Source: Xiashengella succiniciproducens | GTDB taxonomy: Bacteria; Bacteroidota; Bacteroidia; Bacteroidales; Marinilabiliaceae | Length of the DNA: 40,000 nt | Assembly: GCF_023674465.1 (NCBI RefSeq) | Contig: NZ_CP098400.1 | Location: 1,414,801 to 1,454,800, forward strand | Reading direction: 5' to 3' | Shown here: positions 1 through 40,000 of the stretch, piece after piece | Layout: every line of letters begins with the position of its first letter | How positions within the stretch are numbered: the first letter of the stretch is position 1 | Notes under the pieces: generated by a model | The model's database searches: none | What the model was told of the DNA's origin: nothing | Seen by the model: only the letters and a program-made list of their open reading frames with translations | Translations under genes and position numbers: made by a program

Positions 1-10
1 TTGACTAATT

Positions 11-376
11 ATGCCAGCAGGACAAGCACATACTACTTGGTTTCCAGAATTAAAGGATATTCTTAAGAATAAGTGGAATTCAAATTATTCCATTGAACAG
101 CATTTTAGTTTAGTTACCGATTTGAATGAGAAATTACGCCAGATTCGGAAAGAATTGAACATTCAACCCCCTATGATGTGGTGTCCGAATTGCCAAAAAC
201 GACATCGCTCAAGATTTAATGATGTTTCAATAACAGGAATGTATTATGCCCTTAAAAGATTTGAATATTGTGATACTGATGAATTTAATAAGTTGTTAAG
301 AGATTGGAAACAATATTCAAAATCAGAAAATGTTGATATATATGGCAATAAAAAGACTGATAAAAGGGAATTGTAA
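11..376 (+). CDS. Hypothetical protein with a CPNC motif; second gene of a two-gene cassette (copy A, cassette cut by the window edge)
   Basis: 121-aa ORF, identical to the ORF at 19793-20158. It is followed 25 bp later by an attC. No family recognised. Confidence 0.55.
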   Translation: MPAGQAHTTWFPELKDILKNKWNSNYSIEQHFSLVTDLNEKLRQIRKELNIQPPMMWCPNCQKRHRSRFNDVSITGMYYALKRFEYCDTDEFNKLLRDWKQYSKSENVDIYGNKKTDKREL

Positions 377-400
377 AATGGAGATTAAAATAAAGTACGT

Positions 401-534
401 CGGCACAACACGCGTTATAGTGCATGGCTAAATCTCATATTTACTGCAAGTTTCATTCACCGTAGAGTATTCTTAACGGCCAGAAAATACATGCCAAGAC
501 GATTAGCCACGCACCATATCGCCACACGTTAACG
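401..534 (+). repeat. Integron attC site 1
   Basis: R'' CGGCACAAC lies at 401-409. The arms ACGCGTTATAGTGCATGGCTAA and TTAGCCACGCACCATATCGCCACACG pair imperfectly. R' GTTAACG lies at 528-534. Same sequence as attC13 up to the GTT. Confidence 0.8.
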
Positions 535-576
535 GCAAGGTTAAGACTGAAGACTACAAACCTAAATTATTATAAC

Positions 577-1230
577 ATGAGAAGAATTATCTTGATTTTG
601 ATTTTATTTTTACCATTAACAGCCTATTCCCAGTCTGATAGCACAACTATTTATTACAAATGGATTGAAAATAATGACATTCGAAATATTTGTGATATAG
701 CAAATATCCAAATTCAAAAGGTGTTTTGTAAAGACAACTCATTACAAGGGAAAGTATTCAATCTGATTATCAAGGAATTTAAGAAGGGTCGTATCATATC
801 AAGTGAGGATTTAGATATTTCAGCTAGGATAGAAGAGATTCCTATGGTAGTTAATGGAGACACTATGATTTATGTGATAGACTATACTGACAAAACAGGG
901 TTTGGAAAGGCGACTGATTCTTTGACTATTAGTTTTACTGGCATGTTGATTAAAAATAACTTCAAATTGAAAATAAGTTTCCCCGGAATGAGTATTAACA
1001 AAGAATTGAAAGGAAAAAGTCATTATTCTTTAAGAATGGCAAACTCCTGCTCTGATACAAAGATAAGGGTACCTATTAATTCTGAATATCCTATTTTAGC
1101 TTACACTCCCCCATTTGACACAGGTTCTGAACTTAAATCATACTGTATGCTTGGAGAAGAAAATGTACTTGATTGGTATGATAAATTTAATGTAAAACAT
1201 TATTATATAATTTACCTTGAGATTAAATAA
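577..1230 (+). CDS. Hypothetical secreted protein (N-terminal signal peptide)
   Basis: 217-aa ORF with a hydrophobic N-terminus (MRRIILILILFLPLTAYSQ). It is the only ORF in the cassette between attC1 and attC2. Confidence 0.6.
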   Translation: MRRIILILILFLPLTAYSQSDSTTIYYKWIENNDIRNICDIANIQIQKVFCKDNSLQGKVFNLIIKEFKKGRIISSEDLDISARIEEIPMVVNGDTMIYVIDYTDKTGFGKATDSLTISFTGMLIKNNFKLKISFPGMSINKELKGKSHYSLRMANSCSDTKIRVPINSEYPILAYTPPFDTGSELKSYCMLGEENVLDWYDKFNVKHYYIIYLEIK

Positions 1231-1237
1231 AACCCAG

Positions 1238-1368
1238 CCGTTAACACGCGGTATAAAAAATTGCCGGGACAGTAGGTTTATCAAGGGTTGTAGCCCGCTC
1301 GAACTTTTGTGTAATTTGATAGGAGATTCGCCCGCAACCGGCAACATTTCATACCGCCACCGTTATGC
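1238..1368 (+). repeat. Integron attC site 2
   Basis: R'' CCGTTAAC (1238-1245) is the reverse complement of GTTAACGG at 528-535, the start of its own cassette. The arms ACGCGGTATAAAAAATTGCCGG and CCGGCAACATTTCATACCGCCACCG pair. R' GTTATGC lies at 1362-1368. Confidence 0.85.
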
Positions 1369-1410
1369 CCAATTTAAGAACCAAACCCTTAATCAATAAC
1401 TTTTGAAATA

Positions 1411-2928
1411 ATGAAAACTAATCTTGAAAAACTCGTATTTATTCTATTAACATTTTCTATTTTGATTTCTTGTCGTTCAGAAGTTGAATTAAAGCCCGTT
1501 CAAATGACTTCTAAACCGGTTTTTATTACCGGAAAAGTTCTAAATCAAACATCTGAATATAATACCGTAACAGTTTATGTCAATGAATTACTTTCTGGGG
1601 AACAATTGTCTTATGTGAGTTTAGTCGATAGTTTTGGCAATTTTCAAATTAAATTCAAGTTGTATTATCCACAAGACATTTTAGTTAGATATGGAGATAA
1701 CGCCTTTCCTATCATAATTCACCCCACAGATAGTATCCATATTGTATTTGATGCAAATATGATATCTGACAAAAACGAACTGGCAAAAAGCATTCAGTTT
1801 GCAGGAAGCAGGTCTGACAACGAAAGTTTGATTGCTTTTTATGCTTTAATTTCAGAAATATTTATCCCTTGGGAACAATATTGTCAATATGAGAAGGAGT
1901 ATAATTCAGATAAATTTACAGCCTTGCTTGATAGCCTTAGGAGTTTAAAAAAAGAAGCTGCCAATGAATTTATTAGGCAAGGTGTCTCCAAAGAACTAGA
2001 AAACTGGATTAAAAAGGAAGTTGACTTTGATTATTACAATTGGCTTGCCCTTTATCCATATGACCATGCTGGTTTTAATAAATTAGATGAATACACTATT
2101 GTACCGTCATCTTTTTATGATTTTATGAATATTGAACTTTCTCTTAGTGACCTGAGCAACTCAAAATCAATTATTTTTATAGGTCGTTATCAAAGAAGAA
2201 TTTCATCATTAATGATTGATGATGGAAAGTTGTTTAAACCTGATGGAAGGTGGACATACAAAGGAAATGCAAACGATGCAATAATCAAAATAATTTTAAA
2301 ATACACGAGTGATTCCTTGTTAAGAGAAATGCTGATTGCGAGGCAGCTTTATTATACGCTTGATAGGCGCGAAATAAAAGATTTTGAAAAACACTATGCT
2401 TTGTTTGAAAAAACAGTAACTCAGCCTTTTTTGAGAGAACCTCTTATTAACAAGTATATAGAGACAAAAAAACATTTTGAGAATGCGCAACCAAGAGAAA
2501 ATACATTATTGAAATTGACAAAAAATACACCCGCAAACGAACTTATTACCAAAATTCTGGATGACCATAAAGGGAAAATAATATACTTAGATATTTGGGC
2601 AACATGGTGCAGTCCTTGTCGAAGAGAAATGCCTTTTTCTAAACAGCTAATGCAAACGTTGAACAATGACAAGGTTGCTTTTGTGTATCTGTGTATTGAC
2701 TCCGAAGAAGATAAATGGAAAGCAATCATTAGTGAACTAAATATTTCAGGTAGTCACTATTTGGCGACTCCAGACCAAAGTAGGTTTCTTTACCAACTGT
2801 TTGAAATGAACGGAGTACCCCAGTTCGTATTATTAGACACTAAAGGCAATGTGATAGAAAAAGGAATTCACCTGCGACCAAGTGAAAGTTTAATAAAAAC
2901 AAAAATTGACAAACTATTAATGGAATAA
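1411..2928 (+). CDS. TlpA/ResA-like thiol-disulfide oxidoreductase lipoprotein (N-terminal domain of unknown function plus C-terminal thioredoxin fold)
   Basis: 505-aa ORF with a signal peptide and lipobox-like ILISC. The C-terminal region carries the WCSPC active-site motif (IYLDIWATWCSPCRREMP). Confidence 0.8.
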   Translation: MKTNLEKLVFILLTFSILISCRSEVELKPVQMTSKPVFITGKVLNQTSEYNTVTVYVNELLSGEQLSYVSLVDSFGNFQIKFKLYYPQDILVRYGDNAFPIIIHPTDSIHIVFDANMISDKNELAKSIQFAGSRSDNESLIAFYALISEIFIPWEQYCQYEKEYNSDKFTALLDSLRSLKKEAANEFIRQGVSKELENWIKKEVDFDYYNWLALYPYDHAGFNKLDEYTIVPSSFYDFMNIELSLSDLSNSKSIIFIGRYQRRISSLMIDDGKLFKPDGRWTYKGNANDAIIKIILKYTSDSLLREMLIARQLYYTLDRREIKDFEKHYALFEKTVTQPFLREPLINKYIETKKHFENAQPRENTLLKLTKNTPANELITKILDDHKGKIIYLDIWATWCSPCRREMPFSKQLMQTLNNDKVAFVYLCIDSEEDKWKAIISELNISGSHYLATPDQSRFLYQLFEMNGVPQFVLLDTKGNVIEKGIHLRPSESLIKTKIDKLLME

Positions 2929-2932
2929 AACT

Positions 2933-3065
2933 GGGCATAACACGCAATATAACCAATGTCGGGCGCAGTGGCAGCTTGAAAGCGTCTGCTCCGCTCAAAG
3001 TTTTGTAACGGTTGACAGGGATGTCGCCCGCAATCCGCCACTGGTTATATTGCAAACCGTTACCG
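2933..3065 (+). repeat. Integron attC site 3
   Basis: R'' GGGCATAAC (2933-2941) is the reverse complement of GTTATGCCC at 1362-1370. R' GTTACCG lies at 3059-3065. Nearly identical to attC16. Confidence 0.85.
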
Positions 3066-3108
3066 CCAAGTTGATAAACAGCAAATCGCTTATTGACAGA
3101 ATATTAAA

Positions 3109-3582
3109 ATGAATCACATGCTATTCTCTATCAATCTTTTGACCAAGGAAAAATCAAAATACAGAATAATCTTTGGAATTCTTGCAATAGTTTTTTCGAT
3201 ATCATGGATTTTTATAAACCTTGGCGAAAACGATGAGATAAAAATATTTGACTGGTTTTATTTTGCAATATTTCTCACGCTTGGAATTGGTCATGTAATT
3301 GAAGGAGCAGGAATATCTTTAGTGGAAATATTTGGTGCAAAAGCATATATTCAGGTTGATGCCGAAAAAATTCGTATTAAAATAAATCCTTTTGTGAAAG
3401 AAAAGACTGTCGCGTGGAATGAAATATTGGAACTAGAATACAAATCTGCCCGATACAAAATAACTAAAGTTGACAACAGTAATATAATTCTGGACTTACC
3501 AACGGAAAATTACAGACAGGTTCAGGGAATTAAGGAGATAATAAAATCGTTTGCAACAGAAAAAGGAATTCATATTCAATAA
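3109..3582 (+). CDS. Hypothetical membrane protein (two N-terminal TM helices plus a small soluble domain)
   Basis: 157-aa ORF with hydrophobic segments IIFGILAIVFSISWIFI and FYFAIFLTLGIGHVI. It shares one cassette with the next ORF; no attC lies between them. Confidence 0.55.
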   Translation: MNHMLFSINLLTKEKSKYRIIFGILAIVFSISWIFINLGENDEIKIFDWFYFAIFLTLGIGHVIEGAGISLVEIFGAKAYIQVDAEKIRIKINPFVKEKTVAWNEILELEYKSARYKITKVDNSNIILDLPTENYRQVQGIKEIIKSFATEKGIHIQ

Positions 3583-3611
3583 ATGTATTTCGAATATTTT
3601 AACCCACAAGT

Positions 3612-4064
3612 ATGAAAGAGGCATATATCCAACTATATGATAGAAATGAAAATTCAATAAAATTCTTTAGGGCATTGTCAGTATTACTTTTTGCAATTGG
3701 GACAATAGGTCTGATTTTTAAGTTTTCAAGGTGGCATATGCAACTATTTGAACTTAGCTTATGGCACAATTTGTTTCTAATGATTCAAGGAATTGCAATG
3801 TATTTCCTTTCGAACAGCAACTTAAAGTTCAAAAGATATTTCATCTCGTGGAATAACTATGAGATATCATATCACTTCCCAAAAAACAAACATCCAGAAA
3901 AATTCAGAATAGATGAAATCAAAGCTCTGAAAATTATTGATAATGAGATAAATATCTTATTAAAAACGGATGAAACAAAGACAATCAACTTGAATTATAC
4001 ATTTTTACCAAAACGCAGTCTTATAAGAGAGTATTTTGAATCTCTTGAAATGAACCTTGCTTGA
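3612..4064 (+). CDS. Hypothetical membrane protein with the same architecture as the preceding ORF
   Basis: 150-aa ORF with two N-terminal hydrophobic helices followed by a soluble domain. It starts 29 bp after the previous ORF. Confidence 0.55.
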   Translation: MKEAYIQLYDRNENSIKFFRALSVLLFAIGTIGLIFKFSRWHMQLFELSLWHNLFLMIQGIAMYFLSNSNLKFKRYFISWNNYEISYHFPKNKHPEKFRIDEIKALKIIDNEINILLKTDETKTINLNYTFLPKRSLIREYFESLEMNLA

Positions 4065-4135
4065 ATCTGGTTATAAAAGTAGACCCTATAAAACAATTAC
4101 CTAACACTTTAGATTTTGGAAAAAAATACCAACCA

Positions 4136-4270
4136 GGCGGCAACATCATGTATAAAATATTTGGGGGTTTAGTGGTTACTTGAAGCATTCTGCCCCGTAT
4201 TAGCTTTTGTAACGGCAGACAGTTGCGAAGCCCGCAAACCCCAAACATTTCATACATGTGCTCGTTGTGC
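4136..4270 (+). repeat. Integron attC site 4
   Basis: R'' GGCGGCAAC (4136-4144) matches the reverse complement of GTTACCGCC at 3059-3067 with one mismatch. R' GTTGTGC lies at 4264-4270. It belongs to the CAACATCATGTATAAAA... attC family together with attC11, 14, 15 and 22. Confidence 0.85.
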
Positions 4271-4291
4271 GTCATACAGAGAAAACCACAA

Positions 4292-4786
4292 ATGGAAAGA
4301 TTTGAGCTAAACAAATATGCTGTTGATGGAAGTCCTCTTATTATGATTTTCACTGAAGGTACTATCTTTGGGCCAAAACGTTTTATTGACTTTTTTAATG
4401 TGAAAAAATACGTGCCAATCAAAAATTGCATTGATAAGATTAAAAAATGGAATAGACAAGGAGCTCAAATCATTTACCTTACTTCGAGAAAAAGTGAAAC
4501 TTCAGCACAAACCATAAAAGATTTATTGATAAGATATAAATTTGTTGGTGCTTATTTATATTATAGGACTGGTTCAGATAAGTATAAAGATATTGTAGAA
4601 TCGCTCAAGCCAGATATATTAATTGAGGACAATTGCAGGAGTATAGGTGGTGCTTGGCAGATGTCAATAACATATGTAGACAAGAATATTAAAGAAAATA
4701 TTAAATCCATAATTATCAAAGAATTTAAGGGTATTGATTATTTACCTGATAATTTGATTGATTTGATGAAATATGAAATAAAATAA
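4292..4786 (+). CDS. Hypothetical protein, possibly a HAD-like hydrolase (copy 1 of a duplicated cassette)
   Basis: The ORF is taken from the ATG at 4292 (MERFELNKY...), because the upstream part of the 4223 ORF lies inside attC4. The product is identical to 37575-38069. The HAD-like call is only an impression from the IIYLTSR and ILIEDN segments. Confidence 0.55.
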   Translation: MERFELNKYAVDGSPLIMIFTEGTIFGPKRFIDFFNVKKYVPIKNCIDKIKKWNRQGAQIIYLTSRKSETSAQTIKDLLIRYKFVGAYLYYRTGSDKYKDIVESLKPDILIEDNCRSIGGAWQMSITYVDKNIKENIKSIIIKEFKGIDYLPDNLIDLMKYEIK

Positions 4787-4793
4787 TGTACGA

Positions 4794-4927
4794 ACGCACA
4801 ACAAATGGTATAGTGCATGCGGGTTTCAGCGGTTTGCGAGGGTTTGTGGCTCGTAAAAAAAGTCGGAGTAAACTGATAGGAAATTGCCTCGTAATCCCGC
4901 ACGACACCATACCATCAACCGTTATGC
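4794..4927 (+). repeat. Integron attC site 5
   Basis: R'' ACGCACAAC (4794-4802) is the reverse complement of GTTGTGCGT at 4264-4272. R' GTTATGC lies at 4921-4927. Confidence 0.85.
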
Positions 4928-4948
4928 TGCATTTTAAAAACAACACAT

Positions 4949-6115
4949 ATGACAATTATCGATGAAATTTTAAAAGAACGACCTGTAGGGACTGACTCAA
5001 ATGAAAAAGTTTGCGATTTTTTACTCAGTAAAGCAATTCAAGCTGGATATAAAACGATTACTTTACAATTTGACTGTAAACGTTGGACTAAAGATTTTTC
5101 ATATATTGATTTGGATGGCAATCAATACGAACTATTCCCCAGCCCTTTTTCTCAGCCCTTTGAAAAAACTGGTGATTTAGAGATAGTCTCAACACTGGAA
5201 GAATTACAAAATAAAAATATCACAGATAAAATTGTATTACTTAATGGTGATTTAACCCAGCAACCGTTGCAACCCAAGAACTTTCCATTCTACTATCCCG
5301 ATGAGCATAAAACAATAATTGATTTATTGGAAGATAAGCAACCTAAAGCAATTATTGCTATTACAGGCAAGCATCCAATGTGCGGACTAAATCCATTCCC
5401 ATTGTTCGAGGACGGGAACTTTTTAATTCCATCAGCATTTGCAAATAAAACAACAGGTGAGAAAATCACTGGAAGAAAAGGATTAACCAAATTGAAAATA
5501 GCTTCTAAAACGGAAAATTCTGTTGGTCGACAGATTATTGCTTCCAAAAAAAGTAATGGGAAAGGTAAAATTGTTGTTTGTGCACACATGGACTCTAAAT
5601 ATGGAACAATAGGTGCAATAGATAATGCTGCTGGAATTGAAGTTTTATTTCAGATATTAGACAATTTAAAGGATTATAATGGGGCATATGATATAGATTT
5701 TGTTCCATTCAATGGTGAAGAATATTATGGGGTTATTGGGCAATTAGAATATTTAAAGCATAACGGGAACGAGAAGTCTGAAATAAAACTTGTCATAAAT
5801 ATTGATTCGCCTGGACATGTAGCATCTAAAACTGCATTGTCAACTTATAATTTTATTGATTGTAAGCAAACTTGGTTAGATACAAAGATTTCTAAAAATG
5901 ATTACATTGAAGAAGGTTCACAATGGTATGCTGGTGACCATGCAATGTTTGCATTTCAAGGAGTTCCTTGTATTGCAGTAACTTCATCAAATTTATTTGA
6001 AACAGTATTGGACTTGACACATACATCCAATGATACAATTGGTAATGTTGATTTTGATATTTTGAAAAAAACATCAGATTTTTTGACGGAATTGATTAAA
6101 GATTATAACGATTAA
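4949..6115 (+). CDS. M28-family zinc aminopeptidase-like protein
   Basis: 388-aa ORF with the M28 metal-ligand pattern: VCAHMDS, AIDNAAG, FNGEEYYG, INIDSPGH. Confidence 0.75.
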   Translation: MTIIDEILKERPVGTDSNEKVCDFLLSKAIQAGYKTITLQFDCKRWTKDFSYIDLDGNQYELFPSPFSQPFEKTGDLEIVSTLEELQNKNITDKIVLLNGDLTQQPLQPKNFPFYYPDEHKTIIDLLEDKQPKAIIAITGKHPMCGLNPFPLFEDGNFLIPSAFANKTTGEKITGRKGLTKLKIASKTENSVGRQIIASKKSNGKGKIVVCAHMDSKYGTIGAIDNAAGIEVLFQILDNLKDYNGAYDIDFVPFNGEEYYGVIGQLEYLKHNGNEKSEIKLVINIDSPGHVASKTALSTYNFIDCKQTWLDTKISKNDYIEEGSQWYAGDHAMFAFQGVPCIAVTSSNLFETVLDLTHTSNDTIGNVDFDILKKTSDFLTELIKDYND

Positions 6116-6125
6116 AATAAAAAAC

Positions 6126-6258
6126 GCAGCATAACATCGCATATACCTAATGGCGGTTTTATTGCACTTTGCAAGGCTTTTCGCCCGCTCAAACTTCACC
6201 ACGGTTTGACAGTTGAATCGTCCGCAATCCGCCACTAGGCATATGCGTAACGTTACCG
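6126..6258 (+). repeat. Integron attC site 6
   Basis: R'' GCAGCATAAC (6126-6135) is the reverse complement of GTTATGCTGC at 4921-4930. The arms ATCGCATATACCTAATGGCGG and CCGCCACTAGGCATATGCGTAAC pair. R' GTTACCG lies at 6252-6258. Confidence 0.85.
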
Positions 6259-6337
6259 CCAAGTGTAAAAAGACCATCGACAGAATCAAAATAGAAAGTA
6301 AACCATTGTGATAGAACAAAAAAATAATAATTGAATT

Positions 6338-7012
6338 ATGATAAACTCACAAAGTACCTTTAATAAATCGTTTAACTCCATATTCTGGTTGTTTGGAATT
6401 GTTTCATTCATTGGAATTGCTGGCTATGGATTATCCTACATTCTGAAAATGCCAGAGATTAGTCCTAATGAATTTGTCCCTAAAACTATAGATACAGCTT
6501 CATTTAATAGATTTGGATTTGGTAATCTATTAGCTGTTTTCATTTTATTGTACGCCTTTGCTTTTTTGCCTATAGTTATACAGTTTAGTATAATAAAATA
6601 CAAAACAAATCCATATGCGATTATAATTTCTTGCTGTTTTCTTGCTGTTTCGTTAATCCTTGAAATTGTAAATAACCTACCATTAATCTCATCAGTACTT
6701 TTGCCTGTAAACATAGATAGCATTCCAGTTGAAACTTTGCTTTATATAAGACAATTAGAAACAATAAAGTATTTAGCTTTTGATGTGGCGGGTTTTTCAT
6801 TGGCATACACAGGTTTCCTTATTTACGCCATAATCTTTTATAAAACAAATCGACTCTTATCCTATACAATAATCGCGAGTATCTTATTATTCATAGCCAA
6901 TGTGCCATTTCTTTTGATTGAGCCATCGATGGCAATTATATTAATGGCAATTTCAATTTTTGCATTTGCCCTTGTTCCAATTTTTATGGTAAAAATGTGC
7001 TCAAAACAATAA
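6338..7012 (+). CDS. Polytopic integral membrane protein, function unknown
   Basis: 224-aa ORF that is almost entirely hydrophobic helices. Single ORF in its cassette. Confidence 0.6.
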   Translation: MINSQSTFNKSFNSIFWLFGIVSFIGIAGYGLSYILKMPEISPNEFVPKTIDTASFNRFGFGNLLAVFILLYAFAFLPIVIQFSIIKYKTNPYAIIISCCFLAVSLILEIVNNLPLISSVLLPVNIDSIPVETLLYIRQLETIKYLAFDVAGFSLAYTGFLIYAIIFYKTNRLLSYTIIASILLFIANVPFLLIEPSMAIILMAISIFAFALVPIFMVKMCSKQ

Positions 7013-7105
7013 TACGACATTTGCAAAAAAAATAGAAGTAAGAAATATTAAATAATCACCGTTGTAGAAAATTGAAATAAAAATGACTGAAAACAATGAA
7101 CACCA

Positions 7106-7237
7106 GGCGGTAACACGCGGTATAGTTAATTGCCGGTGTAGTGCGTATTCGAGCGGCACAGCTCGTATCAAAAGTAGTTGTAACTTGATAGGAAAGTGCT
7201 TCGAAATCGGCAACTAACCATACCGCCAACGTTAGCG
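7106..7237 (+). repeat. Integron attC site 7
   Basis: R'' GGCGGTAAC (7106-7114) is the reverse complement of GTTACCGCC at 6252-6260. The arms ACGCGGTATAGTTAATTGCCG and CGGCAACTAACCATACCGCCAAC pair. R' GTTAGCG lies at 7231-7237. Confidence 0.85.
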
Positions 7238-7269
7238 GCAATGGGCGCACTGCATATAACCAGGAACAT

Positions 7270-8433
7270 ATGAGAAAATATTTATACATAGCATTTTCGA
7301 TTTTGATAAACTGTTCAGTGTTTGGACAAGTTGATTCCCAAACAGATTCAGTATCATTTGATAAGATAACTTGTCGTTTTAAAGAAACTAAAGGTTGGAA
7401 CATTTTTTCAGGAGAACTTAAAGACTCGATTGATACAACATTTTTATATCAGACAAAAGACTTTAATGTTTCGATTAGTGAAAATCCGATTGCATTTAAA
7501 ACTTTTCATTCAGTAATTAAAAATCCATATTTTACAGATGATTTCGGCGATTATGATAACAATTATGTTAATTACCCAGTTTCATATTCTGTAATATATG
7601 ATAACAGATTACTGTCATTATTCCGTAATGGAAAATTTGTTTGTCATAGATTATCCAACTTTGAAAGAGACTTGGATTTTGAGACAAAACTAAATACTCG
7701 TAAATTCAAATATCACTGGATTATAAATGATAAGCTAGGAGCAATATCTGGAAATTCAATTTTCATCTGGAATGGTACTGATTGGATTAGTAATAAAACA
7801 GACTTTCCACTGAAGAGTCAGCCAAAACTATTTGAGGATAGTGATTTTGTTGTGTTTGGTGATTGCCATGGAGAATGGGGAGGAACTGTTTACTTCTTTG
7901 ATAAAAATAACGGAGAAACTTATTTTACTGAATCTACTTGTGCTAATTCTGTTCTAAAAAAAGGAGATAGTTATTTAGTTCTAGCACATTTAGGGCATAT
8001 GACTGGTTCTACAGAGATAAAGGAGGTAAAAGACCCTCGTAAATTAACTCAAGCAAAACAAGCGGAGATTAATAAGACAAAGAATGGACAAGCCTTAGGA
8101 TATACAGATTCATCAAAGGCGTATGAAACAATACTCGATTATTGGGGAATTCAATTATTTTCTACTTTCAGTTACAAGGATAGACAATTATATATGGTTC
8201 ATTTAAATGAAATGACTTTTCTTGCAGAGATTGTTGGAAATGACATTCAGATTGTAAATCCTCTTTTTGATAATGAGATTTATACTCATGACCCAGTGAC
8301 AAATAAGTATGAAAACTACACTTTAATGAATTTAGACCATTATGGTACAGCAAGAGATAAAGAAATATCAGTTATTATAATTGATGGTGAAAGATTAATA
8401 AAACTAGATTGGAATGAGAACCACAGCCGCTAA
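7270..8433 (+). CDS. Hypothetical secreted protein
   Basis: 387-aa ORF with a signal-peptide-like N-terminus (MRKYLYIAFSILINCSVFGQ). Its TAA stop (8431-8433) lies inside the R'' box of attC8. Confidence 0.6.
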   Translation: MRKYLYIAFSILINCSVFGQVDSQTDSVSFDKITCRFKETKGWNIFSGELKDSIDTTFLYQTKDFNVSISENPIAFKTFHSVIKNPYFTDDFGDYDNNYVNYPVSYSVIYDNRLLSLFRNGKFVCHRLSNFERDLDFETKLNTRKFKYHWIINDKLGAISGNSIFIWNGTDWISNKTDFPLKSQPKLFEDSDFVVFGDCHGEWGGTVYFFDKNNGETYFTESTCANSVLKKGDSYLVLAHLGHMTGSTEIKEVKDPRKLTQAKQAEINKTKNGQALGYTDSSKAYETILDYWGIQLFSTFSYKDRQLYMVHLNEMTFLAEIVGNDIQIVNPLFDNEIYTHDPVTNKYENYTLMNLDHYGTARDKEISVIIIDGERLIKLDWNENHSR

Positions 8434-8558
8434 CACACAATATAGCAAATTGGGGCTGAGTAGGTTACGTCAACTTTTTGTTTACAAATCGGCTTCATCA
8501 ACGGTGGATAAAGACGCGTTCCAAAATCCCCAACTTGCCATATTGTAAAACGTTAGCC
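8426..8558 (+). repeat. Integron attC site 8
   Basis: R'' GCCGCTAAC (8426-8434) is the reverse complement of GTTAGCGGC at 7231-7239. R' GTTAGCC lies at 8552-8558. Confidence 0.85.
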
Positions 8559-8574
8559 GCAATTCCCCCTATTC

Positions 8575-8806
8575 CAAAGACATTGACTACTTAAGCTAAC
8601 GGGGTAAAATTTCGATAGAACTGTGTATTTTTGAAGCCTCTATGCAAGGCCGATTTTTAAAATGTTACTTTTAAGTACGAGCGCAATTCTGGTTGAGATG
8701 TTTGCGATGACTACAGTGGCGGTCCTATTTTTTTGGGAACCCCGTTCAGAATATTTACTCTGCCTAAAGCACATCTCCATAGAGACCACACCTAAAAAAA
8801 AGTTTT
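8575..8806 (+). ncRNA. Candidate IS110 bridge (guide) RNA region in the 5' non-coding leader
   Basis: A long non-coding stretch lies directly upstream of the IS110-type recombinase gene, where IS110-group elements are known to encode their bridge RNA. I did not fold it, so the extent is approximate. Confidence 0.3.
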
Positions 8807-10165
8807 ATGGAGAATGATTCTATTTCGATGAAAATCATCAACCCAAAGGCTGCTGGTATTGATATTGGGAGTCGGTCACATTGGGTTGCCATTGGTCAGG
8901 AAGATAAAGATGTTCGAGAATTTGGAGTTTTTAATGAAGATCTTTATGATTTAGCCCAATGGTTAACTGAAAACCAAATCCGGACAATTGCCATGGAGAG
9001 TACAGGCACATACTGGCAAAACCTTTATGCAGTGCTCATGGCCCAGGGATTTGAAGTAATCCTCTGCAATGGAAAATTTACTAAAAACATCAAAGGAAAA
9101 AAGACCGACATCAAAGATTGTCAATGGATTCAAAGACTTCATTCCTTGGGTTTATTGAGCAGCAGTTTTTTACCAGATGTTCAAACCGAGCAACTTCGTA
9201 CCTATTGTAGACACAGGGCGAATTTACTTCACATGGTAGCATCAACCTCAAAGAAAATGCAAAAGTACCTTCGGCTTCTAAATTTAAGATTAGATGTTGT
9301 TGTAAAAGATATTTGCGGACTTACTGGTCTAAAAATCATCCGAAGCATTTGCCAAGGTGAAACAAATCCCCGCAAACTGGCAGAGCTTCGACATTTCAAC
9401 TGCAGACGTTCTGAAGATGAAATCGCCCGAGCTCTTCAATCCAATGGACGACAAGATTACCTGTTTGCCCTTAAACAAGAGCTTGAGACATACGACCATC
9501 TACAATTAAAGATCTCCCAATGCGACATCGAAATTGAACAGCTCCTGAATCAAATCATAGAAAATGATGACAATAAGAAGCAGCACTGTATAGATCCTAA
9601 ATCATATAAGCGCATCAACAAAAACACGCCTAAAAATATCGATTTAAACCTGAAGGCATATCAACTCCTTGAAGGAATCGATCTGCTTGCTATAGAAGGA
9701 ATGAGTTATGGCACTGTTTTAGCTCTTATCAGTGAAGTTGGACTGGAAGGTATTAAACGATTCCCTTCAGCCAAACATTTTGCCAGCTGGCTTAGATTGG
9801 CTCCAAACAACAAGATTAGCGGCGGAAAGGTGCTCTCAAGCAAAGTGCCAAAAGGCAGCAATCGATTGAAAATAGCATTGAGAAATGCAGCAAATGCCAT
9901 TGGTAATCTGAAGGACTCTACCCCATTGAGGGATTTCTTTCATCGGGTTAACTTCAGAAAAGGCAGAACTTCTGCCATCAGTGCTACTGCCCGGAAACTA
10001 GCAGTCATTATTTGGAATATGGTGGTCAATAACACCCAATACATCAACCCTGAAGGGTATCTCTTTCTTGACCAAAAAAGAAAGCTCGGATTAACCAAAA
10101 GAATCAAAAAACAAATAGATAAATTTGGACTAAACCCTGAAGATCTTGGATTTTCAATTACCTGA
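8807..10165 (+). CDS. IS110-family (DEDD/RuvC-like) transposase
   Basis: 452-aa ORF. The N-terminus (AAGIDIGSRSHWVAIG, AMESTGTYW) matches the DEDD_Tnp_IS110 pattern. The C-terminal domain (SWLRLAPNNKISGGK) is typical of the family. The true start may be the Met at 8828. Confidence 0.85.
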   Translation: MENDSISMKIINPKAAGIDIGSRSHWVAIGQEDKDVREFGVFNEDLYDLAQWLTENQIRTIAMESTGTYWQNLYAVLMAQGFEVILCNGKFTKNIKGKKTDIKDCQWIQRLHSLGLLSSSFLPDVQTEQLRTYCRHRANLLHMVASTSKKMQKYLRLLNLRLDVVVKDICGLTGLKIIRSICQGETNPRKLAELRHFNCRRSEDEIARALQSNGRQDYLFALKQELETYDHLQLKISQCDIEIEQLLNQIIENDDNKKQHCIDPKSYKRINKNTPKNIDLNLKAYQLLEGIDLLAIEGMSYGTVLALISEVGLEGIKRFPSAKHFASWLRLAPNNKISGGKVLSSKVPKGSNRLKIALRNAANAIGNLKDSTPLRDFFHRVNFRKGRTSAISATARKLAVIIWNMVVNNTQYINPEGYLFLDQKRKLGLTKRIKKQIDKFGLNPEDLGFSIT

Positions 10166-10212
10166 TTTTCAATGACAAAATTTTACGTTAGTCAGAATTA
10201 AAAGGAAGAAAT

Positions 10213-12197
10213 ATGAGAAAATTAAAAATTGAATTTGAATATTGTTATGGCATTAAAAAATTAAAACACGAATTTATTTTTCAAAATAGAACATTTGCCA
10301 TATATGCACCAAATGGTGTAATGAAAACATCTTTTTCAAATGTTTTTAGAGATTTTTCTAAAAATGAACCATCAAAAGATTTAGCATTCCCTTCCCGTGA
10401 AACAAAAAGAACTATTACTGCTGATGTAGATATCGATTCCGAAAATGTATTCATAATTGAGCCTTATGTTGAAAACTATCAGTCAGAAAAAATATCAACT
10501 CTTCTAGCTAATAAAGAATTAAAAAAGGAATATGAAGAAATTCATAAAGAAATAGATAAATCAAAAAATGAATTAATAAAAAAACTGAAACAATTATCTG
10601 GTTTGACTGGAAGAAAGGATAACATTGAAAATGAAGTTTTGAGAATTTTTGGCGAATCTTTTTTTGATTTTTTATTAAACAATGAAGATTTTATTAAAAA
10701 CACCGAAGTGCTGCCATTCCACGATATACAGTATCAAATTATTTTTAATGATAAAGTTATAAGATTTCTTGAAACGAAAGATTTCAAAAAATCAATTAAG
10801 GATTACATAGAAAAATACAATGAACTTATTAATAATTCCCCTTATTTAAAAAGAGAATTCAATTATTATCACGCTGAAAATGTGCAAAAACAACTAGCGT
10901 CAAATAATTTCTTTAAAGTTGGTCATTCAGTTAATTTATTTGATGGGCAAAATAAAACTGAATACAATAATGAAGATGATTTAAAGAGCATTTTTGAAGA
11001 AGAAAAAAAGAAAGTTTTAGAAAATGATGAATTACAAGATAAGTTTAATGAAATTAATAGTAAACTTACAAATAATGAATTAAGGAATTTTCGTGATTAT
11101 TTATTAGATAATCGTGATATACTTCCAGAATTGGTTGATTTAAATTCATTCAAACAAAAAATATGGCTTTCCTATTTTGTAAATCAAAAGGATTTAACAA
11201 TTGAATTAATCTCAAAGTATAAAGCCGGTCAAACAAAAATCAAAGAACTTGTTGAAAAAGCTATTCAAGAAAAGACAGAATGGGAAGAAGTGATTAGAAT
11301 ATTTAATACTCGTTTTTCACATTTACCTTTTTATTTAAAAATTAAAAATAAAGATGATGTTATTTTAAAAGGTGATATTCCAAGTGTGGAGTTTGTTTTT
11401 AAAGACGGAGAAGATGAAAAAATTTTTAATGATAGAAACGATTTATTACGAGTATTAAGCACTGGCGAAAAAAGAGCATTATATATTTTAAATGTAATTT
11501 TTGAAGTTGAAGCAAGAAAAAAAGAAGACGGTTTTACATTGTTTATCATTGATGACATTGCCGATAGTTTTGATTATAAAAATAAATATGCCATAATTGA
11601 ATATCTGAAATATATGTCAGATATTGAAAAATTTTTTATGATTATTCTTTCTCATAATTTTGATTTTTATAGAACTATTCAAAGCCGTGCTATTGTTCCA
11701 TACAATCAATGTCTAATAGCATTAAAGAATAATAACGGCATTCATTTAGAGCAAATAAGTTACTTAAAAAATCCTTTTATTAGGGACTGGAAAAATCATT
11801 TAAATGACAACAAAAAACTAATTGCATCAATTCCTTTTGTAAGAAATATTATTGAATATACCCAGTCGGAAGAAAATGAAGATTATTTGCTTCTAACATC
11901 AATTTTACATTTCAAAGGAAATACAAATGATATAACATTATCTAACGTAAAAGATATTTTTGAAAAATATATTCAAAATATTCAATTCCCATCAGATAAT
12001 CTTGAAAATAAAGTTATTGATTTAATTTATGAAACTGCGGAACAGTGTTTAAATGCAGAAGAAGGTATTAATCTGGAAAATAAAATTGTTTTATCAATTG
12101 CAATTAGATTAAAAGCAGAAGAATTTATGAAATCCAAAATAACTGATATAGATTTTTTAAGAGATTTGGAAAGTCAAAAAAATCAAATGTGGCATAT
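10213..12197 (+). pseudogene. PrrC/RloC-like (AAA_13-type) ABC ATPase gene, 5' part, cut by an IS4-family insertion
   Basis: It has a Walker-A-like YAPNGVMKTS, an ABC signature LSTGEKRAL, a Walker B LFIIDDIADSFD and an H-loop ILSHNF. The annotated 672-aa ORF ends in IS-derived codons. The native frame resumes at 13524 and again at 15092. Confidence 0.75.
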
Positions 12198-13514
12198 CAC
12201 TAGTGTCCCATTAAAATTGGGACGGTATTAAAAATTAAACAAATTTGGCTCACTAAGCCTAAAACGTTCTTTATCATTTTGAAATTTAGTTCTCTCAAAT
12301 AGGTCTCGAAGATGAGTTTTATCTGTTAAAGAAATACTCAGTATCTGCAAAACCTCATATGTACTTCTGTCAAGTTGCATGTCTTTTTGGACGATTGCCA
12401 CCAAGCAATAAGTGCACATCGCGGCGTAGATTTGAATTCGAACAGCATTTTCAGTAGTTCCCCAGAATTTCTTGACTTTTAGATGTTGCTTTAGCCACTT
12501 GAAGAAAAGCTCGACTTGCCAGCGGTTCTTGTAAAGGTCAGCAACTTGAAGTGCAGAAATGTGCATCGCATTGGTTAAGAATACAAGCTCACGCTTTTGT
12601 TCTTCATCCCAATATCTGACCAATCTAAGATGTTCTGGATAGTATTGTTTAGGATAAAAACCTGTCAATTCAATTGTTACGTCTGAAAGTACGTTCTTGG
12701 GCAATCTTCGTTTCCATTTTATCATCTTGCATTGTAGATTCTTTTTGGCTCTTAAAACATAGAAAGCTCCTATCTGATGAATCTTAAACAACATTTTGAA
12801 GTGATTATATGCACGGTCAAATATGTAATATGAGCCTGATTCATAAGGGATTTCTTTCATTGCAGTAGAGTCGTGAACAGAAGCTTCCGTGATATGGAAA
12901 AATGCTGGTATCTGTGTCTCCACATCATATAATGTATGCACTTTGATTCCGCCTTTTTTCTTACGAAACTTCGCCCACCAGAATACGGAAAGGCACAAGT
13001 CAATCGTCGTTGAATCAAAAGCATAGACATTGCCTTCAATTTTGAAGATGTCAGCAACTCGTTTCTGTCTGGCTTCGTTTACCAGATAGTAAGCATACTC
13101 TTCAAAGATGTGATAGTCTCTGTCTTGATTGGCTCTGGCCAGAGATGATTTTGATATATTCTTGCCCAAGCCCAGATGATAAGATTTGGAGTGATGAGCA
13201 TCAAGTGCGACAATCAAATCTCTAAGACTTTCACGATTTGACAATTGCCCGAACATCAAAGAAAGCAATTGATTCCAACAAGTGAAATGCTTCACGTATT
13301 TGTCTCCATTGTATTTGGCAACAATACGATTGAATTTGCTTCGATTTAGAAACGAGACCAGTTGAGCGAAAACGTATTTGTCTTGATACATATGCATTCA
13401 GATTTATCTGATGCAAAACTAAAAATTCAAGTCCGTTCGCTCTAAAAACCTCTGTAATTAACTAAATTTCAAATATTTCAAAGAACTTTTTTAGATTTTA
13501 ATGGGACAGTAATG
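12198..13514 (-). mobile_element. IS4-family insertion sequence (1317 bp) with a 9-bp target duplication
   Basis: The terminal inverted repeats contain TGTCCCATTAAAAT at 12204-12217, matched by ATTTTAATGGGACA at 13495-13508. The direct repeat GTGGCATAT occurs at 12189-12197 and 13515-13523. Confidence 0.85.
12228..13397 (-). CDS. IS4-family DDE transposase
   Basis: 389-aa ORF with an N-terminal DUF4372-like region (YVFAQLVSFLNRSKFNRIV) and a DDE domain (YAFDSTTIDL, YIFDRAY, RWQVELFFKWLK). Confidence 0.85.
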   Translation of the reverse strand: MHMYQDKYVFAQLVSFLNRSKFNRIVAKYNGDKYVKHFTCWNQLLSLMFGQLSNRESLRDLIVALDAHHSKSYHLGLGKNISKSSLARANQDRDYHIFEEYAYYLVNEARQKRVADIFKIEGNVYAFDSTTIDLCLSVFWWAKFRKKKGGIKVHTLYDVETQIPAFFHITEASVHDSTAMKEIPYESGSYYIFDRAYNHFKMLFKIHQIGAFYVLRAKKNLQCKMIKWKRRLPKNVLSDVTIELTGFYPKQYYPEHLRLVRYWDEEQKRELVFLTNAMHISALQVADLYKNRWQVELFFKWLKQHLKVKKFWGTTENAVRIQIYAAMCTYCLVAIVQKDMQLDRSTYEVLQILSISLTDKTHLRDLFERTKFQNDKERFRLSEPNLFNF

Positions 13515-13596
13515 GTGGCATATATTAAAAAAATATCAAGAAGAATTTAGGATCACCAGTAAAAACCTGTGGAATTAAACTCTGTATCAAGCATTA

Positions 13597-14007
13597 TTGT
13601 ATTGTCTTTTCAACCTTGGCGTTGTAGCTTTAGTACCAACGAACAAGACCACTATGAATGCTTACATTGAATTAGCCAAGCTGATGCTCCCAGAGGAGAT
13701 CAGCAAATCGTTCAGTTTAGTGAAAGTCGAAGAGGAAAAGGTTGAGCAGGACAAACGTCTTCACCTCTATCTGGAAGAACTAAACATCCCTCCGGACCAT
13801 GTTGATGTGCTTAAGCCAAATGGTTTTTATCCTGAATCCTTAATGGGAGATTTTCCTATACGAGACAGGCAGGCAGTGCTTCACTTACGCCGACGGCGAT
13901 GGCTTGATGCTCGAGGCCAGAGCGTTTCACGAGATTGGAGCCTGATATGTAAGGGCACCCGCTACTCCAATGAGTTTGCGGCTTTTTTAAAAGAATTTGT
14001 TGGATAA
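13597..14007 (+). CDS. ISL3-family transposase, N-terminal ORF
   Basis: 136-aa ORF that overlaps the next ORF by 11 nt in a different frame. The same arrangement is present in both IS copies. Confidence 0.65.
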   Translation: MYCLFNLGVVALVPTNKTTMNAYIELAKLMLPEEISKSFSLVKVEEEKVEQDKRLHLYLEELNIPPDHVDVLKPNGFYPESLMGDFPIRDRQAVLHLRRRRWLDARGQSVSRDWSLICKGTRYSNEFAAFLKEFVG

Positions 14008-15055
14008 ACACCCCATAACAGGGCGATCTCTTGAGCGTTATTATCCTATACAGGGCGACCAATTTGAGCGGGCCTACAAAGAGCATTTAAGTGGTTTTTC
14101 TGAGTGGTCTGATGCTGAACATGCGCAATCATGGCTTCTATTTCCTGAGAATATGGGAGCCTCTCTCAGTATCGATGAAACATCACTTTCCAGAGGAGAG
14201 CTCTACACGATAATATCAAACAAGAGTGCTCGCGGGCGCAAAGGCACCATCGTTGCTATTGTTAAAGGAACGAAGATAAACGATGTTGTTAAAGTAGTAA
14301 AGACACTCCCGTTTGAAACGCGCCTGCTGGTTAAAGAGGTCACAATGGACTTTTCTGACAGCATGCATGCCATTGTAGAAAAGTGCTTTCCGGATGCCAT
14401 AATAACGCTGGATCGCTTTCATGTTCAGCAGTTATGTAATGAGGCTATGCAGGAGACCAGGCTGCAAATAAAGCGTGAGGCGCGCAAAATGGAAATTGAG
14501 AATCGAGAGCAGCACAAAATGAAGTTGCATCGGAGAATGGTCAGCAGAAAGAAAAATAAGGTTAGTAACCGTGGCAGGAAACCTAATCGCAAGAATGAAG
14601 CCTATAAACCCGAATACCTTGAAAATGGAGACACCTTATGTGAATTGGTTACACGCAGCAGATACCTTCTTATGACCTCTGCCGACAACTGGACCGAGAC
14701 TCAAAAGCTAAGAGCTGAGCTTCTATTTAAGTACTTTCCAAAACTGAGAACCGCCTATAGCCTGACACACTCCTTACGCATGATCTTTTCCAACAAGATG
14801 GCAACAAAGGAGTCGGCGGCAGAGGCACTAAAGAAGTGGTATAACAAAGTGACTGATTTTGAAAATGACGCATTCAATACGGTTTCAGCAACAATCTATC
14901 AAAGAGAAAAGGAGATCTTGAACTACTTTGTTAACCGGTCAACCAATGCATCAGCAGAATCCCTTAATGCGAAAATCAAACACTTTAGGACCCAACTTAG
15001 AGGAGTCATTGATGTTAACTTCTTTCTCTACAGGTTAACTCTAATTTATGCATGA
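13997..15055 (+). CDS. ISL3-family DDE transposase, catalytic ORF
   Basis: 352-aa ORF with SIDETSLSRGELYTII, VTMDFSDSM and ITLDRFHV, plus the C-terminal AESLNAKIKHFR segment typical of ISL3-type transposases. Confidence 0.75.
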   Translation: MLDKHPITGRSLERYYPIQGDQFERAYKEHLSGFSEWSDAEHAQSWLLFPENMGASLSIDETSLSRGELYTIISNKSARGRKGTIVAIVKGTKINDVVKVVKTLPFETRLLVKEVTMDFSDSMHAIVEKCFPDAIITLDRFHVQQLCNEAMQETRLQIKREARKMEIENREQHKMKLHRRMVSRKKNKVSNRGRKPNRKNEAYKPEYLENGDTLCELVTRSRYLLMTSADNWTETQKLRAELLFKYFPKLRTAYSLTHSLRMIFSNKMATKESAAEALKKWYNKVTDFENDAFNTVSATIYQREKEILNYFVNRSTNASAESLNAKIKHFRTQLRGVIDVNFFLYRLTLIYA

Positions 15056-15084
15056 GCTAAACACATGTTTTTGCGGGTGATCCA

Positions 15085-15249
15085 GAATTTAACAACGAAT
15101 TGGAAAATATTGAAATTTTGAAAAGGGTTAATTTAATTACACCTGAAAATATTCATATCAATTCATTTATGTATGAACCTATTTTAGATATGGGTGATTT
15201 TGAATTAAGAGATTTATATGAAGCTGTTAAAAAATTAGTTGATGAATAA
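15085..15249 (+). pseudogene. 3' terminal fragment of the PrrC/RloC-like ATPase gene
   Basis: Removing both IS elements and one copy of each target duplication joins 10213-12197, 13524-13549 and 15092-15249. The result is a single 2169-nt frame of 722 codons plus a stop, ending ...EAVKKLVDE. Confidence 0.75.
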
Positions 15250-15251
15250 AA

Positions 15252-15386
15252 GCGGCTAACAATGTGTATAAGCAATGGCGGGTAAAGTACTATAAATAAA
15301 ACGAATATGAATAAAATAAACAGCGGTGCGAATATGAAACAATGTGAGGAAAACCCCGCCACTGCTCATACACTTGACCGTTATGG
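15252..15386 (+). repeat. Integron attC site 9
   Basis: R'' GCGGCTAAC (15252-15260) is the reverse complement of GTTAGCCGC at 8552-8560. The arms AATGTGTATAAGCAATGGCGGG and CCCGCCACTGCTCATACACTTGACC pair. R' GTTATGG lies at 15380-15386. Confidence 0.85.
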
Positions 15387-15480
15387 TGCATTTTAACAGA
15401 CATATTTACAGCATTTTAGACTCAAATAAGATTGCCAATAATTATTTAAATAAAGCCTTTTACGATTAGAATAGTTTGTT

Positions 15481-15519
15481 TAAATTTGTATCCAAATGAA
15501 TACATTTTGATGAATGTAT
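15481..15519 (+). promoter_or_regulatory. Possible Bacteroidota-type -7 box plus an operator-like inverted repeat for the toxin-antitoxin cassette
   Basis: TAAATTTG (15481-15488) fits the TAnnTTTG consensus. The inverted repeat ATACATT (15500-15506) / AATGTAT (15513-15519) spans the ATG at 15514. Confidence 0.3.
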
Positions 15520-15813
15520 ATAATTGAGAAGACAGAAGAATTTGACAAATGGCTGAGAAAACTTAAAGATTTAAGAGCCAAAGCCAAAATATTGTTTCGT
15601 ATTCAAAAGATTGAGAATGATGAACACTTTGGCGACTGCAAACTTGTTGGGAATGGTATTCGGGAGTTGAAAATTGACTTTGCTAAAGGATACAGGGTAT
15701 ACTTTAAAGAATCTGACGGAAAAATCATTATCCTGCTTATTGGTGGAGATAAATCAACTCAGCAGAGAGACATTGAAAAGGCAAAAGAGATTTTAAAACG
15801 AATTAAAAAGTAA
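15514..15813 (+). CDS. Type II toxin, RelE/ParE superfamily (addiction-module killer protein, HigB-like)
   Basis: 99-aa ORF resembling the addiction-module killer family (FDKWLRKLKD, GNGIRELKIDFAKGYRVYF). It is followed 4 nt later by the antidote gene. Confidence 0.75.
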   Translation: MYIIEKTEEFDKWLRKLKDLRAKAKILFRIQKIENDEHFGDCKLVGNGIRELKIDFAKGYRVYFKESDGKIIILLIGGDKSTQQRDIEKAKEILKRIKK

Positions 15814-15817
15814 AGAG

Positions 15818-16102
15818 ATGGGAACATCAAAATTTGATATAGCTGACTATTTAGATAGTAACGAGATGATTGCTGAATATCTTAATACTGTTTTAGCAGA
15901 GGGAAACGAAGCCGATGTAATTGTAGCTATTGGACATATAGCAAAATCAATCGGCATGACCAAAATTGCTCAAGAAACTGGATTAAGTAGGACAAGTTTA
16001 TACAAAGCTTTATCGGAAGGTGCAAAACCTCAGTTTGAGACGATTATGAAAGTATTAAAAGCAATAGGCGGACAGATACAAATAAATCCCATGAATGCAT
16101 AA
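15818..16102 (+). CDS. Type II antitoxin, HigA-family addiction-module antidote protein (HTH)
   Basis: 94-aa ORF with the FDIADYL N-terminus and an HTH segment (IAQETGLSRTSLYKALS). Confidence 0.75.
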   Translation: MGTSKFDIADYLDSNEMIAEYLNTVLAEGNEADVIVAIGHIAKSIGMTKIAQETGLSRTSLYKALSEGAKPQFETIMKVLKAIGGQIQINPMNA

Positions 16103-16108
16103 AAAAAC

Positions 16109-16169
16109 GCACCATAATATATAGGAATATGAGCGGTCGGAACGACCCAGCGATTATTCTCGGTTGAAC
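16109..16169 (+). repeat. Integron attC site 10 (short, about 61 bp, atypical)
   Basis: GCACCATAAT (16109-16118) is the reverse complement of TTATGGTGC, which follows the crossover G at 15380, but it ends AAT rather than AAC. R' GTTGAAC lies at 16163-16169. That R' is supported by attC11, whose R'' AGTTCAAC is its reverse complement. The internal pairing is weak. Confidence 0.5.
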
Positions 16170-16404
16170 TACATCCCGCTAGGTCTGCAGCCTGCTTTTA
16201 TGGACTTTAAGTCGGTTTTTGATGTTTTTGGCAAGGGCACCCGTGGTACCGTCTTCCCGTTTTTAAGCATTTGAACTTAAGAAGTGACTGGTCGTAGTGG
16301 CTGAGAAGTTGAAAATCTGTTCCTTTTTGGCTGAAAACCTACCGTTAAGGCAATACGATGCCGAACCTCATGTCAATGAAGTTTTTAAGGGGGTGTTTTG
16401 TAGG

Positions 16405-17327
16405 TTACTGCAACTTCGCAAAAAGCAATGAGGGCAGATTTCCTGCGGGTGACCGTATCCTGGGTAAGGTTCTAATGACAATCAGACGACCCTCTTTGCA
16501 ATGCGGACATTTGGTTAGGTCAAATCCAGTCAGCCTTAAAATGCGCTCTGAGGCCGTTTCATCGTTTTGGTCAGCTGCCATCTGTTCAATGTCGGGCTTT
16601 TCATCGGGCACAAATTGTAAATCCAGATGAAGCTTTGTAGAGTGATGATAAATGCCGAATCGTCGAATACGCACATAACCATCGGGCATTACATGCAAAG
16701 AGAATCTACGCAGAAACTCTTCGCCGGTCAGTGATACCGGTTTCTTTTGTGCCCGGTCCCGGTAGTCTTTAGCTACGAAAGTTACGTGTATTGGATCAAC
16801 GTTCAAGATCCGCTGGTTGCTGATGGCAATGCGATGGGTGTATTGCCCCAGATACCTGATAACATGCTCGGCACCTGCCATAGAGGGCTCGCAATAGACC
16901 ACCCACTTTTTTTGATGGGCCTTCTCTAAGCAGACTTTAAAGCCATCCATTGCAGAAAGTTTTCGCAGTTCCCTTTTTATGCTGTCCAGAAATTTGCCTT
17001 TAAAGGCAGCACTCAACTGGTGCACCGGATACAGATAATTATCATATTTGCCGATATGGCGCCATTTCCCCGACAAGGAATAACCGGCTGCCGGAACAAT
17101 GCAGTGCAAATGCGGATGCAGAGAAAGGTTTTGCCCCCAGGTATGCAGCACCGCAACGGCTCCGGTTTCACAACCGTAATGTGTATAACCGAAGCTGTGC
17201 AGCACTGGAGGATGTTGTACAAAACCTTGATTTGTTTGGGGGATAGCTCACCGCTCCGCAACAAGGGTTTCACAAATTGGCGGACAATATGAGCCAATTC
17301 ATGCTTGCTTTTGCAGTGCTTTTCCAT
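16405..17327 (-). pseudogene. IS91-family (Y2/HUH-type) transposase remnant with an internal deletion or frameshift
   Basis: One ORF (17327-17013) gives the N-terminus ...SPKQIKVLYNILQCCTA. A second ORF in another frame gives the C-terminal part (AVLHTWGQNLSLHPHLHCIVPAAG...). The zinc-ribbon and first catalytic block expected between them are missing. Confidence 0.6.
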
Positions 17328-18213
17328 AAAGGGTGTCTAAAGGGCTGTGAGGGTTTATGTGCTGGCACTGAGCAACATGAAGATAAATCATCGTAGTAGA
17401 AATGTCGGCATGGCCCAATAAATCCCTTAAGGTTACGATGTTTAATCCCTGCTCCAATAAATGCGTTGCGTAGCTATGCCGTAAGGAATGAAGATTGACA
17501 CTTTTGGCAATAGAGGTCTTTTTAAGGTTCTCCCGCATTACCCAAGATAATCCTTTAACGCTGTAGCGACCGTCAGGCTCTTTGCCATTGAACAGCCAAA
17601 CATGCGGGTTCTCGGCTCTGAGATACTTCTCGAGTCCAATGGCCATAGTAGGGGACAAGGGGACTATTCGGTCTTTCTTGTATTTGCTCTGGCGAATGTG
17701 GATGACCATCCGCTCAAAGTCAATATCTGATATTTTAAGATTGATGACCTCTTGCCCTCGCAATCCGGCAGAATAAATGAGCGTAAGGATTATCCGGTGT
17801 TTAAGCAGTGCAGGTGCTGCAAACAGCATTTTCAGTTCCTGCTGGTTCAGGACAATCGGCAACTTGGTGTCCTGCTTTAATGAAGGCAGGGCAATGGCCT
17901 TTTTGTTCATGCCCAACAAACGGTAGTAATACCTAAGACCGTAAACCATGTGCTTGAAACTGCTGCGCGAAGGCGCCTTGGGATCACGTGCCAAAGCAAC
18001 CAGGTACTCATTGATCTCGTCTTCGCTAACCTGTTCGGGTAATTTTTCAAAATGGATGACAAACAGGGCAATGCGCCTGATGTAATTATTCAGGGTGCTG
18101 GCGCTTTGGCCACGAAGTACCACCTGATGCTCCAGCTTCACGGCCCTGGACTTGAATTCAGGGACAAGTACCATGGCACGCTCAACAATAGTTAAGCTTG
18201 TTTTCTTTCTCAT
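17299..18213 (-). CDS. Tyrosine recombinase (XerC/D-like), partner of the IS91-like gene; not an IntI
   Basis: 304-aa ORF with the catalytic pattern AGLRGQE, HSLRHSYATHLL and LLGHADISTTMIYLHV. It has no IntI-type extra segment between the KDR block and the HxxR block. Confidence 0.8.
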   Translation of the reverse strand: MRKKTSLTIVERAMVLVPEFKSRAVKLEHQVVLRGQSASTLNNYIRRIALFVIHFEKLPEQVSEDEINEYLVALARDPKAPSRSSFKHMVYGLRYYYRLLGMNKKAIALPSLKQDTKLPIVLNQQELKMLFAAPALLKHRIILTLIYSAGLRGQEVINLKISDIDFERMVIHIRQSKYKKDRIVPLSPTMAIGLEKYLRAENPHVWLFNGKEPDGRYSVKGLSWVMRENLKKTSIAKSVNLHSLRHSYATHLLEQGLNIVTLRDLLGHADISTTMIYLHVAQCQHINPHSPLDTLYGKALQKQA

Positions 18214-18307
18214 AACTGCATTATTTTAAAGTGAATAATACAGATATAACGGCTTGCGGCTAGAAAGATTTGTGTTATTTTTGAAAGGAGCTATTCCGTA
18301 GGGATTT

Positions 18308-18441
18308 AGTTCAACATCATGTATAAAACATTGGGGTTTAGGTGGTTGCATGATATATTCTGCCCCGCATCAGTTTTTGTAGCGGTTTGACAGGTTTGTG
18401 CTTCGAATCGCCAAACGACACCATACACGTAACCGTTAGCA
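18308..18441 (+). repeat. Integron attC site 11
   Basis: R'' AGTTCAAC (18308-18315) is the reverse complement of GTTGAACT at 16163-16170. R' GTTAGCA lies at 18435-18441. Member of the CAACATCATGTATAAAA family. Confidence 0.8.
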
Positions 18442-18454
18442 AGCATAAAATGCC

Positions 18455-19126
18455 ATGACAGATAATTCTCTATCCTCAGATATAAGTGCGATCCAAATAA
18501 AGCTTCAGTACTTACATTACAAGTCCTTAAAAATAAATGAAGAAATTAACCGAATTAGATCCATAAAGTTTCCAAATCCTAAGTGTCCTGAATCTATTAC
18601 AGCAAAGGGAGAGTTTTCATTTTGTGCTATTGACATAATCTCTCTGTTTGAAGGTTATAATTCACTTGCAAATAATGTTTTAAATGACAAATTTATTGCA
18701 AGAAACTTGAGACCAGATCTAAAGCTCCAAATTGAAGAAATAAAAGATCTTACAAATAATTGGAAGCATGTAAGAAATAAAATTGGTGGGCACTTGGATA
18801 TCAAGATCATCAAATCCTTCTGCGATAGATATGCATACAGGGGTGTATTTATCACTGACTACCTTGAGGCAGATTTCAAAGGTGTTATTCTACTTCAAAT
18901 GATAGAATCAGCTATAAATAATACATTAAGCAAATCGCATTTGTTTGAAAAAGAGATCAATTAGATCAGTTTTGAAGGACTTGAAATCTTCTTGACCAAG
19001 ATCAATGAGGATTGGAAAAAGTGTTTTCAATTGTATTCTGCTCTTTTCTCATTTTTGTATGAGATTGGCAAGAATGAGAAAATGAATCAAATCGGAAGAA
19101 ATGAAGGCGGAATCATTAAATTTTAA
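18455..19126 (+). pseudogene. HEPN-like hypothetical gene (RNKIGGH motif) with an in-frame TAG at 18962-18964
   Basis: A 169-codon ORF ends at a TAG. The same frame stays open for 53 more codons (ISFEGLEIFLTKINEDWKK...GGIIKF) to a TAA at 19124-19126, 7 bp before attC12. VRNKIGGH fits the Rx4-6H HEPN motif. Confidence 0.5.
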
Positions 19127-19133
19127 AATTTAC

Positions 19134-19380
19134 GCTTGCTAACAGGTCGGTATATGTCATTGGCGCTCCGCACCGCGAGAACTTTCTGGCTAAAGAGGAC
19201 TGCTTAGTGGTAAGCGGAGCGGCCTGCCCCGGCTCCCGCCGGGGACTCCCTCCTGGTGTCACGGTTTTTGCCAACGCGAGAACAAAAAAAACAACATCAT
19301 AACCCTGCATCGCACCACGAGTGCAAAAACACGCGCCACCGCGACTCTGCGCCAACGCCACATACCGCCGAACGTTGTGC
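19134..19380 (+). repeat. Integron attC site 12 (long form, 247 bp, with a G+C-rich structured core)
   Basis: R'' GCTTGCTAAC (19134-19143) is the reverse complement of GTTAGCAAGC at 18435-18444. The outer arms AGGTCGGTATATGTCATTGGCG and CGCCAACGCCACATACCGCCGAAC pair. R' GTTGTGC lies at 19374-19380. Paralogous to attC21. Confidence 0.8.
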
Positions 19381-19415
19381 CGCATACTAGAAAAGACCTG
19401 CAATGATGTAAATAA

Positions 19416-19790
19416 ATGAAAAAAACTCCTGATAGAAAATATAGACTTCAATCTGCAAAGGATTGGATAAAAATATATTCAGGGAATAATATTGTTAAGG
19501 GATATTCAAAAAAGTACTCCGTTGACAAAATTTGTGCAGTTAAAGAATTAAGATTGCTAGGATTTAAAATTTCGGATGAATATGAAAGACAGTTGCGTCA
19601 ATCTATGGAATCACTTAAACAGCAAAGACTTGCATTTAAGAAAAAGCGAGAGAATGAATTAAATGCCTTTTGTGAAATTGAAAGTGATGAGCATTTTGCA
19701 ATGATTATTGGGTATACAAGCGGAGGATATCCTTATGGAGTAACCCACGAAGAAATGGAACAAAAAGATATTGAAAAGGAATTTGACTAA
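19416..19790 (+). CDS. Hypothetical protein, first gene of a two-gene cassette
   Basis: 124-aa ORF whose stop lies 2 nt before the next start. No family recognised. Confidence 0.55.
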   Translation: MKKTPDRKYRLQSAKDWIKIYSGNNIVKGYSKKYSVDKICAVKELRLLGFKISDEYERQLRQSMESLKQQRLAFKKKRENELNAFCEIESDEHFAMIIGYTSGGYPYGVTHEEMEQKDIEKEFD

Positions 19791-19792
19791 TT

Positions 19793-20158
19793 ATGCCAGC
19801 AGGACAAGCACATACTACTTGGTTTCCAGAATTAAAGGATATTCTTAAGAATAAGTGGAATTCAAATTATTCCATTGAACAGCATTTTAGTTTAGTTACC
19901 GATTTGAATGAGAAATTACGCCAGATTCGGAAAGAATTGAACATTCAACCCCCTATGATGTGGTGTCCGAATTGCCAAAAACGACATCGCTCAAGATTTA
20001 ATGATGTTTCAATAACAGGAATGTATTATGCCCTTAAAAGATTTGAATATTGTGATACTGATGAATTTAATAAGTTGTTAAGAGATTGGAAACAATATTC
20101 AAAATCAGAAAATGTTGATATATATGGCAATAAAAAGACTGATAAAAGGGAATTGTAA
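19793..20158 (+). CDS. Hypothetical protein with a CPNC motif (copy B)
   Basis: 121-aa ORF identical to 11-376. Confidence 0.55.
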   Translation: MPAGQAHTTWFPELKDILKNKWNSNYSIEQHFSLVTDLNEKLRQIRKELNIQPPMMWCPNCQKRHRSRFNDVSITGMYYALKRFEYCDTDEFNKLLRDWKQYSKSENVDIYGNKKTDKREL

Positions 20159-20182
20159 AATGGAGATTAAAATAAAGTACGT

Positions 20183-20316
20183 CGGCACAACACGCGTTAT
20201 AGTGCATGGCTAAATCTCATATTTACTGCAAGTTTCATTCACCGTAGAGTATTCTTAACGGCCAGAAAATACATGCCAAGACGATTAGCCACGCACCATA
20301 TCGCCACACGTTGTAT
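20183..20316 (+). repeat. Integron attC site 13 (same attC as site 1)
   Basis: R'' CGGCACAAC (20183-20191) is the reverse complement of GTTGTGCCG at 19374-19382. R' GTTGTAT lies at 20310-20316. It matches attC1 up to the GTT and differs after it. Confidence 0.85.
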
Positions 20317-20361
20317 GCAAGTGTGAAAAAGACAACAAATGGCATTATACAAATATAAAGA

Positions 20362-21783
20362 TTGAAAAAAATGAGAAAAATCAAAACTAAAAGCATAGTT
20401 GTAATAGCTCTAATTTTAATTATAACACAAGCATATGCTAATAAAGAACCAGAGCAAAAAGATTTAAAACCTCGAATCGTTGTACTAACCGATATTGCTC
20501 CAAATGATATTGAGCCGGATGATATGGAATCTATGATTAGACTATTAGTCCATGCCGACCAGTTCGAGATAGAAGCACTGATTGCCACAACAGGTTGGAG
20601 TAATACCGGAAATGGTGAACGTATTGACCTAATTAACGATGCATTAAATGCGTATGAAAAAGACTTGCCGAATCTAATGAAAAGGTCAAATCAGAAAAAA
20701 TTTGCAAACGATGAATCAAAACAGGAAATTGGCTATTGGCCTTCAGTTAATTATTTACGATTGCGAACTATATTGGGAAGCAAAAATATGGGCATGAAAT
20801 TCATTGGTGATGGCAATGATTCCGATGGGAGCAATTTAATTATTCGAATGGCAGACGAGAATGACGAGCGTCCAATTTGGATTTCAGTCTGGGGTGGAGG
20901 CAATACTTTTGCACAAGCCATTTGGCGTGTACAACAGGATCGGTCACCAGAGGAGCTAAAAGCTTTCTTGAGCAAGTTTCGTATTTATACTATCACCGAC
21001 CAGGACAGGCCTTGGTCAAGGGGCGACACCATTAACTATGCTAATAGTTCCCACCAATGGATGAGAAGATTTAATGAAGACCTGATGTTTTTTTGGGATG
21101 AATGCTCATGGAAGCATCAAAACGAAACAGGTGTTAATAATTGGAATGAATACGCACTTCATATTCAAAAACATGGCAACCTCGGTGCCCTGTATCCCAA
21201 GTATAAGTGGGGAGTTGAAGGAGATACCCCGGCTTTTATGCACTTTATGCCAAATGGGCTATCTAACCCGGATATCCCAACTCAGGTTAGTTGGAGTGGC
21301 TATTTTGAGTATAGTTTAGGACGCGACAGCCTTACATTTTCTTATACAAATTATACAGGTGAAGCTTATGAGATTTGCACTAAATATTTTGCGTACTTTT
21401 ATCCAGCACTCTTTAACAATTTCGCCGCTCGTATGGATTGGGCTAAAGAAGGAAAAGGTAACCGCAATCCAGTTGTAAACATCAATGATGATAAAGGGAT
21501 TAACCCCATTGAGATAGTTTGTAAAACAGGAGAAGAAATTAAGCTGGATGCATCTAAATCATTCGACCCTGATGGCGACCAATTGCGATATAAATGGTGG
21601 GTAATACCCGAAGCTGGAACTTATTCTGGAGAAATTGAAATTTCTAAAAGTGATTCAAGTATTGCTTCGGTTTTTATACCGACTGATGCAGCAGGTAAGA
21701 ATTTTCATATTATATGTGAGGTAACCGATGATGGTGTTCATAACTTAACAAGTTACCGCAGGATAATCTTAAAATCAGAATAA
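20362..21783 (+). CDS. DUF1593-like secreted protein (nucleoside-hydrolase-like N-domain plus Ig/PKD-like C-domain)
   Basis: 473-aa ORF with a signal peptide. It has PRIVVLTDIAPNDIEPDDMESMIRLLVHADQFEIEALIATTGWSN and a C-terminal DASKSFDPDGDQLRYKWWVIPEAG segment. Confidence 0.6.
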   Translation: MKKMRKIKTKSIVVIALILIITQAYANKEPEQKDLKPRIVVLTDIAPNDIEPDDMESMIRLLVHADQFEIEALIATTGWSNTGNGERIDLINDALNAYEKDLPNLMKRSNQKKFANDESKQEIGYWPSVNYLRLRTILGSKNMGMKFIGDGNDSDGSNLIIRMADENDERPIWISVWGGGNTFAQAIWRVQQDRSPEELKAFLSKFRIYTITDQDRPWSRGDTINYANSSHQWMRRFNEDLMFFWDECSWKHQNETGVNNWNEYALHIQKHGNLGALYPKYKWGVEGDTPAFMHFMPNGLSNPDIPTQVSWSGYFEYSLGRDSLTFSYTNYTGEAYEICTKYFAYFYPALFNNFAARMDWAKEGKGNRNPVVNINDDKGINPIEIVCKTGEEIKLDASKSFDPDGDQLRYKWWVIPEAGTYSGEIEISKSDSSIASVFIPTDAAGKNFHIICEVTDDGVHNLTSYRRIILKSE

Positions 21784-22024
21784 TTTAGTATTTGATTGTT
21801 CTTACTTTGTTGATTGATAAGTAAAAGGGTTTAATTTAAAACTTGAAATAATAATCATTGAGGAATAAACACCAGCATACAACATCGTGTATAAAACATT
21901 TGGCAGTCAGTGGTTTATCAAGCGTTTCAGCTCGTATCAAAAGTAGTTGTAACTTGATAGAAAATCGCTTCGAAATGGGATCACCAGTAAAAACCTGTGG
22001 AATTAAACTCTGTATCAAGCATTA

Positions 22025-22435
22025 TTGTATTGTCTTTTCAACCTTGGCGTTGTAGCTTTAGTACCAACGAACAAGACCACTATGAATGCTTACATTGAAT
22101 TAGCCAAGCTGATGCTCCCAGAGGAGATCAGCAAATCGTTCAGTTTAGTGAAAGTCGAAGAGGAAAAGGTTGAGCAGGACAAACGTCTTCACCTCTATCT
22201 GGAAGAACTAAACATCCCTCCGGACCATGTTGATGTGCTTAAGCCAAATGGTTTTTATCCTGAATCCTTAATGGGAGATTTTCCTATACGAGACAGGCAG
22301 GCAGTGCTTCACTTACGCCGACGGCGATGGCTTGATGCTCGAGGCCAGAGCGTTTCACGAGATTGGAGCCTGATATGTAAGGGCACCCGCTACTCCAATG
22401 AGTTTGCGGCTTTTTTAAAAGAATTTGTTGGATAA
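22025..22435 (+). CDS. ISL3-family transposase, N-terminal ORF (copy 2)
   Basis: Identical product to 13597-14007. Confidence 0.65.
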   Translation: MYCLFNLGVVALVPTNKTTMNAYIELAKLMLPEEISKSFSLVKVEEEKVEQDKRLHLYLEELNIPPDHVDVLKPNGFYPESLMGDFPIRDRQAVLHLRRRRWLDARGQSVSRDWSLICKGTRYSNEFAAFLKEFVG

Positions 22436-23483
22436 ACACCCCATAACAGGGCGATCTCTTGAGCGTTATTATCCTATACAGGGCGACCAATTTGAGCGGG
22501 CCTACAAAGAGCATTTAAGTGGTTTTTCTGAGTGGTCTGATGCTGAACATGCGCAATCATGGCTTCTATTTCCTGAGAATATGGGAGCCTCTCTCAGTAT
22601 CGATGAAACATCACTTTCCAGAGGAGAGCTCTACACGATAATATCAAACAAGAGTGCTCGCGGGCGCAAAGGCACCATCGTTGCTATTGTTAAAGGAACG
22701 AAGATAAACGATGTTGTTAAAGTAGTAAAGACACTCCCGTTTGAAACGCGCCTGCTGGTTAAAGAGGTCACAATGGACTTTTCTGACAGCATGCATGCCA
22801 TTGTAGAAAAGTGCTTTCCGGATGCCATAATAACGCTGGATCGCTTTCATGTTCAGCAGTTATGTAATGAGGCTATGCAGGAGACCAGGCTGCAAATAAA
22901 GCGTGAGGCGCGCAAAATGGAAATTGAGAATCGAGAGCAGCACAAAATGAAGTTGCATCGGAGAATGGTCAGCAGAAAGAAAAATAAGGTTAGTAACCGT
23001 GGCAGGAAACCTAATCGCAAGAATGAAGCCTATAAACCCGAATACCTTGAAAATGGAGACACCTTATGTGAATTGGTTACACGCAGCAGATACCTTCTTA
23101 TGACCTCTGCCGACAACTGGACCGAGACTCAAAAGCTAAGAGCTGAGCTTCTATTTAAGTACTTTCCAAAACTGAGAACCGCCTATAGCCTGACACACTC
23201 CTTACGCATGATCTTTTCCAACAAGATGGCAACAAAGGAGTCGGCGGCAGAGGCACTAAAGAAGTGGTATAACAAAGTGACTGATTTTGAAAATGACGCA
23301 TTCAATACGGTTTCAGCAACAATCTATCAAAGAGAAAAGGAGATCTTGAACTACTTTGTTAACCGGTCAACCAATGCATCAGCAGAATCCCTTAATGCGA
23401 AAATCAAACACTTTAGGACCCAACTTAGAGGAGTCATTGATGTTAACTTCTTTCTCTACAGGTTAACTCTAATTTATGCATGA
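22425..23483 (+). CDS. ISL3-family DDE transposase, catalytic ORF (copy 2)
   Basis: Identical product to 13997-15055. Confidence 0.75.
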   Translation: MLDKHPITGRSLERYYPIQGDQFERAYKEHLSGFSEWSDAEHAQSWLLFPENMGASLSIDETSLSRGELYTIISNKSARGRKGTIVAIVKGTKINDVVKVVKTLPFETRLLVKEVTMDFSDSMHAIVEKCFPDAIITLDRFHVQQLCNEAMQETRLQIKREARKMEIENREQHKMKLHRRMVSRKKNKVSNRGRKPNRKNEAYKPEYLENGDTLCELVTRSRYLLMTSADNWTETQKLRAELLFKYFPKLRTAYSLTHSLRMIFSNKMATKESAAEALKKWYNKVTDFENDAFNTVSATIYQREKEILNYFVNRSTNASAESLNAKIKHFRTQLRGVIDVNFFLYRLTLIYA

Positions 23484-23616
23484 GCTAAACACATGTTTTT
23501 GCGGGTGATCCTCGAAATGCCAAACGTTTCATACACGTAAACGTTGCCAACAAGTTAAAAAGAGACAATCCCTTGTTTCCTGAGAAAGAAACTTTTATCT
23601 TTGAATAAAAAGCAAA

Positions 23617-23958
23617 GTGACTGAAAGATTTAAAGTTGAACTACTTGACCAAGCCATAGAGTTTCTCGACAAACTTGATGAGAAATCGCGTGATAAAGTG
23701 ATTTATAATATTCACAAAGCTCGCATTGTTCAAGACAAAGAATTATTTAAGAAACTATTTGGTGAAATATGGGAATTTCGGACTATTTATAACAAAAACT
23801 ATTTCAGGCTATTTGCATTTTGGGACAAGTCAGAAAAAATTGATACTGTAGTAATTTCGACTCATGGAATTATTAAGAAAACTGACAAAGTTCCAAAATC
23901 AGAAATCGAGAAAGCAGAGAGAATCAGGAAAGAGTATTTTGAACGAAAAAGCATTTAA
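23617..23958 (+). CDS. Type II toxin, RelE/ParE superfamily (Gp49/DUF891-like)
   Basis: 113-aa ORF with a GTG start. It has WEFRTIYNKNYFRLFAFWD and THGIIKKTDKVPKSEIEKAERIRKEY, typical of phage Gp49-like toxins. TATCTTTG at 23596-23603 is a possible -7 box. Confidence 0.7.
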   Translation: MTERFKVELLDQAIEFLDKLDEKSRDKVIYNIHKARIVQDKELFKKLFGEIWEFRTIYNKNYFRLFAFWDKSEKIDTVVISTHGIIKKTDKVPKSEIEKAERIRKEYFERKSI

Positions 23959-23961
23959 GCC

Positions 23962-24288
23962 ATGAAAAAGAAACCAATGAAAACAACCAGCCTTGATGTC
24001 CTGACCGACAAATATATTGGCAAAAAGGGAACCCCTAAACGAGAGAGCTTTGAAAATGAATTGAGACTTGATTTATTGGGAGAAGCAATCAAACAAGCAA
24101 GAAAAGAAAGGAACTTAACTCAAGAACAACTTGGAAAATTAATTGGTGTTCAGAAAGCACAGATTTCTAAAATTGAAAATAGTCTTACCGACGCCAGATT
24201 TGAGACCATTTTGAAAGTGTTTAAGGCGCTTAATGCAAAGATAAATTTTAACATCGAACTGCTTGACCAGAAAGTTAATATAGCCTAG
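23962..24288 (+). CDS. XRE-family HTH antitoxin
   Basis: 108-aa ORF with the HTH segment LTQEQLGKLIGVQKAQISKIENS. It starts 3 nt after the toxin stop. Confidence 0.75.
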   Translation: MKKKPMKTTSLDVLTDKYIGKKGTPKRESFENELRLDLLGEAIKQARKERNLTQEQLGKLIGVQKAQISKIENSLTDARFETILKVFKALNAKINFNIELLDQKVNIA

Positions 24289-25020
24289 ACGAAGAAACAT
24301 AACCTGTTGGCAACATCATGTATAAAATATTGGGGGTTTATGTGTGTATAGGCACTCCACTCCCCGTAGCAAATTTATTAACGGCAGACAGTGAGGACGC
24401 CCGCAATCCCCAACGTTTTATAGTGTGCCGAGAAGCAGAACATCGGCAAAATATTGTTCTGCATGCTGTAGTTAAGATGGTGGAAACAGTTGTAAGTTGA
24501 ACCACCGGTGTCGTCTTACAGGAGAGGGCATCAAACCACCTAAAGGTGCTGTGGTAAAGAGCTATGGTGCTGAGCGTTTAGGAAAAGGCTATCCATGAGA
24601 TAGTGCAGGTAAGGATATAGGAGCTGAACGAGAGTGAACCCTTGATGAGGAGTCGAGAAGTTGTACACCCAGTCAAAAGCTACAGGGCTGAGCGTTAAGA
24701 AACAGTCCAGTGGACTGTTTTAGTGAAGAGCCAGGTTGTGGGGCTGCAAACGGAGTTATAAGTATAGCGGGAGCCTGAATTATTGGCTATACGGCTGGCG
24801 TCTTTCAGAGGGCAGGAACTATATTCGGGCTTAATTACGGAACTCGGGAACCTTCATGGTAATGCCAAGGGATGAGCACAATGGGAACAACCCAGAGGCT
24901 CGAAACCGAAGTACCATGTAGGGGCGGATTGCCCCGTAGTAGCAAAGAAGCGATTGTAATGAGAGCAGAGCGAAGGGGGCAAGTTATACCGGATCATAAC
25001 ATTTAACAACTCGCAAGAGG

Positions 25021-26271
25021 ATGACTTTATGGAATGAGACAAAATCGGTACCAGTAAGTAAGGACCAAGTATGGCTTGCTTATAAGAAAGTGCGCTCCAA
25101 AGCAGGGAGTGCAGGAATTGACCAAATTAGTATGGAAGAATACAATGCCAACCGGTCTGGTCACCTGTACAAACTGTGGAACCGGATGGCGTCAGGGAGT
25201 TATTTCCCGCCGCCGTTAAAAGAAGTGGAAATACCCAAGAAAGACGGCAAATTTCGCAAACTTGGTGTTCCTACTATCAGCGATCGCGTGGCACAAATGG
25301 TCGTGAAAGATTATTTGGAAGAGAGGTTCGAGAAACTTTTCAGTCCCCATTCTTATGGTTACCGCCCCGGAAAGAATGCTCATCAGGCATTGGCCGAGGT
25401 ACGGAAGAATGTCAGAATTTCGGACTGGGTAATTGACCTTGATATCAAAGGATTCTTTGACAACATAGACCATGCGAAGTTGATGTTGGCATTAAAGAAA
25501 CATGTAAGCGAAAGGTGGTGCCTAATGTACATCGAAAGGTGGCTTCAAACACCCGTGCAAACTAAAACCGGGGAACTGGTAATGAAGCAAGGAAAAGGAA
25601 CGCCACAAGGAGGTGTAATTAGTCCGTTATTAGCAAATCTGTTCTTACATTATGCCATGGATAAATGGCTGGAGCAAACCCACCCTAGAGTCAGTTATGT
25701 GCGATACGCCGATGACGCAATACTGCACTGCAAGAGTAAATCACAAGCTGATTACGTAATGCGTAATTTGAACAAACGGATGAAGCAATGTGGGTTGGAA
25801 CTGCACCCGGAAAAGACGAAGCTTGTTTATTGTAGAGACTACAGGCGACAGGGAGCGTTTGAGAACGTGAAGTTCGATTTTCTGAGCTATTCATTCCAAC
25901 CTCGCACCGCAAGGTCAAAGAAGACCAGGGAACTTTTCCTTGGCTATGACTGCGCCATCAGCACGAGTTCAAAGAAACGCATAGCAGAGAAGATGAGAGA
26001 GTTGAAGGTTGAGACCCTGACACATAACAGCATAGTAGGAGTGGCGCAATTTCTGGAGCCTTATATCCGGGGTTGGATCAACTACTATGGAAAGTTCAGA
26101 ATATGGGAAATGAACCCAATCTTTCAGCTATTACGGCGGAGGCTTGTGATGTGGGCACGGAAACGGTACAAGCGCTACAAAACGACTATCAACGGCACTT
26201 ATGCATGGTTGGAAAGAGTGAAAGAGCAATATCCGACACTGTTCTACCAATGGAGTCTGGGATTTTCGTAA
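25021..26271 (+). CDS. Group II intron reverse transcriptase/maturase (no endonuclease domain)
   Basis: 416-aa ORF with RT blocks (IPKKDGKFRKLGVPTISDRV, GTPQGGVISPLLANLFL, YVRYADDAILHC) and a maturase X region (RGWINYYGKF). The short C-terminus has no HNH domain. Confidence 0.9.
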   Translation: MTLWNETKSVPVSKDQVWLAYKKVRSKAGSAGIDQISMEEYNANRSGHLYKLWNRMASGSYFPPPLKEVEIPKKDGKFRKLGVPTISDRVAQMVVKDYLEERFEKLFSPHSYGYRPGKNAHQALAEVRKNVRISDWVIDLDIKGFFDNIDHAKLMLALKKHVSERWCLMYIERWLQTPVQTKTGELVMKQGKGTPQGGVISPLLANLFLHYAMDKWLEQTHPRVSYVRYADDAILHCKSKSQADYVMRNLNKRMKQCGLELHPEKTKLVYCRDYRRQGAFENVKFDFLSYSFQPRTARSKKTRELFLGYDCAISTSSKKRIAEKMRELKVETLTHNSIVGVAQFLEPYIRGWINYYGKFRIWEMNPIFQLLRRRLVMWARKRYKRYKTTINGTYAWLERVKEQYPTLFYQWSLGFS

Positions 26272-26296
26272 TGAAGTGCATCGATTTGTATAACAA

Positions 26297-26330
26297 GAGC
26301 CGGATGAGCTGAGAGGTTCAAGTCCGGTTC
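26297..26330 (+). ncRNA. Group II intron domain V (catalytic hairpin)
   Basis: GAGCCGGATGAGCTGAGAGGTTCAAGTCCGGTTC is 34 nt long. It has the AGC triad and a GAGCCGGA / TCCGGTTC helix with one G-U pair. Confidence 0.85.
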
Positions 26331-26419
26331 TGTGAGAGGCTTAGGAGGAAGTTCCCTTTGCCTACTCGACCCGCCACCGTTGTGTTGCATATTAAAAGAC
26401 AGATTGCTACAATGAAAAT

Positions 26420-27100
26420 ATGTTGAAAAATTACTATCAAATACTCGGATTATCGCCAGATTGCAACAAGGATGATATTAAGAAAGCATATAGAATATAT
26501 GCGACCAAATTTCATCCTGACAAGCAGAATAATGACAAATTTTTTGAAGAGAGATTCAAAGAGATAAAAGAGGCTTACGACATTTTAATTGATGATAGTA
26601 AAAGAGCACAATTTGATTCTCAATACAAAACATCAAATTATTCATCTTCTAATTTCAATCAATATAGAAATAAAAGCTCTTCGGTTGATGATTTACTAAG
26701 TGAACTAGAAAGAAAGGATAGAGAAAAAAAACAAAAAGAAAGGAATAAACGAAAAAAAGTCTTTTACACTAGTAAGGATTTAGTTTTAAATGGATTATAT
26801 GTAAATTGTGACGGTCGCAGTTACGAACTAACTGATTATGATAAATCAACAATAAGAAAAGATGATAACTCTAGTTTTGTATTTATCGGTATCGTTATGA
26901 TTATAATTGGGATAATTACAATTGCTTTCTTTATAGGTATATTTTTACTATTGTTTGGTATATATGCACTATTTTTTCGTGAATATTATGTTGTTCTAAT
27001 TGGTAAACAAGGAGATATACCATTGATTAAAGGGCGCAAGGCAAAAATGAGAAAGATTTCAAGACTTATTAATAGAGCGATTGAAGAGAATGATAAATGA
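26420..27100 (+). CDS. J-domain (DnaJ-like) protein with a C-terminal membrane anchor
   Basis: 226-aa ORF with YYQILGL...KKAYRIYATKFHPDK (HPD motif), a KE-rich linker and two hydrophobic helices (FVFIGIVMIIIGIITIAFFIGIFLLLFGIYALFF). Confidence 0.8.
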   Translation: MLKNYYQILGLSPDCNKDDIKKAYRIYATKFHPDKQNNDKFFEERFKEIKEAYDILIDDSKRAQFDSQYKTSNYSSSNFNQYRNKSSSVDDLLSELERKDREKKQKERNKRKKVFYTSKDLVLNGLYVNCDGRSYELTDYDKSTIRKDDNSSFVFIGIVMIIIGIITIAFFIGIFLLLFGIYALFFREYYVVLIGKQGDIPLIKGRKAKMRKISRLINRAIEENDK

Positions 27101-27105
27101 AATAC

Positions 27106-27239
27106 GCAACACAACAAACAATATAACCAATGTCGGTCGCAGTGGTGGCTTGAAAGCGTCTGCCCCGCTCAAAGTTTTGTAACGGTTGACAGTGATGTCG
27201 CCCGCAAACCGCCACTGGTTATATTGCAAACCGTTAGCG
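27106..27239 (+). repeat. Integron attC site 16
   Basis: R'' GCAACACAAC (27106-27115) is the reverse complement of GTTGTGTTGC at 26379-26388. R' GTTAGCG lies at 27233-27239. The interior is nearly identical to attC3. Confidence 0.85.
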
Positions 27240-27286
27240 GTCATGCTAAAACAACACCCAAAACAATAGATTAACAAACAAAAAAT

Positions 27287-29308
27287 ATGGAACACTCAGA
27301 GCATAATCATACCGAAAGCACCCACACACATAACCACCATTCCGAACACAGTGGCTCTGGACACGATAAACACGCAGGACATAATATTGCCGATTTTTGG
27401 AAGCGATTTGTAATCTGTTCGATTGTGTCCATTCCTGTACTTGCCTTGTCGCACATGATACAGCAGTGGTTAGGATTTGAAGTCACTTTTGAAGGCGACA
27501 AATATGTGTTAGCCCTTCTTTCCACTTTCATATTCTTATATGGCGGTTACCCTTTTCTAAAAGGGCTGTATGACGAAGTAAAAGATAAGGCCATTGGTAT
27601 GATGACACTGATTGGCGTTGCAATTACAGTTGCCTGGGCTTACAGTGTTGCTATCACTTTTGGTTTGCAGGGTATGGACTTTTATTGGGAAATGGTGACT
27701 CTGATAGACATCATGCTCATTGGCCATTACTTTGAGATGAAGTCGGTTATGGGTGCTTCTCGCTCATTGGAATTGCTCGTAAAAATGATGCCTTCCACTG
27801 CACACCATATTAAGGACGGGAACATTCACGATATGCCGGTCAGTCAATTGAAAATTGACGATATGGTACTGGTGAAGCCGGGCGAGAAAGTTCCGGTAGA
27901 CGGTATAGTAATAGAAGGGGAAAGTTATGTGGACGAGAGTATGCTCACAGGTGAGAGCAAACCTGTAAAGAAAGAAAAAGACAGCAAAGTAATAGGTGGG
28001 GCAGTAAATAGTAATGGGTCTTTAACCATTAGAGTGGTAAGCATTGGAAAAGACAGTTACCTAAACAAAGTAGTGAAACTCGTTGAAGATGCACAAAAAA
28101 TAAAATCCAAGACACAAAACTTTGCCGACCGTGCCGCAAAGGTTTTGACTTTCGTTGCCCTGGGCGGTGGTGTCATTACGTTTGTTGTTTGGTTGCTGTT
28201 AGGGTTTCCTTTTGTATTTGCATTGGAAAGGATGGTTACGGTAATGGTTATTTCCTGCCCGCATGCCTTAGGTTTGGCAGTGCCTTTGGTGGTTGCCATT
28301 TCAACATCCATTTCTGCACAAAAAGGTTTGCTCATTCGCAACAGAACTGCTTTTGAAAATGCTCGATTGATAACAACCATTGTTTTCGACAAGACAGGAA
28401 CACTTACAAAAGGTTCTCATGAATTGCAGGAAGTGAAGGTATTGGGTAATGGATTTGATAAAAACGAATTACTCCGTTTGGCATCAGGTGTTGAACAACA
28501 TTCTGAACATTATATCGCTGCGGGTTTTTTGCGAAAAGTAAAGGAATTGAAAATCAAAATTCCAAAAGCAGAAAATTTCAATTACTTGCCTGGAAAAGGA
28601 TTAGAAGGAAATGTGGAAGGAAAAGAAATAAAAGTAGTCGGACCAAATTACCTGAAAGAACAAAACATTAGCGTGACCGATACAACCAATGATTTTACAG
28701 GAACAGTTGTTTATATTCTGATTGACAAAGAAGTAGCAGGATATTTTACCTTCTCTGACCAAATTAGGGAAAGCTCTTTTGAAGCCATTCAAATATTAAA
28801 AGAAGCAAGTATTAAAAACTTGCTTCTTACTGGGGACAATGAAAAAGTAGCCAAGAAAGTGTGTGATGAATTGAAAATGGACGGCTACATAGCCAACGTA
28901 TTACCTCACGATAAATTAGAGAAAGTAAAAGAATTACAAACCAAAGGGGAATATGTTGCCATGACAGGCGATGGAGTGAATGATGCACCTGCACTGGCAC
29001 AAGCAGATGTGGGAATTGCTGTTGGTTCAGGAACAGATGTGGCAGCAGAAACAGCAGACATTATACTTGTAAACTCCGACCCAAAAGACATTGCCAACCT
29101 GATATTATTTGGTAAGGCTACGTATAATAAAATGATACAAAACCTCTGGTGGGCTGCGGGTTATAATATACTTGCAATCCCTTTAGCAGCAGGTGTATTA
29201 TACAAGTGGGGATTTATGTTAAGTCCTGCAATTGGTGCTGTTTTGATGAGTTTAAGCACTATTGTAGTAGCAATAAATGCACAGCTATTAAAAAGACGAC
29301 TGACATGA
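27287..29308 (+). CDS. copB: CopB-type P1B heavy-metal (copper) translocating P-type ATPase
   Basis: 673-aa ORF with a His-rich N-terminus (HSEHNHTESTHTHNHHSEHSGSGHDKHAGH). It has TGES, the CPH transmembrane motif (SCPHALGLA), DKTGTLT and GDGVNDAP. Confidence 0.9.
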   Translation: MEHSEHNHTESTHTHNHHSEHSGSGHDKHAGHNIADFWKRFVICSIVSIPVLALSHMIQQWLGFEVTFEGDKYVLALLSTFIFLYGGYPFLKGLYDEVKDKAIGMMTLIGVAITVAWAYSVAITFGLQGMDFYWEMVTLIDIMLIGHYFEMKSVMGASRSLELLVKMMPSTAHHIKDGNIHDMPVSQLKIDDMVLVKPGEKVPVDGIVIEGESYVDESMLTGESKPVKKEKDSKVIGGAVNSNGSLTIRVVSIGKDSYLNKVVKLVEDAQKIKSKTQNFADRAAKVLTFVALGGGVITFVVWLLLGFPFVFALERMVTVMVISCPHALGLAVPLVVAISTSISAQKGLLIRNRTAFENARLITTIVFDKTGTLTKGSHELQEVKVLGNGFDKNELLRLASGVEQHSEHYIAAGFLRKVKELKIKIPKAENFNYLPGKGLEGNVEGKEIKVVGPNYLKEQNISVTDTTNDFTGTVVYILIDKEVAGYFTFSDQIRESSFEAIQILKEASIKNLLLTGDNEKVAKKVCDELKMDGYIANVLPHDKLEKVKELQTKGEYVAMTGDGVNDAPALAQADVGIAVGSGTDVAAETADIILVNSDPKDIANLILFGKATYNKMIQNLWWAAGYNILAIPLAAGVLYKWGFMLSPAIGAVLMSLSTIVVAINAQLLKRRLT

Positions 29309-29345
29309 GAAAATCAAGTTACATAGACGCAGAAAAGAAGCACGA

Positions 29346-29479
29346 ACCGCTAACAGGCGTTTGGCTCAATGGCGGGTGACGTGGTTAATTGAACATTGTA
29401 CCTCGCATCAACTTTTGTGGTGTATTGACAGTTTTGTGCTCCGAAACCCGCCACTGCGCCAAGCGCCAAAACGATAGTG
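29346..29479 (+). repeat. Integron attC site 17 with a mutated crossover triplet (GAT instead of GTT)
   Basis: R'' ACCGCTAAC (29346-29354) is the reverse complement of GTTAGCGGT at 27233-27241. The arms AGGCGTTTGGCTCAATGGCGGG and CCCGCCACTGCGCCAAGCGCCAAAAC pair. The R' position reads GATAGTG (29473-29479). Confidence 0.8.
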
Positions 29480-29497
29480 GCAAGGCTATGACGACAC

Positions 29498-29526
29498 AAC
29501 CCGACAGACAAATCGGGTTCTTTTTG
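29498..29526 (+). terminator. Rho-independent terminator-like hairpin at the start of the metal cassette
   Basis: AACCCGA (29498-29504), an 8-nt loop and TCGGGTT (29513-19) are followed by CTTTTT. Confidence 0.45.
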
Positions 29527-29567
29527 ATGTTTCGTATTTTAGTAGTTGCTTAAATAAGCTAATTGAC

Positions 29568-29575
29568 TACCTTTG
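29568..29575 (+). promoter_or_regulatory. Possible Bacteroidota -7 promoter box (TAnnTTTG) for the ArsR-family operon
   Basis: TACCTTTG ends 4 nt before the ATG at 29580, which would imply a leaderless or near-leaderless transcript. No clear -33 TTTG was seen. Confidence 0.25.
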
Positions 29576-29579
29576 TACT

Positions 29580-29954
29580 ATGGACAACAATTCTTGCATA
29601 CGACAACAAGCGGACATTAAACAAATAAATCGCTGTAAAGACAGAGTTTCAGAACTCAACGGCTCATTTGACTATTTATCAAACGGACTTGAATTGGCAG
29701 GAAACAACGTAAGACTGAAAATTCTCTTTCTGATCTATGAAGAAAAACGACTTTGTGTTTGTGATATAAGCGATATTCTTGGTATGACAATTTCAGCGGT
29801 TTCACAACACTTGCGAAAACTCAAAGACAGAAAACTCATTGAAACAGAAAGAGAAGCTCAAACCATTTTTTACTCATTAACAAAAGAGTATGAAAAAATG
29901 CTGAAACCGTTTTTCAAAATACTTGACGAAAACAAAATTTTGGAAACATTATGA
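29580..29954 (+). CDS. ArsR/SmtB-family metal-sensing transcriptional repressor
   Basis: 124-aa ORF with the metal-site motif LCVCD followed by an HTH (ISDILGMTISAVSQHLRKLKDRKLI). Confidence 0.85.
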   Translation: MDNNSCIRQQADIKQINRCKDRVSELNGSFDYLSNGLELAGNNVRLKILFLIYEEKRLCVCDISDILGMTISAVSQHLRKLKDRKLIETEREAQTIFYSLTKEYEKMLKPFFKILDENKILETL

Positions 29955-30550
29955 AAACAGACAACAAACTAATTGGAGCAGGACTTTTAACAGCAATTGC
30001 AGCTTCATTGTGTTGCATTACACCTGTTTTGGCTCTCATTGCAGGAACAAGCGGACTTGCCTCAACTTTTTCTTGGCTTGAACCTTTCCGACCGTATTTT
30101 ATCGGAATGACAATTTTAGTGCTTGGTTTTGCTTGGTATCAAAAGTTGAAACCAAAAAAGCAAATTGACTGCAACTGTGAGACAGAAGAAAAACCAAAAT
30201 TCATTCAGTCAAAAATGTTTTTAGGAATAGTAACGGGATTTGCCATCGTTATGCTTGCTTTTCCATACTATTCAAGTGTTTTTTACTCAAAGGCTGAAAA
30301 GCAAATCATAGTAGTGGACAAATCCAATATTAAAAAAATAGAATTTACGATTAGCGGTATGACTTGTGAAAGTTGTGGCGAACACGTAAATCACGAAGTA
30401 AATAAATTGACAGGAATAATAAGTTCAAACGCATCTTACGAAAATGAAAATGCAATCGTAGAATTTGACAACTCAAAAACAAACATTTCTGAAATCGAAA
30501 AAGCAATAAACTCAACAGGATATTCTGTAGCTGACAAAAAAGAAAATTAA
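29951..30550 (+). CDS. merTP: MerTP-type mercuric ion transporter (MerT-like membrane domain fused to an HMA/MerP domain)
   Basis: 199-aa ORF. The first TM helix carries a CC pair (AASLCCITPVLALIAG). The C-terminal HMA domain has GMTCESCGEHV. It overlaps the regulator gene by 4 nt. Confidence 0.8.
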   Translation: MKTDNKLIGAGLLTAIAASLCCITPVLALIAGTSGLASTFSWLEPFRPYFIGMTILVLGFAWYQKLKPKKQIDCNCETEEKPKFIQSKMFLGIVTGFAIVMLAFPYYSSVFYSKAEKQIIVVDKSNIKKIEFTISGMTCESCGEHVNHEVNKLTGIISSNASYENENAIVEFDNSKTNISEIEKAINSTGYSVADKKEN

Positions 30551-30551
30551 A

Positions 30552-30758
30552 ATGGAAATCAAATTACAATCAACAATAACTTGTCCCAACTGCGGACACA
30601 AGAAAGAAGAAACAATGCCGACAGACGCTTGTCAATATTTTTACGAATGTGAAAAATGTAAACAAGTTCTAAAACCAAAACAAGGCGACTGCTGTGTTTA
30701 TTGTAGTTACGGAAGTGTTGCTTGTCCACTAATTCAGCAGGACAAAAAATGTTGCTAA
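30552..30758 (+). CDS. GDCCVxC-domain small cysteine-rich protein
   Basis: 68-aa ORF with CPNCGH...CEKC and KQGDCCVYCSYGSVACP. It starts 1 nt after the merTP stop. Confidence 0.75.
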   Translation: MEIKLQSTITCPNCGHKKEETMPTDACQYFYECEKCKQVLKPKQGDCCVYCSYGSVACPLIQQDKKCC

Positions 30759-30781
30759 CAGACGAATAACAAAGAAGCCCA

Positions 30782-30914
30782 GCCACTAACAGCGGTTTGG
30801 CAAAAGTGGCGGTTCAGTTCTTCGTATGACAGTTTATCGTAAATTTGAAGAGTGTGCTTCGTATGAACATTTGTGGTAAAATCGCCACCTTCGCCAAGCC
30901 GCGAAACGTTACCA
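30782..30914 (+). repeat. Integron attC site 18
   Basis: The reverse complement of R'' GCCACTAAC (30782-30790) is GTTAGTGGC. The cassette start instead reads GATAGTGGC (29473-29481). R' GTTACCA lies at 30908-30914. Confidence 0.85.
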
Positions 30915-30990
30915 CACATTTTAAAAAAGACAGAATATGACAACATTAACATTGACAAAAGACTAAATCCGAGAAATAATTGGGAAAAAA

Positions 30991-31626
30991 ATGTGGATTG
31001 ATGACCAACAAGTCCTTGCAGCGAAATTGGACTATGTGAGTGGAATTGCTGTATTTGATGAGATACTTGATGGAAAGACGCTCAAGGAAATAGATGCAGT
31101 AATTCATCTTGAAAAATATCCGAAAGGACTTCTTTTCAAAATAGCGAGGGGTTTTGGTGGAATAATAACACATCCATTTCCAGTTGCGAAAAATGAAATC
31201 AAACAAGTCGTACTTGCTGAGTCAACTGAAAGTAGTGGAAAATTGACATTTGACTTGACTGATGGGAATAAAATTGAGTTCGATATTAAGAAAGGAAAAC
31301 TTTGGGAAGTTAAGGACTTTTTTAAAGAGATTAAACTCAATTACGAAATAGAGAAAACTAAGAAACCAGTTATACCAACAGAAAAGAAGCCTGTAAGCAC
31401 ACAAAAACATGGTGTTCCTACTTTGATTTCATTTTTTGTGCCAGGCGTAGGACAACTAATCAAAGGACATATAATGAAAGCTATTGGAATTTGGGTAATT
31501 GGCGGACTTGTTGGATTTTTCCTCTGGTGGACATTTATAGCACCATTCATTGTATGGGTTTGGAATGTATATGATGCCTATAATTCTAATGCGGACTGGG
31601 GCGCTGGTGATGCTCGGGCATCTTGA
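30991..31626 (+). CDS. Hypothetical membrane-anchored protein; the 3' end runs into a G+C-rich insertion
   Basis: 211-aa ORF with a soluble N-domain and two C-terminal TM helices (TM2-like). The last 12 or so codons (...NADWGAGDARAS) lie beyond the composition shift at about 31591. Confidence 0.6.
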   Translation: MWIDDQQVLAAKLDYVSGIAVFDEILDGKTLKEIDAVIHLEKYPKGLLFKIARGFGGIITHPFPVAKNEIKQVVLAESTESSGKLTFDLTDGNKIEFDIKKGKLWEVKDFFKEIKLNYEIEKTKKPVIPTEKKPVSTQKHGVPTLISFFVPGVGQLIKGHIMKAIGIWVIGGLVGFFLWWTFIAPFIVWVWNVYDAYNSNADWGAGDARAS

Positions 31627-34200
31627 TTGTGAGTGGCTTGACTTTTTTGTCGGGATGGGTTATATTGGGGCTTATTGCTTTAATAACCTTTACTCTGCCC
31701 TGCTGATGGCTCGTTTATTTGTCTTTCCTGTTTTGCATAAGGGGTGTCGTCGCCTCGCTTTGAAGCCGGATGCTTATTTGCCGGATTCTGATTTTAATGT
31801 TATTACGCGTGGTTTGCCTGGGCGTGCCTATAGTAAATCTTTGAGGTGTTGGCATGTGCCGTTTCGGGAGAATTACCGCCATTGGCTGAGTGAGGTGTAT
31901 GAACGGGCTGCTGATTTGGAACTTGTTTTTGGGGATGGGGGAAAGGTGGCTGAACGGGATGATAAACCGGAAAAAGCTATGGATGCAGATGTACATTCAC
32001 TTGTGGAAAGTCCAACTGAAATTAGGGTTGCGGATGATGTTTCCGTTGCTTCAGAGCTGCTTGCGAGGGTGCTGGTGGATAAGGTGAATAAGAGGTTTTA
32101 TGTTGAGCACAGTTATCATTCTGCTGTTTTTAACTCTTTGGCTCGTTTAAATGTAGGGACCTATGTGTCGACCGACCGTCGTTGGGTTTTTCCGGGCGAT
32201 AATGTGATTTATTTGCAGGTGCTGGATGTTTTGAAGGGGTTTGGCTTTAAACCACGGGTGCTTACGTTGGAGAAATCTGCTGAGCCAGCTGCTCTCCCGG
32301 CTGGTTTTGAGCTGCCAGTCAGGCGGTTTGATGAGGCGATGTTGTTGCGTCGTTTGAGCTTTCGAACGCAGGAAATTTACAAGAGTTGTTTTCTTCTTTT
32401 TTTGAAGGATCATCAGGGCAGGATTGTTGATGAGTTGACTTACAGTGAATTGTATGGCTATTTGAAGCGGCAGTCTGTTCTGCTGTCTTCAACGCAGCTT
32501 AAGCAAATGATTGCTGCGGTAAAGTTTTATTATGAGCGGACGCTGGGCAGGGACAAGATGTTTTTTCCGCTGGCGGAAAAAACGGAGGTGCGAAAATCTA
32601 CGCTCTTCCTTCCGTATGCCGAAATTCGCTCTTTGCTGGATGGAATTGCTTCGCCCGGCGATAGGATGTTGCTCTTCCTGGTGTATCATGCCAATCTGCC
32701 CTTAAACCAAATTTGTGCTTTGCCGAAGGATGCGGAGAACCTTTTTGAGGAGGACTGCCGTATGCCGGGGAATAATGAGTTGGCCTTGGCTTATTATGCC
32801 GATTTGGTTGCGGAGTTGAAACGGACTTATGACCTGGCGACTTTTTTGTTGGAGGACAAGGGGGTGCCTTATTCTGTGGAGTCGTTAAAGGGGAAGTTGT
32901 ACCGGATTTTGGGGCATTATCGCTTGGAGGAAATTTATCGGAAGCAATATGAGGTAATTTTGAAGCAGAGTAGCTTGAGCTCGAAGACGCAGGTGATGTA
33001 CCTGGGTGCTTTTATGCGGTTTTTGGATTATTACAATTATAAGCACCCGGCTTTTATTAAGGACGATGAGGTGCGTGATTACCTGTTGTTGCACCGGGGG
33101 AAGTCGAGTGCTCACCAGGACAACCTGGTGAGCAGTTTTAAGTTCTTTTTTGAACGCATCCATAATCATACGCTTTCGGACAAGCATGTGGTGCGTCCCC
33201 GAAAGGGTTTTTATCTGCCCGACTTTTTTTCTCTGTCGGAGATTTCGGCCATGCTTAACACGACCGACAATTTAAAGCATAAGCTGCTGATTGCCATCGG
33301 TTACACCGCTGGTTTGCGCCGTTCTGAAATACGTAATTTGCGCTTATGTGATGTGGATTTGAAGCGCAATTTGCTGTTTATTAAGGATTCGAAGGGTAAA
33401 CGCGACCGCTATACTTTGTTTTCGCAGCACTTGCATGAATGGCTCAAATCTTATTTGAATCAGGCAAAGCCCAAAGTTTTTCTTTTTGAGGGCCCTAGTC
33501 CCGGTACGCAATACAGTACCACCAGTATGGCGGTAATTTTAAAGAAGATGGCCAAGGCTGCCGGCATTAAACGAAAGGTGCATATGCATATGCTGCGACA
33601 TAGTTTTGCTACGCATTTATTGGAAGAAGGTCGCGATGTCAGGTACGTGCAGGAGCTGCTTGGACATAAAAGCATCAAAACCACGGAGCGTTATACGCAT
33701 GTAGTAAGTGATGCGCTGCTTAATGTAGCCAGTCCCTTCGACCGTATGGTTGCCCAAACAGGTTTTGCTGGTAAAAAGCCCCACAGCCCACCTTAATGCG
33801 CATAGCTTTTTTTGCCTTCTCCTTTGTAGGTTGCATTCGGTTTGCCACCTACCCGATGTTGTTCTTTCTGCTTCAATAGCCTGAAGGGAGTAGTTTGTGC
33901 TATGCAATTTTTCGCTTTACTGGTCGATTATTTGACTTTTTGTTGCGCTAATTGCTCCTATTATATGCCGATGTCTTGCCTTTGTGTGTTGTATTGTGCT
34001 GTTGTTTATTGATTTGAGTGTTTAGTAAGAGTCATTAATTTAATATTGCAAATGTTAATAATTTTTGCAATTATTGTATGGTGATTTACACCGACCTAAT
34101 TCCTTAACCTGGCCGCAATGTGACTGAGGAAGACGAAGTCGTGCCAAGATTCAGTGTTTTGAACTTGCAACTCGTTTGTTTTGCACTTTAAGCTCTCTTT
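31591..34200 (+). mobile_element. G+C-rich inserted island carrying a long tyrosine recombinase (boundaries approximate, right end uncertain)
   Basis: Composition shifts sharply at about 31590. The host cassette has lost its expected R'' box (GTGTGGTAAC is absent). The palindrome ATTGCAAA...TTTGCAAT lies at 34045-34071. Confidence 0.5.
31706..33796 (+). CDS. Long tyrosine recombinase/integrase (about 696 aa) with an N-terminal domain, two SAM-like core-binding segments and a catalytic domain
   Basis: The start is taken at the Met at 31706, because the 31550 start overlaps the previous gene. The N-terminus VFPVLHKGCRRLALKP...LRCWHVPF resembles Bacteroidota integrase N-domains. The catalytic domain has AGLRRSEIRNL, KGKRDR, HMLRHSFATHLL and LLGHKSIKTTERYTHV. 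Confidence 0.75.
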   Translation: MARLFVFPVLHKGCRRLALKPDAYLPDSDFNVITRGLPGRAYSKSLRCWHVPFRENYRHWLSEVYERAADLELVFGDGGKVAERDDKPEKAMDADVHSLVESPTEIRVADDVSVASELLARVLVDKVNKRFYVEHSYHSAVFNSLARLNVGTYVSTDRRWVFPGDNVIYLQVLDVLKGFGFKPRVLTLEKSAEPAALPAGFELPVRRFDEAMLLRRLSFRTQEIYKSCFLLFLKDHQGRIVDELTYSELYGYLKRQSVLLSSTQLKQMIAAVKFYYERTLGRDKMFFPLAEKTEVRKSTLFLPYAEIRSLLDGIASPGDRMLLFLVYHANLPLNQICALPKDAENLFEEDCRMPGNNELALAYYADLVAELKRTYDLATFLLEDKGVPYSVESLKGKLYRILGHYRLEEIYRKQYEVILKQSSLSSKTQVMYLGAFMRFLDYYNYKHPAFIKDDEVRDYLLLHRGKSSAHQDNLVSSFKFFFERIHNHTLSDKHVVRPRKGFYLPDFFSLSEISAMLNTTDNLKHKLLIAIGYTAGLRRSEIRNLRLCDVDLKRNLLFIKDSKGKRDRYTLFSQHLHEWLKSYLNQAKPKVFLFEGPSPGTQYSTTSMAVILKKMAKAAGIKRKVHMHMLRHSFATHLLEEGRDVRYVQELLGHKSIKTTERYTHVVSDALLNVASPFDRMVAQTGFAGKKPHSPP

Positions 34201-34289
34201 CTAGGTTCTTCTGTTTCCTCATAACCAAATATATCTATTTTGTCTATATCCTCGTTACATGAGGCACTTACACTTATATTTCCCTCCTT

Positions 34290-34333
34290 ACATAATACTC
34301 CTAAACGCAATAGCGTTTATTTGGGTGTTGTAC
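34290..34333 (+). repeat. Right-end remnant of attC site 19
   Basis: R' GTTGTAC (34327-34333) is supported by the R'' ACGGTACAAC of attC20, which matches it as a reverse complement at 9 of 10 positions. The left half with the expected R'' was not found. Confidence 0.5.
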
Positions 34334-34376
34334 CGCATGCAAAAACCGAAGTGCAATTAACTTGGATTATAGATAA

Positions 34377-34649
34377 GTGAAAAAGATTCATATAGATAAA
34401 AACGGACGTGAATTCATAAAAGAGACTTACTTCGTTGGTGGAAAAATGAAATTCCGAAGAGTTTATGTAATTGATGGCATTCCGGCCGATGAATTTTACG
34501 AGAAAAATGCGACTGACTTGGACTTCTATTTGAATGGAGACTATGAGTTAATAAATAGCGCAAAAGATTTTAATAATCATTTCAAAGAGCAAGACAACAA
34601 AGAACCTGATTCGGTTGATAATGAAGGTTTAGAAAACCTGCCTTTTTAA
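34377..34649 (+). CDS. Hypothetical small protein
   Basis: 90-aa ORF with a GTG start. First of two ORFs in its cassette. Confidence 0.45.
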   Translation: MKKIHIDKNGREFIKETYFVGGKMKFRRVYVIDGIPADEFYEKNATDLDFYLNGDYELINSAKDFNNHFKEQDNKEPDSVDNEGLENLPF

Positions 34650-34675
34650 AACCTTGACAATCAGAAAGAATAATA

Positions 34676-35161
34676 ATGAAGCATTACCATTTACATAATC
34701 GACCAAATAGAGAACTGACTAAAAAATCAGACATTGATAGAATCCTTGAAAAAGGAAAATTTGCTGTGATTTCAATGTGTCGAGAGAATGAACCGTATAT
34801 CGTCACGCTTAGTTATGGATATGATGCCGAAAATGATACACTTTATTTTCACTGCGCTAAAAATGGTCTCAAGTTGGATTTTTTGAATTCTAACAAAAAT
34901 GTTTGTGCGACAGTAATTGAGGATAAAGGATATGTAATGGACGAATGCGGACATGAATATGAATCTGTTGTTTTCTGGGGTGATATGCAAATTGTAAAAG
35001 ATTTGCACGAAAAGAAACATGGTATGAGCATTTTACTTCTTCATTTAGAGGAGAAGGATTCGGTAATCAAAGAAAAGCAGTTGAAATCGGATGACTATTA
35101 CTCAAAAATGGAAATTTTGAAACTTAGAGTTAGACAGATTCACGGAAAAGCTGGACGATAA
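34676..35161 (+). CDS. Pyridoxamine 5'-phosphate oxidase-family (Nim-like) flavin-binding protein
   Basis: 161-aa ORF. NRELTKKSDIDRILEKGKFAVISMCRENEPYIVTLSYGYD...LYFHCAKNGLKLDFL matches the PNPOx/Pyridox_ox_2 N-terminal pattern. Confidence 0.7.
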   Translation: MKHYHLHNRPNRELTKKSDIDRILEKGKFAVISMCRENEPYIVTLSYGYDAENDTLYFHCAKNGLKLDFLNSNKNVCATVIEDKGYVMDECGHEYESVVFWGDMQIVKDLHEKKHGMSILLLHLEEKDSVIKEKQLKSDDYYSKMEILKLRVRQIHGKAGR

Positions 35162-35175
35162 TATAATAATGCACG

Positions 35176-35317
35176 ACGGTACAACATGCTGTGATACGGC
35201 AGCCGGGGCTCCACAGCATATAGTGGGTTTCGTTCTCGCCCGTCAGTCGCGCTTGGCCTGAAATTTTCGTAACTGGCAGAAATGCCCCGGCCGACCGCAT
35301 ACAGCCGGGCGTTAGCA
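35176..35317 (+). repeat. Integron attC site 20 (G+C-rich, 142 bp)
   Basis: R'' ACGGTACAAC (35176-35185) pairs with GTTGTACCGC at 34327-34336 (9 of 10). The arms ATGCTGTGATACGGCAGCCGGGG and CCCCGGCCGACCGCATACAGCCGGGC pair. R' GTTAGCA lies at 35311-35317. Confidence 0.8.
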
Positions 35318-35325
35318 CACATATT

Positions 35326-35904
35326 ATGAAATTCGTCTTAACAATATGGTTATTAATCCTTACCCAATTTTGTGGAGCACAGAACGACTTCTACTCTAGA
35401 CTAAGTGGTGCTGCTCTAGAGTTAACAAAACAACAAGTGACGTATGACCCAAGATACTTTTCAATCCCCTACCCCAATGGTGATGTGCCAAGCAACAAAG
35501 GTGTTTGTACTGATGTAATTATCAGGGCATATAGAAAACTGGGCATAGACCTTCAAAAAGAGGTACATGAAGACATGAAGGTTAACTTTTCAGCCTATCC
35601 AAAGAATTGGGGGTTAACAAATACAGACACCAATATTGATCATAGAAGGGTGCCAAATCTTATGGTTTTCTTCTCAAGAAAAGGTATTAAGCTGCCCATT
35701 TCCCAAAAGCCAGAAGACTATCTTCCGGGTGAGATTGTATGCTGGGATCTTGGTGGTGGAATAACACACATCGGTTTCGTGGTAAATGTCAAAGACCTCA
35801 ACTCAGACAGGTATAAAATCGTTCATAATATTGGTGCAGGTCAGGTGGTTGAAGACTGCCTATTCAAATTTAAGATCATAGGTCACTATAGGTACAGTGG
35901 CTAG
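35326..35904 (+). CDS. DUF1287-family secreted protein
   Basis: 192-aa ORF with a signal peptide. It has VTYDPRYFSIPYPNGDVPSNKGVCTDVIIRAYR and NIDHRRVPNLMVFF. Confidence 0.7.
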   Translation: MKFVLTIWLLILTQFCGAQNDFYSRLSGAALELTKQQVTYDPRYFSIPYPNGDVPSNKGVCTDVIIRAYRKLGIDLQKEVHEDMKVNFSAYPKNWGLTNTDTNIDHRRVPNLMVFFSRKGIKLPISQKPEDYLPGEIVCWDLGGGITHIGFVVNVKDLNSDRYKIVHNIGAGQVVEDCLFKFKIIGHYRYSG

Positions 35905-35912
35905 AACAATAC

Positions 35913-36158
35913 GTGTGCTAACAGGTCGGTATATGTCATTGGCTTCTGTGCCGCGAGAATTTTCTGGTTTAAAAAGACTAGTATTGTGGCTGGCGGCACA
36001 GGCTGCCCCGGCTCTCGCCGGGGACCCCCGCTGGTGTCACGGTTTTTGCCAACGCGAGAATAAACAAAACAACATCATAACCCTGCATCGCACCACGAGT
36101 GCAAAAACACGCGCCACCGCGACTCTGCGCCAACGCCACATACCGCCGAACGTTGCCA
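35913..36158 (+). repeat. Integron attC site 21 (long form, 246 bp, paralog of attC12)
   Basis: R'' GTGTGCTAAC (35913-35922) is the reverse complement of GTTAGCACAC at 35311-35320. R' GTTGCCA lies at 36152-36158. The right-hand ~120 bp are almost identical to attC12. Confidence 0.8.
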
Positions 36159-36186
36159 ACCATTTAAAAAAAACTACAGTACTAAT

Positions 36187-37407
36187 ATGAAACAGATTTT
36201 AATAATGGGATTGATATTCATATCCCAGCTTGGATTTTCACAGATAAAGGAATTAAATCCGACATCAACAAGACAATTAGATTTGAGTGTTGCAGGGGAA
36301 AAAGAATTCAATGACAATCTTGAAGCCTGCAAAAAGATTTGGGATAAAATGTCAAATGGTGTAAAATATGACGATTTATCACAGCAAGAAAAAGACGCTC
36401 TTTCTAAAGTTGATGAAACTATGGAAGACTACTGGGATATTATCGGAGGAGGTTGCAGTTGGTATTGTGGAGGAGGCCCGAAAGAGGTTACTGCATCTAG
36501 TTATTTAAAATCACAAGGAGAAAATAATTACGAACCTAAAAATGCACATGATTTAAACTATAAAAATGTTTGGGTTGAGGGTGTTGACGGTTATGGTATT
36601 GGAGAATACCTTTTATATACATTTAGCGGAACTTCCCCAAGAATAAATGAAATAATTGTTGTAAATGGATATGTAAAAAGTAAAACGGCTTGGGAGAACA
36701 ACTCACGAGTTAAAAAACTGAAAGTTTACATTGATGACAAACCATATGCAATACTGAACCTTAAAGATATTCGAGGTTCACAGAGTTTTAAGATTGAGCC
36801 AATAGGGAATAGCGACAGAAAGAATTGGGATATGCTTAAAACAAAACCTGATTGGACTTTGAAATTTGAAATACTGGATGTTTACAAAGGACTAAAATAT
36901 GATGACGTTGTAATTTCAGAAATCTATTTTGACGGACTTGATGTTCATTGTTTTGCAAAAGGCACAGAAATCAAATTAGCCGATAACACCATCAAAAGCA
37001 TTGAAGACTTACAAGTCGGTGATTTGGTTGCTTACATGGATTTTGATACTAAAACTATAAAATCTGCCAAAATTGAGAAAACGGAAAAAGTAATACATCA
37101 TGGACTTGTAACTTACCGATTTGAAAGCGGATTGACAATAACTTCAACTCAAGACCATCCTTTCAAAATTGACAATAAAGGTTGGGCTTCCCTAAAGCCT
37201 GATAAATCAAATCAATACAAAGGATTTGAAAACATTGACAAAATAAAAATTGGTGACTTCTTTATAGCAGAAAACGGAACAGAAAAACTGGTTTCGATTG
37301 ACTATTTAGAAGGAGAACAAGAAACTTGGACGATTTCAAAACTAAGTTCAGGTGATAATTTTATAGCAAACGGACTTATTGTTGGGGTCGAAGAATTAAA
37401 CGATTGA
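36187..37407 (+). CDS. Secreted protein with a glycan-binding-like (discoidin/NADase-type) domain and a C-terminal Hint (bacterial intein-like) domain
   Basis: 406-aa ORF with a signal peptide. It has a central YLLYTFSG...VVNGYVKS...VKKLKVYIDD segment. The Hint domain starts at HCFAKGTEIKLADNT, has a TSTQDHPF block and ends ...FIANGLIVGVEELND. Confidence 0.65.
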   Translation: MKQILIMGLIFISQLGFSQIKELNPTSTRQLDLSVAGEKEFNDNLEACKKIWDKMSNGVKYDDLSQQEKDALSKVDETMEDYWDIIGGGCSWYCGGGPKEVTASSYLKSQGENNYEPKNAHDLNYKNVWVEGVDGYGIGEYLLYTFSGTSPRINEIIVVNGYVKSKTAWENNSRVKKLKVYIDDKPYAILNLKDIRGSQSFKIEPIGNSDRKNWDMLKTKPDWTLKFEILDVYKGLKYDDVVISEIYFDGLDVHCFAKGTEIKLADNTIKSIEDLQVGDLVAYMDFDTKTIKSAKIEKTEKVIHHGLVTYRFESGLTITSTQDHPFKIDNKGWASLKPDKSNQYKGFENIDKIKIGDFFIAENGTEKLVSIDYLEGEQETWTISKLSSGDNFIANGLIVGVEELND

Positions 37408-37416
37408 ACTATAAAC

Positions 37417-37553
37417 GGTTGGCAACATCATGTATAAAATATTGGGGGTTTATGTGTGTATAGGCAACTCCACTCCCCGTAGCAAATTAATTAACGGCAG
37501 ACAATAACGTCGCTCGCAAGCCCCCAACAATTTCATACATGTGACCGTTGTGC
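37417..37553 (+). repeat. Integron attC site 22
   Basis: R'' GGTTGGCAAC (37417-37426) is the reverse complement of GTTGCCAACC at 36152-36161. R' GTTGTGC lies at 37547-37553. It is the intact paralog of the intron-split attC15. Confidence 0.85.
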
Positions 37554-37574
37554 GTCATACAGAGAAAACCACAA

Positions 37575-38069
37575 ATGGAAAGATTTGAGCTAAACAAATA
37601 TGCTGTTGATGGAAGTCCTCTTATTATGATTTTCACTGAAGGTACTATCTTTGGGCCAAAACGTTTTATTGACTTTTTTAATGTGAAAAAATACGTGCCA
37701 ATCAAAAATTGCATTGATAAGATTAAAAAATGGAATAGACAAGGAGCTCAAATCATTTACCTTACTTCGAGAAAAAGTGAAACTTCAGCACAAACCATAA
37801 AAGATTTATTGATAAGATATAAATTTGTTGGTGCTTATTTATATTATAGGACTGGTTCAGATAAGTATAAAGATATTGTAGAATCGCTCAAGCCAGATAT
37901 ATTAATTGAGGACAATTGCAGGAGTATAGGTGGTGCTTGGCAGATGTCAATAACATATGTAGACAAGAATATTAAAGAAAATATTAAATCCATAATTATC
38001 AAAGAATTTAAGGGTATTGATTATTTACCTGATAATTTGATTGATTTGATGAAATATGAAATAAAATAA
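37575..38069 (+). CDS. Hypothetical protein, possibly a HAD-like hydrolase (copy 2)
   Basis: Identical product to 4292-4786. Confidence 0.55.
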   Translation: MERFELNKYAVDGSPLIMIFTEGTIFGPKRFIDFFNVKKYVPIKNCIDKIKKWNRQGAQIIYLTSRKSETSAQTIKDLLIRYKFVGAYLYYRTGSDKYKDIVESLKPDILIEDNCRSIGGAWQMSITYVDKNIKENIKSIIIKEFKGIDYLPDNLIDLMKYEIK

Positions 38070-38076
38070 TGTACGA

Positions 38077-38210
38077 ACGCACAACAAATGGTATAGTGCA
38101 TGCGGGTTTCAGCGGTTTGCGAGGGTTTGTGGCTCGTAAAAAAAGTCGGAGTAAACTGATAGGAAATTGCCTCGTAATCCCGCACGACACCATACCATCA
38201 ACCGTTAGGC
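38077..38210 (+). repeat. Integron attC site 23 (same attC as site 5)
   Basis: R'' ACGCACAAC (38077-38085) is the reverse complement of GTTGTGCGT at 37547-37555. R' GTTAGGC lies at 38204-38210. Confidence 0.85.
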
Positions 38211-38241
38211 AACATTAAAAAAGACACTGCGGAATGACTTG

Positions 38242-39140
38242 TGAATTCAAGCCACTAACGCAATTTTACTTCTTTCTAATTTAAATAATATTTTTGGTAA
38301 TTTGTAATCTAAAGTTTTTCGTGGTCGATTGTTTAATCGGCTCATTATCATGTCCTGCAAATTCTTTCCCATTATCTGCAGTAATTGTTTTGACGCATTC
38401 TTTAATTGGTTTGAACATTGAAATGAGCTCCTTTTTTACGCTATCCGCATCTTTTTTTGACTGAAGCCGACTAAAGTATGTTTAGTTTCCTTTCTACTGC
38501 CGTAACTAGAAACCCTTTATAGTGTGACCCTACCATTAAGTCTATTTCCCAATGTCCAAACTCTTTTTTTTCATCCACTTCTGGAGGTCGTTCATCTATG
38601 GAAACCCTATTTTTTATATGGCCGCGAAGGTCACGTTTACCATAAACTTTCTTGCTTTTGCAAGCTCTACGAAGGTGCTTGTAAAGTAGACCGCCTTCTG
38701 CTTTATCACGCCATATATATTGATAAATAGACTCATGACTAAGCATCTTTTCGCCTTGATTCTGGTAATACCCAAAAATTTGTTCTGGGCTCCAATCCAA
38801 TTGTAATTTTTCATTTATCTTAAATAACAATGCTGCTGAGACTTTTTTGCTTTTAGGCTTATTGACCGCTCTAGCAATAGATTTTTCATGCGCCTGTTTA
38901 GGTCTATAGCCTCTTTCACCTCTATTTCGCTTAATTTCACGGCAAATGGTGGAAGGACTTCTCATTAATTCATCGGCAATCGCTTTTTGTGAAAAACCTG
39001 CCCTTTTCATGGCGTAAATTTGGTATCTTTCTTCTTGGTCTAGTCGTTTCATGCAATCCTCTTATGTTTAGTAATTTAAAAGGTAGCATTTCGGCTAGAC
39101 CTTTTTAATCTAATTAGATTGCGTTAGTGACTTGAATTCA
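38242..39140 (-). mobile_element. IS30-family element, internally deleted (about 0.9 kb)
   Basis: The terminal inverted repeat TGAATTCAAGCCACTAACGCAAT (38242-38264) matches the reverse complement of ATTGCGTTAGTGACTTGAATTCA (39118-39140) with one mismatch. I saw no clear target duplication. Confidence 0.75.
38247..39052 (-). pseudogene. IS30-family transposase, frameshifted and internally deleted
   Basis: The 193-aa N-terminal ORF has HTH regions (QKAIADELMRSPSTICREIKRN). Downstream pieces lie in other frames (...TITADNGKEFAGH, then MSRLNNRPRKTLDYKLP...). The segment between DNGKEF and LNNRPRK, which carries the catalytic E, is missing. Confidence 0.75.
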
Positions 39141-39151
39141 GGACTAATAAA

Positions 39152-40000
39152 ATGGATGAAAAGAAAAAAATATTTGGATTAGAGAAAAATGCTTTTTTCA
39201 CCGGATTAACAAGTTTTTTCACAGACACATCTACCAAAATGGTATATAGTGTGATGCCACTATTCCTATTGTCGATAGGAGCATCAAAAACAACTATCTC
39301 CTTAATTGAAGGGATTGCAGAAAGTACGGCATCATTATTAAAAGCAATTTCGGGGTACTGGAGTGATAAGATTGGTAAAAACAAGCCATTCATGATTATC
39401 GGATATGGTATTACAGCCATTATAACACCTTTATATGCATTAGCAAGAATACCAATTCAGATTTTATTTTTTCGGTTTTTTGAACGCATAGGAAAAGGTT
39501 TAAGAGCGGCACCACGAGATAGCCTTATAAGTGGCTCTATTAAAAAAAATGAAGCTGGTAAAACTTTTGGGTTTCAGAAAGCAATGGATAATAGTGGGGC
39601 TATTGTTGGTCCTTTGATTGCTTTCTTATTGTTATCTATTTTTCCATTAAATTATTCTTACATATTTTTATTAGCAACCATTCCAGCAATTCTTGGTGTA
39701 TTAACGATTATTATTTTCATAAAAGAAGCAAAGGCAGAAAAAAAAGAAACCACCAATAAGATTTCATTAAAACTTTTACCCAAAAAGTTTTATTTCTTTC
39801 TTATTATAATTTTCGTGTTTACTCTTGGTAATTCAGCAGATGCATTATTGCTTGTAAAAACAAGCGAAACAGGTATAGATAAATCATACATTCCTTTTGT
39901 ATATATGATATTTAATACAGTATCTGTTTTGCTGGCCATACCGATTGGAAAATTATCGGATAGAATTGGTCGTGAAAAATTGATTATTCTGGGTTTTATA
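39152..40000 (+). CDS. MFS transporter (partial; continues beyond the window)
   Basis: Not in the ORF track because no stop is reached. The frame is open from the ATG at 39152 for 283 codons to the window end. It has multiple TM helices and MFS-like loops (GYWSDKIGKNKP, FERIGKGLRAAPRDS, GKLSDRIGREK). Confidence 0.75.
   Translation, partial: MDEKKKIFGLEKNAFFTGLTSFFTDTSTKMVYSVMPLFLLSIGASKTTISLIEGIAESTASLLKAISGYWSDKIGKNKPFMIIGYGITAIITPLYALARIPIQILFFRFFERIGKGLRAAPRDSLISGSIKKNEAGKTFGFQKAMDNSGAIVGPLIAFLLLSIFPLNYSYIFLLATIPAILGVLTIIIFIKEAKAEKKETTNKISLKLLPKKFYFFLIIIFVFTLGNSADALLLVKTSETGIDKSYIPFVYMIFNTVSVLLAIPIGKLSDRIGREKLIILGFI

What the first reader, a model, noticed from the sequence alone, without database searches (positions are those of the whole stretch)
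1..38210. The window is a large integron-type cassette array (23 attC sites) with no integrase in view
Imperfect palindromes of about 130 bp (exceptions 61, 142, 246 and 247 bp) follow nearly every ORF or ORF pair. Each begins ...AAC and ends GTT.... In all 21 testable cassettes, the 8-10 bp ending in AAC at the left of the site is the reverse complement (0 or 1 mismatch) of the GTT-led bases that open that same cassette. One example is CCGTTAAC at 1238 against GTTAACGG at 528. Another is GCAACACAAC at 27106 against GTTGTGTTGC at 26379. That pattern is the signature of units that were once circles closed by recombination at G|TT. All cassette ORFs are co-oriented, and TA modules are interspersed as in sedentary chromosomal integrons. 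Arrays this large are best known from Vibrio and other Proteobacteria. One in what looks like a Bacteroidota genome, carrying this much mobile DNA, deserves characterisation, and the cargo is mostly unknown genes.
Basis: partly seen in the sequence, partly recalled or inferred. Interest (0 to 1): 0.8.

Follow-up and report, generated by a model that had tools for sequence, protein, structure and literature searches.

The report
Bacteroidota integron-like array with non-canonical integrase
The window is a real, very large gene-cassette array of the integron type from a Marinilabiliaceae (Bacteroidota) genome, but it does carry its own recombinase: an unusual 696-residue, IntI-related enzyme that lacks the integron-integrase hallmark domain, which places it with a little-studied Bacteroidota family of gene-capture systems.

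Summary
I found 21 attC-like sites (not 23), all co-oriented. The 7 variable bases before each AAC are the reverse complement of the start of the same cassette: 13 mismatches in 140 positions, against 92±7.5 in shuffled pairings. One cassette (529-1362) occurs in six other contigs, and homology breaks exactly at G|TT on both sides.

An integrase candidate is in view: a 696-aa tyrosine recombinase (31706-33796, + strand), followed by an attI-like junction at 34327. Seventeen cassettes lie upstream of it and at least five downstream.

Relatives of this recombinase (about 375 aa in Flavobacteriaceae, about 690 aa in Marinilabiliales) sit directly upstream of co-oriented arrays. In 14 of 15 loci tested, the first attC "remembers" a GTT junction just after the recombinase stop codon.

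- The enzyme's best structural and sequence match is VchIntIA, but it lacks the IntI-specific insertion.
- The sites lack extrahelical bases and have an asymmetric spacer.
- Their bottom strand carries conserved G·T wobbles.

The closest described system is rAID-1 of gut Bacteroidales. I rate this a new variant of a known kind.

The parts
403..534 (+). attC-like site 1 (R'' ...GCACAAC, R' GTTAACG). It is identical to site 12 except for its R' tail.
   Evidence: Model R1 gives 87 bits on the bottom strand. Sequence read.
529..1362 (+). Cassette 2: a 217-aa ORF of unknown function (577-1230) plus attC site 2 (1239-1368).
   Evidence: The same unit is found in six other contexts, L001-L006. Homology starts at G|TTAACGG and ends at G|TT. 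R1 gives 108 bits for the site.
2935..3065 (+). attC-like site 3. It closes cassette 1363-3059, which carries a 505-aa thioredoxin/redoxin-like protein (1411-2928).
   Evidence: R1 121 bits. Pfam. R'' is complementary to the cassette start with 0 mismatches.
4138..4270 (+). attC-like site 4. It closes cassette 3060-4264, which carries two unknown ORFs of 157 and 150 aa.
   Evidence: R1 103 bits. Complementarity.
4796..4927 (+). attC-like site 5. It closes cassette 4265-4921 (HAD-like). This cassette is duplicated at 37548-38204.
   Evidence: R1 102 bits. Direct repeat D3 at 99% identity. Pfam.
6129..6258 (+). attC-like site 6. It closes cassette 4922-6252 (M28 peptidase, 4949-6115).
   Evidence: R1 108 bits. 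Pfam.
7108..7237 (+). attC-like site 7. It closes cassette 6253-7231 (224-aa unknown ORF).
   Evidence: R1 118 bits.
8428..8558 (+). attC-like site 8. It closes cassette 7232-8552 (387-aa unknown ORF).
   Evidence: R1 102 bits.
8553..15380 (+). Cassette 9, swollen by three insertion sequences. It holds an IS110-family transposase (8807-10165), a PDC-S46 candidate anti-phage ATPase (10213-12231), an IS4-type DDE transposase (12228-13397, - strand), ISL3 copy 1 (13550-15083, target duplication AGAATTTA), and attC site 9 (15254-15386).
   Evidence: Pfam. PADLOC PDC-S46, 777 bits. Direct repeat D1. R1 89 bits for the site. R'' is complementary to GTTAGCCGC at 8552.
15381..18441 (+). Cassette 10: a Gp49/HigB-like toxin and an HI1420-type antitoxin (15514-16102). 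Its attC site 10 is split at R'' (GCACCATAA|) by an IS91-type element at about 16118-18305. That element carries a truncated Y2 transposase (16405-17205, - strand) and a 304-aa tyrosine recombinase (17299-18213, - strand).
   Evidence: Pfam and NCBIfam. R1 gives 73 bits for the right part, 18309-18441. The same element is present in L001.
19137..19380 (+). attC-like site 11, the long variant (244 nt). It closes cassette 18436-19374 (169-aa unknown ORF).
   Evidence: Its arms have the same geometry as the other sites. R'' has 0 mismatches to the cassette start. R1 does not detect it.
20185..20316 (+). attC-like site 12. It closes cassette 19375-20310 (ORFs of 124 and 121 aa). A copy of this cassette lies at the start of the window (1-530).
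   Evidence: R1 84 bits. Direct repeat D2 at 100% identity.
21877..23549 (+). attC-like site 13, split by ISL3 copy 2 (21978-23511, target duplication TCGAAATG). It closes cassette 20311-23543 (473-aa Sde182-type nucleoside-hydrolase-like protein).
   Evidence: R1 gives a partial hit at 21904-21977.
24308..26385 (+). attC-like site 14, split by a group II intron (24423-26370, + strand; reverse transcriptase/maturase at 25021-26271). It closes cassette 23544-26379 (Gp49 toxin plus HTH antitoxin).
   Evidence: Rfam RF01999 and RF00029. TIGR04416, 403 bits. Intron boundaries.
27109..27239 (+). attC-like site 15. It closes cassette 26380-27233 (DnaJ-domain protein).
   Evidence: R1 116 bits. Pfam.
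29348..29479 (+). attC-like site 16, with a degenerate R' (GAT in place of GTT). It closes cassette 27234-29473 (P-type ATPase).
   Evidence: R1 94 bits. Pfam..
30784..30914 (+). attC-like site 17, the last site upstream of the recombinase. It closes cassette 29474-30908 (ArsR regulator plus MerT-HMA).
   Evidence: R1 73 bits. Pfam.
30991..31626 (+). A 211-aa ORF of unknown function. It lies between the R' junction at 30908 and the recombinase, and has no attC of its own.
   Evidence: It is followed directly by the recombinase in all 16 contigs that carry it. No Pfam or NCBIfam hit.
31706..33796 (+). A 696-aa tyrosine recombinase, the candidate integrase of the system. Its layout is two small alpha/beta modules (aa 1-75 and 118-187), a degenerate core-binding plus partial catalytic copy (about aa 196-400), then an active core-binding domain (408-485) and catalytic domain (510-685).
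   Evidence: Pfam and NCBIfam. Best PDB match is VchIntIA 2a3v, by sequence at E 1e-30 and by fold at E 1e-10. Family alignment A2. Model with pLDDT 76. Internal duplication. No IntI insertion.
33797..34333 (+). Conserved non-coding platform that ends in an attI-like site: palindrome AAACGC-AATA-GCGTTT, then ATTTGGGT, then the crossover G|TT at 34327.
   Evidence: Conserved in L013 and L002, and partly in L004 and L014. R'' of site 18 (CGGTACAAC) is the exact reverse complement of GTTGTACCG at 34327.
35179..35317 (+). attC-like site 18, a divergent G+C-rich site. It closes the first cassette after attI (34328-35311: a 90-aa ORF and a 161-aa PNPOx-like protein).
   Evidence: R1 25 bits, E 2.5e-4. 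Pfam.
35916..36158 (+). attC-like site 19, the long variant (243 nt) and a relative of site 11. It closes cassette 35312-36152 (DUF1287).
   Evidence: (D9, D11, D13).
37420..37553 (+). attC-like site 20. It closes cassette 36153-37547 (406-aa NADase_transloc plus Hint-domain protein).
   Evidence: R1 92 bits. Pfam.
38079..38210 (+). attC-like site 21. It closes cassette 37548-38204 (the HAD-like duplicate).
   Evidence: R1 101 bits.
38205..40000 (+). A further cassette that runs off the window. It holds an IS30 transposase fragment (38471-39052, - strand) and the start of an MFS transporter gene.
   Evidence: L007-L012 share 38202-40000 at 100% identity, and homology breaks at the G|TT. Two more attC-like sites follow beyond the window end.

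Best explanation
The window holds a sedentary chromosomal gene-capture system that works like an integron but is not a canonical one. Each cassette is one or two promoterless-looking ORFs plus a 130-nt (sometimes about 245-nt) imperfect palindrome. Cassettes are excised as circles and re-inserted by a tyrosine recombinase that cuts at G|TT in the 3' box (R') of the site.

The recombinase is most likely the 696-aa protein encoded at 31706-33796. It reads towards a double-stranded attI-like site, a short palindrome followed by 5-8 nt and then G|TT at 34327, where new cassettes enter. Seventeen older cassettes lie upstream of this platform and at least five lie downstream.

The attC-like sites are probably used as folded single strands, and the folded strand is probably the bottom one. 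That strand forms a continuous 19-20-bp stem with three conserved G·T wobbles, which are A·C mismatches on the top strand. The crossover also lies at the bottom-strand AAC.

Recognition must differ from that of IntI. The enzyme lacks the IntI insertion that grips extrahelical bases, and the sites have no such bases. The enzyme instead carries extra N-terminal modules. In the Marinilabiliales these include a degenerate second recombinase-like module, which might occupy the non-cleaving position on the hairpin.

Shown here: cassette structure, crossover point, cassette mobility between contexts, linkage of recombinase, attI and array across genomes, covariation in the sites, and absence of the IntI insertion.

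Inferred, not shown: that this recombinase catalyses the reaction, the single-strand mechanism, and the role of the N-terminal modules.
For: Cassette logic:
- R'' is the reverse complement of the start of its own cassette: 13 mismatches in 140 positions, against 91.7 ± 7.5 in shuffled pairings.
- Cassette 529-1362 is found in six contexts, and homology breaks at G|TT on both sides.
- The same holds at 38204 and at 30908 and 34327 when the window is compared with L002.

Site structure:
- RNAalifold on the bottom strand predicts 24 pairs, 16 of them with compensatory changes.
- On 66 distinct sites from many contigs, 95.5% of cells are paired and 18 of 24 pairs show double changes. The covariation score is 0.536, against 0.133 in shuffles and at most 0.10 when partners are slid.
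- G·U wobbles are invariant or nearly so at three positions of the bottom strand.
- The model scores 70-121 bits on the bottom strand and 8-19 bits on the top strand.
- Single-stranded DNA folding favours the bottom strand in 7 of 8 sites.

Recombinase linkage:
- Full-length relatives occur in Marinilabiliales: Anaerophaga, Alkalitalea, Natronoflexus, Labilibacter and Marinilabilia.
- In L013 and L014 the recombinase lies between core genes and a co-oriented array.
- Model R1 finds arrays downstream of and co-oriented with the recombinase in 14 loci, including six loci that carry a 375-aa relative (five Flavobacteriaceae, one Bacteroidales MAG). In those loci only one weak hit (E 0.097, in L030) lies upstream.
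- In 14 of 15 loci the 9-nt reverse complement of the first attC's R'' occurs with 0 mismatches between the recombinase stop codon and that attC. Just 5' of that junction lies a small palindrome in most of these loci.

Recombinase identity:
- The best PDB match is the integron integrase VchIntIA, by sequence and by fold.
- The catalytic motifs are conserved.
Against: - No experiment links this recombinase to the sites.
- In the window, 17 of the 22 cassettes lie upstream of the recombinase, which insertion at attI alone does not explain.
- One related array (L004) has the attI-like sequence but no adjacent recombinase.
- A second tyrosine recombinase, linked to IS91, sits inside the array.
- I could not scan the host genome for a canonical intI.
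- No promoter was identified upstream of attI.
- The difference in single-strand folding energy between the strands is modest, and one site of eight favours the top strand.
- The domain arrangement of the model is uncertain (pTM 0.40).
Confidence: 0.75

Rival explanations
1. This is a canonical integron array (a CALIN, or the distal part of a complete integron). Its true IntI lies upstream of position 1 or elsewhere in the genome, and the 696-aa recombinase is a passenger.
For: - The sites use the AAC/GTT boxes and the crossover point of integrons.
- The window starts inside the array, so its upstream end is unseen.
- Seventeen cassettes lie upstream of the 696-aa recombinase.
Against: - The recombinase, attI and array are linked in 14 loci from two orders, each with an exact memory of the attI junction.
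- The sites lack extrahelical bases and the 5-6-nt symmetric spacer.
- A proxy model of class-1 attCs finds nothing in the window better than E 1.4.
- The window-type model finds no class-1 attC.
- In L013, L020 and L022, where 10 kb upstream of the recombinase was fetched, R1 finds no attC there; in L013 the upstream genes are core genes, and its array begins at the recombinase.
- IntegronFinder 2.0 reported only Salinibacter as a complete integron in Bacteroidetes.
Confidence: 0.1
2. The arrays are built by another recombinase acting in trans. Candidates are the 304-aa tyrosine recombinase carried with the IS91-type transposase inside the array, or the host Xer system.
For: - An IS91-type element with its own tyrosine recombinase is inserted exactly at an R'' box (16118) and recurs in related arrays such as L001.
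- In the Bacteroides array L044, a Y2 transposase gene occupies the first cassette position.
- L004 has an array but no adjacent large recombinase.
Against: - The IS91-type element is absent from most of the arrays examined: the gene tables of L013 and L014 show none, and the Flavobacteriaceae loci were not annotated for it. It interrupts a site rather than flanking an attI.
- Its transposase is truncated here: 266 aa, against 394 aa in L001.
- Only the 375-aa/690-aa recombinase family shows a fixed position and orientation next to the junction that the first cassette remembers.
Confidence: 0.08
3. The palindromes are ordinary intergenic repeats (REP- or MITE-like elements, or terminators), and the gene order is static, so this is not a recombination system.
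For: - They are intergenic hairpins placed after ORFs, where terminators also lie.
- z-scores of single-strand folding are modest for some sites.
Against: - Identical cassettes appear in different contexts with breakpoints at G|TT.
- R'' matches the previous R', not the R' of its own site.
- Cassettes are duplicated within the array.
- The stem shows strong covariation with fixed G·T positions.
Confidence: 0.02

Closest known systems
Classical integrons (class 1 mobile integrons and sedentary chromosomal integrons of Vibrio; IntI + attI + attC cassettes)
   Same: - Cassettes consist of ORF(s) plus an imperfect palindrome with AAC...GTT boxes.
- The crossover is at G|TT of R', so R'' matches the start of its own cassette.
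- An attI sits next to the recombinase gene.
- The array is large, co-oriented and mostly of unknown function, with toxin-antitoxin modules, duplicated cassettes, and IS and group II intron insertions in the sites.
- The strand asymmetry favours folding of the bottom strand.
- The recombinase's nearest solved relative is VchIntIA.
   Different: - The recombinase lacks the IntI-specific insertion of about 40 aa and falls below the TIGR02249 cut-off.
- It has a 100-aa (Flavobacteriaceae) or 420-aa (Marinilabiliales) N-terminal extension.
- It is co-oriented with the cassettes instead of divergent.
- The attC-like sites have no extrahelical bases, and their spacer is 1-2 nt against 4-5 nt rather than 5-6 on both sides.
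- The group II intron is in the sense orientation relative to the cassettes.
- The host phylum is one in which integrons are reported as nearly absent.
rAID-1 (recombinase-associated acquired interbacterial defence) clusters of gut Bacteroidales (Ross et al. 2019; bioRxiv 10.1101/471110)
   Same: [quoted passage not shown]
- The recombinase of a Bacteroides finegoldii array of this type (L044) is 38% identical to the catalytic half of the window's enzyme.
- That array obeys the same rule that R'' matches the previous R'.
   Different: - Sites are about 46 nt with AAC...CCA|TTA there, and 130 nt with AAC...G|TT here.
- Cargo there is orphan immunity genes (Imm43, Imm-NTF2 and PoNi in L044). Here it is metal resistance, peptidase, redoxin, toxin-antitoxin, a defence candidate and unknowns, with no Imm family hit.
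- The recombinase is 377 aa there and 696 aa here, with an internal duplication.
- The hosts here are environmental Marinilabiliaceae from anaerobic digesters.
[quoted passage not shown]
   Same: It is a long run of attC-like sites with no IntI-type integrase gene nearby.
   Different: - A related recombinase is present and linked to the array.
- Whether IntegronFinder's attC model accepts these sites is untested.
Xer/XerA-type simple tyrosine recombinases
   Same: - The core-binding and catalytic domains score close to NF040815 (XerA/integron integrase): 207 bits against a cut-off of 220 for the window enzyme, and 221-243 bits for the Flavobacteriaceae relatives.
- There is no insertion in the catalytic domain.
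   Different: - These proteins are not placed at a dif-type site. They are fixed next to cassette arrays.
- They carry family-specific N-terminal domains.

Membership tests
Integron (canonical) | Integrase of the IntI clade, carrying the IntI-specific additional domain inserted in the catalytic domain | tested here: not met
   - TIGR02249 gives 184 bits against a cut-off of 265, in two stretches.
- VchIntIA residues 186-246 correspond to only 19 residues here.
- The 41-aa IntI1 insertion is absent from all eight Bacteroidota recombinases aligned.
Integron (canonical) | Cassettes are bounded by recombination at G|TT of R', so R'' is complementary to the start of its own cassette | tested here: met
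Integron (canonical) | An attI site next to the integrase gene, where cassettes are inserted | tested here: met
   The junction lies at 34327, 531 bp after the stop codon. An exact 9-nt memory of the junction is found in the first attC of 14 of 15 loci, and most junctions are preceded by a small palindrome. Function as an attI is inferred.
Integron (canonical) | attC has extrahelical bases on the R''-L'' arm and an unpaired central spacer of 5-6 nt on each arm | tested here: not met
   Under the same arm-alignment script, six class-1 attCs show 2-3 single-base bulges and roughly equal spacers. The window sites show no conserved bulge and a spacer of 1-2 nt against 4-5 nt.
Integron (canonical) | Sites are accepted by the IntegronFinder attC covariance model | tested here: inconclusive
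   IntegronFinder is not available here. A proxy model of 7 class-1 attCs found held-out lnuF and oxa2, found dfrA14 only marginally, and missed the 114-nt arr-3 site. It found nothing in the window better than 10.7 bits, E 1.4. The reverse test was also negative.
Integron (canonical) | The bottom strand folds preferentially and is the recombined strand | tested here: met
   In silico only. Three positions carry conserved G·T wobbles on the bottom strand. The model scores 70-121 bits on the bottom strand and 8-19 bits on the top strand. Minimum free energy is better for the bottom strand in 7 of 8 sites. The crossover lies at the bottom-strand AAC.
Integron (canonical) | A Pc promoter in or near intI that drives the cassettes | tested here: inconclusive
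   No Bacteroidetes-type TTTG...TAnnTTTG motif occurs in 33797-34400. No expression data are available.
rAID-1 (Ross et al. 2019) | [quoted passage not shown] | not testable with these tools
   The reference sequence is not held. Identity to the recombinase of the Bacteroides finegoldii array L044 is 38% over the catalytic half, so the criterion is probably not met.
rAID-1 (Ross et al. 2019) | Two or more co-directional downstream genes separated by repetitive intergenic sequences | tested here: met
   The repeats are of a different length and sequence class from those in L044.
rAID-1 (Ross et al. 2019) | Cargo of orphan immunity genes with a G+C content of 41% or less | tested here: not met
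   No immunity-protein family was found among about 40 ORFs. G+C in 1-kb blocks ranges from 24 to 47%. L044, by contrast, carries Imm43, Imm-NTF2 and PoNi.
Group IIC-attC introns | Inserted in the bottom strand of attC, that is, antisense to the cassette genes | tested here: not met
   The intron at 24423-26370 is on the + strand, the same strand as the cassette ORFs. The canonical orientation is taken from PMC3001079.

The most novel reading that the evidence does not exclude
Bacteroidota possess their own widespread lineage of integron-like gene-capture systems. The lineage includes the rAID-1 polyimmunity arrays of gut Bacteroidales, arrays in marine Flavobacteriaceae, and this Marinilabiliaceae super-array. 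It is driven by an IntI-related tyrosine recombinase that never acquired, or has lost, the IntI hairpin-gripping domain. It acts on attC-like hairpins without extrahelical bases. In Marinilabiliales the enzyme has become a fused 'pseudo-dimer', whose degenerate N-terminal recombinase module may take the non-catalytic position on the folded site. Such systems would be missed as complete integrons by intI-based surveys, and whether attC-model surveys detect their sites is untested.
Probability: 0.55. Interest if true: 0.85.

Novelty: new variant of a known kind. Interest (0 to 1): 0.72.

Why it matters
Integrons are held to be rare or absent in Bacteroidota, and surveys define them by the IntI-specific domain and a proteobacterial attC model. 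This locus shows the full integron logic with neither hallmark: circularisable cassettes, a G|TT crossover, an attI next to the recombinase, and bottom-strand hairpins.

The same architecture recurs in Marinilabiliales, in Flavobacteriaceae and, in miniature, in the rAID-1 arrays of gut Bacteroides. If confirmed, three things follow.

- The taxonomic and mechanistic range of integron-type gene capture becomes wider.
- rAID-1 gains a mechanistic basis.
- There is a natural test of how a tyrosine recombinase recognises folded DNA without extrahelical bases.

It would also open a large, unexplored cassette pool, here including metal resistance, toxin-antitoxin modules and a candidate anti-phage gene, in a phylum that dominates gut, marine and digester communities.

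Tried and rejected
- Rfam holds no attC family. Its gathering-threshold scan gave only the two group II intron hits.
- My first automatic palindrome finder was too strict and found 3 sites. I replaced it with manual anchoring and a covariance model.
- The first shuffle test used two coordinates that were off by 1-3 nt. The corrected test is.
- A search for a Bacteroidetes-type promoter upstream of attI was negative.
- The supplementary tables of IntegronFinder 2.0 are stored truncated and gave no information on Bacteroidota CALINs.
- The proxy canonical attC model missed a 114-nt genuine attC. Its negative result on the 130-nt window sites is therefore not decisive.
- The regex registration of the short Bacteroides elements was faulty. 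I replaced it with a register-free test.
- Fold search of the full model returned only tyrosine recombinases. The N-terminal modules found no match.
- PADLOC recognised only one of ten cassette proteins tested.
- I rejected the idea that the sites are flipped relative to the ORFs, that is, that the top strand is recombined. The asymmetric spacer and the sense-oriented intron suggested it. However, the homology breakpoints lie at R', not R'', and the G·T wobbles are on the bottom strand.

Full report
**1. What is in the window**

The + strand carries a nearly unbroken series of co-oriented ORFs. They are separated by imperfect palindromes of about 130 bp that begin ...AAC and end GTT... (intergenic dump). 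I anchored 21 such sites.

- Eighteen sites are intact. Sixteen measure 130-134 nt, one is 139 nt, and two are long variants of 243-244 nt.
- Three sites are split by insertions:
  - an IS91-type element at the R'' box of site 10;
  - an ISL3 copy with an 8-bp target duplication in site 13;
  - a group II intron in site 14.
A model search with filters off and E up to 5 shows nothing more.

**2. Is the signature more than chance?**

For 20 cassettes I compared the 7 variable bases before AAC with the reverse complement of the 7 bases after the GTT that opens the same cassette. There are 13 mismatches in 140 positions. In 100,000 shuffled pairings the mean is 91.7, the sd 7.5 and the minimum 54. 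The same R'' boxes compared with the R' of their own site give 100 mismatches in 147. This is the pattern left by units that were once circles closed inside R'.

Other assemblies give direct evidence of movement.

- The 217-aa protein of cassette 2 is encoded with identical sequence on at least 23 contigs, including a biogas-fermenter metagenome. In six contexts the homology to the window runs from about 526-528 to about 1365-1369 and stops there.
- The six upstream sequences differ from one another. Four are different attC-like sites and two are an attI-like sequence. All converge at G|TTAACGG.
- The same kind of break is seen at 38204, and at 30908 and 34327 when the window is compared with L002.
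- The crossover therefore lies at R', as in integrons, and not at R''.

**3. Structure of the sites**

The bottom strand has this consensus:

- an R box, N-AAC-G paired with T-GTT-N;
- an asymmetric internal loop, 4-5 nt on the 5' side and 1-2 nt on the 3' side;
- a 19-20-bp stem.

Of the 24 predicted pairs, 16 show compensatory changes among 14 window sites. I built a covariance model, R1, from these sites. It recovered 72 sites in the window and related contigs.

On the 66 distinct sequences:
- 95.5% of cells are paired;
- 18 of 24 pairs show double changes;
- the covariation score is 0.536, against 0.133 in shuffles and at most 0.10 when partners are slid.

Three positions are invariant or nearly invariant G·U(T) wobbles on the bottom strand, and hence A·C mismatches on the top strand. 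In line with this, R1 scores 70-121 bits on the bottom strand and 8-19 bits on the top strand. Single-stranded DNA folding favours the bottom strand in 7 of 8 sites.

Genuine class-1 attCs show a different geometry under the same arm-alignment script. I used arr-3, aac(6')-Ib, aadA2, lnu(F), aac(6')-IIc and dfrA14, taken from plasmids. They carry 2-3 single-base bulges on the R''-L'' arm and spacers of roughly equal length. The window sites have neither feature.

Two model tests compared the site classes.
- R1 finds no class-1 attC.
- A proxy model of seven class-1 attCs finds the held-out lnu(F) and oxa2 sites. It finds dfrA14 only marginally and misses the 114-nt arr-3 site.
- In the window it finds nothing better than 10.7 bits, E 1.4.
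- This second test is therefore negative but not decisive.

**4. An integrase candidate is in view**

ORF 31706-33796 (+) encodes a 696-aa tyrosine recombinase.

- Its best match among solved structures is the integron integrase VchIntIA, by sequence (E 1e-30) and by fold (E 1e-10, 28% identity).
- The match comes in two pieces. IntI residues 186-246 correspond to only 19 residues here.
- I aligned IntI1 with the window enzyme and seven relatives. I recalled the IntI1 sequence from memory and verified it as 100% identical to plasmid intI1 genes. The 41-residue IntI-specific insertion is absent from all of them.
- TIGR02249 scores 184 bits against a cut-off of 265.
- The protein has about 420 extra N-terminal residues. 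The AlphaFold model (pLDDT 76) shows two small alpha/beta modules followed by helical domains.
- Residues of about 196-340 align with the core-binding domain and the start of the catalytic domain of the 376-aa Flavobacteriaceae relative (E 5e-5). The catalytic Arg motif is missing from this stretch, so it is a degenerate internal duplicate.

**5. The attI-like site and the link between recombinase and array**

The 533 bp after the stop codon are conserved in L013 (Marinilabiliaceae bacterium ANBcel2, 89% protein identity) and in L002, up to ...AAACGCAATAGCGTTTATTTGGGT|GTT. Beyond that point the sequences diverge into different cassettes.

- R'' of the next site (CGGTACAAC at 35185) is the exact reverse complement of GTTGTACCG at 34327.
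- In L013 and L014 the recombinase lies between core or unrelated genes and a co-oriented array.
- A scan of species-representative genomes found full-length relatives only in Marinilabiliales-type taxa. It found shorter relatives elsewhere in Bacteroidota, and these are about 375 aa in Flavobacteriaceae.
- R1 finds arrays downstream of and co-oriented with the recombinase in 14 loci. In those loci only one weak hit (E 0.097, in L030) lies upstream.
- In 14 of 15 loci the 9-nt reverse complement of the first attC's R'' occurs with no mismatch between the stop codon and that attC.
  - It lies 39-47 bp after the stop in five Flavobacteriaceae loci and one Bacteroidales MAG, and 135 bp after it in L038.
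  - It lies 300-855 bp after the stop in Marinilabiliales-type loci.
  - In most of these loci it lies just after a small palindrome.
  - About 0.004 chance matches would be expected per locus.
- This is strong comparative evidence that this family is the cognate recombinase. No experiment has tested it.

**6. What remains odd**

- Seventeen cassettes lie upstream of the recombinase.
- The unit 30909-34326 comprises a 211-aa ORF, the recombinase and the attI-left sequence. It is itself bounded by two G|TT junctions. The 211-aa ORF always accompanies the recombinase in this lineage.
- One reading is that a circle carrying the platform entered an older array by attI x attC recombination. Another is that two integron-like elements lie in tandem. 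The window cannot decide between them.
- L004 has the last 108 bp of the attI region and an array, but no recombinase remnant.

**7. Cargo and residents**

Cargo:
- a redoxin-like protein, an M28 peptidase and HAD-like proteins;
- a DnaJ-domain protein and a P-type ATPase;
- ArsR plus MerT-HMA;
- a PNPOx-like protein and DUF1287;
- a NADase_transloc/Hint protein;
- two Gp49/HTH toxin-antitoxin pairs;
- a PDC-S46 candidate defence ATPase (777 bits);
- many proteins of unknown function.

Two cassettes are duplicated within the window.

Mobile DNA inside the array includes IS110, IS4-type, two ISL3 copies, an IS91-type element with its own tyrosine recombinase, an IS30 fragment and a group II intron.

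**8. Comparison with what is known**

- Functionally this is an integron. By membership it fails two defining features, the IntI insertion and attC with extrahelical bases. It also differs in gene orientation.
- IntegronFinder 2.0 reports only Salinibacter as a complete integron in Bacteroidetes. A 2024 preprint lists Bacteroidota among clades previously found without integrons. I found no paper on integrons in Marinilabiliales.
- The closest described system is rAID-1 of gut Bacteroidales. It has a 5' XerD-like recombinase, co-directional orphan immunity genes, and intergenic repeats that the authors call 'reminiscent of integrons'. I found no later mechanistic work on it in the library.
- One of my loci, L044 from Bacteroides finegoldii, is such an array:
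  - it has a 377-aa recombinase and Imm43, Imm-NTF2 and PoNi cargo;
  - its elements are about 46 nt, of the form AAC...CCATTA;
  - it obeys the same rule that R'' matches the previous R', for 12 of 18 boxes against 1.2 in controls.
- The window's system is therefore a distinct branch of the same broad class. It has long AAC/GTT sites, general cargo and an enlarged, internally duplicated recombinase.

**9. Verdict**

Two parts of the interpretation are wrong: 'no integrase in view', and the implied canonical membership.

I rate it a new variant of a known kind, with interest 0.72. The main uncertainties are:
- the lack of any experimental link between enzyme and sites;
- the unexplained upstream array;
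- the limits of the literature I could search.

Noticed in passing
window 24423-26370: A group II intron (416-aa reverse transcriptase/maturase) sits inside attC site 14. It is on the same strand as the cassette ORFs, whereas published group IIC-attC introns are antisense. L002 carries the same intron at the same relative position, 8-9 nt 5' of G|TT, in a different attC.
   Followed up: partly
window 24308-24422 and 26371-26385: The two halves of attC site 14 do not match each other. The 3' flank of the intron (CCGCCACC) belongs to another attC type, as in sites 2 and 7. This suggests recombination between intron copies, or a 3' exon that was carried along.
   Followed up: no
window 16118-18305: An IS91-type element is inserted exactly at the R'' box of site 10. 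It carries a truncated Y2 transposase and its own 304-aa tyrosine recombinase, which also resembles IntI/XerA and lacks the insertion. An intact copy is in L001. In the Bacteroides array L044, a Y2 transposase gene occupies the first cassette position after the recombinase.
   Followed up: partly
window 8553-10165: An IS110-family transposase gene starts about 250 bp after the R' of site 8. Some IS110/IS1111 elements are known, from my own knowledge, to target attC sites. I did not map the IS ends.
   Followed up: no
window 13550-15083 and 21978-23511: There are two identical ISL3 copies, each with an 8-bp target duplication (AGAATTTA and TCGAAATG). One lies inside a cassette and the other inside an attC.
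   Followed up: yes
window 29473: The R' of site 16 reads GAT instead of GTT, while the R'' that remembers it (site 17) still ends in AAC. The R' box is probably mutated, which may have fixed this junction.
   Followed up: no
window 10213-12231: A 672-aa ATPase matches the PADLOC candidate defence family PDC-S46 over its full length (777 bits). It sits inside a cassette that is riddled with insertion sequences.
   Followed up: partly
window 36187-37407: A 406-aa protein carries a NAD-glycohydrolase translocation domain and a Hint/AXH module but no recognisable toxin domain. It resembles the N-terminal part of a polymorphic toxin. I recall that toxin fragments are also reported in rAID-1 clusters, but I did not check this in the paper.
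   Followed up: no
window 1-530 = 19783-20312; 4239-4927 ~ 37522-38210: Whole cassettes are duplicated within the array, at 100% and 99% identity. The second pair lies on opposite sides of the recombinase.
   Followed up: partly
L004 9847-9954: An attI-like sequence with the 217-aa cassette in first position, but with no recombinase gene or remnant upstream. The neighbours are an esterase and an ABC transporter gene.
   Followed up: partly
window 30909-31705: A 211-aa ORF with no family match always precedes the recombinase in this lineage (16 contigs). It is absent upstream of the 89%-identical recombinase in L013. Its role is unknown.
   Followed up: partly
L013 12619-17498: The first cassette after attI in Marinilabiliaceae bacterium ANBcel2 is 4.7 kb long. 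It carries an HTH protein, two DNA methyltransferases (one of them Eco57I-like, 920 aa) and a RAMA-domain protein, so a restriction-modification-type module appears to travel as one cassette.
   Followed up: no

Follow-up and report, generated by a model that had tools for sequence, protein, structure and literature searches.

The 40,000-nt window analysed here, the whole stretch of Xiashengella succiniciproducens DNA under study, belongs to a single-contig genome of 3.1 Mb with about 33% G+C and is taken up by a long array of gene cassettes. Its attC-type sites are each preceded by an ORF, as the position of an attC in such an array requires, and they are imperfect palindromes that start with ..AAC and end with GTT... 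Searching the whole genome with a profile built from six ordinary local sites revealed 62 ordinary sites of ~128 nt, located mostly in two arrays on the + strand, termed here array A (genome positions 1414271-1492986, window included) and array B (2255518-2288800). The ordinary sites (e.g. 1238-1370, 2934-3067 and 6127-6260 of the window) share the conserved interior ..CCGCTCAAA.TTTTGTAACGGTTGACAGG....GCCCGCAAT.., and they too are near the published upper length limit. Besides these, the genome contains three giant sites, all at attC positions: attC12 and attC21 in the window, and a third copy in array B (genome 2257518-2257759) that equals attC21 exactly. The features are compiled in Table 1.

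Table 1. Giant sites, their parts, the associated cassettes and the candidate recombinase (window positions)
Feature	Position	Strand	Remarks
Gene of the cassette ending in attC12	18455..18964	+	169-aa ORF, no Pfam match
attC12, giant attC-type site	19137..19380	+ as written; predicted folding strand, bottom (-)	244 nt, first base of R'' to last base of R'
attC12 R'' box TGCTAAC (RYYYAAC type)	19137..19143	+	AAC invariant in 134/134 aligned sites
attC12 L'' side of outer (recombination) stem	19144..19164	+	Partner 19351-19373; conserved A·C here equals bottom-strand G·T; helices 1-2
attC12 arm C	19168..19222	+	9-bp helix 19168-19176 (CCGCACCGC) with 19214-19222 (GCGGAGCGG), one A-A mismatch; 37-nt apical part 19177-19213; helix 3
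attC12 arm B	19226..19246	+	Hairpin GCCCCGGC-TCCC-GCCGGGG(A)C, including CCCCGGC-TCCC-GCCGGGG at 19227-19244; helix 5
attC12 arm A	19250..19343	+	19250-19271 (..TGGTGTCACGGTTTTTGC) with 19323-19343 (GCAAAAACACGCGCCACCGCG); 51-nt apical part 19272-19322 with small inner helix; helices 6-10
attC12 L' side of outer stem and R' box	19351..19380	+	L' side 19351-19373; R' box GTTGTGC 19374-19380; inferred crossover G|TT at 19374|19375
Long IntI-like tyrosine recombinase	31550..33796	+	Candidate enzyme; co-oriented with cassettes; ~0.5 kb upstream of crossover GTT at 34327
Cassette with attC21	35312..36152	+	DUF1287 gene 35326-35904 plus giant site; duplicated in array B
attC21, giant attC-type site	35916..36158	+	243 nt; R'' 35916-35922; R' 36152-36158
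attC21 arms		+	Arm C 35946-35954 (CTGTGCCGC) with 35993-36001 (GCGGCACAG); arm B 36005-36025, hairpin 36006-36023; arm A 36029-36049 with 36101-36121

The first-pass annotation had described attC12 and attC21 as attC sites of double length that are richer in G+C than the array, nearly identical in their right part and diverged in their left part, with a 9-bp helix preserved by paired substitutions. The positions and sequences that it gave for helices and hairpins were all exact on re-reading. Both sites have the expected ends of the RYYYAAC...GTTRRRY type (TGCTAAC ... GTTGTGC in attC12, TGCTAAC ... GTTGCCA in attC21), and measured from R'' to R' they are indeed about twice as long as the ordinary local family. 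At 243-244 nt they exceed the 57-141 bp published for attC sites, among which branched variable terminal structures are confined to larger sites such as VCR (PMC5371416). In bins of 200 nt, the G+C content reaches neighbourhood maxima of 0.585 and 0.525 at the giant sites, compared with about 0.3-0.4 in the surroundings. Pairwise alignment of attC12 with attC21 revealed three differences in the right-hand ~150 nt and a far more diverged left part. The three paired differences between the two 9-bp helices were likewise present as claimed, two being changes from C-G to T-A and one from A-A to G-C. Concerning the latter, the change itself is real, but the A-A of attC12 is a singleton, and the family consensus GCGGTGCGG is fully paired. 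An ORF overlapping attC12 on the minus strand yielded no Pfam match, and the single-base length variation among the giant sites would argue against coding.

For the collection of homologous copies, 185,579 species genomes were scanned with the 18-mer CCGCGACTCTGCGCCAAC, which was taken from the right part of the giant site, so that conservation of this part is inflated in the sample. At least 120 stretches were matched, nearly all of them in Bacteroidales, Rikenellaceae or Bacteroidota assemblies. Among the matches listed, up to seven fall within one 8-kb locus at distances of 0.7-2 kb, which is the spacing of a cassette array. The 212 matches listed include 161 full sites with recognisable ends, 160 of which are distinct; the commonest length from AAC to GTT in this set is 235-236 nt (85 sites). 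In every real copy recovered among the matches listed the core lies between attC ends, and attC12 and attC21 are ordinary members of this giant-site family. Matches in Pseudomonas, Mycobacterium, Rubrivivax, Holophagales, Pyrinomonadaceae and Acetobacteraceae were set aside as six chance matches, all in G+C-rich genomes and without attC ends. Real giant sites were also observed on contigs, mostly short ones, that had been binned as Firmicutes, Obscuribacterales, Anaerolineaceae, Caldisericales, Flavobacterium, Methanofastidiosum or Verrucomicrobiota, reflecting either mis-binning or a spread beyond Bacteroidales. BLAST searches with the giant site returned no homologue among 60 relatives, and in 400 genomes of the order only chance or fragment matches of 20-33 nt.

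An alignment of 134 distinct sites of 226-246 nt, with attC12 and attC21 in rows 1 and 2, was used to follow the paired changes. Both AAC and GTT are invariant in all 134 sites. RNAalifold, when applied to the top strand, recovered arms C and B independently and with the same compensatory counts, but it missed the outer stem because of A·C positions; the structure was therefore taken from the minimum-energy fold of the bottom strand of attC21 and mapped onto the alignment. The resulting model comprises an outer stem made up of the R and L boxes, arm C with its 9-bp helix and apical part, arm B with the CCCCGGC hairpin, and arm A with an apical part of ~50 nt. Hence, the 9-bp helix noticed in the first place belongs to a four-helix fold, of which it forms one arm and the attC's own R/L-box stem forms the outermost helix. 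This outer stem, in which L'' pairs with L', appears in the bottom-strand minimum-energy folds of both attC12 and attC21.

The arm C helix occurs in seven versions in the 134 aligned sites, each of them perfectly complementary: CCGCACCGC/GCGGTGCGG in 73 sites, CTGCACCGC/GCGGTGCAG in 15, the attC21 version CTGTGCCGC/GCGGCACAG in 11, CCGTACCGC/GCGGTACGG in 10, CCGTGGCGC/GCGCCACGG in three, and CCGCGGCGC/GCGCCGCGG and TCGGCCAGC/GCTGGCCGG in one site each. Two or more versions stand side by side in 25 of 73 loci among the matches listed. Across the alignment, both sides changed at five of the nine pairs of arm C and at three of the eight pairs of arm B, with 98% of the positions paired in either arm. 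Within the outer stem, 75-87% of the pairs in helices 1-2 are Watson-Crick or G·T on the top strand, the rest being conserved A·C, and one pair shows covariation, being C-G in 73 sites and A-T in 40. Taking the whole fold, standard pairs make up 89.4%, as opposed to 29-42% when the partners are slid by one to three columns. Changes on both sides affect 16 pairs, compared with 7.5±1.1 after shuffling, and none of 500 shuffles reached the observed values; the corresponding 144 cells, compared with 38, overstate the number of independent events, since related copies share changes by descent. Instead of dissolving in more copies, the covariation thus became stronger with the collected homologues, in line with the initial proposal that the structure is under selection. 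Without selection for pairing, it is hard to explain why there are seven complementary versions and why they occur together in arrays. At the same time, the interior is conserved in sequence, loops included, far above what structure alone would need; therefore, either part of its function is unexplained or the family has spread recently.

Covariation alone cannot separate RNA from single-stranded DNA, and the attC sites are co-transcribed with their cassettes. Together with the unusually conserved interior, this lends some substance to the idea that the core is a structured RNA embedded in the attC, as raised in the first-pass annotation. Such an RNA could be a small RNA or a cis-regulatory element, with the covariation reflecting RNA folding. 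The strands, however, are not equivalent. At six column pairs of the alignment, A·C on the top strand, corresponding to G·T on the bottom strand, is conserved in 121-134 of the 134 sites; three of them are located in the recombination stem (8/272, 18/259 and 24/253) and three in arm A (141/231, 157/202 and 160/200). The helices of the fold contain few G·T pairs on the top strand. When both strands were folded with DNA energy parameters, the bottom strand was the more stable one in 134 of 134 giant sites, by 7.0 ± 2.1 kcal/mol on average; among the ordinary sites it was favoured in 51 of 57, by 2.8 kcal/mol. Thus, the bottom strand is the better folder because of the conserved bottom-strand G·T pairs. 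On the predicted folds, the asymmetry shared by stem and inner arms would fit a single DNA folded from the bottom strand, as known from classical attC recombination, and it would speak against a sense-strand RNA: the A·C mismatches weaken the sense-strand fold, so that the RNA would need to be antisense. Moreover, the covarying structure runs continuously into the R and L recombination boxes and stops at the crossover, and scanning the giant sites with the Rfam covariance models gave no match at gathering score and none at E <= 1. Nothing in these data requires an RNA, and we consider this explanation very unlikely. In the predicted outer stem, when read by hand, a 1x1 mismatch and single-base bulges are seen, and clear classical extrahelical bases are not evident.

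Several length variants of the family bear on how the giant site is built. In sites of 281-283 nt, arm C is replaced by a bigger module closed by CTGGTTTTTGC/GCAAAAACCAG; in sites of 300 nt, the same larger module is nested within an intact 9-bp arm C stem, and arm A contains additional hairpins in sites of 262, 270, 288 and 350 nt. Forms of 129-135 nt are internal deletions of the giant site and not empty targets. The variants of 262-350 nt, with hairpins added at arm tips or with the larger module, keep the frame and change the arms, which is growth as expected of folded nucleic acids, unlike transposon insertions, as far as can be told from the sequences.

The same observations bear on the MITE-like passenger that had been put forward as another reading, according to which the extra ~110 nt are a MITE or IS remnant inserted in an ordinary attC. 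Twice the usual length and a G+C content above that of the host DNA could be understood in this way, a group II intron as well as ISL3-family and IS110-family elements are found in or beside attC sites of the window, and both window copies contain a 9-bp direct repeat, CGCGAGAAY, around ~91 nt. Inspected as a target-site duplication flanking a 91-nt insert (CGCGAGAAC...CGCGAGAAC in attC12, CGCGAGAAT...CGCGAGAAT in attC21), the repeat did not hold up: its shared C/T is coincidental and the match is lost in other copies, and one strand of the covarying arm C helix lies outside the segment that the repeats bound. No IS or MITE ends were borne out either. Likewise, the real copies listed are all found between attC ends, the three copies in this genome sit at attC positions, and the short forms noted above are deletions. 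In addition, nhmmer aligned only the L'-R' end of the giant site with the ordinary profile (positions 103-128, the last 26 nt) and nothing else, indicating that the giant site did not simply derive from the local ordinary family, and hence is not an ordinary site plus an insert. An origin from a mobile element is thus extremely improbable.

A different origin, compatible with function as one site, would be that two attC sites became fused, with a decayed mini-cassette between them. The length, about twice 125 nt, is suggestive; the apex of arm A (..CACGGTTTTTGCC - 48 nt - TGCAAAAACACGCG..) resembles an L'-R' end followed by the R''-L'' start of the local type (usual start AACACGCG), and variants of 281-300 nt have a larger arm C module that is again closed by GGTTTTTGC/GCAAAAACC. 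However, the inner motifs GTTTTTG and CAAAAAC depart from the consensus sequences GTTRRRY and RYYYAAC, and the architecture of the family is uniform across many genomes. Examined by hand, the two halves do not fold as attC sites, L'' being unpaired with the putative inner L' and the inner L'' with the outer L'. Two fused attC sites were hence rejected as the present-day structure, and as a mere origin a fusion appears unlikely.

Cassette duplications indicate where the giant sites have recombined. The block 35309-36154, comprising the DUF1287 gene and attC21, is 100% identical to genome positions 2256914-2257759. The identity of this duplicated cassette extends from the GTT of the preceding attC, which is a different one, to the GTT of attC21, and is followed by immediate divergence. 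Correspondingly, the cassette 3' of attC12 (TTGTGCCGCATACTAG...) also follows three ordinary attC sites elsewhere, and the identity begins at GTT each time. From these sequence boundaries we infer crossover at G|TT both for the attC21 cassette and after attC12. Since cassette identity breaks at GTT, the giant sites were crossover partners that swapped partners with ordinary sites of ~128 nt. The coexistence and recombination of giant and ordinary sites in one array is what the window newly adds. It implies that a crossover can be defined without the arms; the near-invariant arm sequence still wants explanation. Taken together, the R/L-box outer stem, the bottom-strand bias and the cassette identity ending at GTT favour a branched single-stranded DNA fold of the attC among the three readings offered by the first-pass annotation.

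Many further cassettes of the window are duplicated at 94-100% identity within or between arrays A and B (e.g. 1-531, 1350-4267, 4900-6254, 7176-8564, 34327-35313 and 36139-37549). The cassette duplications point to recent shuffling despite the lack of a canonical IntI. Several other elements are associated with the array. A group II intron (24289-26419) is inserted in cassette orientation into an ordinary attC, a few bases ahead of the GTT, and comprises Rfam D1-D4 (24492-24610), an RT/maturase ORF (25021-26271) and a domain V region (26295-26370); this resembles the arrangement of group IIC-attC introns. An IS110-family transposase (DEDD_Tnp_IS110 and Transposase_20; 8807-10165) follows directly after an attC R', with a 99.9% copy at genome 985629-987021. 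Two identical ISL3-family copies are found at 13549-15083 and 21978-23512, the second splitting an attC, and more identical copies are present elsewhere in the genome. Finally, a minus-strand module between attC sites (16102-18325) encodes a Y2_Tnp (IS91-like) ORF and a 304-aa Xer/IntI-like recombinase. A second copy of this module lies at genome 689738-692209 and a partial one at 1494182-1497991.

The integron-integrase model TIGR02249 had no match over its cut-off anywhere in the genome, and a complete integron was thus not found. The long tyrosine recombinase listed in Table 1, which lies in a G+C-richer island, scored 184 bits with this model, compared with the cut-off of 265 bits. A diverged paralogue is encoded at genome 2252833-2254257, directly upstream of array B; the pair is not matched by megablast, and both proteins have ~700-750 aa. 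The copy in the window lies in the middle of array A, the paralogue at the head of array B, and array A may combine an orphan array with a second platform. For the C-terminal 275 aa, the best solved structure, with the C-terminal tail included, is VchIntIA (PDB 2a3v; E 4e-32), which outranks XerA, XerC and XerD. The two proteins align in two pieces, with 19 residues opposite the 61 of IntI (residues 186-246), indicating that the IntI-specific insertion is absent. This insertion is the domain thought necessary for attC recognition, reading the extrahelical bases. In nine of the at least 120 loci, the first giant site is preceded at 1-3 kb by a co-oriented gene for a recombinase with 36-44% identity, and in seven of these nine the protein shares a conserved N-terminal domain of ~75 aa. 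This co-oriented IntI-like recombinase without the IntI insertion is the candidate that would act on the giant sites. An AlphaFold model of the conserved N-terminal domain (pLDDT 88) had no significant match among PDB folds (best E 0.12) and none to arm-binding domains. The weak top matches included the HARP domain of SMARCAL1 and an XPB chain. SMARCAL1 and XPB bind forked DNA, and the resemblance of the modelled domain to them may serve as a lead only.

On this evidence, we are largely confident that attC12 and attC21 are functional members of a large family of giant attC-type sites of ~243 nt, in which the bottom strand is predicted to fold into a four-way structure with arms kept paired by selection. 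When single-stranded, the bottom strand would adopt the four-way fold, which on the folding models presumably also forms in vivo. Its outer stem would be made of R''/R' and L''/L', where the recombinase would cut at G|TT, and the three inner arms would close off what would otherwise be a variable terminal structure of ~190 nt: arm C at its base by the 9-bp helix, arm B by the CCCCGGC hairpin, and arm A by the helix that GGTTTTTGC/GCAAAAACC close. Selection for paired arms would keep the long interior compact and allow the ends of the site to meet, and the G·T wobbles confined to the bottom strand would bias folding to this strand. The near-invariant arm sequences may double as a protein-binding platform. 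Going further, one could envisage a Bacteroidales sister system of the integron, in which the co-oriented IntI-like recombinase, devoid of the insertion that reads extrahelical bases, acts on an attC in the form of a four-way junction; the near-invariant GGTTTTTGC/GCAAAAACC helices and the CCCCGGC hairpin would then be arm-type sites for its N-terminal domain and replace the classical recognition of strand and site. This extension is tentative, and we regard it as conceivable albeit rather doubtful.

The attC is a textbook example of a recombination site that is read as folded single-stranded DNA, and its interior is thought to be free to vary. Integron finders have a default attC size limit of about 200 bp. 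No description of the giant attC family was found in the literature searched, where a search on Bacteroidales together with attC retrieved none among the matches listed, and the family is apparently undescribed. A census of complete genomes from 2022 reports Bacteroidetes with only In0 elements and a single complete integron, that of Salinibacter (10.1101/2022.02.28.482270). Our results suggest that in Bacteroidales, a dominant anaerobic and gut-associated clade, large cassette arrays may escape current integron finders. They further raise the questions of the upper size and branching of a folded-DNA substrate and of integron-type recombination without the IntI insertion.

Among known systems, the giant sites are reminiscent of the Vibrio cholerae repeats (VCR, ~125 nt) of sedentary chromosomal integrons. 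Both have RYYYAAC and GTTRRRY ends and an imperfect-palindrome stem, follow each cassette gene in long arrays, recombine at G|TT and are homogeneous within the family; both have a predicted preference for folding of the bottom strand, and a branched variable terminal structure is known from larger sites (PMC5371416). In contrast, the giant sites, at 243-247 nt, lie about 100 nt beyond the published attC range of 57-141 bp, or at about twice its upper end. Unlike VCR, they contain three defined and covarying inner arms and no clear extrahelical bases in the predicted stem, and they are near-invariant across many genomes, including those of many uncultured Bacteroidales, whereas the homogeneity of VCR is found within one species. 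They also differ in belonging to the Bacteroidales, a clade with almost no integrons in the 2022 census, and in having a candidate partner recombinase without the IntI insertion. The candidate recombinase is similar to IntI in that VchIntIA (2a3v) is its best structure match and in that its gene adjoins cassette arrays; it deviates by lacking the insertion, by scoring below the TIGR02249 cut-off, by being co-oriented with the cassettes, where intI is divergent, and by its added N-terminal extension. A large conserved recombination site, together with a recombinase bearing an additional N-terminal domain, is likewise reminiscent of the attP of lambda Int-type systems and would fit recognition of accessory 'arm' sites. 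However, attP works in the double-stranded state and with the help of host proteins that bend DNA, whereas the extra sequence of the giant sites consists of covarying hairpins that are presumably read as folded single-stranded DNA.

What the first reader, a model, noticed from the sequence alone, without database searches (positions are those of the whole stretch)
24306..26385. A group II intron lies inside an attC site in the same orientation as the cassettes
A class-C-like intron splits attC15, 14 bp upstream of the G|TT crossover. It has a GTGTG 5' end at 24423, an En-less RT/maturase, a canonical 34-nt domain V at 26297-26330, and an inferred 3' end at 26365. The two attC flanks sum to 137 bp, and the intact paralog attC22 shows what the uninterrupted site looks like. 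Group IIC-attC introns are a known subclass. As I recall, the described ones sit antisense to cassette transcription, on the recombinogenic bottom strand. Here the intron is on the sense (top) strand, so it could be transcribed and spliced from cassette read-through RNA. The position also leaves the crossover point intact while disrupting the L' arm.
Basis: partly seen in the sequence, partly recalled or inferred. Interest (0 to 1): 0.65.

Follow-up and report, generated by a model that had tools for sequence, protein, structure and literature searches.

The report
RmInt1-type intron homing into attC
A complete self-splicing mobile intron sits inside a gene-cassette recombination site in the same direction as the genes; it is not the textbook attC-targeting (class C) type but an RmInt1-like (class D) lineage that finds these sites by RNA-DNA base pairing.

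Summary
The intron is real and complete: window 24423-26370, + strand, with an intact 416-aa RT/maturase that lacks an endonuclease domain. It splits an attC site on the cassette-sense (top) strand.

Three details in the finding are wrong:
- The 3' end is 26370, not 26365.
- The insertion lies 9 nt, not 14 nt, before the G|TT crossover.
- The intron is not class-C-like.

The protein is 44% identical and colinear with RmInt1 (class D/IIB3), against 30% for solved IIC reverse transcriptases. In trees it sits in a fully supported clade that contains RmInt1 and excludes the IIC proteins. The RNA matches the same Rfam D1-D4 family as RmInt1. It also has an EBS2 as well as an EBS1, which IIC introns lack.

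About 30 relatives (65-99% protein identity) come from Bacteroidota, several other phyla and metagenomes. All sit at the same attC position (...CAAC-N-TTTYATA | N7-9 GTTRRRY), mostly co-oriented with the flanking genes. Their EBS1 and EBS2 covary with their exons, and the clade is monophyletic.

So this is sequence-guided retrohoming into the conserved L' arm of attC. Here that strand is the lagging-strand template, which RmInt1 prefers.

Sense-strand attC introns have a few precedents in print. Earlier notes of this scan report them on other DNA (23 notes, at least 21 genomes), mostly as other lineages.

The parts
24306..24422 (+). 5' part of the split attC (R'' GTTGGCAAC, L'' arm, central region, L' arm up to ...CCCCAACGTTTTATA)
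   Evidence: Sequence. It is 93% identical over its first 61 nt to the intact attC at 37406-37466. The L' arm matches an upstream complementary arm 14/17 at about -104.
24411..24414 (+). IBS2 (CAAC, exon positions -12 to -9)
   Evidence: Pairs with EBS2 GUUG at 24660-24663. The geometry equals RmInt1's IBS2 at -13..-9 (PMC3123198). It covaries across relatives.
24416..24422 (+). IBS1 (TTTTATA, exon positions -7 to -1)
   Evidence: Relatives carry TTTCATA, AACATA, AACTTA, CAGGTA and the like, each matched by its own EBS1.
24423..26370 (+). complete group II intron, 1948 nt, class D/IIB3-like (RmInt1 type)
   Evidence: Rfam hits, boundaries from relatives and from an intact attC, single copy in the genome.
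24492..24610 (+). domain I core matching Rfam group-II-D1D4-2
   Evidence: 95 bits. RmInt1 matches the same family at 118 bits. All 80 genome relatives match it too.
24660..24663 (+). EBS2 (GUUG, directly after GAGAA)
   Evidence: Position is homologous to the covarying EBS2 of relatives: GUUGG/CCAAC, GUUGCC/GGCAAC, GUAG/CUAC, GUGCG/CGCAC.
24685..24736 (+). extra ~50-nt segment with its own hairpin, replacing the first part of the ancestral EBS1 loop
   Evidence: Absent from near-identical introns L178 and L179, which have the loop GAGUAUGAAA. Present in L183/L184 and in L172 at other attC sites. Fold.
24737..24743 (+). probable EBS1 of this variant (UGUGGGG)
   Evidence: Pairs 7/7 with exon UUUUAUA here (5 G.U pairs) and with UUUCAUA in L172 and L183. 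Tentative, because there is no covariation within this sub-lineage.
25021..26271 (+). intron-encoded protein, 416 aa, RT + maturase (X), YADD present, no endonuclease domain
   Evidence: Pfam RVT_1 1.4e-42 and GIIM 2.8e-12. 44% identity over 400 aa with 2 gaps to the RmInt1 IEP. 30% identity to GsI-IIC and E.r. IIC RTs.
26297..26330 (+). domain V, 34 nt, AGC triad
   Evidence: Rfam Intron_gpII alignment.
26333..26370 (+). domain VI with bulged branch A at 26364, and the 3' splice site
   Evidence: Rfam alignment. The same ...CCTACTCGAC end occurs in relatives.
26371..26385 (+). 3' part of the split attC: spacer CCGCCACC plus the R' core GTTGTGT (crossover G|TT at 26379|26380)
   Evidence: Same spacing as the intact attC at 1231-1365. 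Relatives have 7-9 nt before GTT.
37418..37553 (+). intact paralogous attC (uninterrupted homing-site type)

Best explanation
This is a full-length, probably functional group II intron of the RmInt1 type (IEP class D, ribozyme IIB3-like). It belongs to a monophyletic sub-lineage whose natural homing site is the 3' side of integron-type attC sites.

How it most likely works:
- The intron RNA-protein particle recognises the top-strand sequence of the attC L' arm by base pairing. EBS2 pairs with (C/G)CAAC at -13..-9, and EBS1 pairs with TTTYATA at -7..-1.
- It reverse-splices between L' and R', 7-9 nt before the G|TT crossover.
- Because the protein has no endonuclease, cDNA synthesis is presumably primed by nascent lagging-strand DNA at a replication fork, as shown for RmInt1.
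- In this genome the occupied strand is the lagging-strand template.
- The insertion lies in the sense direction of the cassettes, so it can be transcribed with them. It separates R' from the rest of attC15, which should disable that site for integrase recombination.

Shown here: anatomy and boundaries, class placement, a lineage-wide identical insertion position and orientation, EBS/IBS covariation, and replichore orientation.
Inferred: splicing, the priming pathway, and the effect on recombination.
For: Intron anatomy.

Class placement:
- 44% identity, 2 gaps over 400 aa, 369 bits to the IEP of an RmInt1 copy.
- That copy was identified by its S. meliloti host and its 5' exon TTCATCGATGAAA|, against the published UUCAU-C-GAUGAGA, with C+1 and G+4 (PMC3123198).
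- RmInt1 is class D/IIB3 (PMC5894124).
- Identity to the IIC RTs is only 30%.
- In trees, win plus relatives plus RmInt1 form one clade with 100 SH-like/SH-aLRT support. The IIC RTs (6ar1, 7uim) fall outside it and group with a D1D4-3-type intron.
- RmInt1 and this intron hit the same Rfam D1-D4 family.

Target recognition:
- EBS1/IBS1 pairs: cognate mean 5.6 of 7 against 3.8 non-cognate; 0 of 10,000 permutations reach the observed value.
- EBS2/IBS2 pairs: 4.1 of 5 against 3.3; 1 of 10,000 permutations (examples).

Lineage behaviour:
- About 30 insertions all sit at ...YATA|N7-9 GTT of attC-like sites.
- Flanking ORFs are mostly co-oriented.
- The attC-sense clade is monophyletic with 99-100 support.

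Strand:
- Top strand shown by cassette duplicates ending at G|TT.
- Cumulative GC skew has its minimum near 0/3.09 Mb and its maximum at 1.71 Mb. The + strand at 1.44 Mb is therefore the lagging-strand template.
- RmInt1 is biased toward that template (PMC5894124).
Against: - Only RmInt1 (D), two IIC, one IIA and some unlabelled intron IEPs served as references. Classes A, B, E, F, g1-g6 and the IIC-attC clade were not available as labelled sequences.
- The window's copy has lost the canonical EBS1 (UAUG... replaced by an inserted hairpin). Its proposed EBS1, UGUGGGG, relies on five G.U pairs and is not supported by covariation.
- No EBS3/IBS3 covariation was found.
- The genome holds at least 14 unoccupied candidate sites but only one intron copy. 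The copy may therefore be poorly mobile here, or recently arrived.
- The bottom-strand L'' complement of this attC offers an almost equally good IBS1, so base pairing alone does not fully explain the strand choice.
- The replication-strand argument rests on one genome.
- No RNA data were available.
Confidence: 0.8

Rival explanations
1. It is a class C (IIC) intron, a member or sister of the IIC-attC lineage. It would recognise the attC hairpin as a structure plus a short IBS1, and merely sit on the other strand.
For: - The best PDB sequence matches are the three IIC RTs (2.5e-44 to 1.8e-42), ahead of LtrA and TeI4h.
- The protein is endonuclease-less and about 416 aa.
- The insertion lies just 3' of a long hairpin arm.
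- Some more distant relatives lie behind terminator-like hairpins.
Against: - The PDB holds no class D protein, so that ranking is uninformative.
- With RmInt1 added, identity is 44-50% to RmInt1 against 30% to the IIC RTs. The IIC RTs fall outside the 100%-supported clade.
- EBS2-IBS2 pairing exists and covaries.
- The RNA D1-D4 family equals RmInt1's. The intron whose IEP groups with GsI-IIC has a different family, D1D4-3.
Confidence: 0.05
2. The intron is an RmInt1-type element but a dead or immobile copy. The ~50-nt insertion destroyed EBS1, so it neither splices efficiently nor moves. Its position only records the habit of its ancestors.
For: - Near-identical introns L178 and L179 keep the canonical loop GAGUAUGAAA, while the window's copy lacks UAUG.
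- There is a single copy in a genome with at least 14 free candidate sites.
- The closest genomic relative, in Geofilum rhodophaeum, is a 5'-truncated fragment.
Against: - The same loop variant occurs at other attC sites with different exons: L183/L184, and L172 at only 90% nucleotide identity. The variant therefore spread after acquiring the insertion.
- UGUGGGG can pair 7/7 with all three exons.
- The ORF is intact with YADD, and DV/DVI are canonical.
Confidence: 0.15
3. The strand and orientation bias is set only by sequence: top-strand L' carries the better IBS2/IBS1 match. Replication or single-strandedness plays no part.
For: In array 1 the strict motif CAAC-N1-2-TTTYATA occurs 9 times on the + strand and 2 times on the - strand.
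Against: - For this very attC the bottom-strand equivalent reads CCAAT-A-TTTTATA|C, nearly as good (sequence).
- RmInt1-type introns are known to prefer the lagging-strand template.
- The occupied array is the one whose top strand is that template. The second array, in the opposite replication orientation, has 7 candidate sites and no intron.
Confidence: 0.3

Closest known systems
RmInt1 of Sinorhizobium meliloti (IEP class D, ribozyme IIB3)
   Same: - Endonuclease-less IEP of about 416-419 aa, 44% identical and colinear to the C-terminal tail.
- Same Rfam D1-D4 family.
- Same EBS2/linker/EBS1 geometry, -13..-9 and -7..-1.
- Same clade in the tree.
- The occupied strand is the lagging-strand template.
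   Different: RmInt1 homes into an IS630-family transposase gene (ISRm2011-2), whereas this lineage homes into the L'-R' junction of attC sites. The hosts are Bacteroidota and other phyla rather than rhizobia. This copy has a remodelled EBS1 loop.
Group IIC-attC introns (S.ma.I2, E.c.I7, Kl.pn.I1, Ge.s.I1 and others)
   Same: A monophyletic intron lineage specialised on attC sites of cassette arrays. The insertion lies between an L box and an R box, 3' of the hairpin as seen from the intron.
   Different: The published introns are class C. They insert in the bottom strand, antisense to the cassettes, near the 5' end of attC (PMC3001079). This intron is class D-like, has an EBS2, lies in the top strand in the sense direction near the 3' end of attC, and falls outside the IIC RT clade. 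No labelled IIC-attC IEP could be fetched for a direct comparison.
The 'unusual' group IIC intron of an Enterobacter cloacae integron (Rodriguez-Martinez et al. 2012, as described in PMC7923331)
   Same: [quoted passage not shown]
   Different: It is reported as IIC (not IIC-attC) and as a single case. The paper is not held in the library, so its sequence and exact site could not be compared.
Group IIB introns in cassette arrays of halophiles (UHB.I2, H.ha.F1/F2; Sonbol and Siam 2021, PMC7923331)
   Same: Non-IIC, endonuclease-less introns co-oriented with the cassettes and next to attC or attC-like hairpins. Toxin-antitoxin cassettes are nearby, as they are here.
   Different: Those are CL1 and class E by their authors' trees. 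UHB.I2 lies just after an attC and lacks convincing exon conservation, and H.ha.F1/F2 are 5'-truncated. No lineage-wide site or EBS/IBS covariation was shown for them.

Membership tests
Group II intron (bacterial, ORF-containing) | 5' GUGYG, domain V of 34 nt with a catalytic triad, domain VI with a bulged A near the 3' end | tested here: met
   GUGUG at 24423. DV 26297-26330 with AGC. Bulged A at 26364, 6 nt before the last base. Rfam RF00029 63 bits and RF01999 95 bits.
Group II intron (bacterial, ORF-containing) | RT + maturase (X) protein encoded in domain IV | tested here: met
   RVT_1 1.4e-42 and GIIM 2.8e-12; YADD present.
Group II intron (bacterial, ORF-containing) | EBS1-IBS1 pairing at the 5' junction | tested here: met
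   Covariation in 19 relatives, with 0 of 10,000 permutations reaching the observed value. In the window's own copy only a G.U-rich pairing, UGUGGGG/UUUUAUA, is found.
Class C / IIC introns, including the IIC-attC subclass | IEP inside the class C clade | tested here: not met
   30% identity to GsI-IIC and E.r. IIC RTs. Both lie outside the 100%-supported clade that holds this IEP.
Class C / IIC introns, including the IIC-attC subclass | No EBS2-IBS2; 5' exon recognised by a hairpin plus a short IBS1 | tested here: not met
   An EBS2 after GAGAA pairs with exon -13..-9 and covaries.
Class C / IIC introns, including the IIC-attC subclass | IIC-attC: insertion in the attC bottom strand, antisense to cassettes, near the 5' end of attC | tested here: not met
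   Top strand, sense, 9 nt before G|TT at the 3' end. Published rule in PMC3001079.
Class D / IIB3 introns (RmInt1 type) | IEP clusters with RmInt1 and lacks D/En domains | tested here: met
   44% identity, 2 gaps over 400 aa. RmInt1 nests within the same 100%-supported clade. No endonuclease domain.
Class D / IIB3 introns (RmInt1 type) | IIB-type exon recognition: IBS2 (-13..-9), one-nt linker, IBS1 (-7..-1) | tested here: met
   Same geometry as published for RmInt1. Found here and in relatives.
Class D / IIB3 introns (RmInt1 type) | Ribozyme domain I-IV architecture like RmInt1 | tested here: met
   Both match Rfam RF01999 over the full model, at 95 and 118 bits. A full IIB3 secondary-structure comparison was not done.
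Class D / IIB3 introns (RmInt1 type) | EBS3-IBS3 pair in the coordination loop | tested here: inconclusive
   No alignment column covaries with exon +1; the best column reaches 56%.
Class D / IIB3 introns (RmInt1 type) | Placement within class D against the curated reference set (classes A-F, g1-g6, CL, ML) | not testable with these tools
   Labelled reference IEPs other than the PDB chains and RmInt1 could not be fetched.
Integron-type attC site / cassette array | Imperfect palindrome R''-L''...L'-R', with cassette boundaries at G|TT | tested here: met
   Repeat families appear between + strand ORFs. Two duplicated cassettes lose identity exactly after ...CGTT. The L''/L' arms are complementary.
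Integron-type attC site / cassette array | Integron integrase (IntI) in the genome | tested here: not met
   TIGR02249 best score is 91 bits against a cut-off of 265. Matches skip the IntI-specific middle part. The array therefore behaves as a CALIN.

The most novel reading that the evidence does not exclude
A whole clade of class D (RmInt1-type, IIB) introns has adopted the conserved L'-R' junction of attC sites as its homing site. It uses the top strand because that strand is the exposed lagging-strand template in these arrays. This would be a mirror image, evolved independently, of the class C IIC-attC introns. Being sense-oriented, these introns could be spliced out of cassette transcripts. 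Their reverse transcriptase would then act on cassette RNA in cis, which makes the old idea that intron RTs help to create cassettes (gene + attC) directly testable.
Probability: 0.35. Interest if true: 0.7.

Novelty: new variant of a known kind. Interest (0 to 1): 0.55.

Why it matters
Textbook knowledge links integrons with one intron lineage only: IIC-attC, antisense, on the bottom strand. This finding shows that a second, unrelated intron class uses attC sites as a regular homing site. It does so with a different recognition mode (EBS1 + EBS2 base pairing) and on the opposite strand.

This has three consequences:
- Introns in cassette arrays should not be annotated as IIC by default.
- There are now natural, sequence-defined targets for testing how strand exposure at attC sites (top versus bottom, leading versus lagging) governs invasion.
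- Such insertions weld neighbouring cassettes together by splitting R' from the attC.

The scan's earlier notes suggest that several further lineages do something similar at the R' core. The phenomenon may therefore be general, although it is almost absent from the literature I could search.

Tried and rejected
- Class C assignment from PDB ranking alone. Rejected once RmInt1 was added.
- Reading the key IIC-attC and E. cloacae papers (PMC2747902, PMC3256610, PMC2714756). They are not held, so I relied on PMC3001079 and PMC7923331.
- Fetching a labelled IIC-attC intron from plasmids. Four plasmid hits were inspected and none was in an integron. Accession EU116440 is not in the collection.
- Matching the S. 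meliloti 'class C' accession WP_015243078.1 through cluster members. It was not listed.
- Extrahelical-base logic to decide top versus bottom strand. It was inconclusive by eye, so I used duplicated-cassette boundaries instead.
- EBS3 search by covariation with exon +1. No signal.
- Treating UUAUAAG (24756-24762) as EBS1. Rejected because it is conserved in relatives whose exons differ.
- My regex-based boundary calls for distant relatives were noisy. Only junctions confirmed by conserved intron ends were used.
Full report
WHAT IS THERE

The window is a long array of + strand ORFs separated by ~130-bp imperfect palindromes of the attC type. Between the HTH antitoxin-like gene (23962-24288) and a DnaJ-domain gene (26420-27100) lies a group II intron. 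Rfam finds group-II-D1D4-2 at 24492-24610 (95 bits) and Intron_gpII (domains V-VI) at 26295-26370 (63 bits), both on the + strand. The ORF at 25021-26271 (416 aa) has RVT_1 and GIIM domains and no endonuclease domain. The 5' end is GUGUG at 24423. The intron is single-copy in a 3.10-Mb one-contig genome.

BOUNDARIES

The evidence for 26370:
- The covariance-model alignment ends at 26370 (...CCUACUCGAC), which puts the bulged branch A at 26364.
- Nearly every relative ends CTACTCGA(C/T).
- Rejoining the flanks at 24422|26371 gives ...CCCCAACGTTTTATA|CCGCCACCGTTGTGT. This has the same spacing as an intact attC in the window (1231-1365...CAACATTTCATACCGCCACCGTTATG).

The insertion therefore lies 9 nt before the G|TT crossover (26379|26380), and the rejoined attC is 132 bp. 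The intact paralog at 37418-37553 is 136 bp. The intron sits one base pair from the end of the L''/L' helix, so it separates the R' core from the rest of the site.

WHICH STRAND

The R boxes look alike on both strands, so I used the duplicated cassettes in the window.
- Copies at 1-576 and 19783-20361 are identical through ...GCCACACGTT and then diverge.
- Copies at 4223-4948 and 37548-38230 become identical just before CGTTGTGCG and diverge again after ...CAACCGTTA.

Each attC therefore travels with the ORF upstream of it, and the crossover is at the 3' end on the + strand. That makes the + strand the top strand.

Published IIC-attC introns are in the bottom strand, antisense, near the 5' end of attC (PMC3001079).

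No integron integrase passes the TIGR02249 cut-off anywhere in the genome, so the array is formally a cluster of attC sites without an integrase (CALIN).

CLASS

The PDB ranking put the IIC RTs first (7uim 2.5e-44, 6ar1 1.2e-43, against LtrA 7.7e-33 and TeI4h 1.4e-31). This looked like support for class C, but the PDB holds no class D protein.

I found an RmInt1 copy on an S. meliloti plasmid (CP140952.1). It was identified by:
- its 5' exon TTCATCGATGAAA|, against the published IBS2-linker-IBS1 UUCAU-C-GAUGAGA;
- C at +1 and G at +4 (PMC3123198);
- its position inside an IS630-type 'LIFIDET' reading frame;
- a 419-aa IEP. A length of 1884 nt fits what I recall for RmInt1 (own knowledge).

RmInt1 is class D/IIB3 (PMC5894124).

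Comparisons:
- The window's IEP is 44% identical to it over 400 residues with only 2 gaps, colinear to the C-terminal tail (369 bits).
- It is 30% identical, with many gaps, to GsI-IIC and the E. rectale IIC RT.
- In a FastTree of 160 IEPs and an IQ-TREE (LG+C20, PMSF) of 65, the window's IEP, its 147 relatives and RmInt1 form one clade with 100% support on a long stem.
- The two IIC RTs fall outside that clade and group with a host intron of another Rfam D1-D4 type, D1D4-3.
- RmInt1 matches the same Rfam family as this intron (RF01999, 118 bits).

TARGET RECOGNITION

Aligning domain I of the relatives shows a hairpin right after GUCAAAAG. Its loop (NNN + 7 nt) is complementary to the last 4-7 exon nucleotides and changes with them:

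| EBS1 | exon |
|---|---|
| UAUGAAA | UUUCAUA |
| UAUGUU | AACAUA |
| UAAGUU | AACUUA |
| UGCCUG | CAGGUA |
| GUAUGA | UCAUAC |
| CUUCGC | GCGAAG |

A second site directly after GAGAA pairs with exon -13..-9 and also changes with it: GUUGG/CCAAC, GUUGCC/GGCAAC, GUAG/CUAC, GUGCG/CGCAC.

With fixed registers in 19 introns:
- EBS1: cognate pairs average 5.6 of 7 against 3.8 for non-cognate; 0 of 10,000 permutations reach the observed value.
- EBS2: 4.1 of 5 against 3.3; 1 of 10,000 permutations.
- Relatedness inflates such tests, but the compensatory examples are explicit.

This is IIB-type recognition with the same geometry as RmInt1. It is not the IIC mode, which lacks EBS2.

In the window, IBS2 is CAAC (24411-24414) and pairs with GUUG (24660-24663).

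The canonical EBS1 is not there. Near-identical introns from metagenomes (L178, L179) have CUACG-GAG-UAUGAAA-CGGAG. The window's copy has about 50 extra nucleotides with their own hairpin (24685-24736) in place of GAGUAUG. The same variant occurs at other attC sites with different exons: L183/L184, and L172 at 90% nucleotide identity. It has therefore spread since acquiring the insertion. It contains UGUGGGG (24737-24743), which can pair 7/7 with UUUUAUA or UUUCAUA through G.U pairs. I take that as the working EBS1, marked as inferred. No EBS3 column could be found.

LINEAGE BEHAVIOUR

Protein-guided searches of genome and metagenome collections, plus exact-protein look-ups, gave about 30 insertions with 65-99% IEP identity. 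The named genome hits come from Marinilabiliaceae, Prolixibacteraceae, Flavobacteriaceae, Cloacimonadota, Marinimicrobia and a cyanobacterial MAG; the rest are unnamed metagenome contigs.
- All are at the same place...(C/G)CAAC-N-TTTYATA | N7-9 GTTRRRY, with a complementary arm about 104 nt upstream in many.
- Flanking ORFs are overwhelmingly on the intron's strand.
- These IEPs form one clade with 99-100% support.
- Their nearest outgroups (50-59% identity) lie behind other hairpins or repeats. The wider RmInt1-containing clade homes into coding sequences.

REPLICATION STRAND

Cumulative GC skew has its minimum at about 0/3.09 Mb and its maximum at 1.71 Mb. At 1.44 Mb the + strand is therefore the lagging-strand template. 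RmInt1, which also lacks an endonuclease, reverse-splices preferentially into that template and uses lagging-strand primers (PMC5894124).

The genome has a second array at 2.25-2.30 Mb, also on the + strand but in the other replichore. It has 7 strict candidate sites and no intron. This fits the model but is only one genome. For this attC, the bottom-strand complement of L'' (CCAAT-A-TTTTATA|C) is almost as good a pairing partner, so something beyond pairing probably sets the strand.

CONSEQUENCES (INFERRED)

- The intron can be transcribed with the cassettes.
- R' is now 1.95 kb from L', so attC15 should not fold into a recombination substrate. The toxin-antitoxin cassette upstream and the DnaJ-domain cassette downstream are effectively welded together.

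COMPARISON WITH WHAT IS KNOWN

- Closest by mechanism and descent: RmInt1.
- Closest by ecological niche: the IIC-attC introns, which differ in class, strand, position and recognition.
- Precedents in print for sense-oriented introns at attC: one E. cloacae IIC intron, and IIB introns of CL1 and class E type in halophile arrays (PMC7923331).
- Four full-text searches found no description of a class D lineage homing into attC.
- Earlier notes of this scan report sense-strand attC introns on other DNA (23 notes, at least 21 genomes). Those shown are assigned to CL1-, class E- or class C-like lineages, and most place the intron at the R' or GTT core. At least two first-reader notes appear to describe this same lineage elsewhere. 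I did not test those notes.

VERDICT

Noticed in passing
L032, L033, L052, L062, L065, L074, L106, L171 (relatives at 45-50% IEP identity): Many RmInt1-clade relatives are twintrons. They are inserted exactly after the YADD codons of the RT gene of another group II intron, of Rfam types D1D4-6 or -4. Joining the flanks restores open RT frames reading ...RYADD|F/I/Y.... In L171 two identical copies sit in tandem in one host intron.
   Followed up: partly
L064, L082, L144, L149, L164: Another sub-lineage has 5' exons ending ...AA(G/A)T(T/A)CGC(C/A)GA(T/C)CA(C/T)N or ...AAGT(A/T)TCTGGATCATC. These look like the K(Y/F)ADH motif region of IS66-family transposase genes and suggest a further site-specific homing habit.
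   Followed up: no
L018:604-4355: Two related introns (IEPs 56% and 66% identical to the window's) lie head to tail at a single attC, with no exon base between them. The upstream one matches the exon through its EBS1. The downstream one does not match the end of the first intron, so the upstream copy probably invaded the same junction later.
   Followed up: partly
L007:2516-4121 (Geofilum rhodophaeum contig): The closest genomic relative (99% IEP identity) is 5'-truncated. Only the last ~60 nt before the ORF, the ORF itself and DV-DVI remain, placed after an intact attC and followed by TACGTGACCGTTATG.
   Followed up: partly
window 31550-33796; genome C1:2252833-2254257: Two unusually long tyrosine recombinases (748 and 700 aa) give the best, sub-threshold, matches to the integron-integrase model. 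Both lack its middle segment. Each lies in or beside one of the two cassette arrays, and no canonical IntI exists in the genome.
   Followed up: no
genome C1: 1.40-1.50 Mb and 2.25-2.30 Mb: There are two attC arrays, both with the top strand on the + strand but in opposite replichores. Their orientation relative to replication therefore differs, and only the first carries the intron.
   Followed up: partly
window 24685-24736 versus 24564-24610: The extra segment in the EBS1 loop begins GGGCTGAGCGTTAAGAAA + hairpin. This resembles the intron's own D1 motif GGTGCTGAGCGTTTAGGAAAA + hairpin, as if part of domain I had been copied into the loop.
   Followed up: no
window 13550-15083 and 21978-23511: Two identical ISL3-family copies are present, and the second one splits another attC (...TCGCTTCGAAATGGG | IS | ...TCGAAATGCCAAACGTTTCATACACGTAAACGTTGCC). 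Two different mobile elements have therefore disabled neighbouring attC sites.
   Followed up: no
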